A DNA stretch of 64,000 bases from positions 524 to 64,523 of the IMG/VR virus record IMGVR_UViG_3300047334_000093; one strand, written 5' to 3'. This DNA is from a virus (lineage: Duplodnaviria > Caudoviricetes). Under the pieces are notes generated by a model, which was given only the letters and a program-made list of their open reading frames with translations, ran no database searches and was not told the DNA's origin. Both the position numbers and the translations under genes were made by a program. Positions within the stretch are counted from its first letter, which is position 1. Every line of letters begins with the position of its first letter. Positions 1 to 64,000 of the stretch are shown here, in pieces.

Positions 1-358
1 GTAACCCTGGGCCGTTGCAATCCTCATCATTTTCGCCTGGCGCATCAATGATATAATCTAGCGTGCAGCCCATGCCGTTAGTCGTCGGATCAGTAACGTA
101 TCCGCCCTTGCGGATCGTCCATCCTTCTTGTTCCGCTGCGGCATTTGCAATAGCGGCTTCAAGCCGTAACCCCCATTGGATGCGCTCGCCTTCAACTTTT
201 GGCGGTGGCGCTAACCCGGCCTTGACGTGCCAAAGTGCAAATTTAGAAAGTGCATATGCGGGTTGACAATCAAAAAGCGCGGCGCATTCCGAACCGCCAA
301 CGTTAGCGGCGCGAAGCGCGTGCCATTCAGCTTCATTTTCAAATGGGCTGCCGCTCAT
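1..358 (-). CDS. YqaJ/lambda-exonuclease-like recombinase, N-terminal part (runs off window start)
   Basis: Manual translation from ATG at 358: MSGSPFENEAEWHALRAANVGGSECAALF...FALWHVKAG...WGLRLEAAIA...GCTLDY; W..LR...GGS and G..LE motifs are typical of YqaJ. Not in the ORF track because it has no stop in the window. Confidence 0.8.
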   Translation of the reverse strand, partial: MSGSPFENEAEWHALRAANVGGSECAALFDCQPAYALSKFALWHVKAGLAPPPKVEGERIQWGLRLEAAIANAAAEQEGWTIRKGGYVTDPTTNGMGCTLDYIIDAPGENDEDCNGPGL

Positions 359-633
359 GCCAGGCCCCAGAACACCCACCACGGCATCCGGCGCCGCCGC
401 GCAGCTTGTTGCCGCGCGGCTTCTTCATCGTCTTCACGTGCCGCTCTGAGAGCTATCCGGTAGGCCCTAAGCGCGTAAGCCAGGTCGTGCTCTCCGATGT
501 GAGCAGCGCGCTTAATCCACAACTCCAGCCCATTTTCAACTTCCAGCCGACGATCAGCCGGTAATACGTTTTCGGCCAGCGCTGGCGACAAGATCGCGTC
601 AATCGTAGCGCGCGGAAATGCGATTACGGTCAT
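355..633 (-). CDS. hypothetical protein
   Basis: ATGA-coupled to neighbours at both ends; start MTVIAFPRA at 633. Confidence 0.65.
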   Translation of the reverse strand: MTVIAFPRATIDAILSPALAENVLPADRRLEVENGLELWIKRAAHIGEHDLAYALRAYRIALRAAREDDEEAARQQAARRRRMPWWVFWGLA

Positions 634-872
634 TGGATGGTTTCTCCTTGGCTCGTAATTTTTTCGTTGGCCGCACTTATGAATGTTTTTGCCGATAAAC
701 AAAGTGTTTCGTGCAAAAGCGTAGGCGCGCAGTTTTGCATCACTAATTCAATAAACGAAATCGTAGCAAATACCGAACACATGACGGCTTCGCCCTGATC
801 AATGTCTTTTGACACTTTCAGCAAAGCGTTTGCCATCTTGCTTGCAAGGTCGGCGCGTTGTTGATCAGTCAT
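630..872 (-). CDS. hypothetical protein
   Basis: 80-aa ORF in a coupled minus-strand operon. Confidence 0.6.
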   Translation of the reverse strand: MTDQQRADLASKMANALLKVSKDIDQGEAVMCSVFATISFIELVMQNCAPTLLHETLCLSAKTFISAANEKITSQGETIQ

Positions 873-1036
873 TCGACAACCCCCCCGTGTTTTTCTATAA
901 CTTGCTCGACCAACGAAACCGGAACATTACCGAGCGGATAAAACTTGCGGAAATATGCGTTCACGACGTCCATATTGACTTCCTAATTTTTAATTCCAGC
1001 ACAATTCTGCGCAGATGCGCGCGGCGAATTGCCGCG

Positions 1037-2062
1037 TCATGGCTCACATTCCTCAAAATCTCCGCTATCTTTAAGTTTGTATGTCGTGTCGGGTTTTATG
1101 CCCTCTGGACCACCAACTTTAGCAGTTTTGACCATTTGCAATTGCCATTTATAGTCTTCACCTTGTTTCCATAGCGCCAATACGATCCACCCATCCACGC
1201 TAGCTTTCGCTGTTGATTGAATTCCTAAAGAAGCAGCAATGGCATTCTTCCCGCTAACCGCCGCGTGGCCACTGTAGCCCGTCGCCGCCGCGTGGCCCCT
1301 GTCGCCCGTCGCCGCCGCGTGGCCACTGTAGCCCGTCGCCGCCGCGTGGGCCCTGTCGCCCGTCGCCGCCGCGTGGCCCCTGTAGCCCGTCGCCGCCGCG
1401 TGGCCGCTGTCGCCCGTCGCCGCCGCGTGGCCGCCGTAGCCCGTCGCCGCCGCGTGGGCCCTGTCGCCCGTCGCCGCCGCGTGGCCGCTGTCGCCCGTCG
1501 CCGCCGCGTGGCCCCCGTCGCCCGTCGCCGCCGCGTGGGCCCCGTCGCCCGTCGCCGCCGCGTGGGCCCTGTCGCCCGTCGCCGCCGCGTGGCCCCTGTA
1601 GCCCGTCGCCGCCGCGTGGCCCCTGTCGCCCGTCGCCGCCGCGTGGCCCCTGTAGCCCGTCGCCGCCGCGTGGCCCCCGTCGCCCGTCGCCGCCGCGTGG
1701 CCGCTGTCGCCTTGACCTATATTCCCCTTAGCGGAATTCACAATCCAATCAACAGCGCGTTTGATAATTTCAGGAAGTTTTATTTCTGCCCGAATAGTTA
1801 TTTCTGCCGCCGCAATTTTTGTGTCTTCTTCTTCTGCGCGATCAATGGTTCCACGCATTTCAACAGATGCGTAAACGCTTGTGCTTAATGGATAATAACG
1901 AAAAACATCAAGCGGCATTTCAACTGCGTGAAAACCTTCTTTGGTGCACCGAACAACTTTTCCGTCGTGCTCATAAGTTTTTCCAATCTCAAACTGAAAC
2001 CCACGGCAGGTCATGTCCTTGTTGAAGCCCTTGATGGCTTCAATTGGCATTTTGTAGTTCAT
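1037..2062 (-). CDS. phage repeat protein ([16 protein letters not shown] family, DUF7666-like) with 9-aa solenoid repeats
   Basis: N-terminal [20 protein letters not shown]...[13 protein letters not shown], central (GxxxHAAAT)x17, C-terminal [14 protein letters not shown]. Confidence 0.8.
1253..1711 (-). repeat. 17 x 27-nt coding tandem repeat
   Basis: Unit encodes G-[DY]-[RGS]-[GA]-H-A-A-A-T; counted from the translation. Confidence 0.95.
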
Positions 2063-2340
2063 GCCAGCGACGCCACAACGACGTGATCCGTTACGTCTGC
2101 GACCACGACAACCGTGCCGCCGCCAGTGCCAGAAACCAGCACAATGTCCCCAACGGCAAGCATGTCGCGTGCATCGTCAAAATATCCGACTGACTTAACA
2201 CCCGCCAAACCATCGGCGCGATAGTGCCACAACGTAAAGCCTTGAGCGTAAGCCAACACGCTCAGGTGCCTTATTCCAAACGGCACGTTGTGCATAACTT
2301 CCTGCGTGATAGCATTTTCGACAGCGCGGTTGCTAGTCAT
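2059..2340 (-). CDS. conserved hypothetical protein (LSVLAYAxGFTLWHY family of Rhodospirillales/Acetobacteraceae)
   Basis: Motif LSVLAYAQGFTLWHYR...GYFDDARDMLAVGD; GGGG RBS upstream of ATG 2340. Confidence 0.7.
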   Translation of the reverse strand: MTSNRAVENAITQEVMHNVPFGIRHLSVLAYAQGFTLWHYRADGLAGVKSVGYFDDARDMLAVGDIVLVSGTGGGTVVVVADVTDHVVVASLA

Positions 2341-2465
2341 TGGTTTTTCCCCGTGTTGGTGAAAATGATGAAACCACGCCCGGCTTGATGGGTCAACCAT
2401 TAAATTGGTGGAAAACCCATATTTTTTCTGTTGACGAAATTGTGGCGCTTGTGGATCATGCGGGC
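2341..2465. promoter_or_regulatory. divergent promoter region 1
   Basis: Plus strand TTGACG-N17-GATCAT ending a few nt before ATG 2466 (near-leaderless); minus strand TTGACC-N17-TTTCAT ahead of gene 2340. Confidence 0.55.
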
Positions 2466-2669
2466 ATGGACATCAAGGACATCATATCAGCCGGCGGCGG
2501 GGCGTCTAAGTTAGCTCGCGCGGTCGGGAGAACTCCCGCTAGCGTCGCGCAATGGAAACGTGTGCCGCGTGAGCTAATTGCAAAAGTCTCAAGCGTTACG
2601 GGCATTTCGCGCGAAAAAATAGCGCCGGATGTTTTTGCGGAGTTGCCGGCAAAAGAGGAAAAAGTATGA
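2466..2669 (+). CDS. Cro/YdaS-like HTH regulator
   Basis: MDIKDIISAGGGASKLARAVGRTPASVAQWKRVP...TGISREKIAPDVF is a typical Cro-like pattern. Confidence 0.85.
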   Translation: MDIKDIISAGGGASKLARAVGRTPASVAQWKRVPRELIAKVSSVTGISREKIAPDVFAELPAKEEKV

Positions 2670-2974
2670 GCACATACGCAAATCTTCACCCCGCCAGTCA
2701 GGTTCTGATGTGGGCGTTTGACCGCACGATGGGGGCACCGGAAGAACGGCAGGAAAAAGCTGAGCGCTTAGCGCAATGGATAATGACGTGGCGGCCAAGT
2801 GATCCACCGAAAAAGGCTGTTTACAACCCTGCTGAATCGCTGGAGGAATTTATTAGGGCGCTAGATCAGGTGACTCAGTCTAGGCTGTCAACGCTTGCGG
2901 AAACGATTAACAGCTGCGATGGTGAACAAAAAATGCGCAAGCAGGCCATTATTGACTTAGCGTTAAACACGTGA
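2666..2974 (+). CDS. hypothetical protein
   Basis: ATGA-coupled to the cro-like gene. Confidence 0.65.
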   Translation: MSTYANLHPASQVLMWAFDRTMGAPEERQEKAERLAQWIMTWRPSDPPKKAVYNPAESLEEFIRALDQVTQSRLSTLAETINSCDGEQKMRKQAIIDLALNT

Positions 2975-3017
2975 GTTCATTATCACCAAAATTCAGTGAT
3001 TTTTTGCAGAGGGAAAA

Positions 3018-3275
3018 ATGGGCACCCGAGAAAAATACTTTGATTGGCCGGCCAACCCTTGGGCAATTGAGCTTATAAAAACAGAGTGGGCAAAAGGCAC
3101 GCCAGCAAAAAATATTGCCGAAATGATCGGCGTGAGCAACTCCGCAGTTTTGAGCAAGGCACGCTACTGGGGTTTAAAAGCTCGGCCGCGCGGCTGCAAA
3201 CCGGGTGCAATGCCAAAGGGCCTGCAAAACTATGTGGAGCGCAAAAAAGCTCAGAAAGAAGGAGCGCAGCTTTGA
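3018..3275 (+). CDS. short GcrA-like HTH protein
   Basis: W...IELIKTEWAKGTPAKNIAEMIGVSNSAVLSKARYWGL resembles the GcrA N-terminal HTH; GAGG RBS. Confidence 0.7.
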   Translation: MGTREKYFDWPANPWAIELIKTEWAKGTPAKNIAEMIGVSNSAVLSKARYWGLKARPRGCKPGAMPKGLQNYVERKKAQKEGAQL

Positions 3276-3697
3276 AGCCGTTTAGCTGGGACAACGAAGC
3301 AATTTTGAACCTCACGCGGTTATGGACTGAAGGACACACGTGTGTGGCTATAGCAAAAGCAATCGGCGTTTCAAAATGTGCGGTTGTTGGCAAAGCACAT
3401 CGGCTTAAATTGACTTCGCGGCCAAGTCCAATTCAGAGCGGATTGGGTAAACGGCCCGAAGCAATGGCACGGCCTAAAAAAGCGCCGATTATTTTGCCAG
3501 TTACGACGGCAAATTTTTCCCTAATTCGCACACGTAAAAACGAACCATGTTGCTATGCCACCGAAACTGGCGTTGACGTGCCGGGGAAGAGGTGGAAATA
3601 TTGCAACGAACCAACTAGCAATGGTCCATATTGCGCAAAGCACTCAGAAAAAATGTATGTGTCAAAAACACCAACTTTAAGGAGCGGTTATGTATAA
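3272..3697 (+). CDS. gcrA: GcrA cell-cycle regulator homologue
   Basis: WDNEAILNLTRLWTEGHTCVAIAKAIGVSKCAVVGKAHRLKLTSRPSPI plus C-terminal CC..YC...PYCAKH; TTG start overlaps upstream TGA, GGAG RBS. Confidence 0.9.
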   Translation: MKPFSWDNEAILNLTRLWTEGHTCVAIAKAIGVSKCAVVGKAHRLKLTSRPSPIQSGLGKRPEAMARPKKAPIILPVTTANFSLIRTRKNEPCCYATETGVDVPGKRWKYCNEPTSNGPYCAKHSEKMYVSKTPTLRSGYV

Positions 3698-3833
3698 ATG
3701 GACTGCTATACTCGGCATATGGTTTGTTGTCAGCACCATATTTGCGCTTCTTATCGCTAAAATAATCAAGCGACGAGTTGAAAATCAAATCGTTTTGGCG
3801 TGGGACGAAGAATCAACACGCAATCTGCGTTAA
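3690..3833 (+). CDS. small single-pass membrane protein
   Basis: Manual ORF MYKWTAILGIWFVVSTIFALLIAKIIKRR..., AAGGAG RBS. Confidence 0.55.
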   Translation: MYKWTAILGIWFVVSTIFALLIAKIIKRRVENQIVLAWDEESTRNLR

Positions 3834-3845
3834 TAGGATTATAAA

Positions 3846-4466
3846 ATGTCTTGGACTCCAATTACTCCGATTGATACCCGAATTCGTCACGTCGTTAAGG
3901 CAAAGTTGCGGGTTTCTGCTCAAAAGCAAAATGCCAAACGATTTTTGTCTGTTATAATTTTTCCAGAAAAGATCGACGAGGTTCTCGCGTGGTGGAAACC
4001 TGGAGCGCGTGTCGACGCTTTTATCGGGCAAGACGCGCACACAGGGCGGATTAAAATTGAAGTAAAAAGCGCTGGTCCGCATCGGTTGTCAAAAACCAAC
4101 GGCACTGGCACCGCGTGTTGTTTGCGGGTGCCGGTGTTTGAGTGGATTGATGCCGAGGCGCACGAAACCGAACTTGTCGGGTTAGATTACGACGGCAGTT
4201 GGTTGGAATTCCAGTTGCCAGAATGGGCACGAAAACCCGTCGCCGTAAGCGCCTACGATTTGGGAAAGCGGCTTGCTGAAAAGCCCTTTGCACCAGTGCG
4301 GGAACTTGAGAAAGCATTTGCTGGTCGGCCAGAACCGATTGTTGATCCCACCGCGCCAATAGTGGTCGCGCCAAAACCGGCGCAAAAAAAAGGCTTCCAA
4401 ATGTCCGCAATGGAGGGACCTGACCCAATGGTTGAGGCAAAAATCGCCAACGTGCGCCAGCCGTGA
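3846..4466 (+). CDS. hypothetical protein
   Basis: 206-aa ORF, AGGA RBS, in operon. Confidence 0.7.
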   Translation: MSWTPITPIDTRIRHVVKAKLRVSAQKQNAKRFLSVIIFPEKIDEVLAWWKPGARVDAFIGQDAHTGRIKIEVKSAGPHRLSKTNGTGTACCLRVPVFEWIDAEAHETELVGLDYDGSWLEFQLPEWARKPVAVSAYDLGKRLAEKPFAPVRELEKAFAGRPEPIVDPTAPIVVAPKPAQKKGFQMSAMEGPDPMVEAKIANVRQP

Positions 4467-4720
4467 GGGGAAATCCAGAAACCAATGCCCGCACCAAGGT
4501 TTTGATGCGGGCGGTTGGTCCGCGCGTTCGTCAGGCCCGAAAACGCATGGGCATGACGATGCACGCTCTTGCTGAGCAGTGCGGCGTCACCAATCAAACA
4601 ATTCAGCGCATTGAGGCCGGGATATGCTCGCCATCTCTCGGGCTCGTTCCGGTATTGTGCGCGGAGTTGCGGGTGCCGGCGGACTGGTTGCTCGGCACGG
4701 CGATCGTTGATGCAGACTAA
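4463..4720 (+). CDS. XRE-family HTH regulator
   Basis: GPRVRQARKRMGMTMHALAEQCGVTNQTIQRIEAG...PADWLLG. Confidence 0.85.
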   Translation: MRGNPETNARTKVLMRAVGPRVRQARKRMGMTMHALAEQCGVTNQTIQRIEAGICSPSLGLVPVLCAELRVPADWLLGTAIVDAD

Positions 4721-4913
4721 GGTGACTTTGGCTTTGCCGATTGGCGAACCGGCAAACGATATTCCGCCTCCGAAATGCGATATCTGCGGAACGGATTGTC
4801 CAAACGAATGGGCGTGGGTACAAGCAACAAGTCACGCGCAGGCGCGGTTTTGCATCCCATGCTGGCAGATTGAAGTTTTGCCGCACATGCTGGGAGAAAA
4901 ACACCGTGGCTGA
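4710..4913 (+). CDS. small zinc-finger-like protein
   Basis: CDIC...FCIPC pair; overlaps neighbours. Confidence 0.55.
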   Translation: MQTKVTLALPIGEPANDIPPPKCDICGTDCPNEWAWVQATSHAQARFCIPCWQIEVLPHMLGEKHRG

Positions 4914-5184
4914 TCAGCAACTTGTCTCCATCGTCGACCGAATCGTGCGGTTAATGGAAGAAAAGAAATCCCTACAGGACGACATCAAGGACATTTACGC
5001 CGAGGCAAAAAGCGCAGGCCACGAGGTTAAGGCGTTGCGGGTTGTCGTTAAGCGTCGGATGGAAACGGCCGACCAGCACGCCAAGCGAAAACTGGTCGAA
5101 GATGTCGTGGAGCTCATGGAAGCGCAGCTCGGAGATTTTAAAACAAGCGAGCTTGGCAAAGCGGCTTTGCGAAGTGTGGCGTAA
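4906..5184 (+). CDS. gapR: GapR/DUF2312 family nucleoid-associated protein
   Basis: QLVSIVDRIVRLMEEKKSLQDDIKDIYAEAKSAGHEVKALR matches the DUF2312 pattern; GTG at 4906 after GGGAG. Confidence 0.9.
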   Translation: MADQQLVSIVDRIVRLMEEKKSLQDDIKDIYAEAKSAGHEVKALRVVVKRRMETADQHAKRKLVEDVVELMEAQLGDFKTSELGKAALRSVA

Positions 5185-5696
5185 TGGCGATACTGCCGGA
5201 ACACCGTTTGCAATCGGCCGGCGTGCAATGGCTGCGCCGATGGATACCACCGCCCGGGATGGTTTGGAGCGTCGACTGGCCCTGGCGCAATCAGGGCGGC
5301 GTGGTCGACGGAAGCATTCTCAAATCTCGCGGCGTGAGCGCCGACGTGCATGATACGCACTTTTTGCTTAAAGGCATGTTTCGCACGATAGAATGGAAAT
5401 ACGGAGATGGGCGGCCGAGCGCTGGACAAAAACATTTCGGCGTCGGACTGCGGATGAACGGCGGAGATTGGCGGGCGTGCTGGCTAGTGGAGGATGCCTG
5501 CGCTTGGCTGCTTGACGAATGGGCGCTTCCAAAATCAGCCGCGCTACACGCCATGGAGCTTGATGCTAAATGGCAGGCGGCAATACCGGGTGGTGCAGAA
5601 AAACCGCCTGGCGTAGCCACGAGAGCAAGAGCAATGCTGTTTACCGAAACCGAGTTAGCGTTGCAGGAAAAACTCAATGAAGCGCTTCCCTTCTAA
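5184..5696 (+). CDS. VRR-NUC-like PD-(D/E)xK nuclease/resolvase
   Basis: EHRLQ...GVSADVHD...IEWKYGDGRPSAGQK motif arrangement. Confidence 0.65.
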   Translation: MAILPEHRLQSAGVQWLRRWIPPPGMVWSVDWPWRNQGGVVDGSILKSRGVSADVHDTHFLLKGMFRTIEWKYGDGRPSAGQKHFGVGLRMNGGDWRACWLVEDACAWLLDEWALPKSAALHAMELDAKWQAAIPGGAEKPPGVATRARAMLFTETELALQEKLNEALPF

Positions 5697-5835
5697 ATCC
5701 GTGCGCAGTGGAAAATACATTGTAAAGCGGCCCAGCACGGCCGAAACGAAACTAGGCAATCGCATTAGCCTGTTGATGTGCGGAGTTCCGGAAGAACGGA
5801 TTGCGGAAATTTTGAAAAAGCCCGTTACCAAGTAA
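5677..5835 (+). CDS. small hypothetical protein whose stop codon is supplied by the IS end
   Basis: Manual ORF MKRFPSKSV...LKKPVTK*, TAA lies inside GTAAAC. Confidence 0.5.
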   Translation: MKRFPSKSVRSGKYIVKRPSTAETKLGNRISLLMCGVPEERIAEILKKPVTK

Positions 5836-5915
5836 ACGAACCGTCAGCTAAAGCAGACGGCTTTGCTCTACAACATTTAAGCTGCGAGCATTTCAGGATG
5901 GTTTACTGCACCCCT
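5812..5915 (-). ncRNA. predicted TnpB omega/reRNA (scaffold ~5832-5915, guide from flank ~5812-5831)
   Basis: Overlaps tnpB 3' end; internal GTAAAC can pair with terminal GTTTAC; terminal hairpin; this geometry is established for IS605 reRNAs. Confidence 0.6.
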
Positions 5916-7075
5916 TGCGAGGATAGCCCGTTGTCGGATCACCCTCGCTGCGTTCAAGTCGGCATTCGCTTCGTGCGAACAGCCGATGCATTGGAAGGTT
6001 CCTTGGTTGGGGCGGTTGCGCTTGTCGATACAGCCACATTCGGCGCACTGCCGAGATGTGTTGCGCGGATCAATGCAGACCAGCGGGACACCAGCGAGCC
6101 GCGCCTTATAAGCACAGAACTCGCCAAGCTGCCCGAAGCCCCAGTTGCCAAGCCGTGCTCGTTGGTCGCTACCTCTGGCCGAGACCCGTTTGCGGATGCC
6201 TTTCAAATTTTCAAGGACCAATCCGCGCCCGGTGCGTTGAGCTTTACCGACAAGCACCTTCGAAATGATGTGGTTTTGTGCGGTTTGATATCTCCGTTGT
6301 TTGCCGGCAAGTTTCTTCAGTCGGCGCTTCGCGGCGCGCGTGCCGCACTTCTGCAAGCCGCGACGGCGCTTTTGGATGCGTTGTCGGCGCTTCTCAATCT
6401 TAGAGCCAGAGTATGTAATGCCATCGCTGTCGGACGCCAATTGCACGATGCCGAGATCAACGCCGAGCCAGTCTTCGGCTTTGAACTTATCGGTCTCGGG
6501 CACATCGCAAGTAGCGTTTAAGAACCATTTGCCCCGCACGAGGCAGAGGTCGACTTCGCCCTTCCTGTAAACCATCAAACGCCGCTGATGTTCGCCCATG
6601 ACGATATCGATTGTAATCCGGCCCTCAACGGTCCAAAGGTTCACACGACCGTCTTTGGTGAACCGGATGATCCGATCGTCGTAAGGCTGGGCGGCGTCGG
6701 GCCGAAACACCGGAGCAACATCACTGTTAACCTTGAACGCGTCCGCAACCTTAGCGATCGACCGAACCGACGCTTGAGCGGTCAAGCCGAACCGCTCTTT
6801 AAGAGCCGCGTATCCGAACTTGTGGAGATGGAATTGCCGAAAAGTTTGACTGTCGAACCCCATTTGCCCAAGCCAAGTGCACGCCGCGTTGCACCGATTA
6901 AGCGTGGCCGTCAACACGGCAGCTTGCTCGGGCGTCGGCAGAATTTTGAGGGCGGCGACCAGCTTCATTCTTCATATATAGACGAAACGGGTGTATCAGT
7001 GCAAGAGCTAAACGCTGCCGATTTTCTCGCTATCCCTCCGCTGCCTAAAGGCAGCGGTTTCGCGCGGAGGAACAT
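5832..7075 (-). mobile_element. IS200/IS605-family tnpB-only element (IS1341-like)
   Basis: Left-end hairpin CCGCTGCC-TAAA-GGCAGCGG (~7038-7057), right-end hairpin CCGTC-AGCTAAAGCA-GACGG ending GTTTAC on minus strand; TTCAT target motif adjacent; no tnpA. Confidence 0.85.
5877..6968 (-). CDS. tnpB: RNA-guided endonuclease TnpB
   Basis: RuvC triad GVDLG / LENL / NADLNAA and zinc finger CAECG...CIGC all intact. Confidence 0.95.
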   Translation of the reverse strand: MKLVAALKILPTPEQAAVLTATLNRCNAACTWLGQMGFDSQTFRQFHLHKFGYAALKERFGLTAQASVRSIAKVADAFKVNSDVAPVFRPDAAQPYDDRIIRFTKDGRVNLWTVEGRITIDIVMGEHQRRLMVYRKGEVDLCLVRGKWFLNATCDVPETDKFKAEDWLGVDLGIVQLASDSDGITYSGSKIEKRRQRIQKRRRGLQKCGTRAAKRRLKKLAGKQRRYQTAQNHIISKVLVGKAQRTGRGLVLENLKGIRKRVSARGSDQRARLGNWGFGQLGEFCAYKARLAGVPLVCIDPRNTSRQCAECGCIDKRNRPNQGTFQCIGCSHEANADLNAARVIRQRAILARGAVNHPEMLAA

Positions 7076-7408
7076 ATGAACCGCCCCGCGCCACCACTGA
7101 AACATTGGGGCACGCTTACGCTCACGCGCAACCCTGATCGCACATACGTCGGAAGCGGCACGATGCACGGCATGACATATTGCGCCGAACTGGCGCCGGG
7201 TTTGTGGCTGCGCTTTTGGCATCAGGACAGCGGCCAATATGGCCGGGGGCGCATCGAAAGGCAGCTTGAGAAATTCGACTGGGGATACGGTTGCGCCGCA
7301 ACGCTAGACGGTTTTCCGTATATCGTCGCGGCGTTTTTCCGAGGCGGAAACGTCGTGGTGGAGATGTGGGCAGAACCGCCGTTGCAGTGTTTGCATTCGG
7401 AAGAGTAA
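7076..7408 (+). CDS. hypothetical protein
   Basis: 110-aa ORF; GGAGG RBS supplied by the IS end. Confidence 0.6.
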   Translation: MNRPAPPLKHWGTLTLTRNPDRTYVGSGTMHGMTYCAELAPGLWLRFWHQDSGQYGRGRIERQLEKFDWGYGCAATLDGFPYIVAAFFRGGNVVVEMWAEPPLQCLHSEE

Positions 7409-7409
7409 A

Positions 7410-7796
7410 TTAAAGGACTCGTTCAAACCGCATCAGCTCGCGGTTGTTTTTAGGCTCAACGCGCCGCACTAACCCGCGCTCAATCAGCCGAGCAAGTGAA
7501 GATCGCGCGATTTCTTGATACCGCGTACCGCCGCGCGCCCGTGGCTCGTCTTCGCCACGCCGCATGGCGCAAATGGCATCCGCGATGTCAATCAGCGTCA
7601 TCGGATCGCGGTAGGTCGACAGTATCTCTAAGATTTGCGTGCCAGTCGTGCGGCGCGCTGCGCCAAGCCGAGTTGGCGCCTCATAACCCTCCGCGCCTAT
7701 GTGGCCCAAAGCTGCCTCAACGGCCTGCCGAGCCATCTGCAGGGCCGCCAGCGCGTCCGTGAGGGCGCTGGCGGCGGGCGATACCGTGACAGTCAT
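7410..7796 (-). CDS. putative winged-helix DNA-binding protein
   Basis: ILEILSTYRDPMTLIDIADAI...ARSSLARLIERGLVRRV. Confidence 0.6.
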   Translation of the reverse strand: MTVTVSPAASALTDALAALQMARQAVEAALGHIGAEGYEAPTRLGAARRTTGTQILEILSTYRDPMTLIDIADAICAMRRGEDEPRARGGTRYQEIARSSLARLIERGLVRRVEPKNNRELMRFERVL

Positions 7797-7807
7797 TTTT
7801 GTTTCTC

Positions 7808-8350
7808 TTAAGCTTTTACGATGTAAAAATCAGGACGTTCATATTCGTTGTGTTCTAAAACATATGGTTCGTCCTCCGAATATAATTCTTCAATCGCTTC
7901 AATCGCTTCAATCGCTTTAATCGCTTCAATCGCTTTAATCGCTTTAATCGCCTCGGCTGATCCGTCAAACGTCGGTGCATCATCCCAATCGTAACCGCCA
8001 AACATGCGGAATTTATCGCCATTGCCGCAGCTATCTTGCATGTGGTGATGAACCAAAATCTTGACGGCTCCGGCAAAATTATCGCCTACTTCAACGATTC
8101 CCTCTTTCCCCATAACGGCAACCTGCTCAAGCCATGACGCAAGGTCTTGCTCATCGGCAGATGTGTCGCCAATGGCGTAGTGCGTTTTAGCGTTATTGCC
8201 ATACGCGATGGCGCATTTTCCATCGTCAAAATTCCACGCCTCGACAAACCCATAATTTTGGCCAGATGCAGACGTAAATTCCGAATCTGAATCAACTTCT
8301 TTAAACCGCATTGCGCGGACAATGATTTCAGCTTTTTCTGCGTCGGTCAT
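7808..8350 (-). CDS. acidic hypothetical protein with 9-nt VNTR
   Basis: 180-aa ORF, GAGGA RBS, own promoter. Confidence 0.7.
   Translation of the reverse strand: MTDAEKAEIIVRAMRFKEVDSDSEFTSASGQNYGFVEAWNFDDGKCAIAYGNNAKTHYAIGDTSADEQDLASWLEQVAVMGKEGIVEVGDNFAGAVKILVHHHMQDSCGNGDKFRMFGGYDWDDAPTFDGSAEAIKAIKAIEAIKAIEAIEAIEELYSEDEPYVLEHNEYERPDFYIVKA
7892..7954. repeat. 7 x 9-nt tandem repeat (AATCGCTTY)
   Basis: Encodes (A-I-[KE])n in gene 7808-8350. Confidence 0.9.
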
Positions 8351-8510
8351 GGTGGTTATCCTCGGTTGATGGATTAACCATAATCCTCACGAGGATGCGC
8401 TGTCAACCTATATCCGCGCATTCGCGAGGATTTTTTTGCGTCTCGGGTGTCGCAAAGTTGGGGCGCCGGGTGCGGTTGACGTCGAATTAAGGCTGCGTTA
8501 GATATTTTGC
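8351..8510. promoter_or_regulatory. divergent promoter region 2 with palindromic operator candidate
   Basis: Minus TTGACA-N18-TATGGT (8406-8377) with ATCCTCACGAGGAT (8383-8396) in the spacer; plus TTGACG-N17-TAGATA just before ATG 8511. Confidence 0.6.
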
Positions 8511-8738
8511 ATGGCAAACGATCGAGACCGCACCGTCAATATAGCAATTGATGCCGCTGGCGGAATAGCGGCTTTAGCGAACCTTTGTGGAGTTTCAGCG
8601 CCTGCAATATACCATTGGCGCTTTGTCCCGCCATGGCACATGCGGCGCATTTCAGAGGCAACCGGGTTGCCGTTTGATCAACTGGTACCGCGAATGAGCG
8701 CCAGTCCGTATAGCAAACGCGATCAAGACGTTTGCTGA
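8511..8738 (+). CDS. second Cro/YdaS-like HTH regulator
   Basis: AIDAAGGIAALANLCGVSAPAIYHWRFVP...ISEATGLP. Confidence 0.85.
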   Translation: MANDRDRTVNIAIDAAGGIAALANLCGVSAPAIYHWRFVPPWHMRRISEATGLPFDQLVPRMSASPYSKRDQDVC

Positions 8739-8772
8739 TTTTTGTCTGAACCATTTTTCGGGAGTCGATGCA

Positions 8773-9087
8773 ATGGCGGCAATGGCGGTGACATTGATGG
8801 AATGGCGCGCGCTTAACAAAAACAGTTTGCGCGGATTTGCAAAAGTGCGGCTCGGGAAAGCGCTGATCTTAAAAGACGTTGCCGTTCACTACTCAAACGG
8901 CAAAACCTGGGCAATGGCGCCGGCAAAGCCTATTATCAATCCTGACGGAGTTGCAAAAAAAGACGATCGCGGCAAAATTCAATACGTTCCGATTATTGAA
9001 TGGTTTGATCGCGATATGGCGCAGTCGTTTTCGGATGGTGTCGTGGCGGCGGTTTTGGCCGAGTATCCGTCTGCCCTACAGGCATGA
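8773..9087 (+). CDS. SpoVG-like putative single-stranded DNA-binding protein
   Basis: LRGFAKVRL..LILKDVAVH..NGKTWAMAP.KP...GKIQYVPIIEW..R...FSD; lies just before the primase. Confidence 0.6.
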   Translation: MAAMAVTLMEWRALNKNSLRGFAKVRLGKALILKDVAVHYSNGKTWAMAPAKPIINPDGVAKKDDRGKIQYVPIIEWFDRDMAQSFSDGVVAAVLAEYPSALQA

Positions 9088-9088
9088 A

Positions 9089-10093
9089 ATGTCAGAAACC
9101 ATCACGGTGTTGCAATGTGCCGAAGGTATCCGTCTCGCAAAGTACGTTCCGGCTGAGGGCAAGATATCCGATTATGATTGCGCCCGCACCTACGCGGCGG
9201 CTGAGGTCCGCGTTTCCGACCTGACGGCGATTCGCGAGCGCTTGATCAGCCTATCCCGCAAGCCGCGATGCTGTGTCGTACGCGGCGCTCTAATCAACGG
9301 GCCTCGGGTAGAAAAAACGCGGCGCTTGCTGATTCCAGACAGCAAGACCGGCGACGCAGCAACGATTCGGTCTACGCCGCGGCGTTGGCTTGCGCTTGAT
9401 CTTGACGGCGTTCCGCTGTCCGATGGCATCCCGCATCGAGACGTCTCGGCGTGTGCCAGGGAGGCCGTGGGGGCGCTGCCAGAAGCGTTCGGCGATGTCC
9501 GGTGTATCGCGCAGGCGACGGCGTCGCACGGACTCAAACCCGGCGCCAGGCTGCGGTTGTGGTATTGGTTAGACCGCCCTGTGTCTGACGACGAGCTACG
9601 TCGTTGGCTGGCCGCCTATCCGGTCGACCGGGCGGTGTTTGTCCCGTCCCAGCCGATCTACACGGCCGCACCGATTTTTGAGATGCCGGAGCGCGATCCG
9701 GTTCCGAACCGCATTGTTGATATTCCGGGCTCGCCATACGTCATCACACCATCGGCCGTTGCTTTGGCTCCCGCTCCGCGAAATGCACCCAAGCCGATAC
9801 CGCTCAAGACCGATACGCACGCTCAACGCTACGCTTACGCGGCCATGCAGGGAGCTTTGATGCGGATAAGCGGCGCCGGCAAGGACAACCGGCACAAGAC
9901 GTGTTTGCGCGAGGCAATCGGGTTGACGCGGCTCGTAGAGGCCGGATTGGTTTCGCGCACACAAGTGACTGAGTTGCTGGCGGGCGCGATTGCGATGGCG
10001 GGAAAAGACCCAAGTGAGGGCGAGCGCATTGCCGCGTGGGGGCTAGCGCACCCGAGCAACGCACCTTTGCCGGAAAGCATAGCGCGTGGATGA
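9089..10093 (+). CDS. putative primase (AEP/prim-pol-like)
   Basis: LALDLD metal motif, SHGLK..RLRLWYWL, YTAAP; helical C-terminal domain; upstream of helicase. Confidence 0.6.
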   Translation: MSETITVLQCAEGIRLAKYVPAEGKISDYDCARTYAAAEVRVSDLTAIRERLISLSRKPRCCVVRGALINGPRVEKTRRLLIPDSKTGDAATIRSTPRRWLALDLDGVPLSDGIPHRDVSACAREAVGALPEAFGDVRCIAQATASHGLKPGARLRLWYWLDRPVSDDELRRWLAAYPVDRAVFVPSQPIYTAAPIFEMPERDPVPNRIVDIPGSPYVITPSAVALAPAPRNAPKPIPLKTDTHAQRYAYAAMQGALMRISGAGKDNRHKTCLREAIGLTRLVEAGLVSRTQVTELLAGAIAMAGKDPSEGERIAAWGLAHPSNAPLPESIARG

Positions 10094-11888
10094 TGCCGAG
10101 GGTGCCGAAATCGAACGGGGTTTTTCCGTGTCGACCATGCTGTTGGTTGCCAGATTGGCAAAAATGTCTCCAATCGAATATGCGCAATGTAAGGCCGAAT
10201 ATGCAAAAAATGTAGGCGTCAAAGTATCGGACTTAGACAAAGAGGTTCGAGAATATAGAAAACTTCACATTTTAGCTTATAAAAAATCTATTGCCAGCAC
10301 CGTTGATCGTGAAAATGGTAAGCCGGTTATTCGGGTTTTGTCCGGCAACCGACATGGGGCAGCCGATGATGGCCTGCGGGCCTTAGTGTCGGCAAATGTT
10401 GAAATTTATCAGCGCGATAAAACGTTGGTCCGAGCCATCCTGACAAAAGCCAAAGCAGCTAACGGCGATGTCGTTGAAGTGCCGGGTATCGTTCCGGTGA
10501 CGTTACCGATTCTGGCAAGAGAGCTCGGGAAGGCGGCAGAATGGGAACGCCTTACGGCTGAGGGTGATATCGTCAGGATTGATCCTCCCAAGGATGTTGT
10601 GGAGCAAATATTTTCCATGACGGGCGAATGGCCGTTCCGGCCTCTATCTGGTGTAATCGGTACACCGACGTTGCGGCCCGATGGATCAATCCTTGCCACG
10701 CCGGGATACGATGATGCTACCGGGTTGGTGTTGCTGTCTAGCCTGACGTTGCCGCCCATACCAGCCGCTCCAACGAAATTGGAAGCCGCTGCGGCACTCG
10801 CGACCCTGACGGATTTACTAGATGAATTTCCGTTTGAGATAGGCGTTGGCGATAATCAAGACCTTTCAAAATCAGTCGCCGTTTCGATGATCTTGACGAC
10901 GGTCTTGCGCGGCGCCCTTTTGCCTGCGGTCCCGATGCACATCGTAACGGCGCCACAGCCCGGCACAGGGAAGTCGTATCTTTTAGACATTGCAGCCGTT
11001 ATCGCGACTGGCGAACGGTGTCCCGTCATTGCGGTCGCGCCAAAAGAGGAGGAAACGGAAAAACGCCTTGCCGGCGCGGCCCTGAGTGGCCTGTCCATAA
11101 TTGCGCTGGACAACGTAAGCGACACCCTAAAGGGCGATTTTCTCGCCCAGGTTACGGAACGGCCGATTTTACAAATTCGCGCTTTAGGCGGTTCCGCCAT
11201 TACCCGCATCGCCAATACGTTTACGGTTTTTGCCAACGGCAACAACGTATCGGCTACGGCCGACCTGGTTCGGCGCACTTTGCGGTGCGGCCTTGACGCG
11301 GATGTGGAAAACCCAGAGGAACGGGAGTTTACCGAAGACCCGTTGGCCAAGGTTTTGGCCGACAGGGGCAAATACGTTGCCGCCTGCCTGACGATCGCCA
11401 GGGCATTCCTGAGCGATCCTGAGGCCAAGAGGTGCCGGAGGCTGCCAAGCTTCCCGGCTTGGTCCGATCTGGTCCGTAGCGCCCTTGTGTGGCTTACCTG
11501 GCCCGATCCGGTTGCGTCGATGGACATGAGCCGGGCCGAAGACCCTACCCGCCAGGCAAGGGCAGATATGTTTTCCGCCATGCGGGACTGTTTCGGAACA
11601 GGGCTGCCTGGCGCCACCACTGCCGAGATTATCGCAAAGGCGAATGAGACAAACGACATGCTGCCAGGGGTTGCACTAAATGCCGAGCTCAAAGAGGCCG
11701 TCATGGCGATCTCGCGCGACCGGCAAAAAAACCTCATAGACCCCGATCGGCTGGGTAAGTGGCTCCGAAGCTCACTCAATATGCGATCAGGAAACCTTAA
11801 GTTGTTGATAAATCGTCAGAACGTTAAAAAGCCTAGGTGGTATGTCGTGGAATCGTATGGCGCTCAAGGAGGGGGGATGAGGGGATGA
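10086..11888 (+). CDS. primase-associated P-loop helicase
   Basis: Walker A PQPGTGKS, Walker B IALDNV, ANGNN, DLVRR. Confidence 0.8.
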   Translation: MDDAEGAEIERGFSVSTMLLVARLAKMSPIEYAQCKAEYAKNVGVKVSDLDKEVREYRKLHILAYKKSIASTVDRENGKPVIRVLSGNRHGAADDGLRALVSANVEIYQRDKTLVRAILTKAKAANGDVVEVPGIVPVTLPILARELGKAAEWERLTAEGDIVRIDPPKDVVEQIFSMTGEWPFRPLSGVIGTPTLRPDGSILATPGYDDATGLVLLSSLTLPPIPAAPTKLEAAAALATLTDLLDEFPFEIGVGDNQDLSKSVAVSMILTTVLRGALLPAVPMHIVTAPQPGTGKSYLLDIAAVIATGERCPVIAVAPKEEETEKRLAGAALSGLSIIALDNVSDTLKGDFLAQVTERPILQIRALGGSAITRIANTFTVFANGNNVSATADLVRRTLRCGLDADVENPEEREFTEDPLAKVLADRGKYVAACLTIARAFLSDPEAKRCRRLPSFPAWSDLVRSALVWLTWPDPVASMDMSRAEDPTRQARADMFSAMRDCFGTGLPGATTAEIIAKANETNDMLPGVALNAELKEAVMAISRDRQKNLIDPDRLGKWLRSSLNMRSGNLKLLINRQNVKKPRWYVVESYGAQGGGMRG

Positions 11889-12020
11889 GGGGGGATGTTT
11901 CACCCGTCCCCTATACGCGTACCCACATATGCGATTATATTACGTTGTGTAAGATTATTCACATATTGGTTTTCTCCCGCGTAGCTAGTAGAATATCCCC
12001 TTCATCCCCTCATCCCCCCT
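11870..12020. repeat. G-rich/C-rich inverted repeat around an AT-rich core; candidate replication origin
   Basis: AGGGGGGATGAGGGGATGA (11870-11888) is the exact reverse complement of 12002-12020. Confidence 0.7.
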
Positions 12021-12643
12021 TGGAAAGCGCTTCCAACCTTCGGCTGCTATGGGGCAACGGCGAAAAATGGATTTGCCGATTAGGGAGGCGCCCCCATGGG
12101 CTGATCAATCGGTTTTGCTGATGCGAATGAGGCTAACGATCAGTTTTCTTGATTTTGCCGCGCGTGCGGTAGCTACAACGGCGCACTACGCGGTTGTATT
12201 ACGGCAACGCACTACAGAAATGTGCGCGTCTTCATGGCGGGGCGTACGTCGACCGAGCAGGATACCACACGTTTGCACGGCTTAGGAGGCGGCCTGAACG
12301 GCTTTGGGGTTTGCGCGGTATTGGAGTGCTGGAAAATGGAAAAAGCGGCTGTGGAGCGTTCTGAGGCTGATGAAATGGCAAATGCGGTTGCCATCGGTGT
12401 TTGTTTGGGCAAGCGGGGCAGACCCGCGGCTGGTGAAATGCGTCCGCAGACGGTAACCGGCCTCATAGGCCGCTTAGAGGCCGCTGGCCGGATTTTGGGT
12501 TACGCCCCGCGGCCAGACCGGGGAGGATCGCGGCCGCGGGGCTTTTGTCCGGTGGGGTCACGACTTCCACCGGTCGGCCAGCGCCTGTGGAGGCTGCCAT
12601 GCGGGGCGGAGTATATGCGCGGCCGGTGATGCCGCGCAAGCTA

Positions 12644-12949
12644 TTATACCGCGCAATCCATCTGATCTTCCCGCGCTTGCTCGTCGGCGCGCTCTTGCTG
12701 AGCTGCCTCGGCAAACCACGCTCGGATGGTCGCGATTTCCGCTTCGGTCAGCGGCGTGAAATACTTTTTGTCCCGCTCCACGATGTCGATGTCGTGGATC
12801 ACGTGCTCCCACTCGTCGGCACACCCGGGCTCCTCCCACGTAGCGCGATAACCGCGCGCGATGAGTTTTGAGTAAAAATCGACTTGGACCTCAAGGTAGT
12901 CCGCATCGTCGGCCGTGGGGCGGATGAGCTCATATGTGAGATACATCAC
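12644..12949 (-). CDS. acidic hypothetical protein
   Basis: 101-aa ORF coupled to the upstream gene. Confidence 0.65.
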   Translation of the reverse strand: MMYLTYELIRPTADDADYLEVQVDFYSKLIARGYRATWEEPGCADEWEHVIHDIDIVERDKKYFTPLTEAEIATIRAWFAEAAQQERADEQAREDQMDCAV

Positions 12950-13233
12950 ACCTCATCCTGATCGCGGTCAATGACATCGGCCACCCCATCCACGATTTGC
13001 CACGCGCAATCGCCGCCGCGCGCCTCGACCAGCGCCGCAAGCGCGTCAGTGCACGGCGTGGTGCGGAGCGTTGTGGCGCGCATCCACAAGCCAAGCTGCT
13101 CGGTGCTGTCATCGTCGTCGCTCAGCAGGTGGATGTGAGCGGCGCCGAGTTCGCGGTGTGCGTTGATCCGGCTGTCAGTGCCGTTGGCGCCGAGGCCGTA
13201 AATCAGATCGTCGGTGTGGGTGATGTAAGGCAT
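12946..13233 (-). CDS. hypothetical protein
   Basis: GGAG RBS in a conserved leader. Confidence 0.7.
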   Translation of the reverse strand: MPYITHTDDLIYGLGANGTDSRINAHRELGAAHIHLLSDDDDSTEQLGLWMRATTLRTTPCTDALAALVEARGGDCAWQIVDGVADVIDRDQDEV

Positions 13234-13266
13234 TTTCGTGGTCTCCAGTGTTGATGACTACACTTA

Positions 13267-13452
13267 TCAGGCTTTGTTTACGGTTTCCCAATACGGGAGA
13301 TATTCGCCATAAACAAAAAAAATTTCATATGTAACGTTTGTTTTTTCATGAATTTGTAGCAAATCAATGCAAGCTTGTTCAGCTTCCTCGAATGTTTTGA
13401 AACCCTGATCATCAAAGTATGTTACGAACATTTCCGTGTTTTCCGTTGGCAT
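13267..13452 (-). CDS. small acidic hypothetical protein
   Basis: GGGAG RBS in a conserved leader; AT-rich. Confidence 0.65.
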   Translation of the reverse strand: MPTENTEMFVTYFDDQGFKTFEEAEQACIDLLQIHEKTNVTYEIFFVYGEYLPYWETVNKA

Positions 13453-13527
13453 TTGCGTGGTCTCCCGTGTTGAGTTTATGCCGGGGCAAATTGCCCCAGC
13501 TTTGATACTAGCCGCAAAACCCCCCGT

Positions 13528-13659
13528 TTAGTCTTCGACGTCTACCTCGTAAACGTCATCAGCGATAAAAAGGGGCACGACAGAAACAGTCGCGCCGACA
13601 GCCTCGGCCGCAATGATAAAATCGACGGCGTCATCGTGGTCGGCGAAGGTGAGGGTCAT
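13528..13659 (-). CDS. small acidic hypothetical protein
   Basis: Manual ORF MTLTFADHDDAVDFIIAAEAVG...VDVED*, GGAG RBS. Confidence 0.55.
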   Translation of the reverse strand: MTLTFADHDDAVDFIIAAEAVGATVSVVPLFIADDVYEVDVED

Positions 13660-13704
13660 TGGAAGCTCCGTGTCTACCCGGCGGTATTGCTCGGTTGATG
13701 ACGC

Positions 13705-13732
13705 ATCTTACCACATACGCAGGACACGTCAA
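13705..13732 (-). promoter_or_regulatory. sigma70-like promoter
   Basis: TTGACG-N16-TAAGAT with extended -10 TG. Confidence 0.6.
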
Positions 13733-13822
13733 GCGTGTTCGGAAAAGTTTTTTGCTAATTTAGGTGTTGCAATCGGTGTTTGGATGGATTATACATATGG
13801 ATGTCAGCAAACGGGGAAAATC

Positions 13823-14062
13823 ATGACTGTTGATTGGCAGCCAATCGAAACCGCACCAAAAGATCAAAAAATTTATTTGATGTTTTGGCGCGATGGGGCT
13901 TTTGATGTCGGCAGCTATTGCGCAGACAAATATGCCAAAAACCCGAAACCGTATTGGAACTCGTGGAAAATCCAACTCGGAATAACGTGGATGCGTAAAA
14001 ACGTGCCAACCCATTGGGCGCCGTTTCCGCAAGGTCCTAACGTGTCAACGCCCCGGCCATGA
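13823..14062 (+). CDS. DUF551-like phage protein
   Basis: WQPIETAPKD...PTHWAPFPQGP. Confidence 0.8.
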   Translation: MTVDWQPIETAPKDQKIYLMFWRDGAFDVGSYCADKYAKNPKPYWNSWKIQLGITWMRKNVPTHWAPFPQGPNVSTPRP

Positions 14063-14093
14063 ACGGCCGGGTTTCCGCCAAAGGAGAATTTTG
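14044..14093 (-). mobile_element. 50-nt single-hairpin IS200/IS605-derived mini element (PATE-like)
   Basis: GTCAAC + CCCGGCC-ATGAAC-GGCCGGG + TTTCC..GGAG..|ATGAA; same end layout as element 5832-7075; excision restores an ATGA junction. Confidence 0.65.
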
Positions 14094-14543
14094 ATGAACA
14101 GGCCCTCTCCGCGCAAACCGCTGGATTTTGATAGGCAGGTGGCTGCCAAGCTTGTTGAGATTCGCGTCAATGCCGGTGTTTCGCTGCAAAAAATGGCCGC
14201 CGCGTTAGGGCTTTCTTTTCAGCAGATGCAAAAATACGAGAGGGCGGAGACGCGGATTTCGTGCGGGCGCCTGCAGGAGATCGCGCAATTTTTAAACGTT
14301 CCGATCACCGATTTTTTCGCAAACCCGGGCAAGTCAGACGATGCGAGGCTAGAGGAAAAGCGCGCGCTGCTGGAGCTGACGCGCGCGTTCTGGGGGCTCA
14401 AAACTCACACCGCGCGGCTCGCCGTGGTGGCGGTCGTTAAGGCCATGGCGGGCGAAGAAAAAGAGCAGTCGGCGATTGACAAGGGCGCGACGGATAATTT
14501 AATAAATTGCACCACAACAACTGATATAGAGCATCATGACTGA
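14094..14543 (+). CDS. XRE-family HTH regulator (alphaproteobacterial FQQxQKYE type)
   Basis: LGLSFQQMQKYERAETRISCGRLQEIAQFLNVPITDFF. Confidence 0.9.
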   Translation: MNRPSPRKPLDFDRQVAAKLVEIRVNAGVSLQKMAAALGLSFQQMQKYERAETRISCGRLQEIAQFLNVPITDFFANPGKSDDARLEEKRALLELTRAFWGLKTHTARLAVVAVVKAMAGEEKEQSAIDKGATDNLINCTTTTDIEHHD

Positions 14544-14982
14544 TATTGTTGATTTGACGGCGCAGGTCGTTTCTGCATATGTATCGCATAACGCGGTGCC
14601 ACGTGAGGACGTCCCGGCGTTTATCCGAGCCGTTTATGCCGCGTTGTCCCCTGAGGTGCCAAAAGCTGCGCCGCGTGGCGAACCAGCTGTTGATCCAAAA
14701 GAGTCAGTGTTTGACGACGTGATTATCAGCCTGGAGGACGGTAAACCCTACAAAACGCTAAAACGGCATCTCACGGCGCTCGGGATGACGCCAGAGCAGT
14801 ATCGCGCCAAATGGGATTTGCCTCCGGCGTATCCGATGATAGCGCCAAATTACTCAGAAAAGCGCAGCGCCTTGGCCAAAACGGCGGGGCTCGGGAAAAA
14901 GTCAGATGTTGCGCAAACAACCGAACAGGACGGCACCGTAACGACGATTAGGCCGCGTGGGCGGCCGAGGAAGGTGGCGTGA
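14536..14982 (+). CDS. mucR: Ros/MucR family regulator with C-terminal AT-hook-like motif
   Basis: LTAQVVSAYVSHN...SLEDGKPYKTLKRHL...MTPEQYRAKWDLP..YPMIAPNYSEKRS.LAK..GLG; ends RPRGRPRK. Confidence 0.95.
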   Translation: MTDIVDLTAQVVSAYVSHNAVPREDVPAFIRAVYAALSPEVPKAAPRGEPAVDPKESVFDDVIISLEDGKPYKTLKRHLTALGMTPEQYRAKWDLPPAYPMIAPNYSEKRSALAKTAGLGKKSDVAQTTEQDGTVTTIRPRGRPRKVA

Positions 14983-15013
14983 TGGAGCGGCGCGATTGCG
15001 TGAGGCTCGCCGA

Positions 15014-15295
15014 GTGAGCCGTCGCCCGATCGCGTGGACGCCCGAGATGCTCGAAACCCTCCGCGACATGCGCGAGCGCGGATATTCAATGGAGCGGTGC
15101 GCCGAGCGGGTCGGTGTTTACGTTGCGGGAGTAGAACGCAAATGTCGCGAACTAGGTCTTAATGCGCGACGACATCGAGGGAGTTTAAGCGGTGAGCGCA
15201 CCGTCGCGTTCGGGCTGGACAAATTTCCGCCGGGGCGGATGGATTTCTGGGAACGAGAGCGGGTTAAGCGGGCTGCGGGGGATTTGCAAGTATGA
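15014..15295 (+). CDS. GcrA-like HTH protein
   Basis: WTPEMLETLRDMRERGYSMERCAERVGV...KCRELGL. Confidence 0.55.
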   Translation: MSRRPIAWTPEMLETLRDMRERGYSMERCAERVGVYVAGVERKCRELGLNARRHRGSLSGERTVAFGLDKFPPGRMDFWERERVKRAAGDLQV

Positions 15296-15516
15296 CTGCC
15301 GAGCTTACCATCGACCAAATCATCGCGTGGGTAAGAGAAAAAGCGTCCGGCCGCACCAGATACGTCGGCATGGAAACACATTGGGACGAGCGTTTAGTCG
15401 CCGAAATTGACCGGTTGCGCAATTTGCTTGTTGCATCAAACGACGAAGCTATAAATGCGCAGGCTCAGGTAAAGGAACTGAAAAACGAAGTGGAAGGCCA
15501 TGGGCGCGGCAGATGA
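15292..15516 (+). CDS. hypothetical protein
   Basis: ATGA-coupled; short coiled coil. Confidence 0.6.
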   Translation: MTAELTIDQIIAWVREKASGRTRYVGMETHWDERLVAEIDRLRNLLVASNDEAINAQAQVKELKNEVEGHGRGR

Positions 15517-15537
15517 TGATGACGAGCGGCAGTTTTG

Positions 15538-15930
15538 ATGATTCGCATTGTTTTTGCCGCTATGGTGTTGGCACCGATTGTAGCTCATGCAGCGCCGCCA
15601 GCACTGGGTTCTGACGATGACATTGCACTCAGCCCCTATGCCGATTGGATACAGGGCCAGACTGGCCATTACGGCGGCCTGTGTTGCTCGCTAGCAGACT
15701 GCCGGGCGGTAGAGTGGCGGCAACGCAAAGGCCACGTTGAGGCGTTGATCACGCGATCAGACAGCCGCGGGTTTGACAAGTTTCCCGAAGCACCGAACGC
15801 CTGGTTGTCGGTACCGGATGTCGTGATCAAACGCGAGGGCAATCCGACCGGGGTAGCGATTGCCTGCTGGAGCGCATATCGGACGCAAGACGGTGGGTTT
15901 TACTGCTTTTTTCTGCCCGACTTGACGTGA
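15538..15930 (+). CDS. secreted cysteine-rich protein
   Basis: Signal peptide MIRIVFAAMVLAPIVAHA; CCSLADCR...NPTG.AIAC...YCF. Confidence 0.75.
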   Translation: MIRIVFAAMVLAPIVAHAAPPALGSDDDIALSPYADWIQGQTGHYGGLCCSLADCRAVEWRQRKGHVEALITRSDSRGFDKFPEAPNAWLSVPDVVIKREGNPTGVAIACWSAYRTQDGGFYCFFLPDLT

Positions 15931-15957
15931 GACAAAAACTAAGCTAGATGGGAATTT

Positions 15958-16566
15958 ATGCCAAATTCGGAGCCGGACTCGCGCTGCGAGCCTGATGGTG
16001 GAACTTTTCTGCCTTGGTATGTTGTCCAAACAAATCCTGGCAAGGAAATTGCTGTTTGGAAGCGTTTGCTTGATTTTCAGTGCTATGTGCCGATGGAAGT
16101 AAAATGGCGCGTAGTATTGAAGAATGGTCGTCCGGTTTTCGAAAATGGCATTCGTAAAACCGAAGAAGTAAAGAAGCCTTTTTTTCTTCGATATCTTTTC
16201 GTGTCTTTTGATGTTGATGCAAACAATTGGACTAAAATATTTTACACGGAAGATGTTTCGCGTTTGTTTTGCCACTATTGCGGTGATCGCCCCATACCGT
16301 TGCGGTTGCCTATGGGGTATGTTGAAGGATTGCAACGTCGCGGTCGATCTGGCGACGGTTTTATTGACCTTGATGCTGAGCGTCGTGGTCATATGCCTGA
16401 CCCAAATTGGCTTGTTGGGTCGACCGTCACCATCAAGGAAGGTTCGTTTGCTGGGTATGATGCAGTCATTCTGGCAAACGACGTGGATCGAGTGACAATG
16501 CTGTTTAGCTTGTTTGGGCGTGAAACTAAACTTGAAATGGCGCTTTCTGCCGTGGATGTGCGATAA
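15958..16566 (+). CDS. NusG-family (NGN+KOW) antitermination factor
   Basis: WYVVQTNPGKE...PFFLRYLFV; KOW GSTVTIKEGSFAGYDAVI...LFGRET. Confidence 0.85.
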   Translation: MPNSEPDSRCEPDGGTFLPWYVVQTNPGKEIAVWKRLLDFQCYVPMEVKWRVVLKNGRPVFENGIRKTEEVKKPFFLRYLFVSFDVDANNWTKIFYTEDVSRLFCHYCGDRPIPLRLPMGYVEGLQRRGRSGDGFIDLDAERRGHMPDPNWLVGSTVTIKEGSFAGYDAVILANDVDRVTMLFSLFGRETKLEMALSAVDVR

Positions 16567-17042
16567 TGGCCGGCCGGCCGAAGCGTTCAGTGCTTGCTGG
16601 AAAATCGGATAAACCGCAGACCTGTGGAACTCGCAAAGGCCGAGGCGTGGGTTGGGGTGGTTCGGCCAATGGTGGCGGAAATCGCCCTGCAGAGCCAAAC
16701 ACCGCTGAAAAACCAGTAAAAAAGCTCGGCGTAAAACATGATCCTTTTAGCGCCGAATGGCGAGATGCTCAGTTAGCCAACCACTACCTCCGGCTTGCAG
16801 ACTTTGCCGAGGATGAAGAAAACGACAAAATGCTGCGCATGACGGCGGGCGAACGGTTGAGTGATCGCATTGAAGGTAAACCGGTACAAAAGCAAGAAAT
16901 CACCGGCAAGGACGGCGGCGCCATTCAGACCGAAACGGTCAATTGGGCCGCGCTTTCGACTGAAGAACTTCGAGCCGTTGAGCGAGCCTACCGGGCTGCT
17001 ATGTTGATGAAAGACACGGGCGATGCCGCGGAACTGGATTAA
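16566..17042 (+). CDS. putative terminase small subunit
   Basis: Position before terL; DRIEGKPVQKQEITGKDGGAI...LSTEEL tail. Confidence 0.6.
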   Translation: MAGRPKRSVLAGKSDKPQTCGTRKGRGVGWGGSANGGGNRPAEPNTAEKPVKKLGVKHDPFSAEWRDAQLANHYLRLADFAEDEENDKMLRMTAGERLSDRIEGKPVQKQEITGKDGGAIQTETVNWAALSTEELRAVERAYRAAMLMKDTGDAAELD

Positions 17043-17202
17043 ATCGGCTGTCGGCAAAAAGGGTGCGCTACATAAAGAGCTTGGTGTGCCGATGGGTGAC
17101 AAAATCCCAGCAAAGACCTTAGCTAAAGCGGCAAGGTCGAACAACCCAATTGAGGCCAAGCGCGCCAAATTAGCGGAAACGCTTAAAGGTTTTAAGAAGT
17201 AG
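17023..17202 (+). CDS. small basic conserved phage protein
   Basis: Manual ORF MPRNWIKSAVGKKGALHKELGVPMGDKIPAKTLAKAA...KRAKLAETLKGFKK. Confidence 0.75.
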   Translation: MPRNWIKSAVGKKGALHKELGVPMGDKIPAKTLAKAARSNNPIEAKRAKLAETLKGFKK

Positions 17203-17205
17203 TCG

Positions 17206-18714
17206 GTGCTTCTGCCATCTCTGCGCCACTACGGTGAAATTCGCAAAAACCTTGCTGAACGGCATCTGATTGATTTTGTGCGTCTTATGTGGCCGGCAGT
17301 AGAGCCGTCTAACCCGATGGTTGAGGGCTGGACCTTAGACGCGATTGCGGATCATCTTGAGGCGGTTGAAAGTGGTCAGATCAAACGATTGCTGATCAAT
17401 GTGCCGCCGGGGTTTTCGAAGTCTCTAATCACCAACGTATTTTTCCCAGCTTGGATATGGGGGCCTCGGGGCAACCCTTCGGCGCGCTTCATAAATGCTT
17501 CTTATTCGTCTTCTCTAACGGAGCGAGACAACGTAAGGTTTGGTCAAGTAATACATTCTCCGGAATATATAAAATTCTGGGGTGGTGAATTTGAAGCTGG
17601 TTATTCCAGAGTAAAGCTAGAGAATAGTCGTACAGGTTGGAAGCTAGCTACTTCGGTGGGAGGCGTGGGTACTGGGGAACGCGGGGATTTTTTCCTATGC
17701 GATGATCCAAATTCGGTAAAGGAGGTAGATTCTGAGGCGGTTCGGGAATCAACGAACCAATGGTGGCGCGAGGTTGTGCCGACTCGGTTGAGTATACCGT
17801 CTGAAAGCGCTATTGTTGTCATTCAACAGCGCACTCATGAACAAGACGTGAGCGGTATCACGTTGGCGGGCGACATGGGGTATGAGCATCTCATGATCCC
17901 TATGCGGTATGACAGCAAGCGGCATTGCACCACGTCTATCGGCTGGTCTGATCCACGTTCCGTTGACGGCGATCTTTGTTGGCCAGAGCGGTTTCCAGAG
18001 AAAGAAGTCCATCAGCTTGAACGTATTCTCGGCCCGTTCGCAACGGCGGGACAGCTTCAGCAGTCTCCTTCACCCAGAGGCGGCGGGATTGTTAAGCAAG
18101 ACTGGATAGGGTTGTGGGACTTTCCCCAATATCCGCCGTTTGAGTATCTGGTCGCAAGCCTTGATACCGCGTTGACAAGCAAGCAAGAAAACGACTACTC
18201 GGCTTGCGTCGTGTTGGGGCTTTACCGCGACGATTACGGCAACCCCAAGGTCATGATCGTCTACGCCTGGCAGGAACGATTAGAATTTCACGATTTGCTG
18301 TTTCGCGTGGCTGAGACTTGCAAGAAATATCACATTGACAAACTACTTATTGAAGCCAAGACGGCCGGGCACTCGATCGAGCAAGAGATGCGCCGAACAT
18401 ACAAGGATCGGAGTTTCGGCATTGAGTTTTATAACCCAACGGGCGAAGGCGATAAGGTTTCGCGCGTCTATGCCACCCAATGGATTTACTCGGACGGTAT
18501 CGTGACGGCGCCGGATAAGGTATGGGCGCAGATGACGATTGATGCGTTGTGCGCTTTTCCGCGTGGCGCGCATGATGATCTTGTGGACGCCATGACGCAA
18601 GGGATGCAGCATCTTCGCCGCGTTGGGTTGGCATTGCGGCGCGAAGAGCAAGCGACCGAATATGGCCGTGAGATTACGCTGCAAGACAAACAAACGGCGC
18701 TTTATCCGGTCTGA
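17206..18714 (+). CDS. terL: terminase large subunit
   Basis: LLINVPPGFSKS (Walker A variant), DDP, IQQRTH, SLDTA, IEAK, FPRGAHDDLVDA. Confidence 0.95.
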   Translation: MLLPSLRHYGEIRKNLAERHLIDFVRLMWPAVEPSNPMVEGWTLDAIADHLEAVESGQIKRLLINVPPGFSKSLITNVFFPAWIWGPRGNPSARFINASYSSSLTERDNVRFGQVIHSPEYIKFWGGEFEAGYSRVKLENSRTGWKLATSVGGVGTGERGDFFLCDDPNSVKEVDSEAVRESTNQWWREVVPTRLSIPSESAIVVIQQRTHEQDVSGITLAGDMGYEHLMIPMRYDSKRHCTTSIGWSDPRSVDGDLCWPERFPEKEVHQLERILGPFATAGQLQQSPSPRGGGIVKQDWIGLWDFPQYPPFEYLVASLDTALTSKQENDYSACVVLGLYRDDYGNPKVMIVYAWQERLEFHDLLFRVAETCKKYHIDKLLIEAKTAGHSIEQEMRRTYKDRSFGIEFYNPTGEGDKVSRVYATQWIYSDGIVTAPDKVWAQMTIDALCAFPRGAHDDLVDAMTQGMQHLRRVGLALRREEQATEYGREITLQDKQTALYPV

Positions 18715-20975
18715 TGTCCGCTTCTCTTTCGGCCTTAGCAAATAACGGGTTTATCCGCCAACTTCTACCTGATCCGACAGACTTGCCCGCAATGGACGTT
18801 GAACCGGAGGACGACACATCTCCGGTCTCGGTTGATCCCGAAACGGGCGCCATTACGGTTGAGGATGGTGATGGCGGCGTTGTTATCAATTTCAATCCCA
18901 AACCTGAACCAAAAGAATCAAAGAATTTTAGCGATAATCTCGCGGAATTAATTGATGATATGGAGCTTGGTCGGATTGCCAACGATCTTCTGACCGGCAT
19001 TTCGGCAGACGACGATAGCCGCCGCGAATGGTTAGAGACGCGCGCTCGCGGGCTTGAGATGTTGGGCATGAAGCTTGAGGCCCCGCGGGCTGGAGCGTCT
19101 GGTGACAGCGCTCCGATGGAGGGGATGAGCACGGTTCGCCACCCGTTGCTCATGGAGGCGTCTCTCAGATTTCAGGCGAACGCCCGATCCGAGATGTTGC
19201 CCACTGATGGACCGGTTAAGATTAAAAATTGGTCTGAGGCCAATGACGAACTTGCCGAAGCGCTTGAGCGCGATCTCAACAAATATCTGACCAGCACGGC
19301 AACCGAGTATTATCCCGACACTGACCAAATGCTTTTTGTGATCGGTTTTGGGGGCTCTGGGTTCAAGAAAGGTTACGCCTGCCCGATTCGGCGCCGTCCG
19401 GTGCTGGAGAGCATTGATGCAAAAGACGTGATTGTCAGCGAAGGCGCGACCGATCTCCGCAACGCTCCGCGGGTTACGCATCGGATTGCGATGCGGACTT
19501 CAATGGTCAAGCGGATGCAGATTGCTGGCGTTTATCGCGACGTGGACATTGGCCAAGCAAATCAGTTGGCTGATGAGGTCGATGAGACAAACGCTGATAT
19601 TCAAGGTATTGCCGCGGTTCCAACTCGGCCGGAAGATCAAGACCACACCATATATGAGTGTTATTGTGAACTTGATATATCGGGGTTTGAGCACAAAAAG
19701 GGATTGCCGCTTCCCTATCGTGTAACGCTGGATCGTGACAGCCAAACGATCCTTGAAATCAGGCGCAATTGGGATGAAGAAGACCCGATGTGCTTGGGTA
19801 AAATGCCGCTTATTCGGTGGACGTATGTGCCATACGGACTTTACGGCATTGGACTTGTTCATATCCTCGGAAATACGACCAACGCCCTGACGGCAGCGCT
19901 GCGCGAGATGCTTGACGCTGGCATGTATGCCAATTTCCCCGGCGCGCTGGTCAGCGAAGACGGCGGACGGCAAAAAACGGCAAACATTCGCGTGCCTCCT
20001 GGCGGCTTGGCGCAAATTCAGACGGGTGGCAAAAAGCTCAGCGATGTCGTGGCGCCGCTGCCATATAAGGATGTTTCCTCGGGTTTGATGGCGCTTTGCC
20101 AACACATCGAAGAGATGGGTCAGCGGCTGGGCGGAACGGCAGAACTGCAGGTCGGTGAAGGCCGCGCAGATGTTCCGGTCGGTACCATGCTGGCCACGAT
20201 CGAACAAGCTACGAAGGTGCAGGACAGCGTTCATAAGCGCCTTCATGCCGCCCAGGCCGAAGAATTTCAGCTTCTCAAAAGCTTGTTTCGCGAAGACCCG
20301 GAAGCGTTTTGGCGGTTTAACAAGCGCCCCGCTCGGCAGTGGGACGAAGCTACGTTTTTACATGCGCTAGATAATTGCGATTTTGTGCCGATGAGCGATC
20401 CAAATACGCCGTCGCACATGCACCGACTTATGAAAGCCACGGCATTGTTGCAATTGGCTCAAGCGGCGCCGCAATATTTTGATGTCCCTGCCGTGATCAA
20501 GAAAGCCATGGGGATGGCCGGGATATCGGACATTGATAGCTTGATGGCGCCGCCCGGCGCCGCACCACCACAACCTCCCAACCCGCAAGTTATTGCCGCC
20601 CAGACCAAATTGCAGATTGCTCAGATGGACAATGCGCGCGCGCAACAAGACCAGCAACAGGCTGCGCAGCAAGCCGAGATACAACGTCAGTTTGAAGCTC
20701 AGCAGAATGCTCAAAAAGCTCAAATTGAAATGGCTAAGCTTAAAATTGATCAGCAGCGTGCTCAAATTGATGCGCAGAACAACGCAGGCGATTATCAGGT
20801 GCAGGTCGCGCAGCTTGGCCTGCAAGCTCAAGATGTGCAGATGGGTCACGCCATGACGGCACATCAAACGGCAACCGAAACGATGCACCAAAATGCCGAT
20901 CGCGAGCAGCGCACGGCGCTGGCTCAACTGCAAGCCAAGGCGGCTGCCAAGGCAAAACCAAAGGCACCGAAATGA
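18714..20975 (+). CDS. portal protein with Q-rich C-terminal barrel
   Basis: Follows terL; DDDSRREW...HPLLMEA...GLYGIGL...PVGT; long Q/A coiled coil as in P22-like portals. Confidence 0.9.
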   Translation: MSASLSALANNGFIRQLLPDPTDLPAMDVEPEDDTSPVSVDPETGAITVEDGDGGVVINFNPKPEPKESKNFSDNLAELIDDMELGRIANDLLTGISADDDSRREWLETRARGLEMLGMKLEAPRAGASGDSAPMEGMSTVRHPLLMEASLRFQANARSEMLPTDGPVKIKNWSEANDELAEALERDLNKYLTSTATEYYPDTDQMLFVIGFGGSGFKKGYACPIRRRPVLESIDAKDVIVSEGATDLRNAPRVTHRIAMRTSMVKRMQIAGVYRDVDIGQANQLADEVDETNADIQGIAAVPTRPEDQDHTIYECYCELDISGFEHKKGLPLPYRVTLDRDSQTILEIRRNWDEEDPMCLGKMPLIRWTYVPYGLYGIGLVHILGNTTNALTAALREMLDAGMYANFPGALVSEDGGRQKTANIRVPPGGLAQIQTGGKKLSDVVAPLPYKDVSSGLMALCQHIEEMGQRLGGTAELQVGEGRADVPVGTMLATIEQATKVQDSVHKRLHAAQAEEFQLLKSLFREDPEAFWRFNKRPARQWDEATFLHALDNCDFVPMSDPNTPSHMHRLMKATALLQLAQAAPQYFDVPAVIKKAMGMAGISDIDSLMAPPGAAPPQPPNPQVIAAQTKLQIAQMDNARAQQDQQQAAQQAEIQRQFEAQQNAQKAQIEMAKLKIDQQRAQIDAQNNAGDYQVQVAQLGLQAQDVQMGHAMTAHQTATETMHQNADREQRTALAQLQAKAAAKAKPKAPK

Positions 20976-21409
20976 AAACCAAATACGCACAGCCCAAAAA
21001 AATCACCGACATAACGGCGAAGAAGACTGTCATGGGTAACGGCAAAACCAAACCTGTGATGAATTCTGACGGTACGGCGCCGGCCGCGCGAATGGATCGA
21101 GCGCCGCGGGCTGCGGGGGGCAGAACGCCGAAAGGAAAGACGACCGTCAATGTCATTGTAGCACCGCAGGGAGGGGGTCAGCCTGCGGCGCCAATGGCAA
21201 TGCCGCCAGGTGGCGCTCCTCCAATGGTTCCGCAGCGGCCGCTTATGCCGCCCGCTGCGCCTGCGCCCGGGGCGATGCCGCCACCAGGTATGGGCACACC
21301 GCCGCCTGGGATGATGGCCCGCAAAACAGGAGGTCGCGTCAATATGGATGCTGGCGCTGGCGGCGGGTTAGGGCGATTGGAAAAAATCAAAGCTGAACGC
21401 GGCAAATGA
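20972..21409 (+). CDS. basic Pro-rich putative virion protein with xxGGR motifs
   Basis: RAAGGR, RKTGGRV, GAGGGLGRLEK. Confidence 0.75.
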   Translation: MKTKYAQPKKITDITAKKTVMGNGKTKPVMNSDGTAPAARMDRAPRAAGGRTPKGKTTVNVIVAPQGGGQPAAPMAMPPGGAPPMVPQRPLMPPAAPAPGAMPPPGMGTPPPGMMARKTGGRVNMDAGAGGGLGRLEKIKAERGK

Positions 21410-21606
21410 TCGGATTCGAATCTCGGTTTCGCGAGCTTCTTGAGGAAATCGCCGAAGTTGAGGCTGAACGAATTGCTGGCAATGCTATGGGCATAGAAGA
21501 ACCAACATTGTACCAGATCGGCCACGCATCTGGCCGTTATTACGCGCTGAGAACTATCGTCCCACAACTTTGCGCAGAGATCGAAAAACAACTACAACGG
21601 AGCTAA
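21406..21606 (+). CDS. hypothetical head-module protein
   Basis: Small helical ORF, Y...SGRY.AL pattern, before groES. Confidence 0.65.
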   Translation: MIGFESRFRELLEEIAEVEAERIAGNAMGIEEPTLYQIGHASGRYYALRTIVPQLCAEIEKQLQRS

Positions 21607-21610
21607 CACA

Positions 21611-22000
21611 ATGGCTTTGGCAGCCATGCACTTATCTGACCCGGCGGACGGGTTGCGGAATAAAGTAGGATCGCTGAAAGGTTTTGAGCTTTTTCATAAT
21701 CAGGTTCTAGTCGCGACCTATTTTCGACCCGAGAAATCAAAGGGCGGTATTTTCCTTCCCGAACAAGTTGCAAAAGGTGATCGGTTTGAGGGTAAGGTCG
21801 GACTTGTGCTTATGACAGGCCCTGCGGCGTTCTTGGACGATGCCAATTTTGCCTTTCACGGCGTCAAGGTGCATGAAGGCGAATGGGCCGTGTATCGACC
21901 GTCTGATGGTTGGGAATGCGAAATCAACGGTCAGTTATGCCGAATTTTGTCGGATAGCAACATCAAAGGTCGGGTTGCGCATCCCGACATGGTGTTCTGA
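21611..22000 (+). CDS. groES: GroES/Cpn10-like co-chaperonin
   Basis: VLV...EKSKGGIFLPE...GLVLMTGP.A...GEW...CRILSDSNIKG. Confidence 0.8.
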   Translation: MALAAMHLSDPADGLRNKVGSLKGFELFHNQVLVATYFRPEKSKGGIFLPEQVAKGDRFEGKVGLVLMTGPAAFLDDANFAFHGVKVHEGEWAVYRPSDGWECEINGQLCRILSDSNIKGRVAHPDMVF

Positions 22001-22233
22001 TGGATACGATTCATTCATTGGTAGACACTGCTTATGCTGCGTCATATCGCCCTGGCGAAAAAACAGCGCTGATTACAAATCTGACGGCATTGTTGAAATC
22101 TGATTCAACACAAATGGATTTGGCCAATCAGCTCGTTGCTTCAATGGTTGGCATTCCAACGGAGCGGTGCGTCATAACAGCCGCCAAACTTTCAGTTCTT
22201 CGTTCCGCGATTGCAGGAGCGCAAAATGGCTGA
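22000..22233 (+). CDS. hypothetical protein
   Basis: Fills the gap and is coupled to both neighbours. Confidence 0.5.
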   Translation: MDTIHSLVDTAYAASYRPGEKTALITNLTALLKSDSTQMDLANQLVASMVGIPTERCVITAAKLSVLRSAIAGAQNG

Positions 22234-23152
22234 AGAAGAACTCCTGATCGAAGATGGAGAAACCATTGAGGTTGAACTTCCGTCTGCAGAAGCCAAAGAG
22301 GCGCCGGTTGTCGTTACGCAAGACGACGGCATAGCAGAACTTAAAAAGCAGCTTGAAGAAGCGAAACAACAAGCTGAAGTTGAAAAAAGAGCACGCGAAG
22401 CTGCCGAACTTCGAGCCAAATCAAGTGACCAGCAAGCAATTCAGTTTCGCTCGGCGGCCGAACAATCGCAGTATGAAACAGTCGTTCGGGCGCTTGATCA
22501 GCATCAAGCCCAGGCTGATATCATTGAAGCCCGACTTACTAAAGCCATGGAATCTGGAGATTACGTTGCGGCTGCAAAAGCGCAACGCGAGCAATCCGCC
22601 ATGCAGGCAAGAATTATTCAGCTTGAAAACGGCAAACTTGGCTTAGAGCAAAAACGCAATCAGCCTGCTGAGCGTACAGTTGATCCGATAGAGGCACAAC
22701 TTGCTCAATTTTCAGGGCCAACACGGGACTGGTTAAGAAGTCACCCGGATGTTTTGACAAATCCCGAACAGGGTCAGCTCGCAGCCTCGGCAGATATTAA
22801 GGCAAAGCGGGCTGGATATCAGCCAGACACGACGGAATATTTTGCTTTTGTCGAACGTGAGCTCGGATATGCGCAACCAATGGAACCAGCAAAACCCCGT
22901 GCGGCGCCAATCCCCGCTGCCCCGCCGTCTCGCGAAACATCACCGCGTCAGGCATCATCAGGCGGCATGGGTTTGACGCCCGATCAAGCTCGGCACGCTG
23001 CATCTATTGGCATTCAGGTCAACGGAAACACAGTGCGGTTAAACGCGAAAGCGCGGGCAAATGCCGAAACATGTGGACTTAGCGATGCCGATTATGCCAA
23101 GGCCGCACTGGCTGATATCCGCGACGGTCGTATTTCCGATAGGATAAATTAA
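22226..23152 (+). CDS. putative scaffolding protein
   Basis: Acidic N-terminus, long coiled coil, C-terminal GLSDADYAK; upstream of capsid genes. Confidence 0.7.
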   Translation: MAEEELLIEDGETIEVELPSAEAKEAPVVVTQDDGIAELKKQLEEAKQQAEVEKRAREAAELRAKSSDQQAIQFRSAAEQSQYETVVRALDQHQAQADIIEARLTKAMESGDYVAAAKAQREQSAMQARIIQLENGKLGLEQKRNQPAERTVDPIEAQLAQFSGPTRDWLRSHPDVLTNPEQGQLAASADIKAKRAGYQPDTTEYFAFVERELGYAQPMEPAKPRAAPIPAAPPSRETSPRQASSGGMGLTPDQARHAASIGIQVNGNTVRLNAKARANAETCGLSDADYAKAALADIRDGRISDRIN

Positions 23153-23153
23153 G

Positions 23154-23615
23154 ATGCCGCATGAACCACAAAGAACGCCTATGCGAAGCAGCGCCCCGGT
23201 CGTGGACCGGCTTGAACGTCGCAGCAATCGAGACCAATGGGCGTTTGATATTCCGAAGCACAAAATTCCCGAGGGAACGTCATACGAGTTTAAGGCAACT
23301 CATATTTTGAATGAACCCAATACTACCCATATGATGGGGCTTGCTTTGGATCATTGGCGCCCGGTTCCGGCTGGGCGACACCCTGAGTTGGTGCCGCCTG
23401 GCACTGATCCGACATCTCCGTTGGTGGTCAAAAATATGACCCTAATGGAGCGGCCTCAATATTTGACCGATGAAGCGCGCGCCGAAGATCACCGAAACGC
23501 GCTGGAACCGGTAAATACGATGCGGCAAAAACTTGGTGAAAAAGTCGTTGATGCCGGCGGCATTCAGATCAACAAACTGCATCGTTCCATGGAACGATCT
23601 GAAATACCCGATTAA
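23154..23615 (+). CDS. conserved head-module protein
   Basis: IPEGTSYE...WRPVPAGRHPEL...LMERP. Confidence 0.7.
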   Translation: MPHEPQRTPMRSSAPVVDRLERRSNRDQWAFDIPKHKIPEGTSYEFKATHILNEPNTTHMMGLALDHWRPVPAGRHPELVPPGTDPTSPLVVKNMTLMERPQYLTDEARAEDHRNALEPVNTMRQKLGEKVVDAGGIQINKLHRSMERSEIPD

Positions 23616-23643
23616 ACGCTTGCGCCACAACTAAAGTTGTTGT

Positions 23644-23725
23644 AGCGCCATCAATTCGGTCTCTGCACGGCGCAGAGGCTTTGATTTCATTGGTTCCTCT
23701 TGGCAATGGATGCCTGGATGGCGCT
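23644..23725 (+). ncRNA. candidate structured cis-regulatory RNA in the capsid-operon leader
   Basis: AGCGCCATC/GATGGCGCT closing stem encloses two inner hairpins. Confidence 0.4.
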
Positions 23726-23742
23726 GATAGAAGGCTTGCGCC

Positions 23743-24330
23743 GTGGCAAACACACTCGCTCCATATGGCTTTATGCCGATCCGTCGCCAAGATGGCGCGG
23801 CTTGGACTAACAATTTAAGCGCTCGAAATTTAGCAAATTCATACAATACGCCTCTTTATCGAGGCGACGTTTTGGTTTCTCTAGGCAGCGGCTATGTCGC
23901 TCAGGCAACGCCTGGCACGACCCAGGTGGCAGGAATTTTTATGGGTTGTCGTTACCTGAGTTTGTCTCAAGGGCATTCGCTTTGGTTGCCGTTCTTTTCT
24001 GGGAACGGCGACGTTAATACGAATTCAGTGATTGACGTTTTCATGGTTGATGATCCTTCTGTCCTGTTCAAAGTGCAATGTAACGGCGGCCCCGTAACGC
24101 AGGCAAACATTGGCAACAATGCTAATTTTGCGATCGGAACCGGTTCGTCCGGAACTGGTCTAAGTGGCGCAACTTTAGATGTTTCGACAATTGCCACAAC
24201 GGCCACGTTGCCGTTTAGGATTGTTAGGCTCGTCACAAGTGTGGAAAACGGCGGCGACCCAACCACGGCATATAACGAAGTTGAGGTTGCATTTAACAAT
24301 CAGGACTTCAAGTCCTTAACGGGCATTTAA
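23743..24330 (+). CDS. capsid cement/decoration protein
   Basis: MANT..PYGF.P...GD...GIFMGC.Y...DDP...F.VQ; directly before the MCP. Confidence 0.7.
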   Translation: MANTLAPYGFMPIRRQDGAAWTNNLSARNLANSYNTPLYRGDVLVSLGSGYVAQATPGTTQVAGIFMGCRYLSLSQGHSLWLPFFSGNGDVNTNSVIDVFMVDDPSVLFKVQCNGGPVTQANIGNNANFAIGTGSSGTGLSGATLDVSTIATTATLPFRIVRLVTSVENGGDPTTAYNEVEVAFNNQDFKSLTGI

Positions 24331-24343
24331 GGAGTTCTGACAT

Positions 24344-25255
24344 ATGCCAGTTTCACTCGTATCAATCCGCAATGAGTTGTTGCCTGGTTTGCGCGACGTA
24401 TATGGGAAATACACGCAAATTCCGCAACAGTGGCCCCAGATGTTTAAATCTGGCAAGTCCAAAATGGCGTTTGAGCGTTCGACCGAAATGCGCTTTCTCG
24501 GATACGCGCAGATTAAGAACGAGGGCCAAGCAACCACGACGGATAACAATGCTGGAGAGCGCTATCTTTATAACCAAGAACACCAAGAAATTGGTCTCGG
24601 TTATGCGGTAACGCGTAAAGCCATTGATGACAACCTATACAAGCAGCAGTTTAACCCGTCAAACCTTGGCTTGCAAAATTCGTTTGTGCAGACAAAGGAA
24701 ATTTACGGCGCAAACGTCTACAATACTGCGAACGTCTACAACCCAATGGTTGGTGGCGATGGGCAACCGCTTTGCAGCACCGTGCACCCGATTGACGGCA
24801 ACGTTGTGGCAAACACCCCGACCGTGCAGGTCGACCTAAGCGAAACGTCACTGCTTAATGCTCAAATTTCAATCAGGACAAATTACCGCGACGCAGCTGG
24901 CCTGAAGATTTATGCTCGGGCGGAAAAACTTATCATTCCTCCCGCGCTTGAGCCAGTGGCGATCCGGCTGTTGAAAACAGTTTTGCGTCCCGGCACGCCA
25001 GACAACGACGTGAACGCCATTCTGTCTACAGCTGGCGGACTTTCCGATTATTTGGTGTGCGACTATCTCACATCTCCGTTTTCTTGGTTTATCAAAACCA
25101 ACATTGACGGACTTCTTTATCTCGAACGTATTCCATTTGAAATGGATATGCAGGTCGATTATGACACCGACAATCTAAAAGTTAAAGGATACGAGCGTTA
25201 TTCCTTTTCCTACTTCAACTGGCGCTCCATTTGGGGAAGTTTTCCCACCAGCTGA
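24344..25255 (+). CDS. major capsid protein (HK97 fold)
   Basis: LLPGL...S..AFE...K.EG...DGQPL.ST.HP...LIIPP.L...NDVN...ERYSF...WRSI.GS. Confidence 0.85.
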   Translation: MPVSLVSIRNELLPGLRDVYGKYTQIPQQWPQMFKSGKSKMAFERSTEMRFLGYAQIKNEGQATTTDNNAGERYLYNQEHQEIGLGYAVTRKAIDDNLYKQQFNPSNLGLQNSFVQTKEIYGANVYNTANVYNPMVGGDGQPLCSTVHPIDGNVVANTPTVQVDLSETSLLNAQISIRTNYRDAAGLKIYARAEKLIIPPALEPVAIRLLKTVLRPGTPDNDVNAILSTAGGLSDYLVCDYLTSPFSWFIKTNIDGLLYLERIPFEMDMQVDYDTDNLKVKGYERYSFSYFNWRSIWGSFPTS

Positions 25256-25287
25256 TAAGCGCAAAATCGGCTTAAAAGGGATTTGTT

Positions 25288-25536
25288 ATGAAAATGGTTG
25301 CGGGCCGCGGCGGCGCGGAATGGAAAAAAGACAGGGTTTCGAGCAATTCTCGAAAAGAAACGGCGAAAGCAGCTGATATCAAAACTGACGGCTATAAGCG
25401 GGGTGGCCGGATTGGCAAAGAGGTGGAAATGGCGGGCGAGAAAATGAAAGCAAACCTTTCTCGTCCCGGCCGCAAAATGGGTGGTCGCGTCGGTTGCGAA
25501 GACTCTCCGCTTTCCGGCGCTTCTAAGATTACCTGA
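25288..25536 (+). CDS. small basic protein with xxGGR motifs
   Basis: YKRGGRI, RKMGGRV, SPLSGA. Confidence 0.7.
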   Translation: MKMVAGRGGAEWKKDRVSSNSRKETAKAADIKTDGYKRGGRIGKEVEMAGEKMKANLSRPGRKMGGRVGCEDSPLSGASKIT

Positions 25537-25859
25537 TGCCTAATGCCAGGTATCAGACCATTACGGCCGTGGGGAGTTACCCGGTCGCGCTAGATTGGCG
25601 CGGCACCCCACCGGCTACCTCCATTCAGGTGGCCGTCACGGGCGGCTCTGGCACATATGGGCTTCAATGGACGCTGGATGATCTAAACACGACGGCCACG
25701 CCGCGGTGGGTGAACGATAACGGCATTCCGCCTGGCACAACTGCCGCCAGCGCTGTATCGTTTCAAAACTTTCCTGCTGCTTGGTTGCAGCTTGTCGTGA
25801 CATCCGCGATCGGCCTTACGCTTGAGTTTAAAGTGTTGGAATCGACACAACATAGCTGA
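25536..25859 (+). CDS. putative virion structural protein
   Basis: Beta-rich, Y.LQWTLDD motif, coupled. Confidence 0.7.
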   Translation: MPNARYQTITAVGSYPVALDWRGTPPATSIQVAVTGGSGTYGLQWTLDDLNTTATPRWVNDNGIPPGTTAASAVSFQNFPAAWLQLVVTSAIGLTLEFKVLESTQHS

Positions 25860-26551
25860 TGTCCGGAACATCAAATTCCTACGCATTTCAACTTTCTCTT
25901 GGTGAAATTTCCCAGCAAGCTTTGGGGCGGATTGGATTACCGCGCGGTGAAATTTCAGCGCATCATGTGCGCGATGCGGAAATTCTGGGAAATCTAATAT
26001 TATCTGAATGGAGCAATCAGGAGCCTAATCTTTGGCTTGTTGACACGCAAGTTGTTCCGCTTGTCGTCGGACAAGCCGTTTATGTTGTGCCTCCGACGAC
26101 TATAAATATTTTGGATGCATACGTTACTTTGAATGCCGGCACCGCGTATGCCCAAGACCTGATAATTATGCCATTAAGCCGCAGCGATTATGCGGCGATG
26201 CCAAACAAAATGCTTCCAGGCCGCACCTCTCAGTTCTGGTATGATCGTTTGATTGCGCCAACCATTACGCTCTGGCCTGTTCCAAATTTGCAAAATTTTA
26301 TTTTGACGTATTATCGTACGCGGCGCGCCCAGGATGCCGTGATGGCTAACGCCGATACGGTCGAATTGCCTTACCGGTTTATGGACGCTTACGTGGCTGA
26401 AATGGCAGCTCGATTGGCCATCACGTATGCGCCAGAAAAAGCCGGGCCTTTGGCCGTTGCGGCTGCGGCGGCTTATCAGAAAGCGTCTAACCAAGACGTT
26501 GAGGACGTTCCGATTTACATTTCTCCTTCTCTTTCTGGTTATTATCGTTGA
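25859..26551 (+). CDS. head-tail adaptor / tail tubular protein A-like
   Basis: N....EWSN..PNLW...SRSDY..MPNK..GR.SQFWYDR...LWPVP...PYRF. Confidence 0.75.
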   Translation: MSGTSNSYAFQLSLGEISQQALGRIGLPRGEISAHHVRDAEILGNLILSEWSNQEPNLWLVDTQVVPLVVGQAVYVVPPTTINILDAYVTLNAGTAYAQDLIIMPLSRSDYAAMPNKMLPGRTSQFWYDRLIAPTITLWPVPNLQNFILTYYRTRRAQDAVMANADTVELPYRFMDAYVAEMAARLAITYAPEKAGPLAVAAAAAYQKASNQDVEDVPIYISPSLSGYYR

Positions 26552-27258
26552 GCTGGCGGCCTCACAGTCGGGCACGAGTGCGAGCTTCAGCGCCTACGGC
26601 ATGGGCGGTTTGTGACCGTTGTGGGTTTACTTACAATCACGAAAATCTTGAGTGGCAATTCGAATATGCAGGGTCTCGGTTAGTCAACCGCCGCATATTG
26701 GTTTGTCAAACTTGCGTCGACGTTCCGCAAGAACAAAACAAACCAATACGCCTTCCGCCCGATCCGGTTCCGGTTCGTGATCCTAGGCCAGACCTTTATG
26801 CGCCCATGATGCCGTATATCGTGACGGACGATCGGGGCTCAGAACTTTACGATAGCAACGGTTCGCTTCAGACCGTTATCGGAAATACGCCTATCACGAC
26901 ATCTAGGTTTGTCGGAGATGCCATTTTGACTGACACGAGTGGTGATTTTTTAACTGACACAAATGGGCTATTTCTTAATGTGCCAGGCCAATACGTGAGT
27001 CCTGTTGCGGCTTTGGCGGGAACACCGACGATTCAACAAGTTAAAGTGGGGCAAGTAATCTTGGCTTCTCCGGTGTTTCCAACGCTCGGACCGGGAGACC
27101 CTTACAACCACGTCACGCGTGGCGATGGTGGCGGCATGGGGGTTCCGACACCGCCAACGCAACCGTGGCCAGGACGATCCTTGAACGCGTTGCTTGATAC
27201 CGGAACGAGCCCGATGCGGGACACGACCGGCGCTATTGTGTTCGACATACCGGATTAA
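26548..27258 (+). CDS. structural protein with N-terminal zinc ribbon
   Basis: CDRCGF...VCQTC.D.PQ...DPRP; C-terminal LTDxxG repeats. Confidence 0.7.
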   Translation: MSWRPHSRARVRASAPTAWAVCDRCGFTYNHENLEWQFEYAGSRLVNRRILVCQTCVDVPQEQNKPIRLPPDPVPVRDPRPDLYAPMMPYIVTDDRGSELYDSNGSLQTVIGNTPITTSRFVGDAILTDTSGDFLTDTNGLFLNVPGQYVSPVAALAGTPTIQQVKVGQVILASPVFPTLGPGDPYNHVTRGDGGGMGVPTPPTQPWPGRSLNALLDTGTSPMRDTTGAIVFDIPD

Positions 27259-27264
27259 GCGCCA

Positions 27265-27759
27265 ATGCCCCAATTTGATCTTTACCCTCAGGCGACATCT
27301 CTGACGGGAAATGAAATTTTCCTAATAGCTCAAAATAACAATTCGGCAAACTGCACGCTTCGACAAATTGCCAATGTAATTCCCAACATTCAAGGCCCGG
27401 GCGTTTTGGTCGGTTCAGGCGTGACGGCAGGCGCAACAAGCGTCATAATTCCAAATTTGCCACAAGTGCCACTCCAGACTTCTTCATATCGGGTTACGGG
27501 GCAGTTTAATGGCCAAAGTGAAACGACCGGCGACCTTGTTAGCTTTGATTTTTCTGCTCTTTACAAACGCATTGGAACAGGAAACCTGACGTTAGTTGGA
27601 ACATACAACTCTAGCCAGTTTTATGCCGATTTGTCTGTTGCGCCCGCTACGGTCACGACTACGACTGGCGGTGGCAACGCGCCACTGATTAGTGTCAATG
27701 GCGTGTCTGGAATTTCGATTGATTGGAACTGGACTCTTCAAATTGTCCAAGGTGTATAA
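27265..27759 (+). CDS. putative fibre anchor/structural protein
   Basis: N-terminal P.ATSLTGNE..LI.QN fibre-type motif; no signal peptide. Confidence 0.6.
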   Translation: MPQFDLYPQATSLTGNEIFLIAQNNNSANCTLRQIANVIPNIQGPGVLVGSGVTAGATSVIIPNLPQVPLQTSSYRVTGQFNGQSETTGDLVSFDFSALYKRIGTGNLTLVGTYNSSQFYADLSVAPATVTTTTGGGNAPLISVNGVSGISIDWNWTLQIVQGV

Positions 27760-27760
27760 A

Positions 27761-27835
27761 ATGAAATTGCGGCTTTGTTTTATTGCAGTTTCGTTGCTGC
27801 TTGGCGCCGCTGCGCAAACGGTGCTGGAAACGTGA
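27761..27835 (+). pseudogene. signal-peptide-only mini-ORF (remnant)
   Basis: MKLRLCFIAVSLLLGAAAQTVLET*, GTGA-coupled to the next gene. Confidence 0.5.
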
Positions 27836-29244
27836 AATTCCGTTGGGTCATTTTGGCATCTTCGGCACTGCTCGCCGCGGCGGGGCCGATTAACCCTTAC
27901 CAGGTGGTTATTGGCACAACCGCCGGCACCCTGGCGGCGGGAAACGACAGTCGGTTTAGTGCACCAACCATCACGGGAGGCAGCATAAATGGCACTCCTA
28001 TTGGTTCTTCTGCGCCGTCAACTGGTTCATTTTCGACCTTAAATGCAACGGGCGGTGGCACTTTAGCGAATGAAACCTTAACTTCGCCAACCATTAATTC
28101 TTCGACCATTAATTCTTCGACCATTACAAACATGACCGAGAACAACACCGGTCAGATGTATCAAAACAACGGCGCACACATTTTTCGCTATGGCGATCGA
28201 GCCTTTATCGGCGCGGCATCGGACAACCCGGCAAATAGCAATCGCTCGCAAACGCCAACCGATTGGCTGACGGCGTTGATGCAAAGCACACCAATTGGAG
28301 GATATCCGGTTTACGGAGCGCAAACTGCATCGCTATCCCGCTACGGTGCCATCGGCTTGCTGGGCGCATCTCAGGCGTCTGACAGCCAGGCACAGTCTGG
28401 TCTGCTCGGCTACACGCCAGCCGCCATCGGTGTAGCGGCGTGGGGCATCAACGACGACACCACGACCGGCTCCACCGCCGTATCGGCGTGGGGGTTTTAC
28501 GGAGAAGGTTGGGCCAAAGGCTCGTCTTATCGGCCGGCATTCGCCGCAGAGTTTGAAGCCGACCGGTTCGGCACATTACCGACCGGCACAACCAATCCCT
28601 ACGCGACTAACGTCGGTGGCGGAGCTTATGGGCTTCAAATTGGGTCGGGTGGCGGACAGAGTTCGGGGACTGTGGATGCACAGGGCGCCATCGTGGTGGT
28701 CAGCAACCCGAACGCCTATCAGACGGGCCTTACGTTTGGGTCGACTGCAATAACGGGCACGAACGGCAACGACAACGGCTACGGCGAAGCAATTGGGCTG
28801 GCGAAAAACCAGGCCATCGCATGGCACACGCCAGAAACGACAGGCGGCGTGACGGGCGGCACAACAGGAGCATTGATCCGCTCCACCGTTACGCTCGGCG
28901 CCGACGCTTCCAGGATGGAATTTCAAAATGCTGGCGTGGTGTTCAGCAACGCGTCCGGGTTACAGATTTTCAGCATTTCGAATTCTTCGGGACCGACCAA
29001 TACGCTGCAAATTCAATCAGGCGCCAGCACACAGGCGGCGGGGATTTATGTGATTGAAGGTTCTGGCGGCAGCGCGAACCTGGGGCTTTATCCGGCCAGT
29101 GGTGGCGAATTAATCTTAAGCTCTTCTGTAACGCCTACCAGCACAACCGCTGCTTTAATACCTGCTTACGGATTTATGCACATAAATGTCAATGGCACTG
29201 AAATGAGAATCCCTCTATTTTCACCCACCCAAGCAGGGGGGTAA
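27832..29244 (+). CDS. tail-fibre-like protein with predicted signal peptide
   Basis: MKFRWVILASSALLAAA, then fibre motifs GTTAGTLAAGNDSRF and ITGGSINGTPIG...GSFSTL; C-terminal INVNGTEMRIPLF. Confidence 0.75.
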   Translation: MKFRWVILASSALLAAAGPINPYQVVIGTTAGTLAAGNDSRFSAPTITGGSINGTPIGSSAPSTGSFSTLNATGGGTLANETLTSPTINSSTINSSTITNMTENNTGQMYQNNGAHIFRYGDRAFIGAASDNPANSNRSQTPTDWLTALMQSTPIGGYPVYGAQTASLSRYGAIGLLGASQASDSQAQSGLLGYTPAAIGVAAWGINDDTTTGSTAVSAWGFYGEGWAKGSSYRPAFAAEFEADRFGTLPTGTTNPYATNVGGGAYGLQIGSGGGQSSGTVDAQGAIVVVSNPNAYQTGLTFGSTAITGTNGNDNGYGEAIGLAKNQAIAWHTPETTGGVTGGTTGALIRSTVTLGADASRMEFQNAGVVFSNASGLQIFSISNSSGPTNTLQIQSGASTQAAGIYVIEGSGGSANLGLYPASGGELILSSSVTPTSTTAALIPAYGFMHINVNGTEMRIPLFSPTQAGG

Positions 29245-29249
29245 TTTTT

Positions 29250-31358
29250 ATGATAAAAATATTGTTTTTGTTAATTTTAACAGTTACTCCCGCGTTAGCT
29301 CAAACAAACCCTAATTTTGGTTCTACGACTCAAACGTCTCAGAGCAATCTTAACACGGCTTTTTCAATAAAATCTGATCTTTCGACCACAACCGGAAGCG
29401 TTACAAATTTAGCAGCTCTACAAGCTCTTCCGGCCGGACAATTTCCTAGCGTATTTCGGCAAGATGCCGCGACCACATATGCGTGGAGTAGTACTCAATG
29501 CTCAATCACGGGCTCGCCCAATGTGACAGGCGGCATCCGTGGCGACAATGGTTTTCAGGTAGCCCCAGCAACAGGCACAGGTTGCTGGATTGCACAAGTC
29601 AATAACGCGCCAATTTCCATCACTTTGTGGGGCGCCGATCGCACGGGGGGCGTGGATGTTATCCCGCAACTCACAGCGGCTTGCTCTATTCTTCCTGGAC
29701 GCACTTTTTACTTTCCGTCTGGCGTGTATTTTGTCAATTCTTCTTACAACCAAACCAACGTTTGCAACGTCATTGGTGACAAAGGCGCAGAAACCAACCC
29801 ATTGTCGCTGACAAACCAAGGGACGTGGTTCAACATAACCAACCCGGCCATTACGCCTTTCATGTTCGGCACAGGCGCGGCTGGGTCGCGGTGGGCAAAC
29901 TTCAGCGTGTCGCAAGCGCAGCCTGCACCGTCAACCTTTACCGGCAGCATTTCTGGGACAACCCTCACGGTGCCTGGTATCGTTACGGGGCCGGCGCTTG
30001 CCGTTGGGATGTATCTCGGCGGGACTGGCGGCACTGCCATCCCCGCTGGGACTTACATTTCCGCCGTCAACAGCAGCACGTCCTACACGCTGACCTACGC
30101 GGCGGCTACGACGTTGACGATCGGAACTGAGTCGATGTCGGCATGGAAGCCAACATTATATAACAGTTCTATATTCCAAATTTCTAATGTATATGGAGGC
30201 CCATCATTTGATAATATAATGTTTTATGGAGTTTATAGAGGATTTTCTATATATAACTCAGGGCGTTCTAACATAAGAAACGTAAGCGGCCAGTTTTTTA
30301 ATACAGGAATTTATTACGATAATGACCAAGATACCAGCTTTGTTGATAATTTCAAAGTTTGGCCTTTTTGGAGTGTTGACCCATCGGTTGTTTCCTATTC
30401 GCAATACAACGGAGATGCGATTGTTTCCGGCAGACACGATACTCCAATGTGGGGAAAAATACACGTTCTTGGGATGAAAAGTGCTTTGCACTTGGTTTCA
30501 ACGCCATCCGGCGTCACCAGCGGATTGACGATTGACCAAATAGATGGAGACGACAACCTTTATACTTTGATGGTTGATAACAACAACACGACTGCCATGA
30601 TTGGCAAAATGTATAGCGCTGGCGGCGGTATTCCGAACAGCGAGGTTATTTACATTGGCGGCGCGTTTAACACGATTGACCTCGGCGAAACTAACATGGG
30701 TAATGTTGGGTGTGCAGCCGTGGATGTTTACGGTGCCACGGGTGGCAATATTATTCGCGCGTCTACAATGACGCTGACAAACATAAACCAAAATCCAAGT
30801 GGCTGCACGCAATCAGCCATTCGGATTATCAACGCAACAACGCCGAATTCATTCACAATGCCGATCCAACCTTCTCTTTTGAGCTACGCTGGATCAATTT
30901 ACGCGATTAACAACCAGATTAGCCCATCAACCACAAACGCCGTAATTGATGTGCCGATTACTGCGCCTTGGACCGCGACAATCCAAGGCAGCGGCGGCAC
31001 GGGAACTTCTACATATACTACCAGATATGGTGACTATACGGTCAAAGGTAACCAAGTTACGGTAAACTTTACGATCAACATTTCTGGCGCGTTTTCTGGG
31101 TATTCCGGAACAATTTCAATTGGTGGGCTTCCGTATTCGGCAGTTGGAACCAGCGCGGGTTATGGATGTCAAATTTATTATTACGCTTCTATTACCCCTG
31201 CATCAGGCAACACAGGCGTAACTGGAACAATTAGTGCAGGAGGGAGCCAGATCGTTCTCACGTCGGTCGGGGGATCAACGGCGCCTTCTCTCATAAACGC
31301 TTCGCAAATCGGGTCTAATCCGTCAATTAATGGAACTTGCACTTATATGAGGAATTAA
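29250..31358 (+). CDS. tailspike-like beta-helix protein with predicted signal peptide
   Basis: MIKILFLLILTVTPALA-Q; WGADRTG..D...YFPSGVY pectin-lyase-like cap; C-terminal WTATIQG...Y..R.G.YTV.G.QV...IGGLPY fibre domain. Confidence 0.8.
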   Translation: MIKILFLLILTVTPALAQTNPNFGSTTQTSQSNLNTAFSIKSDLSTTTGSVTNLAALQALPAGQFPSVFRQDAATTYAWSSTQCSITGSPNVTGGIRGDNGFQVAPATGTGCWIAQVNNAPISITLWGADRTGGVDVIPQLTAACSILPGRTFYFPSGVYFVNSSYNQTNVCNVIGDKGAETNPLSLTNQGTWFNITNPAITPFMFGTGAAGSRWANFSVSQAQPAPSTFTGSISGTTLTVPGIVTGPALAVGMYLGGTGGTAIPAGTYISAVNSSTSYTLTYAAATTLTIGTESMSAWKPTLYNSSIFQISNVYGGPSFDNIMFYGVYRGFSIYNSGRSNIRNVSGQFFNTGIYYDNDQDTSFVDNFKVWPFWSVDPSVVSYSQYNGDAIVSGRHDTPMWGKIHVLGMKSALHLVSTPSGVTSGLTIDQIDGDDNLYTLMVDNNNTTAMIGKMYSAGGGIPNSEVIYIGGAFNTIDLGETNMGNVGCAAVDVYGATGGNIIRASTMTLTNINQNPSGCTQSAIRIINATTPNSFTMPIQPSLLSYAGSIYAINNQISPSTTNAVIDVPITAPWTATIQGSGGTGTSTYTTRYGDYTVKGNQVTVNFTINISGAFSGYSGTISIGGLPYSAVGTSAGYGCQIYYYASITPASGNTGVTGTISAGGSQIVLTSVGGSTAPSLINASQIGSNPSINGTCTYMRN

Positions 31359-31619
31359 ATGATAAAATTTTCTTTTATTAAATTCCGATTATTTTCCATA
31401 TTATCAGCCCGCCCATGGACCGTGGACATTGCCAGCGGAACCGCTCTTTGTGCTCTCAGTTGGTTTTTCTGGTTCGACCCGTTATCCGTCATAAACCGAA
31501 GCGCCTATACGTTTTTGGACCGCCTTCAATTCCCATGGCTTGAAGGCGCGATGTTCGTCATTGGCCTCGGCTGGGCAATTTCCGAAACTTACAACTGGGT
31601 TACAGTTAGTCAAAGCTAA
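31359..31619 (+). pseudogene. truncated paralogue of membrane protein 45059-45442
   Basis: Shares RPWTVDI.SG...FF..DPL..I.R.A..FL..L but stops after about two TM segments. Confidence 0.55.
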
Positions 31620-31630
31620 GGTTTAGTAAA

Positions 31631-31894
31631 ATGAAAAAATTAATCTTTGTTTTTACAATAATTTCAAGCTCTGCTTTTGCACAATCATCTCAAACAGAAA
31701 TAACACTAAAATTGTCTCAAGAAGAATTGGGAATTATAGGGCAATCATTAGATGCAATGCCTTATGGAAAAGTTGCGCCGTTGTTAGAAAAACTTCGTTT
31801 GCAAATTTATCCACAACTTAATGCATCCAAACTCACAGATTTAACCACAAAAAAATCTGATGTAAATCCGGAAAAACCTAAGGAAGCGCCATGA
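31631..31894 (+). CDS. small fibre-associated (chaperone-like) protein with predicted signal peptide
   Basis: MKKLIFVFTIISSSAFA-Q, then ITLKLSQEELGIIGQSLDAMPYGKVAPLLEKLRLQ. Confidence 0.7.
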   Translation: MKKLIFVFTIISSSAFAQSSQTEITLKLSQEELGIIGQSLDAMPYGKVAPLLEKLRLQIYPQLNASKLTDLTTKKSDVNPEKPKEAP

Positions 31895-32613
31895 ACTACG
31901 GCGATTACACGGCATGGCTGACTGCTTTTGCGGCGGAAAACAACGTGGATGCCGTGTTTATGAACACGGCTATTCCGCGCATTATCGATTATGCCGAGCA
32001 ACGCATCTATCGCGAGCTTGATCTCCTTGAAACCCGCGTTCGCGATATTAGCAGCAGCACGACGGCCAACAGCCGGAACTTCACGGTTCCGGCGCAGATT
32101 GTGGTAGTCGAAGGCGTCAACATCGCCACACCGGCCGGCTCGACGCCTGACTCTGGCACACGCAATCAGTTAACCCCAACAACGCGAGATTTTTTGGATG
32201 CCGTGTATCCAAATTCATCGATTGTCGGTGTGCCAAAGTTTTTTGCCATGGTTGAGCAAAATCTTATGCTCTTTGGCCCGGCGGCCGATCAGGCTTATAC
32301 TGTTGAAGTCATCGGAACATTCCGGCCCGCACCGTTGTCGTCTACCAATTCGACAACGTTTCTTAGCCTTTACCTGCCTGACCTTTTCATGGCAGCATCC
32401 ATGATTTTTACAAGCGGTTACCAAAAAAACTTTTCAGCTATTTCCGATACGCCGGCCGCAAGTCAGACTTGGGAAGCGCAATACCAACACCTTCTCAAAT
32501 CTGCTTACACCGAGGAAGCTCGAAAGAAATGGACCGGTTTAGCATGGCGTTCTAGGTACCCTGATCCGACGCAGACTATTACGCCCGAGCCGGCGGGGAA
32601 TATGCCGCGGTAA
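31891..32613 (+). CDS. adaptor protein (second tail tubular A-like)
   Basis: MNY..Y...IPRIIDYAEQRIYRELD...G.PKFFA...GP..DQAY.VE...PDL. Confidence 0.75.
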   Translation: MNYGDYTAWLTAFAAENNVDAVFMNTAIPRIIDYAEQRIYRELDLLETRVRDISSSTTANSRNFTVPAQIVVVEGVNIATPAGSTPDSGTRNQLTPTTRDFLDAVYPNSSIVGVPKFFAMVEQNLMLFGPAADQAYTVEVIGTFRPAPLSSTNSTTFLSLYLPDLFMAASMIFTSGYQKNFSAISDTPAASQTWEAQYQHLLKSAYTEEARKKWTGLAWRSRYPDPTQTITPEPAGNMPR

Positions 32614-32619
32614 CGTTTC

Positions 32620-34554
32620 GTGCCAATTTCAAAGATTACGCTGGCGCCAGGCATTAATGTTGAAAAAACGCAGCAGCTTAATGAAGGAACGTGGTCATTT
32701 TCTGATCGGATACGCTGGCGCGACGGGTTGCCGGAGCCGATCGGCGGCTGGGTGCAGTATTATCCAACGGCGTTACCGCAAACAATCCGATCCTTGCACG
32801 CATGGCAAGCCATAAATGGTATAGAATATCTCGCTGCCGCCGGGACAAGTTTTGTCGGTGTTTTGACTAGCGGAACGCTTATGTCAATTGGTCCAAGCGG
32901 TCAAACTGACAGCATACCGACAACTCAAATAAGTTGTGTTTCTGGTGGAAATTTAGTTGAGTTTTCTGATTCTGGGTTGGTTTCTTCGGTTGGTGATTAT
33001 ATCAATTTTGTCACGCCAGTGACTTTTGTAGGGGCCGGGTATCCGCTCGTTTCTGGAGTTTATGAGATAACGTCAATTGCACCATCAATTCCTGTTCAAA
33101 ATATATTTTCAACTACAAATACTTTTTTGAGTTCTACCAGTGCAACACTTCCCACATTTTCTACCACATCTGGCAGCGCAACCGTAACGATAGCATTTGC
33201 AACCAATGCCTATTCGGTTGGAGAACAATTTACTGTTGCGCCTGCCCTTTCGGTTGGTGGCCTTACTCTTTCGGGCGCTTATACGATCCAATCAATTAAC
33301 GCGCTTGTCGGCTTTACCATAAACGCCGCATTCGCCGCGACTTCTACCGCAACAGCAACGCTTAATGGTGGGAACGCACAAATCCAATATCTTAGCCGCG
33401 GCGCAAACCTCGTGACTGGTGCGTTCTGGACCATGGACAACTGGGGAGAGATTTTGTTGCTTTGCCCGAATGGCGGCACGATCTACCAATGGTCTCCTGA
33501 AAACGGTGGTCTCCCTGCACAACCGATCGGTACAGCTCCGGCGCTTAATGGCGGCATTTTTGTCGCCATGCCGGAACAGATTTGCGTCGCGTGGGGCTCA
33601 ACCGGCACAGGCGGAACGACAGACCCGCTGTTGGTTAGATGGTCGGACGTAAACGACTATACCGATTGGACACCGACCATAACAAATCAAGCTGGAAGTC
33701 AGCGCATCCCAACCGGAAGTAAAGTTAAGGGCGCTATTCAGGCAGCAAACCAAGCTTTTATTTTTACTGATATTGACGTTTATGCAATGTCTTACGTGGG
33801 GTCTACTTTTGTTTTTGGATTTAATAAACTGGCTGATGGTTGTGGTCTGGTGGGGCCGTTTGCCGTTGGGGCGTTGTTTGGTCAAGTTTTTTGGATGGGA
33901 ATCGGACAATTTTTTGTTTACAATTCTGCTGGCGTTCAGCCGATGGCTTGTCCGATTTGGGATGTCGTCTATCAGCAGCTTGACACGAGCAATCTTCAAA
34001 AAATTCACTGCGGAATAAACTCGAAATTCAACGAGGTTTGGTGGTTTTATCCGTCTACCAGTGGAAGCGGTGAGGTCGACAGCTATATAAAAATTAACAT
34101 GCTTGAGCAAGCATGGGATTACGGCACTGTAGCTCGCACAGCTTGGGTCGACCAGTCGGTTCTTGGTTCCCCGATCGGCGCAGCGCCTGGTGGCATTCTT
34201 TATCAACATGAGACCGGCACGACGGCCAACGGTAGTTTGATAGGTGAATATGTCGAAAGCGGCGCTATTCAGATTTCCGAGGGCGATGATATCGTTTTTG
34301 TAGACTGGGTTTTGCCAGATTTTAAATGGGGTCTGTACGGAACATCCCCGTCTACAACCGTAACGATTACGCCAAAAGGCTGGATGTATGCCAGCGATAC
34401 CCCAACCGTATTCGGACCTTATAACGTTCAGCAATCAACGCAATTCTTTAACCCCCGCATTCGCGCTCGCACCATTTCTGTCCGACTCAACGGCAACGGA
34501 TATTGGCGCATGGGTTCAATTCGATATCGCGCCGCTCCAGATGGCAAGATGTAA
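32620..34554 (+). CDS. tail nozzle/stabilisation protein (P22 gp10/T7 gp12-like)
   Basis: PGIN...RWRDGLPE.IGGW...WTMDNWGE...VRWSD..DYTDW.PT.TNQAG...FNEVWWFYPS...RTAW.D...PDG. Confidence 0.85.
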   Translation: MPISKITLAPGINVEKTQQLNEGTWSFSDRIRWRDGLPEPIGGWVQYYPTALPQTIRSLHAWQAINGIEYLAAAGTSFVGVLTSGTLMSIGPSGQTDSIPTTQISCVSGGNLVEFSDSGLVSSVGDYINFVTPVTFVGAGYPLVSGVYEITSIAPSIPVQNIFSTTNTFLSSTSATLPTFSTTSGSATVTIAFATNAYSVGEQFTVAPALSVGGLTLSGAYTIQSINALVGFTINAAFAATSTATATLNGGNAQIQYLSRGANLVTGAFWTMDNWGEILLLCPNGGTIYQWSPENGGLPAQPIGTAPALNGGIFVAMPEQICVAWGSTGTGGTTDPLLVRWSDVNDYTDWTPTITNQAGSQRIPTGSKVKGAIQAANQAFIFTDIDVYAMSYVGSTFVFGFNKLADGCGLVGPFAVGALFGQVFWMGIGQFFVYNSAGVQPMACPIWDVVYQQLDTSNLQKIHCGINSKFNEVWWFYPSTSGSGEVDSYIKINMLEQAWDYGTVARTAWVDQSVLGSPIGAAPGGILYQHETGTTANGSLIGEYVESGAIQISEGDDIVFVDWVLPDFKWGLYGTSPSTTVTITPKGWMYASDTPTVFGPYNVQQSTQFFNPRIRARTISVRLNGNGYWRMGSIRYRAAPDGKM

Positions 34555-34937
34555 TGAGCGGAACCGGGGGAGGGTTTTCAGATATAGTAACAATTCTGAA
34601 AAACCTAAATCAGAACATATCGGTTTTAAATTCGAATTTGACAAAAATAGCCTCAGTTATTCCTGGGATTGCAAATGTTTCTGATGTTCAAATTCAATCC
34701 TTTCTTGGAACGACCAATTCAAGCGGGCAATTTTCTGTAACGTTTCCTGTTGTATTTTCAGCAGCACCAACGGTCGTGACTTCAAACGGCGATTCTGCAT
34801 CTGGCGAAGGTGAGACGGTGACGCCTTTAAAAAGTAGCATCACAACCACGGGTTTTACGGCACAATGGGCCACTGCCGTTGGCACCCCAACGGCTAGCGG
34901 CCAAGTTCGGCGCGTCAATTATGTGGCGGCGGCATGA
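34554..34937 (+). CDS. short tail needle/fibre with gp53/H-lectin-like C-terminus
   Basis: N-terminal coiled coil; VTFPVVFSAAPTVV...ITTTGFTA...NYVA. Confidence 0.6.
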   Translation: MSGTGGGFSDIVTILKNLNQNISVLNSNLTKIASVIPGIANVSDVQIQSFLGTTNSSGQFSVTFPVVFSAAPTVVTSNGDSASGEGETVTPLKSSITTTGFTAQWATAVGTPTASGQVRRVNYVAAA

Positions 34938-35536
34938 CGCTCTTTGCCACGATGCCCGGTATTGCCCACCGCGGCGGCCCGCCGCGTATAGCGCATCCTA
35001 TGCCGCACGCTGGCTTTGGTTCTCTTGGGCGCCAACACTTTGCCTCTGGGGGCACAACGTCGCCTGGCGTTCCGTTCAACCAAGGCTTATTGCATTCTGT
35101 TGTTCCGGGGCGTACCGACAAGTTGCCTGTTGACCTGCCGAACGGCGCCTATGTGCTTCCGGCTGACGTGGTTTCAGGCATCGGAGAAGGCAACACGACG
35201 GCTGGCGCGTCGATCCTTGACGGGATGTTCAGCGGAGCTCCTCACGGCGAAACCCGAGGGCCACACAACGCCATGCAGGCGCAGGTCAACCGAGGGTATG
35301 GGCCGCCCATGGCGCCTCCATCATATCAAATGGCTGCCGGTGGTGTTGTGGCTCATGAACCTCGCGCCAAGATCATTGCAGCCGGTGGCGAGTATGTTGT
35401 GCACCCCGATGCAGTGGCACGCATCGGCCACGGCGACATAAAAAAAGGCCACGACATCCTTGACGCTTTCGTCAAGCATGTCCGCAACCGGACGGTGAAG
35501 ACAATGCAAAAATTGCCGGGACCGAAGAAAAAGTGA
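34934..35536 (+). CDS. conserved virion protein (GRTD...YV.PADVV domain, twice)
   Basis: FASGG...PGRTDKLPVDLPNGAYVLPADVVSGIGEGNT.AG; MAAGG...AGGEYVVHPD.V. Confidence 0.75.
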   Translation: MTLFATMPGIAHRGGPPRIAHPMPHAGFGSLGRQHFASGGTTSPGVPFNQGLLHSVVPGRTDKLPVDLPNGAYVLPADVVSGIGEGNTTAGASILDGMFSGAPHGETRGPHNAMQAQVNRGYGPPMAPPSYQMAAGGVVAHEPRAKIIAAGGEYVVHPDAVARIGHGDIKKGHDILDAFVKHVRNRTVKTMQKLPGPKKK

Positions 35537-36048
35537 CAGACACGCAATCCATCGTCCGCATCGGCACAATGGACGATTGGGCATCCATGCTGGAGTTGCT
35601 TGACCTCATGTATGAGGAAAACAGCATCGTCAGTAAAAGCCAGGAAAAGATTGAGCAAGTTTTGCGTCGCGGGCTTAATCGTGATGGCGCCATTGTGGGC
35701 GTCATAGGTGCGCACGATCACATAGAGGCCAGTATTGGTTTGTTTGCGCATCAGTATTGGTATTCCGATGATTATCACATTGAAGACCATTGGTGTTTTG
35801 TTCATCCCAAGTTTCGGCAACCCGGAAAGGGTGGTGGAAATCGTCCAAGTTATGCGCGCCAATTGTGCAAGTTTGCGAAGAAATGCGCTCTTGATCTTGA
35901 CATTCCGTTGCTGATTGGCGTGCTCTCCAGCCACCGAACCGAAGCAAAGGTTAACCTGTATCGGCGCAATTTTGCCGAGGCTGGAGCTGGGTTTGTTTTT
36001 AACGTGAAGCACGGCTCGTTCGTGGAAGCTCCACATAATCATGGGTAA
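35533..36048 (+). CDS. GNAT-fold acetyltransferase-like virion morphogenesis protein
   Basis: WYSDD...FVHPKFR...ARQLCKFAK; position before ejection proteins. Confidence 0.7.
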   Translation: MTDTQSIVRIGTMDDWASMLELLDLMYEENSIVSKSQEKIEQVLRRGLNRDGAIVGVIGAHDHIEASIGLFAHQYWYSDDYHIEDHWCFVHPKFRQPGKGGGNRPSYARQLCKFAKKCALDLDIPLLIGVLSSHRTEAKVNLYRRNFAEAGAGFVFNVKHGSFVEAPHNHG

Positions 36049-39000
36049 GGGGTCTGGCAGCACCAACACAGTCACGCAAAATAGCGCGCCGCCACAGGCA
36101 TATCAAAACGCTTATGCGGTTGCGAACCAAAATGCTGCTGCAGCAGCCGCTCTGCCTTATAACCAATATCCTGGGCAACTTGTTGCCAATCAGTCTCCAG
36201 ATCAAACGGCAGCTTACCAAACCATCGCGAACGCCCAGGGCACCGCGACACCGTTTTTAAACACAGCATCGCAACTTTCCGCCCAGGCTGCCAATACGGG
36301 CTCTCAATATTCGGCACAAGCCGCCAACACGGCAAATTCGGCCGGGCAAGCTTCTTTGGCGGCAGCTTCGCCATACAATCAGGCCGCGGCGTCTTATTTA
36401 TCGCAAGGCGCTTCCCCGATATCGTCAACGGCTATCCAAGGGTATGAAAACCCATACACGCAATCCGTCGTCAACGCATCCACGGCTGAAATAGGCCAGC
36501 AGAATGCTCAACAGCAACAGCAGGTGCTCGGGAATGCAATTGCGCAAGGCGCGCTCGGTGGCGATCGAGTGGGGCTAGCTCAATCTGCTTTGGCAAACCA
36601 ACAAGACCTTGCAGAGAATCAAACTATTGCTGGACTCAATCAGTCAAATTACAACCAAGCGCTTGCGGCCGCTCAATCTGACGCTACTCGGCAAATTCAG
36701 AGCGGATCAATGTTTTCGACCCTTGGTTCAAACGTCGGATCGCAATATCTCCAGGCCGGCCAAGCAGCCTCAAACGCAGACCTTCAAGCCGGCCAGCTTG
36801 GTGCAAACACAAGTTTGCAGGCTGGAAATCAAATAGGAAACATCGGCGCATCGGCGCAAAGCAACTTGCTTTCCGGTGCGTCAGCTCAGTTGCAAGCTGG
36901 GCAGCTTCAGCAACAGCAACAGCAAAACCAAATCAACGCGGCCTATCAGCAGTATACGCAAGCGCAACAATATCCGTTCCAAGATGCTCAGTATTACGCC
37001 AACATTGCCGAGGGCCTCGGCACCGCATCAGGCGGAACGTCTAGCACGACATCGCCCGGCCCGAGCACGGCATCGCAAGTTGCGGGCCTCGGCCTAACGG
37101 GAATCGGAGCTTACGGTCTAGCAAGTAATTCGGGGCTTACAAGTGGGCTTGGAAGCTTGTTTGGTTCTGGTGCTTCTACAGGCGCCGGTTGGGATGCACT
37201 TACGACTGCCGGCACAACTGCAGCCGATTCAGGAGGTGTTGCGGCAGGTGCTAGCGCAGCTTGGGACGCGCTTGCAACATTAGCGGCGCGTGGGGGACGC
37301 GTTAAACGTGCTTTTGGAGGAATGACCGGCTGGTCGCCTAACCAGTCTCAACAACAACCCTCAGCGGCTCAATCTTACCAATCTCAGCTTCGAGCTTTTG
37401 ATCCGTTTGAAAACGGGCTTTACGCGGCAGCGACAGGACAAGCGTCCCCGACACAATCCATGTCTCAGCCAGCTATGCAAAGTTCTGGACAACAACAAAA
37501 CCCGTTTGGGATTAGTTTTTCGCAAAACTCTCCATCTCCGCAGATTAGCGCGCCTCAAGTGGGTTACACGCCGAACAACCAATGGCAGGGCGCAAGCTAT
37601 CAAACGCCCCAGCTTTCTTTTCCCAATTCGGGGTGGGCTTTTAACGGCAATCTTCCCAACTCGACGTCTTCCATTGCTTATAACCGCGGAGGGCGTCTAG
37701 GTTTTGATGTCGGAGGAGCTGCGACTAATGCTGGGGCAACGGAAAGCCTGCCTTTTCAGCAACAATCTGGGTTAGCATTGCTGCCAAACATTTATAGCTA
37801 CATTCCAACTGGACAAACAAATCGTGGTGCTGGGCCGCCTCATGCACCTCAGCAAACTCAAAGCGTGAACCCTAACCCGCTTTCAACCGTGGCACCTGGC
37901 CTGTCAATGCTGAAAAGTATTTTGGCTCCCAGTTCTCAACAACCAGCGCCCATTTCTCAACAAGGCCCCGTTGGATCAAATTGGGATACCCAGACGGAAT
38001 CTTATCGTGGCGGCCGTGTTCGACGAGATGCGGGCGGCGCAACGCCCGATGGCAGTGCATTGTCGGAACCTCAGTTTGAGGCCATGCTGGCTGCACAGCA
38101 AAATACAATGACGCCTAGCGATCTTGCTGGGTTGGGGAATATGCCGGTTGTGGCACGCGAAAATATGCCAGGATTGTTACCGCCCACTGCTACACCGATT
38201 ACTGCGGCCGCAGTAGGCGACATGAAGGGCGGGCAAAATATGCCTGCAATTAATCAAGGTCATGTTGCACGCGGCATCACGAACAACAATCCTTTGAATT
38301 TAAAAACAGCACCAGGCCAAGGCACTGTGGGCTCTGATGGGCAATTTGGTCAATATGCGACGCCGGAGGATGGTATTGCCGCAGCTGCCCGTCAGCTTGC
38401 TCTTAACCAATCCCGCGGCCTCACAACACCACGTCAGCTCATTACTGATCCTGTGCACGGATGGGCACCGGCTTCAGACGGCAATAATTCCGAAAGTTAT
38501 ATGCGGACTTTGGCACTAAACGGCATTGATCCTGACAAACCTATTGACGTTACCGATCCTTCTCAGGCAGGCCGTTTAATCGCAAGTATGGGGTTACAAG
38601 AAGTGGGTCAACATCTTGACCCAACAACAGTTCAGCGCGGAGTCATGCTTGGACTATCTGGTGCGCCAATGGGCAATCAGCCAAGCAAAGTGTACGCGCA
38701 GAATGGCAACTATGCCAACGACGCATCGGCGCCCAGCGCAGACTTTGCGCCATTGGTCGATGCTCAGGGCCTTGGCAAGCTCCAAGCACCACAGATTCAA
38801 TATCAAGGTCCGCAGCAAGGCGTTAGCGGCCTTGATATGTCGTCGCCGTGGATGGCAGTTCTGCAAGCCGGGTTGGCCACCATGGGCGGCACAAATCCGC
38901 ACGCATTGACGAACATCGGCCAGGGTGGTTTGGCTGGTCTTAGCTACGCAGCCCAACAGCAGAAATACCAACAAGAAATTGCGGCGCAACGAAATCAAAT

Positions 39001-40240
39001 CGCGGTGCAAAACGCGGATTTGCAAAACCGCACGGCAATCGCGAACCAGCAAGGCACGGTCGCCAAGGTCAATGCCGATCTTGAAGGCAAACGGTTGGCT
39101 CAACAAGCGTTACAGCAAAACCGTGAATATGGTTTGCAAAACCAAGAGTTTGGTTTGAAATCGGCAATTGCACAACCGCAAATCACGCTTGGCACCGCCC
39201 GCGCCAACATTTTAACAGGTCAACCGACACAACAATCGTTTTCGCAGTCCGCCGCACCACAAACGTCAAACGACGGATATATTGATGTTTCTGGCGGCAA
39301 TGTTGCAACCGCGCCGTCGTCGGCGCCACCTTCGCAAAATTCCCAAGGCTCGGGTATCATGCTCCCGCCGTTGAGCCTAGCAAACGGAAACATTCAGCTT
39401 CCGGCACAAAGCCCATACGACCGTCAGGCTTCGTTGACGCAGGCCATGAACGATCCAAAAGTCGCGCTTGTGCCTGAATTTAAGCCCGGCATTGAGGCGG
39501 CGCTGAACCAAGTCAGCGAAGGCATCAAAGCGGGGAAATTCGTTCAACCGGGCGGAGTTTTGGCTGTTCCGGGTGCGCAGCAAACCGAAGCATCTCAGCA
39601 ATTTCAAAATCAACTTGCCGAAGGGCAAGGCAAGCAAGCCAACGATATCGTGCAAGCCGCCACCATGGCGGGGCAAGTACACCAGCGCGTTCAAGAACTT
39701 CAGGAAGCTGCGCAGGGGTTCCGCCCCGGCGCCACAGGGCAACTGCGTCAAGAAGCTTCGGCGCGGTTGCTTGATGCCTATCAGGCGGTCGGGGCAACGC
39801 CGCCCGCTTGGGTGCAACAGATGGCAACCAATGCTGATGTCATTGGCAAAATTGGCGGCAACATGACGGCCGATTTGGTCCGTTCATTGGGCACGCGCGA
39901 AGCTGCCGCCGTTTACAATCAGGTGCAAAAATTCAACCCCAATGTAGATATGACATCAGGCGGCTTTGACACGGTTCTGCGCTCAATTGATCAAGGTGCC
40001 TATCGATCAGAAGCGCTTCGAGATTTTCAAGATAAGTGGTTGCAATCGCACTCAAACACCACCGGAATGCAAGCCGCTTTCGATAAAGAGCAGCCGCCGG
40101 CCATGTATGCGTCGCGGGTTATGCCATCAAAAGCCACATCACGCGATCCAAACGCATACAAAAACGGATATTATTATACATTGCCTGATGGCAGCACCGC
40201 AATGTGGACGGGCTCGGCATTCCGGCCGGTGACGCAATGA
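36041..40240 (+). CDS. large DNA ejection/pilot protein with lysozyme-like domain
   Basis: MGKGSGS..T N-terminus, Y.NPYTQ.V, GALGGDR, QQYPFQ; RGITNNNPLNL...ATPEDGI.AA...WAPASDGNN muramidase-like segment. Confidence 0.75.
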   Translation: MGKGSGSTNTVTQNSAPPQAYQNAYAVANQNAAAAAALPYNQYPGQLVANQSPDQTAAYQTIANAQGTATPFLNTASQLSAQAANTGSQYSAQAANTANSAGQASLAAASPYNQAAASYLSQGASPISSTAIQGYENPYTQSVVNASTAEIGQQNAQQQQQVLGNAIAQGALGGDRVGLAQSALANQQDLAENQTIAGLNQSNYNQALAAAQSDATRQIQSGSMFSTLGSNVGSQYLQAGQAASNADLQAGQLGANTSLQAGNQIGNIGASAQSNLLSGASAQLQAGQLQQQQQQNQINAAYQQYTQAQQYPFQDAQYYANIAEGLGTASGGTSSTTSPGPSTASQVAGLGLTGIGAYGLASNSGLTSGLGSLFGSGASTGAGWDALTTAGTTAADSGGVAAGASAAWDALATLAARGGRVKRAFGGMTGWSPNQSQQQPSAAQSYQSQLRAFDPFENGLYAAATGQASPTQSMSQPAMQSSGQQQNPFGISFSQNSPSPQISAPQVGYTPNNQWQGASYQTPQLSFPNSGWAFNGNLPNSTSSIAYNRGGRLGFDVGGAATNAGATESLPFQQQSGLALLPNIYSYIPTGQTNRGAGPPHAPQQTQSVNPNPLSTVAPGLSMLKSILAPSSQQPAPISQQGPVGSNWDTQTESYRGGRVRRDAGGATPDGSALSEPQFEAMLAAQQNTMTPSDLAGLGNMPVVARENMPGLLPPTATPITAAAVGDMKGGQNMPAINQGHVARGITNNNPLNLKTAPGQGTVGSDGQFGQYATPEDGIAAAARQLALNQSRGLTTPRQLITDPVHGWAPASDGNNSESYMRTLALNGIDPDKPIDVTDPSQAGRLIASMGLQEVGQHLDPTTVQRGVMLGLSGAPMGNQPSKVYAQNGNYANDASAPSADFAPLVDAQGLGKLQAPQIQYQGPQQGVSGLDMSSPWMAVLQAGLATMGGTNPHALTNIGQGGLAGLSYAAQQQKYQQEIAAQRNQIAVQNADLQNRTAIANQQGTVAKVNADLEGKRLAQQALQQNREYGLQNQEFGLKSAIAQPQITLGTARANILTGQPTQQSFSQSAAPQTSNDGYIDVSGGNVATAPSSAPPSQNSQGSGIMLPPLSLANGNIQLPAQSPYDRQASLTQAMNDPKVALVPEFKPGIEAALNQVSEGIKAGKFVQPGGVLAVPGAQQTEASQQFQNQLAEGQGKQANDIVQAATMAGQVHQRVQELQEAAQGFRPGATGQLRQEASARLLDAYQAVGATPPAWVQQMATNADVIGKIGGNMTADLVRSLGTREAAAVYNQVQKFNPNVDMTSGGFDTVLRSIDQGAYRSEALRDFQDKWLQSHSNTTGMQAAFDKEQPPAMYASRVMPSKATSRDPNAYKNGYYYTLPDGSTAMWTGSAFRPVTQ

Positions 40241-43200
40241 CCGATTTGACCTTAGATCAAGTTTTTGGTTCTTCAAATCCCTCAACGTTGCCGGCTCAAG
40301 CAACGCCATCGCCATCTTTATCTTCTCCTACAGTAGCGGCTCCGCCACCTTCTGCTTCGTCCTTTCAAACGGTTGAACCCCATTACGCTGCTGATGGGGA
40401 AATGACAAATCTTTCGCCCGCCGATTACGCCAAATTTCAATCTGGCGTTTCTGCCAAAGCGACGCCGGCAATCTCTCCTTCACTGTCGCAACCGGATCAA
40501 CCAAACGCTCAACCTGGAGAATTGTCTTTAGATGAAATTTTCAAACTTCCGAATAAAAATTATCAATCAGACAAATGGGACAATCAGCCACAAGGCTCTG
40601 GCCTGTTAGCCAATTTTGCGGCTGGTGCTGGCGACACATTACTTGCCCCGCTAAGCGTTCCAGACCCAGTTAGCACGTTGGTTAATATGGGAACGCGCGG
40701 CATAAATTACCTGACGGGTTCAAACATTCCGCGTATGGAAGACCCGGCTGGGCCAGATAACGAGGTAAAAAAATTTCTCGGAAAAATTGGCCTCAATCCA
40801 GATGACGTAAAGGCCGTCACGCCAAACGAATACGCAATGCGCGGTATTGGTTCTGTGGCGCCGATGGTTGTGGCACCTTGGGCGATGGCGGGGCAATTGC
40901 CGAGCGTTGGCGCAGGATTGGCGGGAGCGGGCCGCGGCGCTTTGATCGGCGCATTTAGCGGGCTCGGACAAGACGCCGGGCAAAACCTTGCGCCGCCTGG
41001 ATATGAAGGAATTGGCGGAACGCTTGGCAGCATTGTCGGCGGCGGCATTGGCGATCTCGGTTTATCTGTAACTCAGGGCTTGGGTCGGATTGCAAAAAAT
41101 CAAATCAGCGCTCTCGCGCCCGTCACAAAAAGCATGCAGCAACAGCAGGCGGCATTGCGAATTGCCAATAGGGCAACCGATCTGCCAAGCGTTTTGGACA
41201 CGTTGAATGCTGATCCAAACGCCATTACGGTTACGCCAAACCAGCCGCAACTTGTGCCGCGTTCGCTGCCCACCACTGCGCAACTGACTGGCGACAGAGG
41301 GTTGGCAAACCTTGAACGCACGACCGCCGCTGCTAATCCAGCGCCGTTTTTGGCTCGCTATGCTGATCAAAATTCCGCACGCGTCAACGAATTAGGCAAT
41401 ATTGCACCCAATGGGGCTGACGGCTCAGCAGTTCATGATTACGTAAAAGCACAACTTGCTGATTTGGACGCTCAGCATCAAGCGGCGATTAATTCGGCTC
41501 AAACTGGCGTTCAGCAAGCCACAGACGCTATTGACGGCAATATGGCACCCGAAGAATATGGCGCCCCTATTCGCGACGATGCGCTTTCGCCGGCTCGTCA
41601 AGCCGTCAAGGCAAATGAAAATCGCCTTTGGAACTCAATTGACCCAACGGGAAAAGGAAAGCTTGACGTATCGCCTTTGCCGGACGCATTTAGCCAAATT
41701 AAGTCACAAATACCGCAAGCCGAGCAGCTTGGCGCGGGAGAAAGTCATCTCTATTCCACAGTTGCGGATTTTCCTGATGTGCAATCATTTCAGGAACTTC
41801 GCGGGCTTCGCAGCACCATAACGAACAACATGGCACAAGAGTTAGCCCAAAATGGACGCTCGCCCGCGTACAGGCGCATGACGCAAATGCTGGGCGCCGT
41901 GGATGACACAATCGGTTCGGCAGTTGATCGGGCTTCGGGAAAGAATTATAACGAATCTGGCGTTCAAAAAGGCGCCACGCATAATTCATCAGACGATCAA
42001 GCTTACGCTCAAATGTTAGCGGAAGCAGATCAATGGAAAAGAGATAGAATTGCATCCGCCAGAACGCAAATTCAAGCCAGGGGAAATGTTGGCATCAATC
42101 CTCAAGGATTGGACGCTAGCGGATCGAGCGGAGTTTCTTCAGCATCTGGAAGCCAAGGCCAAGCAAGAAACCAACTTGGAACGGCTCCGGGAAATCAAAG
42201 CTTACCGCCAGAGCCAGTAATTCCTGATTGGACGCATGAGCAAACCGCCGCGTATGCCCAGGCGCGCGCCGCAACGGCGGCCAGAGCGGCGACCTTTGAT
42301 AGCCCTCGCGTAAACGCTGTCGGCAAAGCGTTACGCCCTGACGGACGGGGCGGTTATATGATGGCTGATGAGCAAGTGGCATCGCGTTTTTTTAACGGTG
42401 GGTCGCGCTCAACCAAAGACTTGCAAGATTTTATGGCAGCCGTTGGCGATAGACCGAGCGCCGTTGCGTTGTTACAAGATTATGCCGCTTCGACACTTCG
42501 AAAAGCGGCCATTAAGGACGATGGAATACTTGACCTTCGTGCGTTCCAAAAATGGAAAGACAGATACCAAGCGCCTCTGCGGTCATTTCCCGAATTGCAA
42601 TCGCGTTTTAGGAATGCCGAACAGGCTCAGCATACTTTAGACATCACCCAAGCAGCTTACGCGACAGCGCGAAAAGAATTTGAAAACTCCGCAGCTAAGC
42701 ATTTTTTGGGCGACAAAGAGCCACACGAAGCCATCCAAGCGGCGCTTGCTGGCGGAACGGCAAAAGCTCGGGCTAACATGACTGAACTTGCCCAACGAGT
42801 TGCGGACAGCCCCGATGCTCAAGCCGGGCTTCAACGCGCCACTATGGACCATATTTTAAAAAAATACGTTAAACCAGACGGCCGCATAGACGGTTTTGCG
42901 TTGTCAAAGTTTGTTGATGCCCATCAGGATGCTTTGCGCCCAGTCATGGGCGAGCCAGGGCTCATACGAATTAAAAATGTCGTAAAAGATATTGAACGTT
43001 CTCAATCAACGCAAGCCGGCGCAAAGCTTGTCGGCTCTAACACTGCGCAAGACATTCTGGGTCATCTATCATCGCACGAACCGCAAACTGTTCTCGGTCA
43101 CATTGCCAATGAAAGTGGACATTTGGCATCAACTGTCGCGATCGAACATGCTCTTGGCATTTCTGGCGTGATCGGCGCTTCTATCGGACGCGCATTTGCA

Positions 43201-44103
43201 AAAATAGGGGTCGCTAAAGTTGATGATTTGGTAACGAAAGCAATGCTTGATCCATCGGTGGCAAAACAACTATTGACGAAAATTCCAAAAAGTCCAGGTG
43301 CGCAAAAATCATGGATTTTGAATTTATTAAAAGTTGTAAGAAACGATCAAAACAATAACAAAACATTAGACGCAAAATTGTATATGTCTTATAATGCTCC
43401 GGATAAGCCTCCTATGCCGATAGGCGATTACTATAAATCTGGAGTTCCGACAGATGGCCAAGCGCGTATTGTTGCCACCCCCGAGGGGCACGTTCTCTCG
43501 GCCCCCACAATTATCGGACGTTCCTCTGTCGGAATACCTGAAAATGCCGTCCAGGAAAAAAGGGCTCTTGAATCCCTCGGAGAGAGCATCTCTGGCCGAC
43601 CTGTATCGCCACTTGAGAAAAGTCAGAGACGCAGAGCGTCAGGGGGTTACGATCCCGTCACGGGTGATATACTAATAAACCCAGACGCTCCTCAAGCTGA
43701 GCAAACTCATGCTTTACAGCACGAAATTGGTCATGCGATAGATTATGCGGTAGGTGGGATATCTCAAGATAAAATAAAAACGGAGTTAAATCGTGTTTAT
43801 AACACGATGGTCACTGGTCAAGAACGCACAAAAAACTTGACTAGGCCCACCGACTTAAAATATTCACCAAACGAATCTCCAGGTGAATTGATGGCAGAAG
43901 CCATCAAAGCTTATATCCACAACCCAAATTATCTCAAAACTGTTGCACCACGCACGGCAGAAGCAATTAGACGCGCCGTTAACACGCATCCGCATCTGTC
44001 CAAAATCATTCAATTCAATTCCGTAGCCGGCGCTGGACTTGGACTTGGCGCCTTGGGTTCTGGTTATCCATCACAGTCAGGAGCAAAAAATGCTGCGCCT
44101 TGA
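40237..44103 (+). CDS. large ejection protein with C-terminal zincin metallopeptidase-like domain
   Basis: Gly-rich hydrophobic segments then long helical body; HEIGH...ELMAEA at the C-terminus. Confidence 0.7.
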   Translation: MTDLTLDQVFGSSNPSTLPAQATPSPSLSSPTVAAPPPSASSFQTVEPHYAADGEMTNLSPADYAKFQSGVSAKATPAISPSLSQPDQPNAQPGELSLDEIFKLPNKNYQSDKWDNQPQGSGLLANFAAGAGDTLLAPLSVPDPVSTLVNMGTRGINYLTGSNIPRMEDPAGPDNEVKKFLGKIGLNPDDVKAVTPNEYAMRGIGSVAPMVVAPWAMAGQLPSVGAGLAGAGRGALIGAFSGLGQDAGQNLAPPGYEGIGGTLGSIVGGGIGDLGLSVTQGLGRIAKNQISALAPVTKSMQQQQAALRIANRATDLPSVLDTLNADPNAITVTPNQPQLVPRSLPTTAQLTGDRGLANLERTTAAANPAPFLARYADQNSARVNELGNIAPNGADGSAVHDYVKAQLADLDAQHQAAINSAQTGVQQATDAIDGNMAPEEYGAPIRDDALSPARQAVKANENRLWNSIDPTGKGKLDVSPLPDAFSQIKSQIPQAEQLGAGESHLYSTVADFPDVQSFQELRGLRSTITNNMAQELAQNGRSPAYRRMTQMLGAVDDTIGSAVDRASGKNYNESGVQKGATHNSSDDQAYAQMLAEADQWKRDRIASARTQIQARGNVGINPQGLDASGSSGVSSASGSQGQARNQLGTAPGNQSLPPEPVIPDWTHEQTAAYAQARAATAARAATFDSPRVNAVGKALRPDGRGGYMMADEQVASRFFNGGSRSTKDLQDFMAAVGDRPSAVALLQDYAASTLRKAAIKDDGILDLRAFQKWKDRYQAPLRSFPELQSRFRNAEQAQHTLDITQAAYATARKEFENSAAKHFLGDKEPHEAIQAALAGGTAKARANMTELAQRVADSPDAQAGLQRATMDHILKKYVKPDGRIDGFALSKFVDAHQDALRPVMGEPGLIRIKNVVKDIERSQSTQAGAKLVGSNTAQDILGHLSSHEPQTVLGHIANESGHLASTVAIEHALGISGVIGASIGRAFAKIGVAKVDDLVTKAMLDPSVAKQLLTKIPKSPGAQKSWILNLLKVVRNDQNNNKTLDAKLYMSYNAPDKPPMPIGDYYKSGVPTDGQARIVATPEGHVLSAPTIIGRSSVGIPENAVQEKRALESLGESISGRPVSPLEKSQRRRASGGYDPVTGDILINPDAPQAEQTHALQHEIGHAIDYAVGGISQDKIKTELNRVYNTMVTGQERTKNLTRPTDLKYSPNESPGELMAEAIKAYIHNPNYLKTVAPRTAEAIRRAVNTHPHLSKIIQFNSVAGAGLGLGALGSGYPSQSGAKNAAP

Positions 44104-44305
44104 AGTCATCTCCTACCTAGATCGCCTTATGAGCGAACCAGACGACAAGCGAGCTGCCGGGTGGGCAATCGTCAAACCCACGTTGGAAGCCAACCGCGAT
44201 CCGGATGGCGAGGAATGGGAACAAATGAATGCGGCAGTGCCGTTAAGGGTTGATCAAGAAACCCAAAACCACGAAACTGAAACTCAACAGGAGCATACGA
44301 CATGA
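44090..44305 (+). CDS. hypothetical protein
   Basis: AGGAG RBS, coupled. Confidence 0.55.
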   Translation: MLRLEVISYLDRLMSEPDDKRAAGWAIVKPTLEANRDPDGEEWEQMNAAVPLRVDQETQNHETETQQEHTT

Positions 44306-44646
44306 GCGGCACATCAACGAATAACCTTTCTTTGTCGGTCGGAACGACACCGACTTTAGTTCTCCCGGCTGGGCTTCCGATTACATATCAGCGCATTATA
44401 AACGCTGGCTTGGCGGGAACAAATGGTGTGGCTTGGTGTTCTTATACAAGTAAAAATCCTGCGCCCAATTTGCCAGGTTCATTCCCACTCGCCCCGTATG
44501 GAAACACATTAAATCAACCTTCCGTTGAAGAATTTAGCAATTTCAAAATAATTCCTTCGGGTCCACTTTATGCAGTTAGCGACGGTGGCAGCAGCGGCAG
44601 CGCGCCGGCAATCCTTACTATTGTTGTGGTTTCTAATTCTCGATAA
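44302..44646 (+). CDS. putative small structural protein
   Basis: AGGAG RBS; beta-rich VGTTPTLVLPA...R.IIN. Confidence 0.65.
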   Translation: MSGTSTNNLSLSVGTTPTLVLPAGLPITYQRIINAGLAGTNGVAWCSYTSKNPAPNLPGSFPLAPYGNTLNQPSVEEFSNFKIIPSGPLYAVSDGGSSGSAPAILTIVVVSNSR

Positions 44647-44679
44647 CCGCGTTTAAGCCACGTTGGCTTCGGCGTTTCA

Positions 44680-45078
44680 ATGCGCCTCATTTACCTTCGC
44701 AACGGCATCCTTGCCATGCAGGTGCTTTTGACCAGCATCATGGCATGGTGGGGTATTGCGTTGTTGAGGCCCATCAATACCTTCGGCTCGTCCTCCAGCT
44801 ATAGCGAGTTTGTGCGGGTATGGCCGCATAGCGAAACTAAATGGGCTGGGGTATTTTTTATAGCCGCGTTAATCGGTGTTTTTGGCTTATGGGCGCGCAA
44901 CCGATGGGCGCGGCTTTGGGCTGCCGTGGTGCTGGTGGCCGCTCATGGTGATCTTGCCTTTATGTCGTGGGGTGGCAACGGGGCTTCAACCGGCACCGGC
45001 ACTTATGCGTTGTTGGCCATATTTGGGTTGTGGCGCATATGGGCGGAAGGGTTAATTTATGAAACCATTATTAAATAG
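44680..45078 (+). CDS. multi-pass membrane protein (holin-module candidate)
   Basis: About 4 hydrophobic segments. Confidence 0.7.
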   Translation: MRLIYLRNGILAMQVLLTSIMAWWGIALLRPINTFGSSSSYSEFVRVWPHSETKWAGVFFIAALIGVFGLWARNRWARLWAAVVLVAAHGDLAFMSWGGNGASTGTGTYALLAIFGLWRIWAEGLIYETIIK

Positions 45079-45442
45079 AATATATGTTTCAATTCAACAT
45101 CGTCCTTGGACAGTTGACATAATTTCTGGCATTCAGATTTTTTCTCTTGGGTTATTTTTTCTTATTGATCCGCTTGCGATTATAGCTCGACCTGCGTTTT
45201 CGTTTCTTAATCATCTTAAACCAAGTGCTCTTTCTTGGGTTATGATGTCGTGTGGAACTCTGCAAATAGTATCTGCTTTGCTAAATGTTCTTTGGTGGCG
45301 CTGGACTATGGCGTTTCTGGTGATGTGGCATTGGTGTTCGTTTGTGTGCGGCGTTTGGGTTGCGGACCGTAATGCTTCGGCCGTTGTCTTAATGGCGTGC
45401 GCGGCGTTGGCGAATGCTTTGATTTTATGCCGGCTCTACTAA
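45059..45442 (+). CDS. multi-pass membrane protein (holin-module candidate)
   Basis: About 4 hydrophobic segments. Confidence 0.7.
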   Translation: MKPLLNRIYVSIQHRPWTVDIISGIQIFSLGLFFLIDPLAIIARPAFSFLNHLKPSALSWVMMSCGTLQIVSALLNVLWWRWTMAFLVMWHWCSFVCGVWVADRNASAVVLMACAALANALILCRLY

Positions 45443-45454
45443 GAGAGTCATCTA

Positions 45455-45922
45455 GTGGCAGATGCAAACGGGGGGAATGATCTTTGGTCTATCGTTCAAC
45501 CTTGGGTTCGAGGGCTTTTCGGTCCTTTACTTTTTGGGATCGGCGTTTCGATCAGGTGGTTGTGGGCTGCTCGGAGACAACACAAACTTGATGAAGAGCG
45601 CATCCGTGATGAAGACGACGCTTACCGGTTACGGGATCGGCAACTTTTGTCGGTAGAGCAACAGGCTGCATTTGCGCGACTGACGGCAGAGCGCGATAGG
45701 CTTGCTGCTGAAGCGCAGGCAGCGAGAGCGGAAACCGAGCGAGCTTGGCGCACCGCCTATGCGGTGCATCGGTGGGCAGATGAACAAAAGCACGTTGCCA
45801 ACAACAGGCTTATGCAAATGAGTGTGCAATGGTCGGCAGGACGCGTTGCGCCAGAAATTGTCGCGCCAATGCAGGATGTTCCAAGTATTGAATCGTTTGG
45901 AATGTCGAAACGTGACGTTTAA
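45455..45922 (+). CDS. single-TM coiled-coil protein (holin/antiholin-like)
   Basis: N-terminal TM then coiled coil; near the endolysin. Confidence 0.6.
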   Translation: MADANGGNDLWSIVQPWVRGLFGPLLFGIGVSIRWLWAARRQHKLDEERIRDEDDAYRLRDRQLLSVEQQAAFARLTAERDRLAAEAQAARAETERAWRTAYAVHRWADEQKHVANNRLMQMSVQWSAGRVAPEIVAPMQDVPSIESFGMSKRDV

Positions 45923-46250
45923 ATTAGTATGGACCGATCAAATGCTTGAATTGCTTTTTGATCTTGCGCCTACTGGAATGTCATGGGACGATGTAGCTCG
46001 GCTTATTGGTGTGTCGCGTCAGGCAGCAAGCGACAAAGCTGCTGAGTTTCCTGAACTTTTGGCAAAGCGTGCCATGGCAAAAAATCCTGAAATACGGGTG
46101 CAACGTCGACCAGCAGAACCATTGCCGCCTGGGCACCCGATCACTTGGGGGCTTATCACCGCCGGGACATCATTGGAAGGCGCGGCCTATTCTGGCCCGC
46201 GGTGGACGTGGGGAACGTTGACGGAAAACACGCTTGTTCGGGGATTTTGA
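45912..46250 (+). CDS. GcrA-like HTH protein in lysis region
   Basis: WTDQMLELLFDL...GMSWDDVARLIGVSRQAASDKA; PLPPGHPITWGLI. Confidence 0.55.
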   Translation: MTFKLVWTDQMLELLFDLAPTGMSWDDVARLIGVSRQAASDKAAEFPELLAKRAMAKNPEIRVQRRPAEPLPPGHPITWGLITAGTSLEGAAYSGPRWTWGTLTENTLVRGF

Positions 46251-46813
46251 TGACTGCGGTATTTGATCAGATTTTCACAATTTTGGTCGGTGAAGAGGGC
46301 GGCTTTGACGCCACGCCGTCTGATCCTGGAAATTGGACCGGCGGCGCAGTGGGGCGCGGTGTTCTGCTTGGCACAAACTGGGGCATCTCGGCCGCCGCTT
46401 TTCCAAACGAGGACATCAAAAATCTTACGCAAGCGCAAGCAGCAGCGATTTATCTTGCCACATACTGGACGCCATGCTCGTGCGACAAATTACCTCCTTG
46501 TGTGGCTCTAATGGTGTTTGACGCTGCGGTTAACAACGGGTGCACGCGAGCCCGTGAGTGGCTACAAGCGGCGATTGGGGTGGCGACTGATGGAGTCATA
46601 GGGCCGCAAACTTTGTCGGCGCTGGCGACTGGTGTGGCAGCACCGAATGGCGCTACCATGATCGCCGCAGAATTTCTTGCACGTCGGATTGATTTCATGG
46701 CTTGCCTTTCGACATGGTCAACTTTTGGGCTAGGCTGGTCGCGCCGGCTTGCCAGTTTGCCGTATAAAGCGGCTTCTCTAACAGCGGCTTCACTAAAAAT
46801 CATAGGTGAGTAA
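46250..46813 (+). CDS. endolysin, glycoside hydrolase family 108
   Basis: EGGF...DPGNWTGG...GTNWGIS...FDAAVNNG...LQ...DGVIGPQTL...FGLGWSRR. Confidence 0.92.
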   Translation: MTAVFDQIFTILVGEEGGFDATPSDPGNWTGGAVGRGVLLGTNWGISAAAFPNEDIKNLTQAQAAAIYLATYWTPCSCDKLPPCVALMVFDAAVNNGCTRAREWLQAAIGVATDGVIGPQTLSALATGVAAPNGATMIAAEFLARRIDFMACLSTWSTFGLGWSRRLASLPYKAASLTAASLKIIGE

Positions 46814-46911
46814 TGACTACAACCGTTCAAATTTCTGTTCCTAATACGCTGAACGTTAATGTTGAAGTTCGCAGACGCCCCACCCCAAACCGAAAATAAG
46901 GCGGCACAATA

Positions 46912-47277
46912 ATGGCCATTAAAACCACCGCGTTAATCAACCAAGCCGTTGCGGATGCAAAAGACCTTCCGCAGCTCGTAGAGTTTTTGCAAACTGCCAG
47001 CCCGCCTCTTGCTGCAGCGCTTGAAACCAAGCCGCTTGCATACAGCAAAACTCCATGGGGGACGTTGGCCGTCGCCGTAGTGGCTTGGGTGTCCAGCAAG
47101 TATGGCCTCGGGCTTGACGCCAACACATGCGCTTTGATCGGCGGCTTTGGTGCTTTAGTTGGGGCTTATGCCATGAGGGCCATCACGACGGGGGCAATTT
47201 CTGGCGTTGTGACGACGCCGCCCGACACAACTGCCACGTCTACAACACCAACTCCGTCTGTCACACCGAAAGCATAG
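46912..47277 (+). CDS. putative holin (2 TM)
   Basis: SKTPWG.L...TM...TM..MR.IT after the endolysin. Confidence 0.6.
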   Translation: MAIKTTALINQAVADAKDLPQLVEFLQTASPPLAAALETKPLAYSKTPWGTLAVAVVAWVSSKYGLGLDANTCALIGGFGALVGAYAMRAITTGAISGVVTTPPDTTATSTTPTPSVTPKA

Positions 47278-47281
47278 CGCC

Positions 47282-47437
47282 ATGTCTCTTATCGTCATTA
47301 TCCTTGTGCTTCTGTTGCTTTTTGGCGGCGGGGGCTTATACGGGGGGGGCTTTGGCCTTGGCCATGGCGCTTACTGGGGCGGCGGCGGCTTAGGTTTGGT
47401 TTTGATCATCATCTTGCTTTTCGTTTTCTTCCGCTAA
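47282..47437 (+). CDS. DUF3309-like small membrane protein
   Basis: Manual ORF MSLIVIILVLLLLFGGGGLYGG...GGGGLGLVLIIILLFVFFR. Confidence 0.75.
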   Translation: MSLIVIILVLLLLFGGGGLYGGGFGLGHGAYWGGGGLGLVLIIILLFVFFR

Positions 47438-47438
47438 A

Positions 47439-47768
47439 GTGCCCGATCGTTTCGAAACCGAAGATTTGATGCAAATGCTTCGGGGCGAATTTCATCACCA
47501 TATGGAGCCAGTCATGACCGCACTACAGGACTTACAGGCCGCCGTTACGGCGCAAACTTCTGAGATTACCGCTGTCGTAGCGGCGTTTCAATCCACTACC
47601 GCAGCGCTGACTGCCGCCTTGGCCAATAATGACGACGCTGGCGTTGAGGCTGCCGTGGCAACTTTGAACAGCAACACCGCAGCGCTGGCGGCATTGCTGC
47701 CAACAACGCCAACCCCGGTTGCGCCAACCGGCACTGTCACCAGCGCTGGGACAATTGCGGCCAGCTAA
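47439..47768 (+). CDS. Ala-rich coiled-coil protein
   Basis: MTALQDLQAAVTAQTSEI... heptads; start uncertain. Confidence 0.65.
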   Translation: MPDRFETEDLMQMLRGEFHHHMEPVMTALQDLQAAVTAQTSEITAVVAAFQSTTAALTAALANNDDAGVEAAVATLNSNTAALAALLPTTPTPVAPTGTVTSAGTIAAS

Positions 47769-47981
47769 ATGCCAGTTTTCCACGAGTTTCGCGACCTTAT
47801 ACCGGTCGCGACGCCTCGTGGGCCTGGCGTAGCACTGCTGCTACGCTGTTACGGAATTGAGTCGCACGACATGTGGACGGTCGTGATGGACGCGGATGGT
47901 TCGGTCTGGACGTTCCAAAACCCAGACATTCGCGTGCAGTTTAATCCGACGCTCGGTCGCGTACCGAAAGAAAAAAACTGA
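47769..47981 (+). CDS. conserved small phage protein
   Basis: IPV.TP.G.G.A....YG.E...W.V....G..WTF.N.DIR...N.TLGR. Confidence 0.7.
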   Translation: MPVFHEFRDLIPVATPRGPGVALLLRCYGIESHDMWTVVMDADGSVWTFQNPDIRVQFNPTLGRVPKEKN

Positions 47982-48731
47982 ATGGCACGTCACCTTGGCC
48001 GCAAGCCACGCGCTTACGATCAGCGCATCCCGCATTATTCCAGTCTTGTGGCTGGGAGGCGCAAGCTGATTGCGCCACCTCCCGTTGCGGTAGATTACAC
48101 GTCAAAAATGCCTGCTAATTTTGGCCAAATGCTGAACGACTCCCTTGGAGACTGCACGTGCGCGGCGCTCGCCCATGCCGTGCAGGTTACAAGCTTTGCA
48201 AGCGGCTCGGAGATTACGCCACCCGATAATGCCGTTTTGACTTTGTATGAAAGCGCGTGCGGTTACGACCCGGCCGATCCGTCAACTGATCAAGGCGGGG
48301 TGGAACAGAATGTGCTAAAATACGTCATGGCGAACGGTATCCAGACCGGTGCGGCGCCCGTCACGGTATCGGGTTTTGTCGAAGTTGACCCACGCAGCAT
48401 CATTGACCTGCGAAGGGTCATTTATGAATGCGGGTTTGTGTATATCGGCGTTGATTTGCCGACATCGTGGGAAAACACGAACCACTGGACAAAAACGCCC
48501 GATGAGGCGCCGATCGCTGGTGGCCACGCCATCATTTTGGCCGGGTATGACATGAATGGTTTTACCGGCATTTCTTGGGGTGAGATCGTTACGGTAGACA
48601 TCTCTGCAATTTTGCAGCGCTGCGACGAAGCGTACGCCGTCATGCTCAGTACGTGGTTTGAGACAAGCGGCAAGACAATTGCCGGGCTGTCGCAATCAGA
48701 CCTAACGGCGATGATGCAATCTTTAGCTTAA
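47982..48731 (+). CDS. papain-like (C1-related) cysteine peptidase
   Basis: NDSLGDCTCAALAH (Cys), GGHAIILAGYD (His), ISWG. Confidence 0.75.
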   Translation: MARHLGRKPRAYDQRIPHYSSLVAGRRKLIAPPPVAVDYTSKMPANFGQMLNDSLGDCTCAALAHAVQVTSFASGSEITPPDNAVLTLYESACGYDPADPSTDQGGVEQNVLKYVMANGIQTGAAPVTVSGFVEVDPRSIIDLRRVIYECGFVYIGVDLPTSWENTNHWTKTPDEAPIAGGHAIILAGYDMNGFTGISWGEIVTVDISAILQRCDEAYAVMLSTWFETSGKTIAGLSQSDLTAMMQSLA

Positions 48732-48742
48732 AGGAACATACG

Positions 48743-49153
48743 ATGCGTAAAATTTCCATTTTTCTTGGCCTATCGTTGCTCGCCGGTTGCGCCCTTACGG
48801 CCACGCAATCTGCTGCGATCACGAGTGCCGTCACGGCCGCTACGACGCTTGAGACCGATATTGCGACGGACATTCAGTCCGCAAGCGCAACGGGCGCAAT
48901 CCCGGCCACCGCTCTTGTTGCCATCAATGCACAACTGACAACGTTGCAGACCGACATCGCAGCTTTATCGGCGGGCAACACAACGGCCGCAACGGTCGAG
49001 GCAGATGTACAATCTGCCATTATGGATGCCGCACCTTATGTACCGGAAATCGCCGCGCTAATCACCACGGCAGCAAAAAAAGGTGTCGTGGCGCCGACAA
49101 GTGTCATTGCAACGCATTTTGACGCGGCCGAACAAGCACTACACGCGATCTGA
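48743..49153 (+). CDS. lipoprotein (spanin-like candidate)
   Basis: MRKISIFLGLSL-LAGC lipobox; helical Ala/Thr-rich body; AAGGA RBS. Confidence 0.75.
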   Translation: MRKISIFLGLSLLAGCALTATQSAAITSAVTAATTLETDIATDIQSASATGAIPATALVAINAQLTTLQTDIAALSAGNTTAATVEADVQSAIMDAAPYVPEIAALITTAAKKGVVAPTSVIATHFDAAEQALHAI

Positions 49154-49167
49154 AACAGAGGCCGCAA

Positions 49168-51687
49168 ATGAAAATAAAAGTTGCATCTGCGGGCCTCTTT
49201 GCGTTCATGATTGCTGCAGTATCAGCTCACGCTGCATCGTTGAGTCCCGATAGCCTATATGGTCCAACGACTGGTTCATCTGGCGGCTCTGGTCTTGGTT
49301 GTGCCAATGGCTCAAACATTAGCGGGTGCGGCTCAATTGCCACGGGCTCGGCACAAAACCGCACGTTGGCCGCTCGTGCGGCAGATGTCTTTAACCCCAA
49401 GAATTTTGGCGCCATTGGTGACGGAAACGTCCATACTATAAGTTCCACGCTCGGTATTACGACCTTAGCTGGTCTCACGGGCTATACGGTCAATGGCACG
49501 CATCCCTACGCAGGTCTGGGCGCGTCTCCTGTTGGAAATTACGCGGCCCTTCCAGCACTGCAAGCTATGTCTAGCGGCGCCACCGTTATTCCCATGTATT
49601 CGACAGTTTATGTTGGTGGCCCTGGATTTAACAGCGTTTTTGTTGCTTCGGGGAGTACATTTATCCCGGTTGGGTCGGGAACTGCGGAACGCCAAGCAGG
49701 ATTTGCTTATACGGTAGGTCAAATATTTTCTAGCGGTGGCACAAGTGGAAATGATAATCTTTATATTATAACTACAGCGGGAACGACTGCTAATTTTGGC
49801 GTAAATCAAACAACGCGTGGATGCGCGACAGATGGCAGTGCAGTATATTGCTATTTGGGTGGAAATTCTGTCGGTATGGGCGCGCTTAAGCCTGGAATGC
49901 AATGTAGCAATAGTGCTGGAACTATGCCGGCAGGGAGCACGATTGTTACGATTAACCCGGCAGCGCAAGTTATACAATTGAATGTCCCAACAACTGGCTC
50001 ACTTGCTCTAAATGCATCGTTCTCATGTGGTTATAATCTAAACAAAATTGCTGTCGGCGCACAAGTAACAGGGTTCAACATTCCGCCTGGAACGACAGTC
50101 ACAGCAGTTAATAACTATGGCATCAATCAAACAATCACGCTTTCGCAAGGCGTAACGGCGGCTGAAACGGCTTTTACGCCGGTTGAGTTTTACAGCCCGT
50201 TTACTGATGCGCAAATAGCTAATGCAACGATGGACTGGCTAGGCATTCAAGCAGCCGAGATTGCAGCGGGGGCGAGCGTCCCAACTGGCACAACAGCACC
50301 GAACGGGGGCGGAACGGTTTTTATCCCCAACGGATACTATGTCAATAATCTGGGTATTCAAATACCGCAGGCTAATGAAGTAGACACTAAGGGCTCAGGT
50401 ATGGGCTCAACTGTGTTGTATTGGAATGTTGATACAGGCCCAGGCTCATGTTTTCTCAATGACGGGTTTCGTTTGACTGGGCTTAATTCCGGGTTTGAAA
50501 AATTCAATGTTATTCAAGATTTACAAGTGTTAGGACCGTCAAACCAGCTTACTATGGGTGCCTCCAACGTTTTAGCTTGTGGTATATCCGTCAATGGTTA
50601 CAAAAACGTAGATACCGTTCAGGTAAGTCAAACCTTTGCTGGTATAGCAAACAATGGCGGGCAAGGTATCCTCCACAACTTAAATATATACCACACTTAC
50701 TATGGCGTGTATTTCGACATGCCAGACACATACGCGAATTTTGGCGACAACCTTTTTCAAGGTGTGCAGATCAACGGCGCCACTATGGCTGACGTGGCTT
50801 GCAGCGTTTCTTATTGTGATCCTAGCTCAACGTGGACGAGAAGCGGGTTTTTTGCTGCTCCTTATGGTTTTATGACTGAGACAAACGGGTTGCCAAATTC
50901 TCTTGCAGGTAATCGAGGCCTTATCTTCGACCACACAAAATTTGAAAATGTTCAGGCAGAAAATATTGGCCACGCCATGATTGGAGACGATAGACCATAC
51001 GGACAAGCTGTATCACAAGCGTTGGAGACGATTTGGGAGCAATTCGAGCCGTATTGGGGCGCCAATGGAACATTTCAAATTGCCAATACGTCAACGTCGA
51101 CCTCACCAAGCGGTGCAATATTTGAAATGGGTTACTGCAACGATTGCGAAATTAAAATCCCGGCCGAAAGTGAACTTTGGTTGGCTCAGTCAGACGGCGT
51201 GATTGATATCCTTTCTACAACAGGATTTAATTTCTTTGGTGATATTGGAACAATTTTGGCTGAAAACACGACCGCCGCAGTTCTTAGCAACAACATGAAT
51301 CCAAATAACTGGCGTTTTTTTGCAAGCGGCTGGCAGGGCATAGCCTGCTTCTCGTGCGGGTATTATCCGCTAAATCAGGTGTTAGCTTATCCTGCGGCGG
51401 GAGCTGGAAACATTGCGGCAGCAACCGGCACGGCTGGTGAGCAAGTGGTTGGAATTTCGCAAGGCGCAATAGGCAATAATGCCGTTATTGCTACCTCTGG
51501 CGTTGCCAACTGTGTTTTAGCCGCCGGAACCAACAACCCGAACGTTCCTCTTACTACAGCAGCAAGCGGAAAATGCACCCAGGCTACAGGGTCAAATAGT
51601 GCTACGCCATACATCGGTTGGACCAATTACGGAGCGGTTTCGACCGGTTCTATCATACCGGTGCATTTGCGGATCGGAGGGCTATAA
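49168..51687 (+). CDS. tailspike-like pectin-lyase-fold protein with predicted signal peptide
   Basis: MKIKVASAGLFAFMIAAVSAHA; RTLAARAADVFNPKNFGAIGDG; GGTVFIPNGYY; many Cys. Confidence 0.8.
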   Translation: MKIKVASAGLFAFMIAAVSAHAASLSPDSLYGPTTGSSGGSGLGCANGSNISGCGSIATGSAQNRTLAARAADVFNPKNFGAIGDGNVHTISSTLGITTLAGLTGYTVNGTHPYAGLGASPVGNYAALPALQAMSSGATVIPMYSTVYVGGPGFNSVFVASGSTFIPVGSGTAERQAGFAYTVGQIFSSGGTSGNDNLYIITTAGTTANFGVNQTTRGCATDGSAVYCYLGGNSVGMGALKPGMQCSNSAGTMPAGSTIVTINPAAQVIQLNVPTTGSLALNASFSCGYNLNKIAVGAQVTGFNIPPGTTVTAVNNYGINQTITLSQGVTAAETAFTPVEFYSPFTDAQIANATMDWLGIQAAEIAAGASVPTGTTAPNGGGTVFIPNGYYVNNLGIQIPQANEVDTKGSGMGSTVLYWNVDTGPGSCFLNDGFRLTGLNSGFEKFNVIQDLQVLGPSNQLTMGASNVLACGISVNGYKNVDTVQVSQTFAGIANNGGQGILHNLNIYHTYYGVYFDMPDTYANFGDNLFQGVQINGATMADVACSVSYCDPSSTWTRSGFFAAPYGFMTETNGLPNSLAGNRGLIFDHTKFENVQAENIGHAMIGDDRPYGQAVSQALETIWEQFEPYWGANGTFQIANTSTSTSPSGAIFEMGYCNDCEIKIPAESELWLAQSDGVIDILSTTGFNFFGDIGTILAENTTAAVLSNNMNPNNWRFFASGWQGIACFSCGYYPLNQVLAYPAAGAGNIAAATGTAGEQVVGISQGAIGNNAVIATSGVANCVLAAGTNNPNVPLTTAASGKCTQATGSNSATPYIGWTNYGAVSTGSIIPVHLRIGGL

Positions 51688-51836
51688 TGCGAAATTATGC
51701 CATTGTTTTTGCTGCGGTGTTTGCTGCCTTAAGTGGTTCCGCAGAGGCGCAGAGCAGTGGAGCAAACACTGGCGCGGGTATCCTTGATGGTGCATCTATT
51801 ATCCTTATTAACCCTGCAGCGATAGGGGGGCCGTGA
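51687..51836 (+). CDS. 49-aa secreted peptide
   Basis: MRNYAIVFAAVFAALSGSAEA-Q; GGAGG RBS; TAATG coupling. Confidence 0.6.
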   Translation: MRNYAIVFAAVFAALSGSAEAQSSGANTGAGILDGASIILINPAAIGGP

Positions 51837-51837
51837 C

Positions 51838-52866
51838 ATGCCGTTCCAAACAACAGACCAAGGTGCGGCGGTTCGGATTCTTGCTTACGATACAGCGGCT
51901 GGGTCGTTCCTTCCCCTCTTTGCATCAAACGGCACGCTTGACGTTACGGGCAGCGGCGGTGGGGGTTCTGGTGGGACCGTTACGGTAGCCGGAGGCACGC
52001 TGACTGGCATAACCAATACCGTTGCGGTTGCGGGCACCGTCACTATAGCAAATCCCGGCAGCGTTGTCTCTGCAGTATCGGTCACTAATTTTCCTAGCAC
52101 ACAAACCGTTGCCGGAACGGTGACAATTGCTAATCCTGGAACTACATCTAGCACTGTTACTATTGCTAATGCCGTGGCGCTTGCCGCCGGAAGCGCGCAG
52201 ATTGGCACAGTCGCCCTTGCTGGCGGCACAATTGCGGCAACCGGAACGGTAGCAGTAAACAATTTTCCTAGTACACAAGCTATTAGCGGCACTCTAACGG
52301 GTATAACTAACGGCGTTACCCTCGCTGCCGGCCCCAACAACGTCGGAACCGTAGCGATTGCGGGCGGCGCTTTGACCGTTGGCGGAACGACCAAGGTTGT
52401 TTCAGGTTCGCTCTACAATCTTGGTGGGGGGACAACCTACAGCAACGGCGTTGTGATTGGCTCTTCCGCATCTCCGGGTGGAAACGGCCTTGTATCGGTA
52501 ACTGGTGTGTTCCGCGCTGGCGCCACGAGCGGCTTGTTGCAAGACCTGATGTTGTTTACGTCTGACGCGCAAACGACCGCGTCGTTTAACAGCCTGATTT
52601 TCGCCAACGGACTGCCGACAAGCAGCACCGTGACAGATCACACTACACTAAACGTCTCTTCTGCTGATTTAGCTAAAGTTCCAAAAGTCGTTCCATTGAC
52701 CTCGGCGTTTCCGCTTGGCACTGCCACTTCGTTTCAAACTCTTCAGCAAACGCTGCCAGTAATCGCGCCGACCGGAACGTTTGATATTGCCTTCGTTCAG
52801 ACCGGGACTTTTGCGTCCACCAGCACGCAAGACCTGGCTTGGGCGCTGTCGTTCTTGTCGGATTAA
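51838..52866 (+). CDS. fibre-like repeat protein (no signal peptide)
   Basis: Repeats NFPSTQ, VAGTVTIANPG, GTLTGITN, L.AG...IGTV. Confidence 0.7.
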   Translation: MPFQTTDQGAAVRILAYDTAAGSFLPLFASNGTLDVTGSGGGGSGGTVTVAGGTLTGITNTVAVAGTVTIANPGSVVSAVSVTNFPSTQTVAGTVTIANPGTTSSTVTIANAVALAAGSAQIGTVALAGGTIAATGTVAVNNFPSTQAISGTLTGITNGVTLAAGPNNVGTVAIAGGALTVGGTTKVVSGSLYNLGGGTTYSNGVVIGSSASPGGNGLVSVTGVFRAGATSGLLQDLMLFTSDAQTTASFNSLIFANGLPTSSTVTDHTTLNVSSADLAKVPKVVPLTSAFPLGTATSFQTLQQTLPVIAPTGTFDIAFVQTGTFASTSTQDLAWALSFLSD

Positions 52867-52872
52867 CGATAT

Positions 52873-53571
52873 ATGCGACCTATTTTGATCAATAACCCAA
52901 ATTCAAATTTGCTAATTGGATCAAAGGGCAAATGGAAATTTGACGAAGGTGTAGGGTCAATTGTTCGCGATAGCAGCGGCAATGGTTTGGACCTATATTT
53001 ATCAGGGTCTGCAATATGGAACAAAGGTATTTACGGGAACTCTGTCTTTTTCGTAGAAGCAATGGCTGCGTCTCAACAAAAATTTATAATTCCTAGTTCA
53101 GGTTTTAGTATGTCATGCTGGTGCAAACCGACTACATCGAGTCAAACGGGTATTATTTTCGCGGCGTGGGTAACTCCGGCAAATTTTGCATACATACAAT
53201 TAATAAATTTTTCGGGAAGCGTTCAACTGCGAGTTGGTAAAATTAGCGGAGATTGGTTAACTCTAAGCACAAACGGTTCAGTTTTGCCGAATAATATTTG
53301 GACGCATTTTGCATTTACGTGGAACGGGCAATTAAATAGCAATTCCATGGTTTTATACGTTAATGGTAAAGTCCCCACTCAAACTTTTGCACCAGATGCC
53401 AGCACGCCAAATCCCGCCGGAACATTGGTGTCTTTGTCTTTTGCAAATGAAATTTCGGCAGGAAACCCCAGTTTTGTCGGGGGTTTCGACCAGGGCCAAG
53501 TTTGGAATCGTGCTTTATCATCTGCCGAAATTTATCAACTCTACGCACTCCAGCCCGGAAACGGCCAATGA
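52873..53571 (+). CDS. LamG/concanavalin-A-like lectin domain protein
   Basis: WKFDEGVGSIVRDSSGNG...WTHFAFTW...LYVNG...WNRALSSAEIYQLY. Confidence 0.85.
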   Translation: MRPILINNPNSNLLIGSKGKWKFDEGVGSIVRDSSGNGLDLYLSGSAIWNKGIYGNSVFFVEAMAASQQKFIIPSSGFSMSCWCKPTTSSQTGIIFAAWVTPANFAYIQLINFSGSVQLRVGKISGDWLTLSTNGSVLPNNIWTHFAFTWNGQLNSNSMVLYVNGKVPTQTFAPDASTPNPAGTLVSLSFANEISAGNPSFVGGFDQGQVWNRALSSAEIYQLYALQPGNGQ

Positions 53572-54098
53572 GCACATACATCTACGCCCCAAACGCCACA
53601 GCCCAAGGCGCCCCTTGGACCGCTCCAGTTGGCGTAACGCTAACGGAGGCATGGCCCGCGACGTATGGTGATTGGATCGACATCACAGCACTCAGCACGG
53701 CGCCCACACCCGGCAGCACATATGCCAACGGCACTTGGACTGCGCCCGTAGCGCCAAGCACAACTCCGACGAATGCACAGCTTGCCGCTGCACTTCAAAA
53801 TGCCGGGCTTACGCTTACATGCACGAGTGATTCAGCGCTGGACGGCGTGTATGCACTCGACACTGCCACGCAGCAAGCAATCAACGCAACCAGCACATAC
53901 ATCCTCACGAACCCTGGAAAGTTCCCCGGTGGCGCTACGTCCCTCGTGTGGCTTGATGTGGCGGGAACTCCCCGCACGTTCACGTCTACCGAGACGTTTC
54001 AAGAATATGCGACTGCGACTGCGAATGTGGTGGCAGAGCTTGATCTCTACGCCGCGGGGCAGGGAAGCGCGCCGACGATGAGTGTGACGATAGCTTAA
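53568..54098 (+). CDS. tail fibre assembly-like protein (DUF4376-like)
   Basis: W.DITAL..AP.PG.TY.NG.W.AP; GVYALD...FPGG...WLDVAG. Confidence 0.6.
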   Translation: MSTYIYAPNATAQGAPWTAPVGVTLTEAWPATYGDWIDITALSTAPTPGSTYANGTWTAPVAPSTTPTNAQLAAALQNAGLTLTCTSDSALDGVYALDTATQQAINATSTYILTNPGKFPGGATSLVWLDVAGTPRTFTSTETFQEYATATANVVAELDLYAAGQGSAPTMSVTIA

Positions 54099-54143
54099 CA
54101 TTTTCCCCGGCCTAAACGCCGGGTGTTTCAGCGAGAATGTACT
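54094..54143 (-). mobile_element. degenerate IS200/IS605-end mini element
   Basis: CCCGGC-CTAAAC-GCCGGG hairpin then GTTTCAGCGAGAA, followed by ATCAA (probably mutated ATGAA). Confidence 0.45.
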
Positions 54144-54308
54144 ATCAAAAAACAATTTGCTTTGGCTGGGTTGTGCGCTGCGTTGGTGGCGCTTCCCGCG
54201 CTGGATGAAGCTGCCAGCCTTGACTCAAACAGCCTGCAGTGGCGGCGTAGCGTAGCATCAAATTGGATTTCACCTAATTTTTTCCCTACTATCACCTACA
54301 ATCCGTAA
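54144..54308 (+). pseudogene. decayed signal-peptide gene of the AASL..SLYG family
   Basis: (I)KKQFALAGLCAALVALPALDEAASLDSNSL; start appears mutated ATG>ATC. Confidence 0.5.
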
Positions 54309-54325
54309 AGCAACGGAGGAAAAAT

Positions 54326-54661
54326 TTGCGTATTTTTGCTCGAATTAGTTTGCTGTTGGTGCTAATTCCGCTAGCCGCACACGCGGCAAGTTTGGAAAAC
54401 GGCTCGCTTTACGGCGGAGAAACAAATGGTTCTGGCGGCGGGTCGTTGCCGGTGTTGCTTGGTGTGGGCGCGCCGGGGACAAGGGTTGGACAAAATGGGC
54501 AAGAATACATCGACACCGCATCCAAAACCATATGGGTTTACGACGTAACCGCTTGGGCGCCCATCTATACCGCATCTCCCGTCCCGCCGGGCGTAGCGGC
54601 CACGCTGGCCTTTAACTCCGCAACAAATAGCGGGCTTCTTTCCATTTTGATGGGGTTCTGA
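54326..54661 (+). CDS. secreted fibre-module protein
   Basis: MRIFARISLLLVLIPLAAHA-ASLENGSLYG; G.GAP...GQNGQEYIDT...WVY..W; GGAGG RBS. Confidence 0.7.
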   Translation: MRIFARISLLLVLIPLAAHAASLENGSLYGGETNGSGGGSLPVLLGVGAPGTRVGQNGQEYIDTASKTIWVYDVTAWAPIYTASPVPPGVAATLAFNSATNSGLLSILMGF

Positions 54662-54664
54662 TTC

Positions 54665-55681
54665 ATGCGCAGGTGGCTCTTGGCTTCGGCTGCAATTTTG
54701 ATTTCGCTGCCGGCATATGCCGAAACCACTATGACGGTGCTTAACAGTTCTGGCAGCGTGGTCAATATCCCGGCTGAGACCAGCACGGTTGGCGGGGTGA
54801 GCAGTGTGACGCTGCATAGCGTTCCCGAGGTCAGCGGCTCCGCAGTTACGAGCGGCAATCCGCTGCCCACCGCGGACAGCGCCGCGGAAGGATCGCTTGC
54901 TACGATCGCGACGCAGACCAGCGGGGTTGCCACGGCGGCCAAGCAGGCGACAATCAACGCGGACGGCGGATCGCAAGTTCATGTGCAAAATTTCCCCAGC
55001 ACACAAGCCGTAACGGTCAGCGGTACCCCGACTGTTGCTGTCACTACGCTTCCCGCGCTGCCCAACGGGACCAATGCCATTGGCTCCGTAACCGTGACCA
55101 ATACACCTAACGTCGCAGTCACGTCGCTGCCAGCGCTGCCCAACGGGACCAACACGATCGGCAACGTCAACATCAACGGCACACCATCTGTATCTATCAG
55201 CGGCACTGTTCCGGTATCTGGCTCCGTGGCGCTGATGGGCACCCCAAGCGTATCTGTGACATCAACGGTTCTACCGACTGGCGCGGCTACGAACGCCAAC
55301 CAGGGCACGGTAAACACGGTCGGAACCAACACGACCAGCGGAAACCTTCAGGTTATCCAAGGCGCCACCGGCGGCGTCCCCTTGCCGGTCAGCGGTGCCA
55401 TAACGGCGACGCCGAGCAGCGTCTCATACGGGTTAATTTCTTGCACAACCACGGCCAGCACGAGCACGCAATGTATGGCTGGGGGGTCGTTCCCCCACGG
55501 GGGCGATATCCTTAATCCTGCCACCGCAACAGCAAATCTGTGCTTTAATTTTGGCTCTGCGGCTAGTGCTTCGAGCCCATGCTTAGCACCCGGCACCGCT
55601 TACCATCTTCCATTCCCCACTGTTCAAGCTCTTAATGTCTACGCTACAGCCGCACAAACCGTCGAAGGATTTGCATACTAA
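54665..55681 (+). CDS. secreted fibre-like repeat protein
   Basis: MRRWLLASAAILISLPAYA-E; VTSGNPLPT, ATAAKQ, NFPSTQ, LPALPNGTN x2, LPTGAAT. Confidence 0.75.
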   Translation: MRRWLLASAAILISLPAYAETTMTVLNSSGSVVNIPAETSTVGGVSSVTLHSVPEVSGSAVTSGNPLPTADSAAEGSLATIATQTSGVATAAKQATINADGGSQVHVQNFPSTQAVTVSGTPTVAVTTLPALPNGTNAIGSVTVTNTPNVAVTSLPALPNGTNTIGNVNINGTPSVSISGTVPVSGSVALMGTPSVSVTSTVLPTGAATNANQGTVNTVGTNTTSGNLQVIQGATGGVPLPVSGAITATPSSVSYGLISCTTTASTSTQCMAGGSFPHGGDILNPATATANLCFNFGSAASASSPCLAPGTAYHLPFPTVQALNVYATAAQTVEGFAY

Positions 55682-55682
55682 T

Positions 55683-58556
55683 ATGAAAAAGATTGTTTCA
55701 GCCACGATTGCGGCAATACTCGGTGTCACGCCGGCTTATGCACAGTTCTCAGGTGGCGGCGGATCAGGAGGCGGCGGTGGCGCGACCATTCCGTCCGTGC
55801 CGACTACAACGCCGCTTACCGGCACGGGCTCGGCGGGCAGCGCGCAGGCCGCTACCGGAAGCATGGTGCTGCCTAACGGCACAAGTGCAACCACGCAACC
55901 GGTCGGAACGAATACCGGCGCGGTGGCGACTACTGCGTTCGTCACCTCGGCTGTAGGGTCCGCAACGCCGGGCTCAAACGTCAGCGCTTCAACTGCCACA
56001 ACGACAGCCGGGAATACTGCGATCACGCTGGCAAACCGGTTCGGTCAGGTTTTCAACCCAAAAGATTACGGTTCTGTTGGCGACAACGGCGCAACCACAC
56101 ACACGGTCAACAGCAAATTGGGCGTCACGTCCTTGTCGGGACTTGCGGCAGTAAGCGGGTATTCGTGGGTTACAAATCCAGTTTACGGGCTGACGTTTTC
56201 TCTCTCTAGTAATACGGCGCAGGGCGCGGCGGGGACCACCTTAGCTTATACCCCTATTGCTGCAAGCTCCAGTTATGCCCCGACCGGGGCAATAGCTGCG
56301 AGCTACAATTACGCTGCGAGTAGCAACGTTGTGTTGCCTGGCATGACAGTGAGCAATGGCAGCGGCACGTCCTGCATTGCAGCCAACACAACTGTTTCGA
56401 GCGTCAATTCGGGAATTGACTTTTCTGTCTATACTCCATTTGCCAGCGCGGCGGGGCAACCGAAAATTAAATTACCATTTGTTGGAGGATTGGCAATTGG
56501 GATGCCAATTTATACCACGGCTGGTGGTTCTACACCGATAGGGACTATCACCGCTATCAATTCTATGACATATTCAACCGCTGCCGCTTCAGCGCTGAAT
56601 GCCTCATATACTTACGATCAAAACGCTACCATGATGGTCGGTAGCGACATTGCGCCGGTTATAACGTTTTTTCAAACTACTGGAGGCAGTAATACAGCTA
56701 CTCTAAATGCTGGGAGCACACCTACTGTGGGGCAAATTATTGCTCCAACTATAGCGTTTTCTACAAGCGCACTATACGGACTTTTGTATCCTCCAGGTAC
56801 TACTATCACCAATATAAGCGGAACAACTATTACGACAAGCAACCCTGCAAATTTAACTTCTAATAGTGCTTATCAGCAAGTCTTTGCATTAAGCCCGCCA
56901 TCCATCACCATTAGTGCAAATCTTAGCTCAGCGATTGCAGTAGGCACACAAATTTTCTTTGGGGGTGTTTCTCAGGTAGTGCTCAATCAGGCGACTGCAT
57001 CAGCTTGCCCCGCAAATGCGGCTATAACTTATTCATATTCAACGGGATCGTCTGGAGCTGGCACTGTTGGCGGTCTTGATATGGATTGGTTAGGTATGCA
57101 AAGCGCCGTCATTGGCGCAGCCGCTAGTAATGGTCGCGTAGAAATACCTTCTGGTAATTATACAATGACACGTGGGGTAACAATACCAACCAACAGCACT
57201 AACATATCTATCAATGGGGCAGGTCGTCTATCTACAATATTAAATTATTCAAACGATGAGCCGCGCGGTGCATGTGGTCTAGGTTCCTATAATCAAATAA
57301 ATCAATACGGTATTCAAACCGAATACAGTAATTTTAGTTTGTTTGGTCCTGGTGGATTTCTTGTGATTGGCGGTGAAACTGCTCAAATGAATGGTTTGTG
57401 CATGAATACAGGTGACAACGCTACTGATATGGATATGCGCAGCTTTCATTCAGGTTTTAATATTACAGGCAACCATCAAAAACTAAACAAAATACAAACT
57501 TCATATAACTGGTATGGTATATATATTGATGCTTACAGCAACAACAATGGAGCGCAATATTTTGATTTAGCAGAATTACAAGCAGATAATTTCTCAAACT
57601 TTGGTTTCCAATGGCAGTCAGGTCTTGATAGTGGGACAATGCAAAATGTTCATTTTGGAAGAACTCCTAGAGGCTTTTATAAAGAAGGCGCTCCCTATGG
57701 TCAAATTGCTGCTGGATGGTTAACTAATTACTCATTCAAATTTATTTCTTCAGAAGCTATTGGGAATGAAGCTATTTTTGGAGAAAATGGTAGTCCCCGT
57801 ACTGGAGTGGGTGATCTTATAGATAATAATACGTTTATTTCCAGTAGTCTTTCGCTTAGTCCTAGCGCTGGTTTTATTATGCCGACTTTAACATTAAACG
57901 CCCTTATTACTTCAGGAGAAATAAAAGAAAACGTGTTTTTAAATAGCGATATGGATGGTGGAGGACTTCAGGGAACATTAACAGACGTCACAGAATTAGC
58001 TACCTGTGCCGTAATATGTGGTGGTGCATTCCCGTCAGTTTGGAATAATTCAACTATTGGTGAGAATATGTTCATAGGTGATCTTTCAGTAAATAATATG
58101 GTTACCAATCCAGGGCAACCTTACAATTCTATTTACAAATCATCAGCGCTTTCTGCGAATGGTATGCAAAAAAATACTTTTGAATCATCAAGCCAATTTG
58201 GTGAATTTGCACCTATAGGTGTACCAGTTTCTCCTGGTATGATTATGCAATTCTATCCAGATTATGCGGGATCAGCTACACAACCATACACTGCTGGTGG
58301 TGTTGTTATGGGCGTAGCTAATAGCGGGACTGGCTCGGGCTCAACATGGTCTCATGCAGGAACGGTCGCTGTTGTTCGCAAAGGTCACGCCTCTGTGAAC
58401 TATACGAACGAAAGTAATAGCCCGATCCATGCTGTTGTGAGTTCGACTACACCCACTTCTGCTACCACATCGGCAGCATCAGATGCTACTTCTGTCGTGG
58501 TCGGTGTTTGGGTGGGCAACAACAGCGGAGATATTTACGTCAATCCGTCGCCGTAA
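55683..58556 (+). CDS. second large tailspike-like protein with predicted signal peptide (paralogue of 49168)
   Basis: MKKIVSATIAAILGVTPAYA-Q; ATTQPVGTNTGAVATTAFV; VFNPKDYGSVGD; MDWLG.Q; IPSGNY. Confidence 0.8.
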   Translation: MKKIVSATIAAILGVTPAYAQFSGGGGSGGGGGATIPSVPTTTPLTGTGSAGSAQAATGSMVLPNGTSATTQPVGTNTGAVATTAFVTSAVGSATPGSNVSASTATTTAGNTAITLANRFGQVFNPKDYGSVGDNGATTHTVNSKLGVTSLSGLAAVSGYSWVTNPVYGLTFSLSSNTAQGAAGTTLAYTPIAASSSYAPTGAIAASYNYAASSNVVLPGMTVSNGSGTSCIAANTTVSSVNSGIDFSVYTPFASAAGQPKIKLPFVGGLAIGMPIYTTAGGSTPIGTITAINSMTYSTAAASALNASYTYDQNATMMVGSDIAPVITFFQTTGGSNTATLNAGSTPTVGQIIAPTIAFSTSALYGLLYPPGTTITNISGTTITTSNPANLTSNSAYQQVFALSPPSITISANLSSAIAVGTQIFFGGVSQVVLNQATASACPANAAITYSYSTGSSGAGTVGGLDMDWLGMQSAVIGAAASNGRVEIPSGNYTMTRGVTIPTNSTNISINGAGRLSTILNYSNDEPRGACGLGSYNQINQYGIQTEYSNFSLFGPGGFLVIGGETAQMNGLCMNTGDNATDMDMRSFHSGFNITGNHQKLNKIQTSYNWYGIYIDAYSNNNGAQYFDLAELQADNFSNFGFQWQSGLDSGTMQNVHFGRTPRGFYKEGAPYGQIAAGWLTNYSFKFISSEAIGNEAIFGENGSPRTGVGDLIDNNTFISSSLSLSPSAGFIMPTLTLNALITSGEIKENVFLNSDMDGGGLQGTLTDVTELATCAVICGGAFPSVWNNSTIGENMFIGDLSVNNMVTNPGQPYNSIYKSSALSANGMQKNTFESSSQFGEFAPIGVPVSPGMIMQFYPDYAGSATQPYTAGGVVMGVANSGTGSGSTWSHAGTVAVVRKGHASVNYTNESNSPIHAVVSSTTPTSATTSAASDATSVVVGVWVGNNSGDIYVNPSP

Positions 58557-58609
58557 CGTGCGCCGCCAAGATGATACCACAATCAGCTTGGCGGGTGTCG
58601 CATCTAATT

Positions 58610-59056
58610 TCAAACGCCTGTGCTGCCGAACCCTCCCTCGCCGCGCTCGGTCTCGTCCAAGCTCGTTACCTCGTGCCATGTTGCCCGCACGACAGGCGCG
58701 AGCACGGCTTGGGCGATCCGCATTCCGCGCTTTACGACAAACCAAGCGGCGCTGAAATTGGTCAGCATGACCATCACTTCCCCGCGGTAGTCTTCATCAA
58801 TCGTTCCGGGGCTGTTCGCGACGGTAACGCTGTCGTTAAACACTAGGCCGGACCGAGGTCGAATTTGCAGTTCGTAGCCTTTGGGAATTGCGATCTTCAA
58901 GCCGGTCGGGATTAACACGCGATCATCCGGCGAAATATGGTATTCGTCGTTGATCGCGGCGTACAGGTCCATACCCGCAGCGCCGGCAGTCGCGTAGCTC
59001 GGCAGCGGCAAGCCCTCGGCGTGCGGGAGGCGGACAACTTTGATGGGGATTGTCAT
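58610..59056 (-). CDS. dut: dUTPase (trimeric)
   Basis: AGMDL, RSGL, GTIDEDYRGE, RIAQ, RGEGGFGSTG. Confidence 0.97.
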   Translation of the reverse strand: MTIPIKVVRLPHAEGLPLPSYATAGAAGMDLYAAINDEYHISPDDRVLIPTGLKIAIPKGYELQIRPRSGLVFNDSVTVANSPGTIDEDYRGEVMVMLTNFSAAWFVVKRGMRIAQAVLAPVVRATWHEVTSLDETERGEGGFGSTGV

Positions 59057-59107
59057 GAATTTTCTTTCGGTTTGGGTCCGCGAAACCATCGATTGCAGAC
59101 AGATTTA

Positions 59108-60175
59108 CTACTCCAAAGTCGAATAGTCGGCCGGTCTGGCCCACATTTCGTGCAAAGATTCCTGCTTTGGGGCCTGCGCGATTTTGAGACAGGGCGGCGA
59201 ATACCAGACGCATTCCTTGTCGGTCGTAGTGCCGCCGGAATAGGTCAGCCGGCCGCGATTCCATTCGACCGCTTCCCACTCGGGAAGGTCATAGTCGCCG
59301 CGATGACCGCAGAGCGCGATGCGAAGGTGCCCGTTCTCTCGCGCCCACTTTTCGACCTCATCGGCAACGGGAGAACCGCCGCCGTACAGCCGTTCGTAGG
59401 CCCGGTAAGGCGGGTCAAGAAAAATGGCCGTGTCATCCCCGCCAAAATGATTATTGAGGCAGCGCGACCAGTCGCCGTGGACGATGCGGACGCGCTCCAA
59501 TCGGTCAGCGAGCTTGTGCAGCCAACGCCATGCCGTTCGGCCACCGGAGGTCAGCAGCGCGCCTTCGCCCATCCCGGCGTCACTGGCGTGCGGAACCTTC
59601 CCTATCGCCTGTACGCCCCTCCCGGCGGAGGTGGCGTGCGGAACCTGACCTATCGCCTGTACGCCCATCCCGGCGTTACTGGCGTCGTCACCTTCCCTAT
59701 CGCCTGTACGCCCCTCCCGGCGGAGGTGGCGTGCGGAACCTGACCTATCCCATTCACACCAGCCGGAGCCAATCCAGCAGCATTGTCCCCACAGCCACCA
59801 GCCCGCCACCTTGGCGTCACCCGGCCAGTCCGGGTCCTGCAATGCGCCACCGACGCGCTCCCGCTGCGCCATCAGCCATCCGTGCCGCCCGCCAAGGTCA
59901 ATATGCGACACGGGATAGTCGGCAGCTTCGGCAACGGCCGCCGGTTGATTTTTCACGGCCCGCCAGAAATTCGCAATGAACCCGCTCGCATCGCATACGA
60001 CCTCAAGCGCCGCAGGGCGCGGCGCGGCAAGCAACACGGCAGCCGAACCGCAGAACGGTTCAATGTATTGAGACGGAGACCCGAGCCGAGTCCAAACGTC
60101 GGCCGCAACTGACCGCTTCCCGCCGAAGTACGGAAAGGGTGCCAAAAGTGCCTCAGTTTTAGGCAAGGGAACCAT
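59108..60175 (-). CDS. D12-class/Dam-like DNA adenine methyltransferase with repeat insert
   Basis: PFPYFGGK, YIEPFCGSAAV (motif I), FLDPPY (motif IV); start uncertain (60175 ATG or 60166 TTG). Confidence 0.88.
   Translation of the reverse strand: MVPLPKTEALLAPFPYFGGKRSVAADVWTRLGSPSQYIEPFCGSAAVLLAAPRPAALEVVCDASGFIANFWRAVKNQPAAVAEAADYPVSHIDLGGRHGWLMAQRERVGGALQDPDWPGDAKVAGWWLWGQCCWIGSGWCEWDRSGSARHLRREGRTGDREGDDASNAGMGVQAIGQVPHATSAGRGVQAIGKVPHASDAGMGEGALLTSGGRTAWRWLHKLADRLERVRIVHGDWSRCLNNHFGGDDTAIFLDPPYRAYERLYGGGSPVADEVEKWARENGHLRIALCGHRGDYDLPEWEAVEWNRGRLTYSGGTTTDKECVWYSPPCLKIAQAPKQESLHEMWARPADYSTLE
59568..59750 (-). repeat. about 4 x 48-nt tandem repeat (one unit 47 nt)
   Basis: Unit cctatcgcctgtacgccc.tcccggcg... 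Confidence 0.9.
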
Positions 60176-60244
60176 CCACCTCATTCGCCAGTCGCACGCA
60201 CTCGGCACGTAGGCGCAACAGTAGGGAGATAGGATCGGTTTGGG

Positions 60245-60694
60245 TCATGCGGCAAATCGCTCCAGCACAATCAAGCCTCCTTTGGTCCGGCCGCATCGGT
60301 GCCAACCCGCCCGAATGAAGCAATAGCCTGGACAGGTGCCCCGCACTGCCTCCGCACGGACGTAGGTGTAATGCCTTTCACCAGGCCAGCAGTAATCAGC
60401 GATTGCGTCAGCCTGTCTGATAAGCTCACTGGCCTTGTGCGGACCTTCGTTTCGGAAGAAGGCGCAGTTGATGCCTTGCTGGCCGCTGGCGTCAATGAAC
60501 CGTCGCCAGAGAAAAGCAGCGTCTGCTCTCTCGGTGCGCAAGACGATTTTTTCGCCGGGACCGCCGAAGAGAGTTCGCTTCCTACCGTCTTTATATCGGT
60601 AGCAGGAGTAATGTCTCTCGTAGAGACCGAGGCACGATGCATCGCCATCTTTCGTGAGATACCACAGAGCATCTGCCCTTGTTTCATCGGTCAT
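60245..60694 (-). CDS. conserved phage protein, possibly Mom/GNAT-like DNA modifier
   Basis: LYERHYS...GPGEKIVL...NCAFFRNEG...ELI...YTYV...PGYCF..AGW; next to the MTase. Confidence 0.55.
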   Translation of the reverse strand: MTDETRADALWYLTKDGDASCLGLYERHYSCYRYKDGRKRTLFGGPGEKIVLRTERADAAFLWRRFIDASGQQGINCAFFRNEGPHKASELIRQADAIADYCWPGERHYTYVRAEAVRGTCPGYCFIRAGWHRCGRTKGGLIVLERFAA

Positions 60695-60954
60695 GGCTGC
60701 GGCATCCGTTCGGGGTTTCCACACGCACTGCACTTGCGCCACGTAACGGGCGATCCGAGGCCGATAGCATCCACGTTGAGTTCCCATCCGGTGGTTTCGC
60801 AATAGTGGCAGTTCTTTGCCGGTTCCTGCTGGGCCGGGCAATCGCACCATTCGCGACCGCAGTTCTGCGGGTAGCGGCACGGAATGCGCTCCATCACTAC
60901 GCGCTTGTGTCGCTGGTCGCCGGAGCGCTCGGCTATGCGGTCCCAGGCGCTCAT
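60691..60954 (-). CDS. Cys-rich small protein
   Basis: Several CxxC pairs; ATGA-coupled. Confidence 0.6.
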   Translation of the reverse strand: MSAWDRIAERSGDQRHKRVVMERIPCRYPQNCGREWCDCPAQQEPAKNCHYCETTGWELNVDAIGLGSPVTWRKCSACGNPERMPQP

Positions 60955-61307
60955 TCTTCGCGTTCCAACAGCAACAGCGCATCTCGCACTTTCTGCAACG
61001 TGTCGGCGCGAGCGTCGTCCGGCGTGCAATCCTCTGGCGTTTCTCCCATGATGCACGACATCGCTTGAATCAGCGCATCCCGAACCACGTCGGGCTTCGG
61101 AACCACGAGCAAGCCCTTTGTGTAAAGCATTCTTATTACCCGGATATCAACTTCGACCAACTGAGTATCGTCGTCGTCGGTGCTGCCGCTTAGGCGCTGA
61201 ATGGCAATAGTCTCATCATTTCCGCCTCGGTCGACGTTGAAACTGCCGTCACTATACATGCGCGCATAACGGCGCATGGGGCCTTCGCGCTTATTGCTTT
61301 CACTCAC
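60951..61307 (-). CDS. hypothetical protein
   Basis: GTG 61307 overlapping tnpB end, or ATG 61277. Confidence 0.6.
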   Translation of the reverse strand: MSESNKREGPMRRYARMYSDGSFNVDRGGNDETIAIQRLSGSTDDDDTQLVEVDIRVIRMLYTKGLLVVPKPDVVRDALIQAMSCIMGETPEDCTPDDARADTLQKVRDALLLLEREE

Positions 61308-62532
61308 GGGAAAACCCGCCAGCGACCGCAACATTCGAAGGTGGCCCGCCGTGACTAGACCGGACGGATGCCCGATCCCCGCCACGAACGGCAGAGCCTC
61401 GCTTTCGGCGGGTGTCCCCGCCCGGTTCGGGCAACGCTTGCCCTACCGCGCCGCTCAGAATCACCCGAGCGGCCGCCACGTCGCGGTCAAGCACCGCGCC
61501 GCAGCCATCGCAGGCCCACGTCCGAACGGACAGGGCGAGCTTCCCGCCGACGTGGCCGCAGTCCGGGCAGACACCCGTGCTGCGCACGAAGCGGCCGTGG
61601 ACATGCCACGACCGCCCCGCCCACGCGGCCTTGTAGCGCAGCACCCGAAGGAAGGTGCCCAGCCCGGCGTCGGCCAGCGAACCCGCCATGCGGGTGCGCA
61701 TCAGGCCACGCAGGCTCAAATCTTCAATGGCAAAGCCGCTGTAGCTATCGACGAGCTTCCGCGTCGCCTTGTGCATCGCGTCTTTCCGGGCGTCTCCTAC
61801 CGCCCTGTGTGTGCGGCCCAGCCGGGCTACGGTGCGCTTGCGGTTCACGCTGCCCTTGCGCCGCCGATCACGCTCTCGGTTCAGTCGCCGAAGCCGCTTG
61901 GCGGCCTTGCGGGCAAGACGTGGGTGCGCAATCCGCGTGCCGTCGCTCAGGGTCGCCAGGTGCAGCAACCCGCCGTCGATCCCCACCATGGGCAACGCCG
62001 GTTCGGCATAGACCTTCGGCGCAGCTTCAAACTGGATGGAAACATGCCAGCCATTTGGCTCTTGCGTCACGGCCACCTGCTTCATGTCCGCGCCAACCGG
62101 CAAAGCCATGCCGCGCACGCGCAGCCAGCCAATATTCGGCAGGCGAATACGGCCCGGTTCAACACGGACCTCGCGGCCAACAAACGAAAACGCATCGGAC
62201 CTGTCGGCGTATTTCTTGAACCGAGGGAAGCCCCGCCGCGCGCTGCCCTTGCTCTTGGCGCAGTCGCGCAACGCGCGGTCAAGTTTCTGCACGGTCATCT
62301 GAGCGGCGCGATGCGGCAGTCCGGCAAGCCGTGGATCGGTTTTCAACAGCGCGGGCAGCTGCGCCGACATTTCGGCGTAGAAGACAAACTTGCCTTCGGC
62401 CTCGTAGCGGGCGGCGTTCTCGGCCACGAACAGGTTCCAGACTGCGCGGCACTGGCCGCCGATCCGCGCGACCGCTGCCAGCCCGCCGCCGTAGAGCTTG
62501 CCCTTCGTCGCCTGAATCACGGGACCGCTCAC
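61300..62532 (-). CDS. tnpB: second TnpB-family RNA-guided endonuclease, no visible IS ends
   Basis: GFPRFKK, VGIDGG / IEDL / DRDVAAA RuvC residues, CPDCG...CDGCG; GTG 62532 overlaps upstream TGA. Confidence 0.9.
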   Translation of the reverse strand: MSGPVIQATKGKLYGGGLAAVARIGGQCRAVWNLFVAENAARYEAEGKFVFYAEMSAQLPALLKTDPRLAGLPHRAAQMTVQKLDRALRDCAKSKGSARRGFPRFKKYADRSDAFSFVGREVRVEPGRIRLPNIGWLRVRGMALPVGADMKQVAVTQEPNGWHVSIQFEAAPKVYAEPALPMVGIDGGLLHLATLSDGTRIAHPRLARKAAKRLRRLNRERDRRRKGSVNRKRTVARLGRTHRAVGDARKDAMHKATRKLVDSYSGFAIEDLSLRGLMRTRMAGSLADAGLGTFLRVLRYKAAWAGRSWHVHGRFVRSTGVCPDCGHVGGKLALSVRTWACDGCGAVLDRDVAAARVILSGAVGQALPEPGGDTRRKRGSAVRGGDRASVRSSHGGPPSNVAVAGGFSRE

Positions 62533-62651
62533 GCGAATAGGTCCGCCAGCCGGAGGCGCCCATGCTGACCAATCAGGCACCGCGCGATGCGCTCGCCAAC
62601 ATCCTTCGACCCCCGCCGCCGCTGCCAGCATTTTAAATGGTGGGTTGTCAT
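62529..62651 (-). pseudogene. chimeric short ORF starting like an ASCH/DUF3850 protein
   Basis: MTTHHLKCW then unrelated sequence, 40 aa. Confidence 0.4.
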
Positions 62652-62740
62652 GACTTCCCCATTAAAGCTTCACGTTCCAAAATCGCATACCCGATCAATT
62701 GCGCGATTTGCGGGACGATGGTATTGCCCGTGGCTTCGGT
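62648..62740 (-). pseudogene. C-terminal remnant of a C5 cytosine methyltransferase
   Basis: Start-less frame TEATGNTIVPQIAQLIGYAILERE resembles motif X (GNxxVPQ...IG.AIL). Confidence 0.55.
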
Positions 62741-62749
62741 TCAACATGC

Positions 62750-62926
62750 TTATTTTCCATTCCTCAAATCTGCCAACGCCATCGTGAGATCAAGCGAGGC
62801 GCGCTTTAACGCCGCCGATTGGCGCCCGTATTCGACTTCACCACGATCGGTTCGCTTGCACGATTTTGCCAGTTTCTCAAAACGCTTTGCGTGAGAAAGC
62901 GCGGCCTGTAACGTCTCGTATTTCAT
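62750..62926 (-). CDS. small conserved phage protein
   Basis: Manual ORF ...AALKRASLDLTMALADLR; ATGA-coupled to recT. Confidence 0.65.
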   Translation of the reverse strand: MKYETLQAALSHAKRFEKLAKSCKRTDRGEVEYGRQSAALKRASLDLTMALADLRNGK

Positions 62927-63813
62927 GCCCGGCGCTCCATATCAACCTTTTCGCTTGCCGGCACAACTTCGGCATCAGGGATATCCAACCCCATTTCAAG
63001 CGCATCAAGCCGATTTGTTGGCGCTTCCAATCCCGATACGTCGCTGTTTTGTGCCAACATGTTAACGCCTTGTGATGTTTCCGGCTGAGCGTCAATCGTT
63101 GGAGCTTCAACGGATCGATTTACAAAATCTTGAGTTTCGGCATCCATCGGAAGCCATTTGGAAAGCCGTCTAATAGCAGATTTTAAATACATTTCTTCGC
63201 GCCAGTCTAGCCACGGACCATAAGGATTGCCTTGTTTGTCTTTTGATCGACTGACATTGGCAATTTTATCAAGCTCGCTTACCGGAAGCACCCGCCATTG
63301 TTTTGTGCCGTCTTTTAGCGTAGCGATCGCGTAAGCGCCAAGCACACGGCCTGGCTCACTTTTCCAAGTCGGTACATGTCGAAGCATTTCTTCCGTGCCT
63401 TCAATCCATTCAAACACATCGTTTTCATGGACTATGTTGGCTGCAATTTTGATAATTTGCCCGCTGTTCCGAAGGCGTTTCAAAACGCCGTTCAGCATCG
63501 GAAGATACTGAACGGCTTTGATCCATTCCTCTTTCCCGTCGCGCTTAACCTTAGTGTTAAAAATCACAAGCGCAGCTTCTCGGCCGTCCGGAATAAGGCC
63601 ATCGCTGGCGCACTTCATGCACGAAGCAAGCAAGCTGCGTCGATCGGCAGCAATTAAATCCGGCTGCAATTGCACAACCGTCATCACAACCCTTTTGAAT
63701 TTTTCAGGGTTTATGTGACTTGGTAGCGCTGCAACAAGCTGCGTATCCATGGCATTAAGCTGCGCCCTCAACACGTCTTCGGGACGCGTTTTCTTTTCAA
63801 CAACTGCACTCAT
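62923..63813 (-). CDS. recT: RecT family recombinase
   Basis: LPSHINPEKFKR...SLLASCMKCASDGL.PDGREA...V.END.F...GAYA...W.EM..KS.IRRL.KWLP. Confidence 0.92.
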   Translation of the reverse strand: MSAVVEKKTRPEDVLRAQLNAMDTQLVAALPSHINPEKFKRVVMTVVQLQPDLIAADRRSLLASCMKCASDGLIPDGREAALVIFNTKVKRDGKEEWIKAVQYLPMLNGVLKRLRNSGQIIKIAANIVHENDVFEWIEGTEEMLRHVPTWKSEPGRVLGAYAIATLKDGTKQWRVLPVSELDKIANVSRSKDKQGNPYGPWLDWREEMYLKSAIRRLSKWLPMDAETQDFVNRSVEAPTIDAQPETSQGVNMLAQNSDVSGLEAPTNRLDALEMGLDIPDAEVVPASEKVDMERRA

Positions 63814-64000
63814 CAAGCAATTTCCTTTACGTTAAAGCGCCGCGTTTCGGCTCGACCAGATATTAATTCTCCAGGCTTCGGTTCACGGGGTGCTTTTTCA
63901 GGCGTGACCGAAATAGAAACTCTATACCCATTGCCAGAAGCGCGCTTGTAGTCTCCCATCAATGCCCGTAAACGATTTTTTTCCAAGTCTTCGTGTTTAA
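63813..64000 (-). CDS. C-terminal part of the gene upstream of recT (probably the YqaJ exonuclease)
   Basis: Open frame ...EKNRLRALMGDYKRA...ETRRFNVKEIA*, TGATG-coupled to recT. Confidence 0.65.
   Translation of the reverse strand, partial: KHEDLEKNRLRALMGDYKRASGNGYRVSISVTPEKAPREPKPGELISGRAETRRFNVKEIA

Follow-up and report, generated by a model that had tools for sequence, protein, structure and literature searches.

We identified in the late operon of a tailed phage nine genes whose products start with a basic N-terminus that leads into a hydrophobic core and an AxA-type site, and the fibre-like and tailspike-like proteins with such secretion signals are most likely destined for the cell envelope and not for intracellular virion assembly (Table 1). 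Besides these nine genes, the phage carries one lipoprotein and two signal-sequence remnants. Its genome is complete (64.5 kb, with terminal repeats) and of the P22-hub podovirus type, the phage probably infects a bacterium of the Acetobacteraceae (acetic acid bacteria), and the window denotes the whole stretch of 64,000 nucleotides that we analysed. As members of the recombinase families PF00589 and PF00239 were not found in the complete genome, which has no integrase, ordinary lysogenic conversion is unlikely. A phage with such a set of signal-bearing fibre and tailspike relatives was not found in the literature searched, and the set appears to be undescribed so far. The original prediction of an undescribed system was too strong for the kind of protein, since exported tailspike-like and fibre-like proteins are already known in bacteria (WceF and the MAT fibres, discussed below).

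Table 1. Features of the two fibre clusters and one further signal-bearing gene; N-termini are taken from translation, with the residue that follows the predicted cleavage site.
Feature	Coordinates	Strand	Product	N-terminus
15538			130 aa; additional to the original prediction	MIRIVFAAMVLAPIVAHA, before A
27265	27265..27759	+	164 aa; sole N-terminal fibre-anchor motif of the phage; possible short fibre/adaptor	signal-less
27761 remnant	27761..27835	+	24-codon ORF; signal peptide plus 6 residues only	MKLRLCFIAVSLLLGAAAQTVLET, then stop
27832	27832..29244	+	470 aa; fibre-shaft motifs; conserved 370-aa C-terminal domain; no cysteines	weaker; GTG start; MKFRWVILASSALLAAA, before G
29250	29250..31358	+	702 aa; pectate-lyase-like beta-helix region; 8 mature cysteines	MIKILFLLILTVTPALA, before Q
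31359	31359..31619	+	86 aa, hydrophobic; paralogue of lysis-region 45059-45442 (BLASTP 4e-13)	
31631	31631..31894	+	87 aa	MKKLIFVFTIISSSAFA, before Q
48743	48743..49153	+	136-aa lipoprotein; end of lysis region; absent from the original prediction	lipobox LAGC
49168	49168..51687	+	839 aa; beta-helix; paralogue of 55683; 16 mature cysteines	MKIKVASAGLFAFMIAAVSAHA, before A
51687	51687..51836	+	49 aa; 28-aa mature peptide	MRNYAIVFAAVFAALSGSAEA, before Q
51838	51838..52866	+	342 aa; NFPSTQ repeats; paralogue of 54665 (BLASTP 5e-14)	signal-less
52873	52873..53571	+	232 aa; concanavalin-A-like lectin/glucanase domain	signal-less
53568	53568..54098	+	176 aa; no known family	signal-less
54123 remnant	54123..54308	+	61-codon ORF	decayed signal peptide, KKQFALAGLCAALVALPALDEAASL
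54326	54326..54661	+	111 aa	TTG start; MRIFARISLLLVLIPLAAHA, before A
54665	54665..55681	+	338 aa; NFPSTQ repeats; 4 mature cysteines; phrog_9224	MRRWLLASAAILISLPAYA, before E
55683	55683..58556	+	957 aa; glycine-rich linker, fibre motif (..ATTAFV..), beta-helix; 6 mature cysteines	MKKIVSATIAAILGVTPAYA, before Q

Translation confirmed all seven signal N-termini listed in the original prediction and the weaker one at 27832, and the fibre motifs named there (GTTAGTLAAGNDSR, VFNPKxFGAxGD, ATTAFV and IGGLPY) were all found in the translations. Both signal remnants were located, one being the 27761 ORF and the other lying within ORF 54123-54308, to which the predicted coordinate 54144 is internal. 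The signals of the window are short and Sec-type (17-22 residues, with an RR pair in 54665 only), and the mature parts contain no 19-residue window resembling a membrane span (maximum Kyte-Doolittle mean 1.49). True starts downstream of the hydrophobic segments had been named as a possible refutation; we found strong Shine-Dalgarno sequences upstream of 29250, 51687, 54326 and 48743, stop-start coupling to the preceding ORF at 27832, 54665 and 55683, and, within 70 codons, no in-frame later start with a Shine-Dalgarno sequence except a weak GTG at codon 48 of 54665. A crude heuristic of our own, not SignalP, called signals in five of the 20 non-overlapping window ORFs of at least 300 aa versus none of 359 ORFs in 80 loci of gp10-like relatives (Fisher p = 2.4e-7), and in 10 of 261 ORFs in 45 loci found with the 27832 family. 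Judged by these features, the listed N-termini look like real Sec signals. Searches of the ten signal-bearing window proteins returned no Pfam family at E 0.01.

The number of mature cysteines is even in each of the four large cysteine-containing signal-bearing proteins of the window (8, 16, 4 and 6), with the residues in close sequential pairs, and the two ejection proteins have no cysteine in 2698 residues. Even counts were also found in six of six signal-bearing fibre-like proteins from other viral contigs, and the total of 13 out of 13 cysteine-containing signal-bearing fibre-like proteins examined (these six, the four of the window and the homologues P0140, P0155 and P0174) points to real export. 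In alignment A2, the signal-type proteins P0140 and P0155 have in common two cysteine pairs (columns 256/270 and 324/337), which occur in none of the other 14 rows. The 15538 product has an odd number of mature cysteines (five). Cysteine content in the 55683 family is not higher in signal-type members (median 1.01% versus 1.39% in non-signal members), and the parity bias of its signal members is modest (18 even, seven odd; Fisher p = 0.07 versus non-signal). From the sequence features taken together we infer, with strong support, that the signal-bearing proteins are exported.

The predicted kinship with fibres and tailspikes was borne out: domains of 27832 and 29250 are common to anchored fibres, and 49168 and 55683 contain a beta-helix. 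The C-terminal domain of 27832 is common to Acetobacteraceae prophage fibres (43-61% identity), 29250 matches phrog_32881 (1.1e-11), and its distant homologues combine PF12708 with a fibre anchor instead of a signal; in relatives of both proteins, the corresponding domains are joined to an N-terminal virion anchor. A search with an anchor profile of 19 anchor-type fibre homologues (their first 48 residues) matched 27265 only among 326 window ORFs (E 5.6e-9), the motif being absent from every signal-bearing window protein in this search. The proposal that 27265 is an adaptor gains from its bearing the only virion-anchor motif of the phage, and the role is that of a candidate; 51838, 52873 and 53568 are putative adaptors too, the first of them being simply the signal-less paralogue of 54665. 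In the tree of the 27832 family, the signal types group together (P0138 with L086, 100/99; P0148 joining them, 97/94), and 25 anchor or short types form a separate clade. P0140 retains an anchor-like motif behind its signal, and the signal of P0148 is possibly an upstream ORF extension, LARAATYTSYP resembling the MARLGSYP starts of relatives.

Conservation of the signals in homologues, the lack of which the original prediction had named as a possible refutation, was found in five of six homologues of 49168, in 13 of the best 18 of 55683 (10 by the heuristic, three more by eye) and in the clustered 27832 sub-lineage. Over its full length, 55683, the final gene of the late strand, is about 40% identical to signal-bearing proteins. 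Its nearest full-length relatives adjoin a relative of the NFPSTQ-repeat proteins 54665 and 51838 in a bacterial polysaccharide-synthesis locus, seen in three metagenome contigs (L083-L085) so closely interrelated that they count as one observation. Flippase, Acyl_transf_3, MBOAT, glycosyltransferase and FkbH-like genes are the neighbours, and no phage genes were found in these contigs, which favours enzymes that act on the envelope as free proteins. The NFPSTQ family is mainly viral (the nearest Atlas clusters of 54665 are viral), so that the bacterial module could be phage-derived. A 55683-family profile matched the tailspike 4ru5 (5e-7) and beta-helix mannuronan C5-epimerases (7e-5 and 2e-4).

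The 27761 ORF, with an AAGGTG Shine-Dalgarno sequence, is what remains of an earlier gene that bore a signal; its stop codon (TGA) and the start codon of 27832 (GTG) overlap as GTGA. The composition of 31631 is foreign to the phage (GC 0.33, GC3 0.19). The mature N-termini of 54326 (ASLENGSLYG) and 49168 (ASLSPDSLYG) are alike (ASLxxxSLYG; BLASTP 2e-4), and the 54123 remnant holds a decayed form of this common motif, ASLDSNSLQW. The signal-less 52873 matches PF13385 (1.4e-19) and phrog_8510, ‘virion structural protein’ (9.9e-10). Signal-bearing variants recur in other viral contigs: provirus G005 has, in order, baseplate J, a 299-aa protein, a 242-aa signal-less fibre protein, a 95-aa protein and a signal-bearing 613-aa protein that has tail-fibre PHROG matches and stands in the fibre slot. 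An adaptor-like gene is followed in L153 and L163 by three signal-bearing proteins of 835-1363 aa, and fibre slots of L086 and L120 hold signal-bearing proteins as well.

Tentatively, and at slightly under an even chance, we read the exported proteins as remaining free, that is, as envelope-acting or released factors that bind or degrade polysaccharide and are not part of the virion. The N-terminal virion anchor of fibre and tailspike relatives would have been replaced in the late operon by a cleavable Sec signal peptide; late in infection, the proteins would cross the inner membrane, be cleaved by signal peptidase I and fold, with disulfide bonds, in the periplasm. In that compartment, and after lysis in the medium, they would presumably act outside the virion, binding or cutting surface or matrix polysaccharide of the host. 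The receptor or exopolysaccharide layer of the infected cell would likely be stripped or halted, and progeny, thereby not trapped, could spread through the pellicle. The signals and their starts, their enrichment and conservation, the even cysteine counts, the missing anchor, the polysaccharide locus, the 4ru5 and epimerase matches, the WceF precedent and the lack of a recombinase argue for this reading. The cysteine content and parity of the 55683 family, the odd count of 15538 and the lack of Pfam matches argue against it, as does the fact that the polysaccharide locus is a single observation of a possibly phage-derived module. The original prediction let the exported proteins either join virions or act as secreted or masking factors: the Sec-like signals agree with export, but the polysaccharide-locus relatives speak for free enzymes and against virion joining.

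It is rather doubtful that the signal-bearing proteins are instead the true distal receptor-binding proteins, matured in the periplasm with disulfides, perhaps for stability in acid medium, and docking on signal-less parts such as 27265 once the holin or lysis mixes the compartments. Such docking would account for several features that weigh against free proteins, namely the position in the structural operon, immediately downstream of the stub 27265 with its anchor, the translational coupling, the fibre-shaft motifs that 27832 and 55683 retain behind their signals, for which a free enzyme has no obvious need, the fibre-slot proteins of G005 (in the order stub, then signal-bearing fibre), L153 and L163, and the signal followed by an anchor-like motif in P0140. 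It also fits the fibre-slot proteins of L086 and L120, the ASLxxxSLYG terminus, which could be a docking peptide, and the leftover signals, which show that cassettes were exchanged repeatedly at this end, as happens with fibre N-termini. P22 tailspikes need no helpers to bind tail-less particles in vitro, and late attachment is therefore physically plausible. However, we know of no case of two-compartment fibre assembly, and no precedent was found in the literature searched; the signal-bearing proteins lack the anchor motif, signal-less fibre candidates exist (27265, 51838 and the lectin-domain protein 52873), the nearest 55683 relatives sit in a bacterial polysaccharide locus, and attachment after lysis must compete with dilution. 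Non-enzymatic fibre relatives that bind the phage's own receptor or sit on the cell surface, blocking superinfection and keeping progeny from sticking to debris as Llp does for T5, are improbable. The exported proteins are indeed related to receptor-binding proteins, no enzyme family is recognisable in 27832, and bacteria have signal-bearing, surface-displayed fibre-like adhesins (the MAT family). However, beta-helix or pectate-lyase-like regions, as are typical of depolymerases, occur in three of the large proteins, neither an outer-membrane anchor nor a lipobox was seen on the large signal-bearing proteins, and a periplasmic signal alone does not put a soluble protein on the surface. Most improbable of all is that nothing is exported and that the proteins are ordinary fibres assembled in the cytoplasm, with hydrophobic N-termini that stem from gene-calling extension or serve another purpose, for instance as a membrane tether or tail plug. 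The crudeness of the heuristic, the possible extension in at least one homologue (P0148) and the weak signal of the cysteine-free 27832 would allow it, but the start sites, the consistent AxA sites followed by Q, A or E, the signals kept across 40%-identical homologues, the uniformly even cysteine counts and the A2 cysteine pairs private to signal-type members contradict it.

Among known systems, free (non-virion) phage polysaccharide depolymerases are likewise soluble and phage-encoded, are released at lysis and act on the matrix around infected cells; to our knowledge they have no signal peptide and exit through lysis only, whereas the window proteins carry signals, and a phage depolymerase described with a signal peptide was not found in the literature searched. 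Lambda Lom and Bor, T5 Llp, which masks the phage's receptor, and the spanin lipoproteins are signal-bearing accessory late-region products as well, but these small outer-membrane proteins or lipoproteins are not related to fibres, whereas here large fibre and tailspike relatives are themselves exported. WceF of Pantoea stewartii is an exported trimeric glycanase of tailspike fold from the stewartan exopolysaccharide cluster, a bacterial gene product with a 28-residue Tat signal and proposed to act on polymer in the periplasm or biofilm (PMC7949094). Likened by description, WceF shares the export signal on a tailspike-kind protein and the polysaccharide cluster, as in the L083-L085 relatives of 55683, but it is Tat-dependent and bacterial, whereas short Sec-type signals occur here on several phage-encoded proteins together in a late operon. 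The mosaic adhesive trimer (MAT) fibres of Bdellovibrio bacteriovorus are signal-bearing, phage-tail-fibre-like trimers that are exported and have exchangeable tips (PMC10769870). Compared by description, both sets are fibre-like proteins with signal peptides, the MAT ones working outside the cytoplasm, but the carrier here is a phage, and its signals are not followed by any one domain common to the set. Also comparable are virion tailspikes and anchor fibres (for example gp27, PDB 4ru5; the ‘MPAFNSYP..’ and ‘MPDLKISELPAAT..’ fibres of Acetobacteraceae prophages and related contigs), with which the window proteins have domains in common: the C-terminal 370 aa in 27832, the PF12708-type region in 29250 and, in the 55683 family, the N-cap motif. 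Whereas virion-borne fibres have their anchor at the N-terminus and no signal, here a 164-aa protein of its own bears the anchor, and the large ones start with a signal.

N-termini were classified throughout by eye or with a crude signal-peptide heuristic of our own, which is not a trained predictor and combines charge, a hydrophobic window of eight residues and the -3/-1 rule; a Sec/signal peptidase I signal was taken to have a basic n-region, an h-region of 8-15 hydrophobic residues and positions -3 and -1 occupied by small residues. According to the heuristic, the genes starting at 15538, 29250, 31631, 49168, 51687, 54326, 54665 and 55683 encode Sec-type signals and 27832 a weaker one, and these genes, together with that of the lipoprotein 48743, are the top-scoring real genes of the window. 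Every signal-type N-terminus listed in the original prediction is present in the translations. The objection raised there, that the true starts might lie downstream of the hydrophobic segments, was not borne out, as the signal-including starts have Shine-Dalgarno sequences or stop-start coupling. Shine-Dalgarno sequences of good quality lie upstream of 29250, 51687, 54326 and 48743, the starts of 27832, 54665 and 55683 are 0-3 bases from the previous stop, and in-frame downstream starts have none except for a weak one at a GTG (codon 48) of 54665. No membrane-span-like segments were found in the mature parts of the signal-bearing proteins.

Among non-overlapping ORFs of at least 300 aa, 5 of 20 in the window are signal-bearing by the heuristic versus 0 of 359 in 80 loci carrying relatives of the P22-gp10-type hub protein (Fisher p = 2.4e-7). 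A looser count over locus L002 and the 80 hub-relative loci yields 13 signal-type ORFs among 450 of at least 250 aa, all 13 being at most 290 aa long and none fibre-sized. Pfam gave no match at E 0.01 for the ten signal-bearing window proteins, and nine of ten signal-bearing proteins from other contigs were likewise without a match.

The remnant noted at 27761 proved to be a 24-codon ORF that encodes a signal peptide alone, has its own ribosome site and ends in a stop overlapping the GTG of 27832. A frameshift fusing it to 27832 was set aside, as the product would have two tandem hydrophobic segments. A further leftover is a decayed signal copy (see table); at the DNA level, the 5' end of 49168 and the stretch 54123-54700 showed no significant similarity. 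The GC content is 0.33 in 31631, 0.42 in 52873 (a signal-less lectin/glucanase-domain protein) and 0.35-0.43 in the 3' half of 55683, the whole window being at 0.53. This uneven composition, with which the leftover signals agree, suggests that the genes were gained by repeated cassette acquisition. In scans of 44000-60000, promoter and terminator sites were no more frequent than in shuffles, so nothing points to separately transcribed 'moron' units.

The source record comprises 64,523 bp with direct terminal repeats and a completeness rated at 100%, of which the window covers bases 524-64523. Its main features and several additional observations are compiled in the table. Neither a tyrosine nor a serine recombinase was found in the complete genome, and prophage-borne lysogenic conversion was set aside given a complete genome without integrase or resolvase. 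No tRNA genes were found in the window. A megablast of 24000-36000 against phages revealed no close DNA relative among those deposited, and neither 27832 nor 55683 had a tblastn match in phages. Because genome-contig searches with the portal candidate and with alignment A1 also found nothing, we infer the host only from the named homologues of 27832, all five of which belong to Acetobacteraceae (Ameyamaea, Tanticharoenia, Swaminathania, Acetobacter and Asaia). Six distant phage relatives (L003, L005, L008, L014, L019 and L026) share a conserved protein of ~289 aa with a signal- or lipoprotein-like N-terminus (MKTLKQKQVLVLLLALWPSYSQC..), encoded ~1 kb downstream of the hub gene.

Structural, lysis and accessory features of the phage genome, in window coordinates
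Feature	Position	Strand	Remarks
DUF7666 protein	1037-2062	-	341 aa; DUF7666 at 6.5e-35 plus collagen-like repeats; strand opposite to late genes
Transposase gene within the phage genome	5877-6968	-	phrog_12300/506
Small signal-bearing protein	15538-15930	+	130 aa; signal MIRIVFAAMVLAPIVAHA, then A; directly before antiterminator-like gene and terminase; no Pfam family
Antiterminator-like gene and large terminase		+	
Portal, taken to be so by position alone		+	753-aa ORF after terminase
Head protein	24344	+	weak match
Small hydrophobic protein	31359-31619	+	between 29250 and 31631; paralogue of 45059-45442 (4e-13)
P22-gp10-type hub	32620-34554	+	phrog_3287 at 5.7e-67; tblastn best match 'phage stabilization protein', 39.8%
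Two giant ejection-type proteins	36041 and 40204	+	
Small hydrophobic protein	45059-45442	+	membrane protein in lysis region; paralogue of 31359-31619
GH108 endolysin	46145	+	with PG_binding_3 domain
Lipoprotein	48743	+	lipobox L-[AS]-[GA]-C at signal end: MRKISIFLGLSLLAGC
Decayed signal copy	54123-54308		signal and first mature residues found in 49168 and 54326
443-aa ORF	61300-62631	-	TnpB-type in appearance (by eye only)

The last 370 residues of 27832 are 43-55% identical to 36 proteins of a large collection and are also matched in 45 viral-contig loci. In the majority of them, read by eye, the C-terminal domain is fused straight to a short N-terminal motif (such as MPAFNSYP..LTG.E.. or MARLGSYP..). 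A profile of this fibre anchor, made from 19 N-termini (M-x-x-x-x-Y-P...L-T-G-x-E...) and searched against the 326 ORFs of the window, matches exactly one of them, the signal-less protein 27265 encoded before 27832 (E 5.6e-9), and no signal-bearing protein scores, so that the usual anchor resides here on a stub of 164 aa. The protein 29250 has only four distant homologues, which carry PF12708 and have the N-termini MPDLKISELPAATTLTDADL; 29250 also matches phrog_32881 ('pectin lyase activity') and a pectin-lyase-like protein of Burkholderia phage BcepMigl. Two domains that elsewhere follow the anchor, those of 27832 and 29250, follow a signal peptide in this phage. Viral-contig searches with 29250, alignment A1 and 27265 gave no matches, nor did PDB searches with the sequences of 55683 and 29250 or with the 27832-family profile A2. 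A complex prediction, folded without alignments, for three copies of 27265 with three copies of 27832 residues 18-130 scored 0.01 (mark 0.34) and counts neither way.

By eye, signal types make up four of the 36 proteins related to 27832 (P0140, P0148, P0155 and P0174) and six of 41 viral loci (L086, L120, L122, L124, L125 and L126), this total excluding L114, L117, L129 and L130 with short or partial matches, the last of which later proved to be of the signal type. A tree built from 32 rows of the C-terminal domain, without P0139 and P0154, places the window protein with that of L086 (100/99) and these two with P0148 (97/94); P0140 and P0155 adjoin, and the 25 anchor or short types make up a clade of their own (82/90). 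On this tree, two to three changes account for the signal state. The signal of P0148 might be an upstream extension of the ORF; P0148 nevertheless lies inside the signal clade. A near-uniform anchor-type relative of 412 aa occurs ~2-3 kb from one end of L087-L113, many of which are contigs of ~20-22 kb from isolate genomes; in Acetobacteraceae, these small viral records may represent a defective prophage that is conserved, or an element resembling a gene transfer agent.

Paralogy links 49168 to 55683 (2e-28) and 54665 to the signal-less 51838 (5e-14). Loss of the signals in relatives had been set beforehand as a refutation of the original prediction, and the signals turned out to be kept, for example in five of six homologues of 49168 (by eye). 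Over its full length, 55683 is 40, 41 and 40% identical to P0009, P0010 and P0011, and the N-terminus is signal-like in all three. An exhaustive search retrieved 120 proteins matching 55683, 26 of which are flagged by the heuristic. The best 18 of these 120 (E ~1e-29 or lower) include 10 flagged proteins and three that are signal-like by eye (P0025, P0030 and P0031), the other five being two C-terminal fragments, one protein that begins inside the domain and two without a signal. Distant matches are mostly without a signal, and some have fibre anchors at their start (e.g. P0057). Only short stretches are matched by the profile of the family (A3), in the phage tailspike 4ru5 (5e-7) and in two beta-helix mannuronan epimerases, AlgE6 (7e-5) and AlgE4 (2e-4). 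The C-terminus of 55683 has a 96% identical counterpart in the collection, P0019 (305 aa); a close relative of the phage is therefore present in another data set.

Cysteines bear on whether these proteins leave the cytoplasm. The mature parts of 29250, 49168, 54665 and 55683 contain 8, 16, 4 and 6 cysteines, most of them paired closely in sequence; the 2698 residues of the two ejection proteins include not one. Signal-type fibre relatives of other viral contigs have even counts in six of six cases (6, 6, 4, 2, 4 and 6), and in alignment A2 two cysteine pairs occupy the same columns in P0140 and P0155 and are absent from the other 14 rows. For the fibre-like proteins, cysteine parity thus speaks for real export. 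Evidence on the other side is that the small protein 15538 has five (an odd number) and that four signal-bearing window proteins lack cysteine; the parity bias of the 55683 family is also modest, with 18 even and 7 odd counts in signal-type members versus 43 and 38 in non-signal members. The idea that export is marked by a raised cysteine content was rejected (1.01% in signal-type members of the 55683 family versus 1.39% in the rest).

We propose that late in infection Sec would export the fibre and tailspike relatives, signal peptidase I would cut them, and they would fold in the periplasm with disulfides. As to what they would do there, the gene context of relatives points both ways, to free enzymes or to virion parts. 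In three metagenome contigs (L083-L085), close kin that we count as one lineage, a 55683 relative directly follows an NLPATQ/NFPSTQ-repeat protein related to 54665 and 51838. Around them lie genes for a Polysacc_synt flippase, Acyl_transf_3 proteins, an MBOAT protein, an FkbH-like protein and a group-1 glycosyltransferase; phage genes are absent, and formate dehydrogenase and GGDEF genes occur nearby. This bacterial polysaccharide locus, which matches the case of the exported glycanase WceF, speaks for free enzymes. We give a little under an even chance to the exported proteins being free factors that bind or cut polysaccharide on the envelope of the infected cell and, after lysis, in the matrix. 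The NFPSTQ family as such is mostly viral, and a signal is present on the NFPSTQ ORF in four of 41 viral loci (L139, L144, L153 and L163). An adaptor-like gene precedes three signal-bearing proteins of ~835-1363 aa in L153 and L163; the consecutive proteins measure 835, 1013 and 1363 aa in L153:6045-15666 and 843 and 1014 aa in L163:6753-12397, without a Pfam family. The complete provirus G005 has baseplate-type genes and a signal-less fibre protein of 242 aa, then a signal-bearing protein of 613 aa with tail-fibre PHROG matches, and L086 encodes a signal-bearing protein of 1371 aa, with the 27832 domain at its end (60% identity), flanked by the hub and by a tail protein (phrog_394). These contexts argue for the exported proteins being the distal receptor-binding proteins of the phage, which would join particles at lysis; we regard this as possible, if on the unlikely side. 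Between its 1371-aa protein and the hub gene, L086 also has an adaptor-like protein in the form of six tandem paralogues of ~205 aa and one of 310 aa (L086:6242-10875).

Receptor masking or surface display by the exported proteins seems improbable, and we consider it very improbable that the signal-bearing proteins are not exported at all. A more far-reaching version of the virion-part reading, which we put forward only tentatively and think rather unlikely, is that some tailed phages have a two-compartment receptor-binding apparatus. A short anchor-bearing stub would be mounted on the tail in the cytoplasm, and the large distal fibres and tailspikes would leave through Sec, undergo oxidation and folding in the periplasm, and attach only once lysis begins. 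With signal-bearing variants at about one tenth of each of two unrelated fibre families (6/41 and 4/41 viral loci), this would be a minority but recurrent mode, of which the window phage would be the fullest example.

The folding and attachment of fibres and tailspikes in tailed phages are assumed to take place in the cytoplasm. In the window phage, a whole set of fibre and tailspike relatives has secretion signals, and other viral contigs show the same change. Should the proteins remain free, a lytic phage would attack the surface polysaccharide of its host from the periplasm before lysis, which bears on biofilm spread, receptor destruction and searches for depolymerases that are stable and disulfide-bonded. 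Should they become part of the virion, this would be a new route of assembly, and the two-compartment arrangement, if true, would be categorically new. On either reading, predictors of receptor-binding proteins and depolymerases should keep candidates with signal peptides.

Among the listings and abstracts returned by full-text searches, we found no description of a phage fibre, tailspike or depolymerase that has a signal peptide or is assembled in the periplasm; nothing was found on a P22 gp7 leader either. Exported proteins of the tailspike and fibre kind are already known in bacteria, and phage-encoded ones were not found in the literature searched. One bacterial case is the mosaic adhesive trimer (MAT) fibres of Bdellovibrio bacteriovorus (PMC10769870), which have a beta-rich, conserved domain about 130 aa long right after the signal, whereas the window proteins have no common domain after their signals. 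The same paper points to supplementary tables listing more cases from other bacteria, with a possible bearing on the spread of this kind. The other is WceF of Pantoea stewartii, described as an exported glycanase of tailspike fold in the stewartan cluster (PMC7949094). WceF has a Tat signal, whereas the window signals are short, Sec-like and without a twin-arginine consensus, and the window phage genes themselves lie outside any polysaccharide-synthesis cluster. The likeness is with the 55683 relatives of the single lineage L083-L085, which lie in a polysaccharide-synthesis locus, as WceF does.
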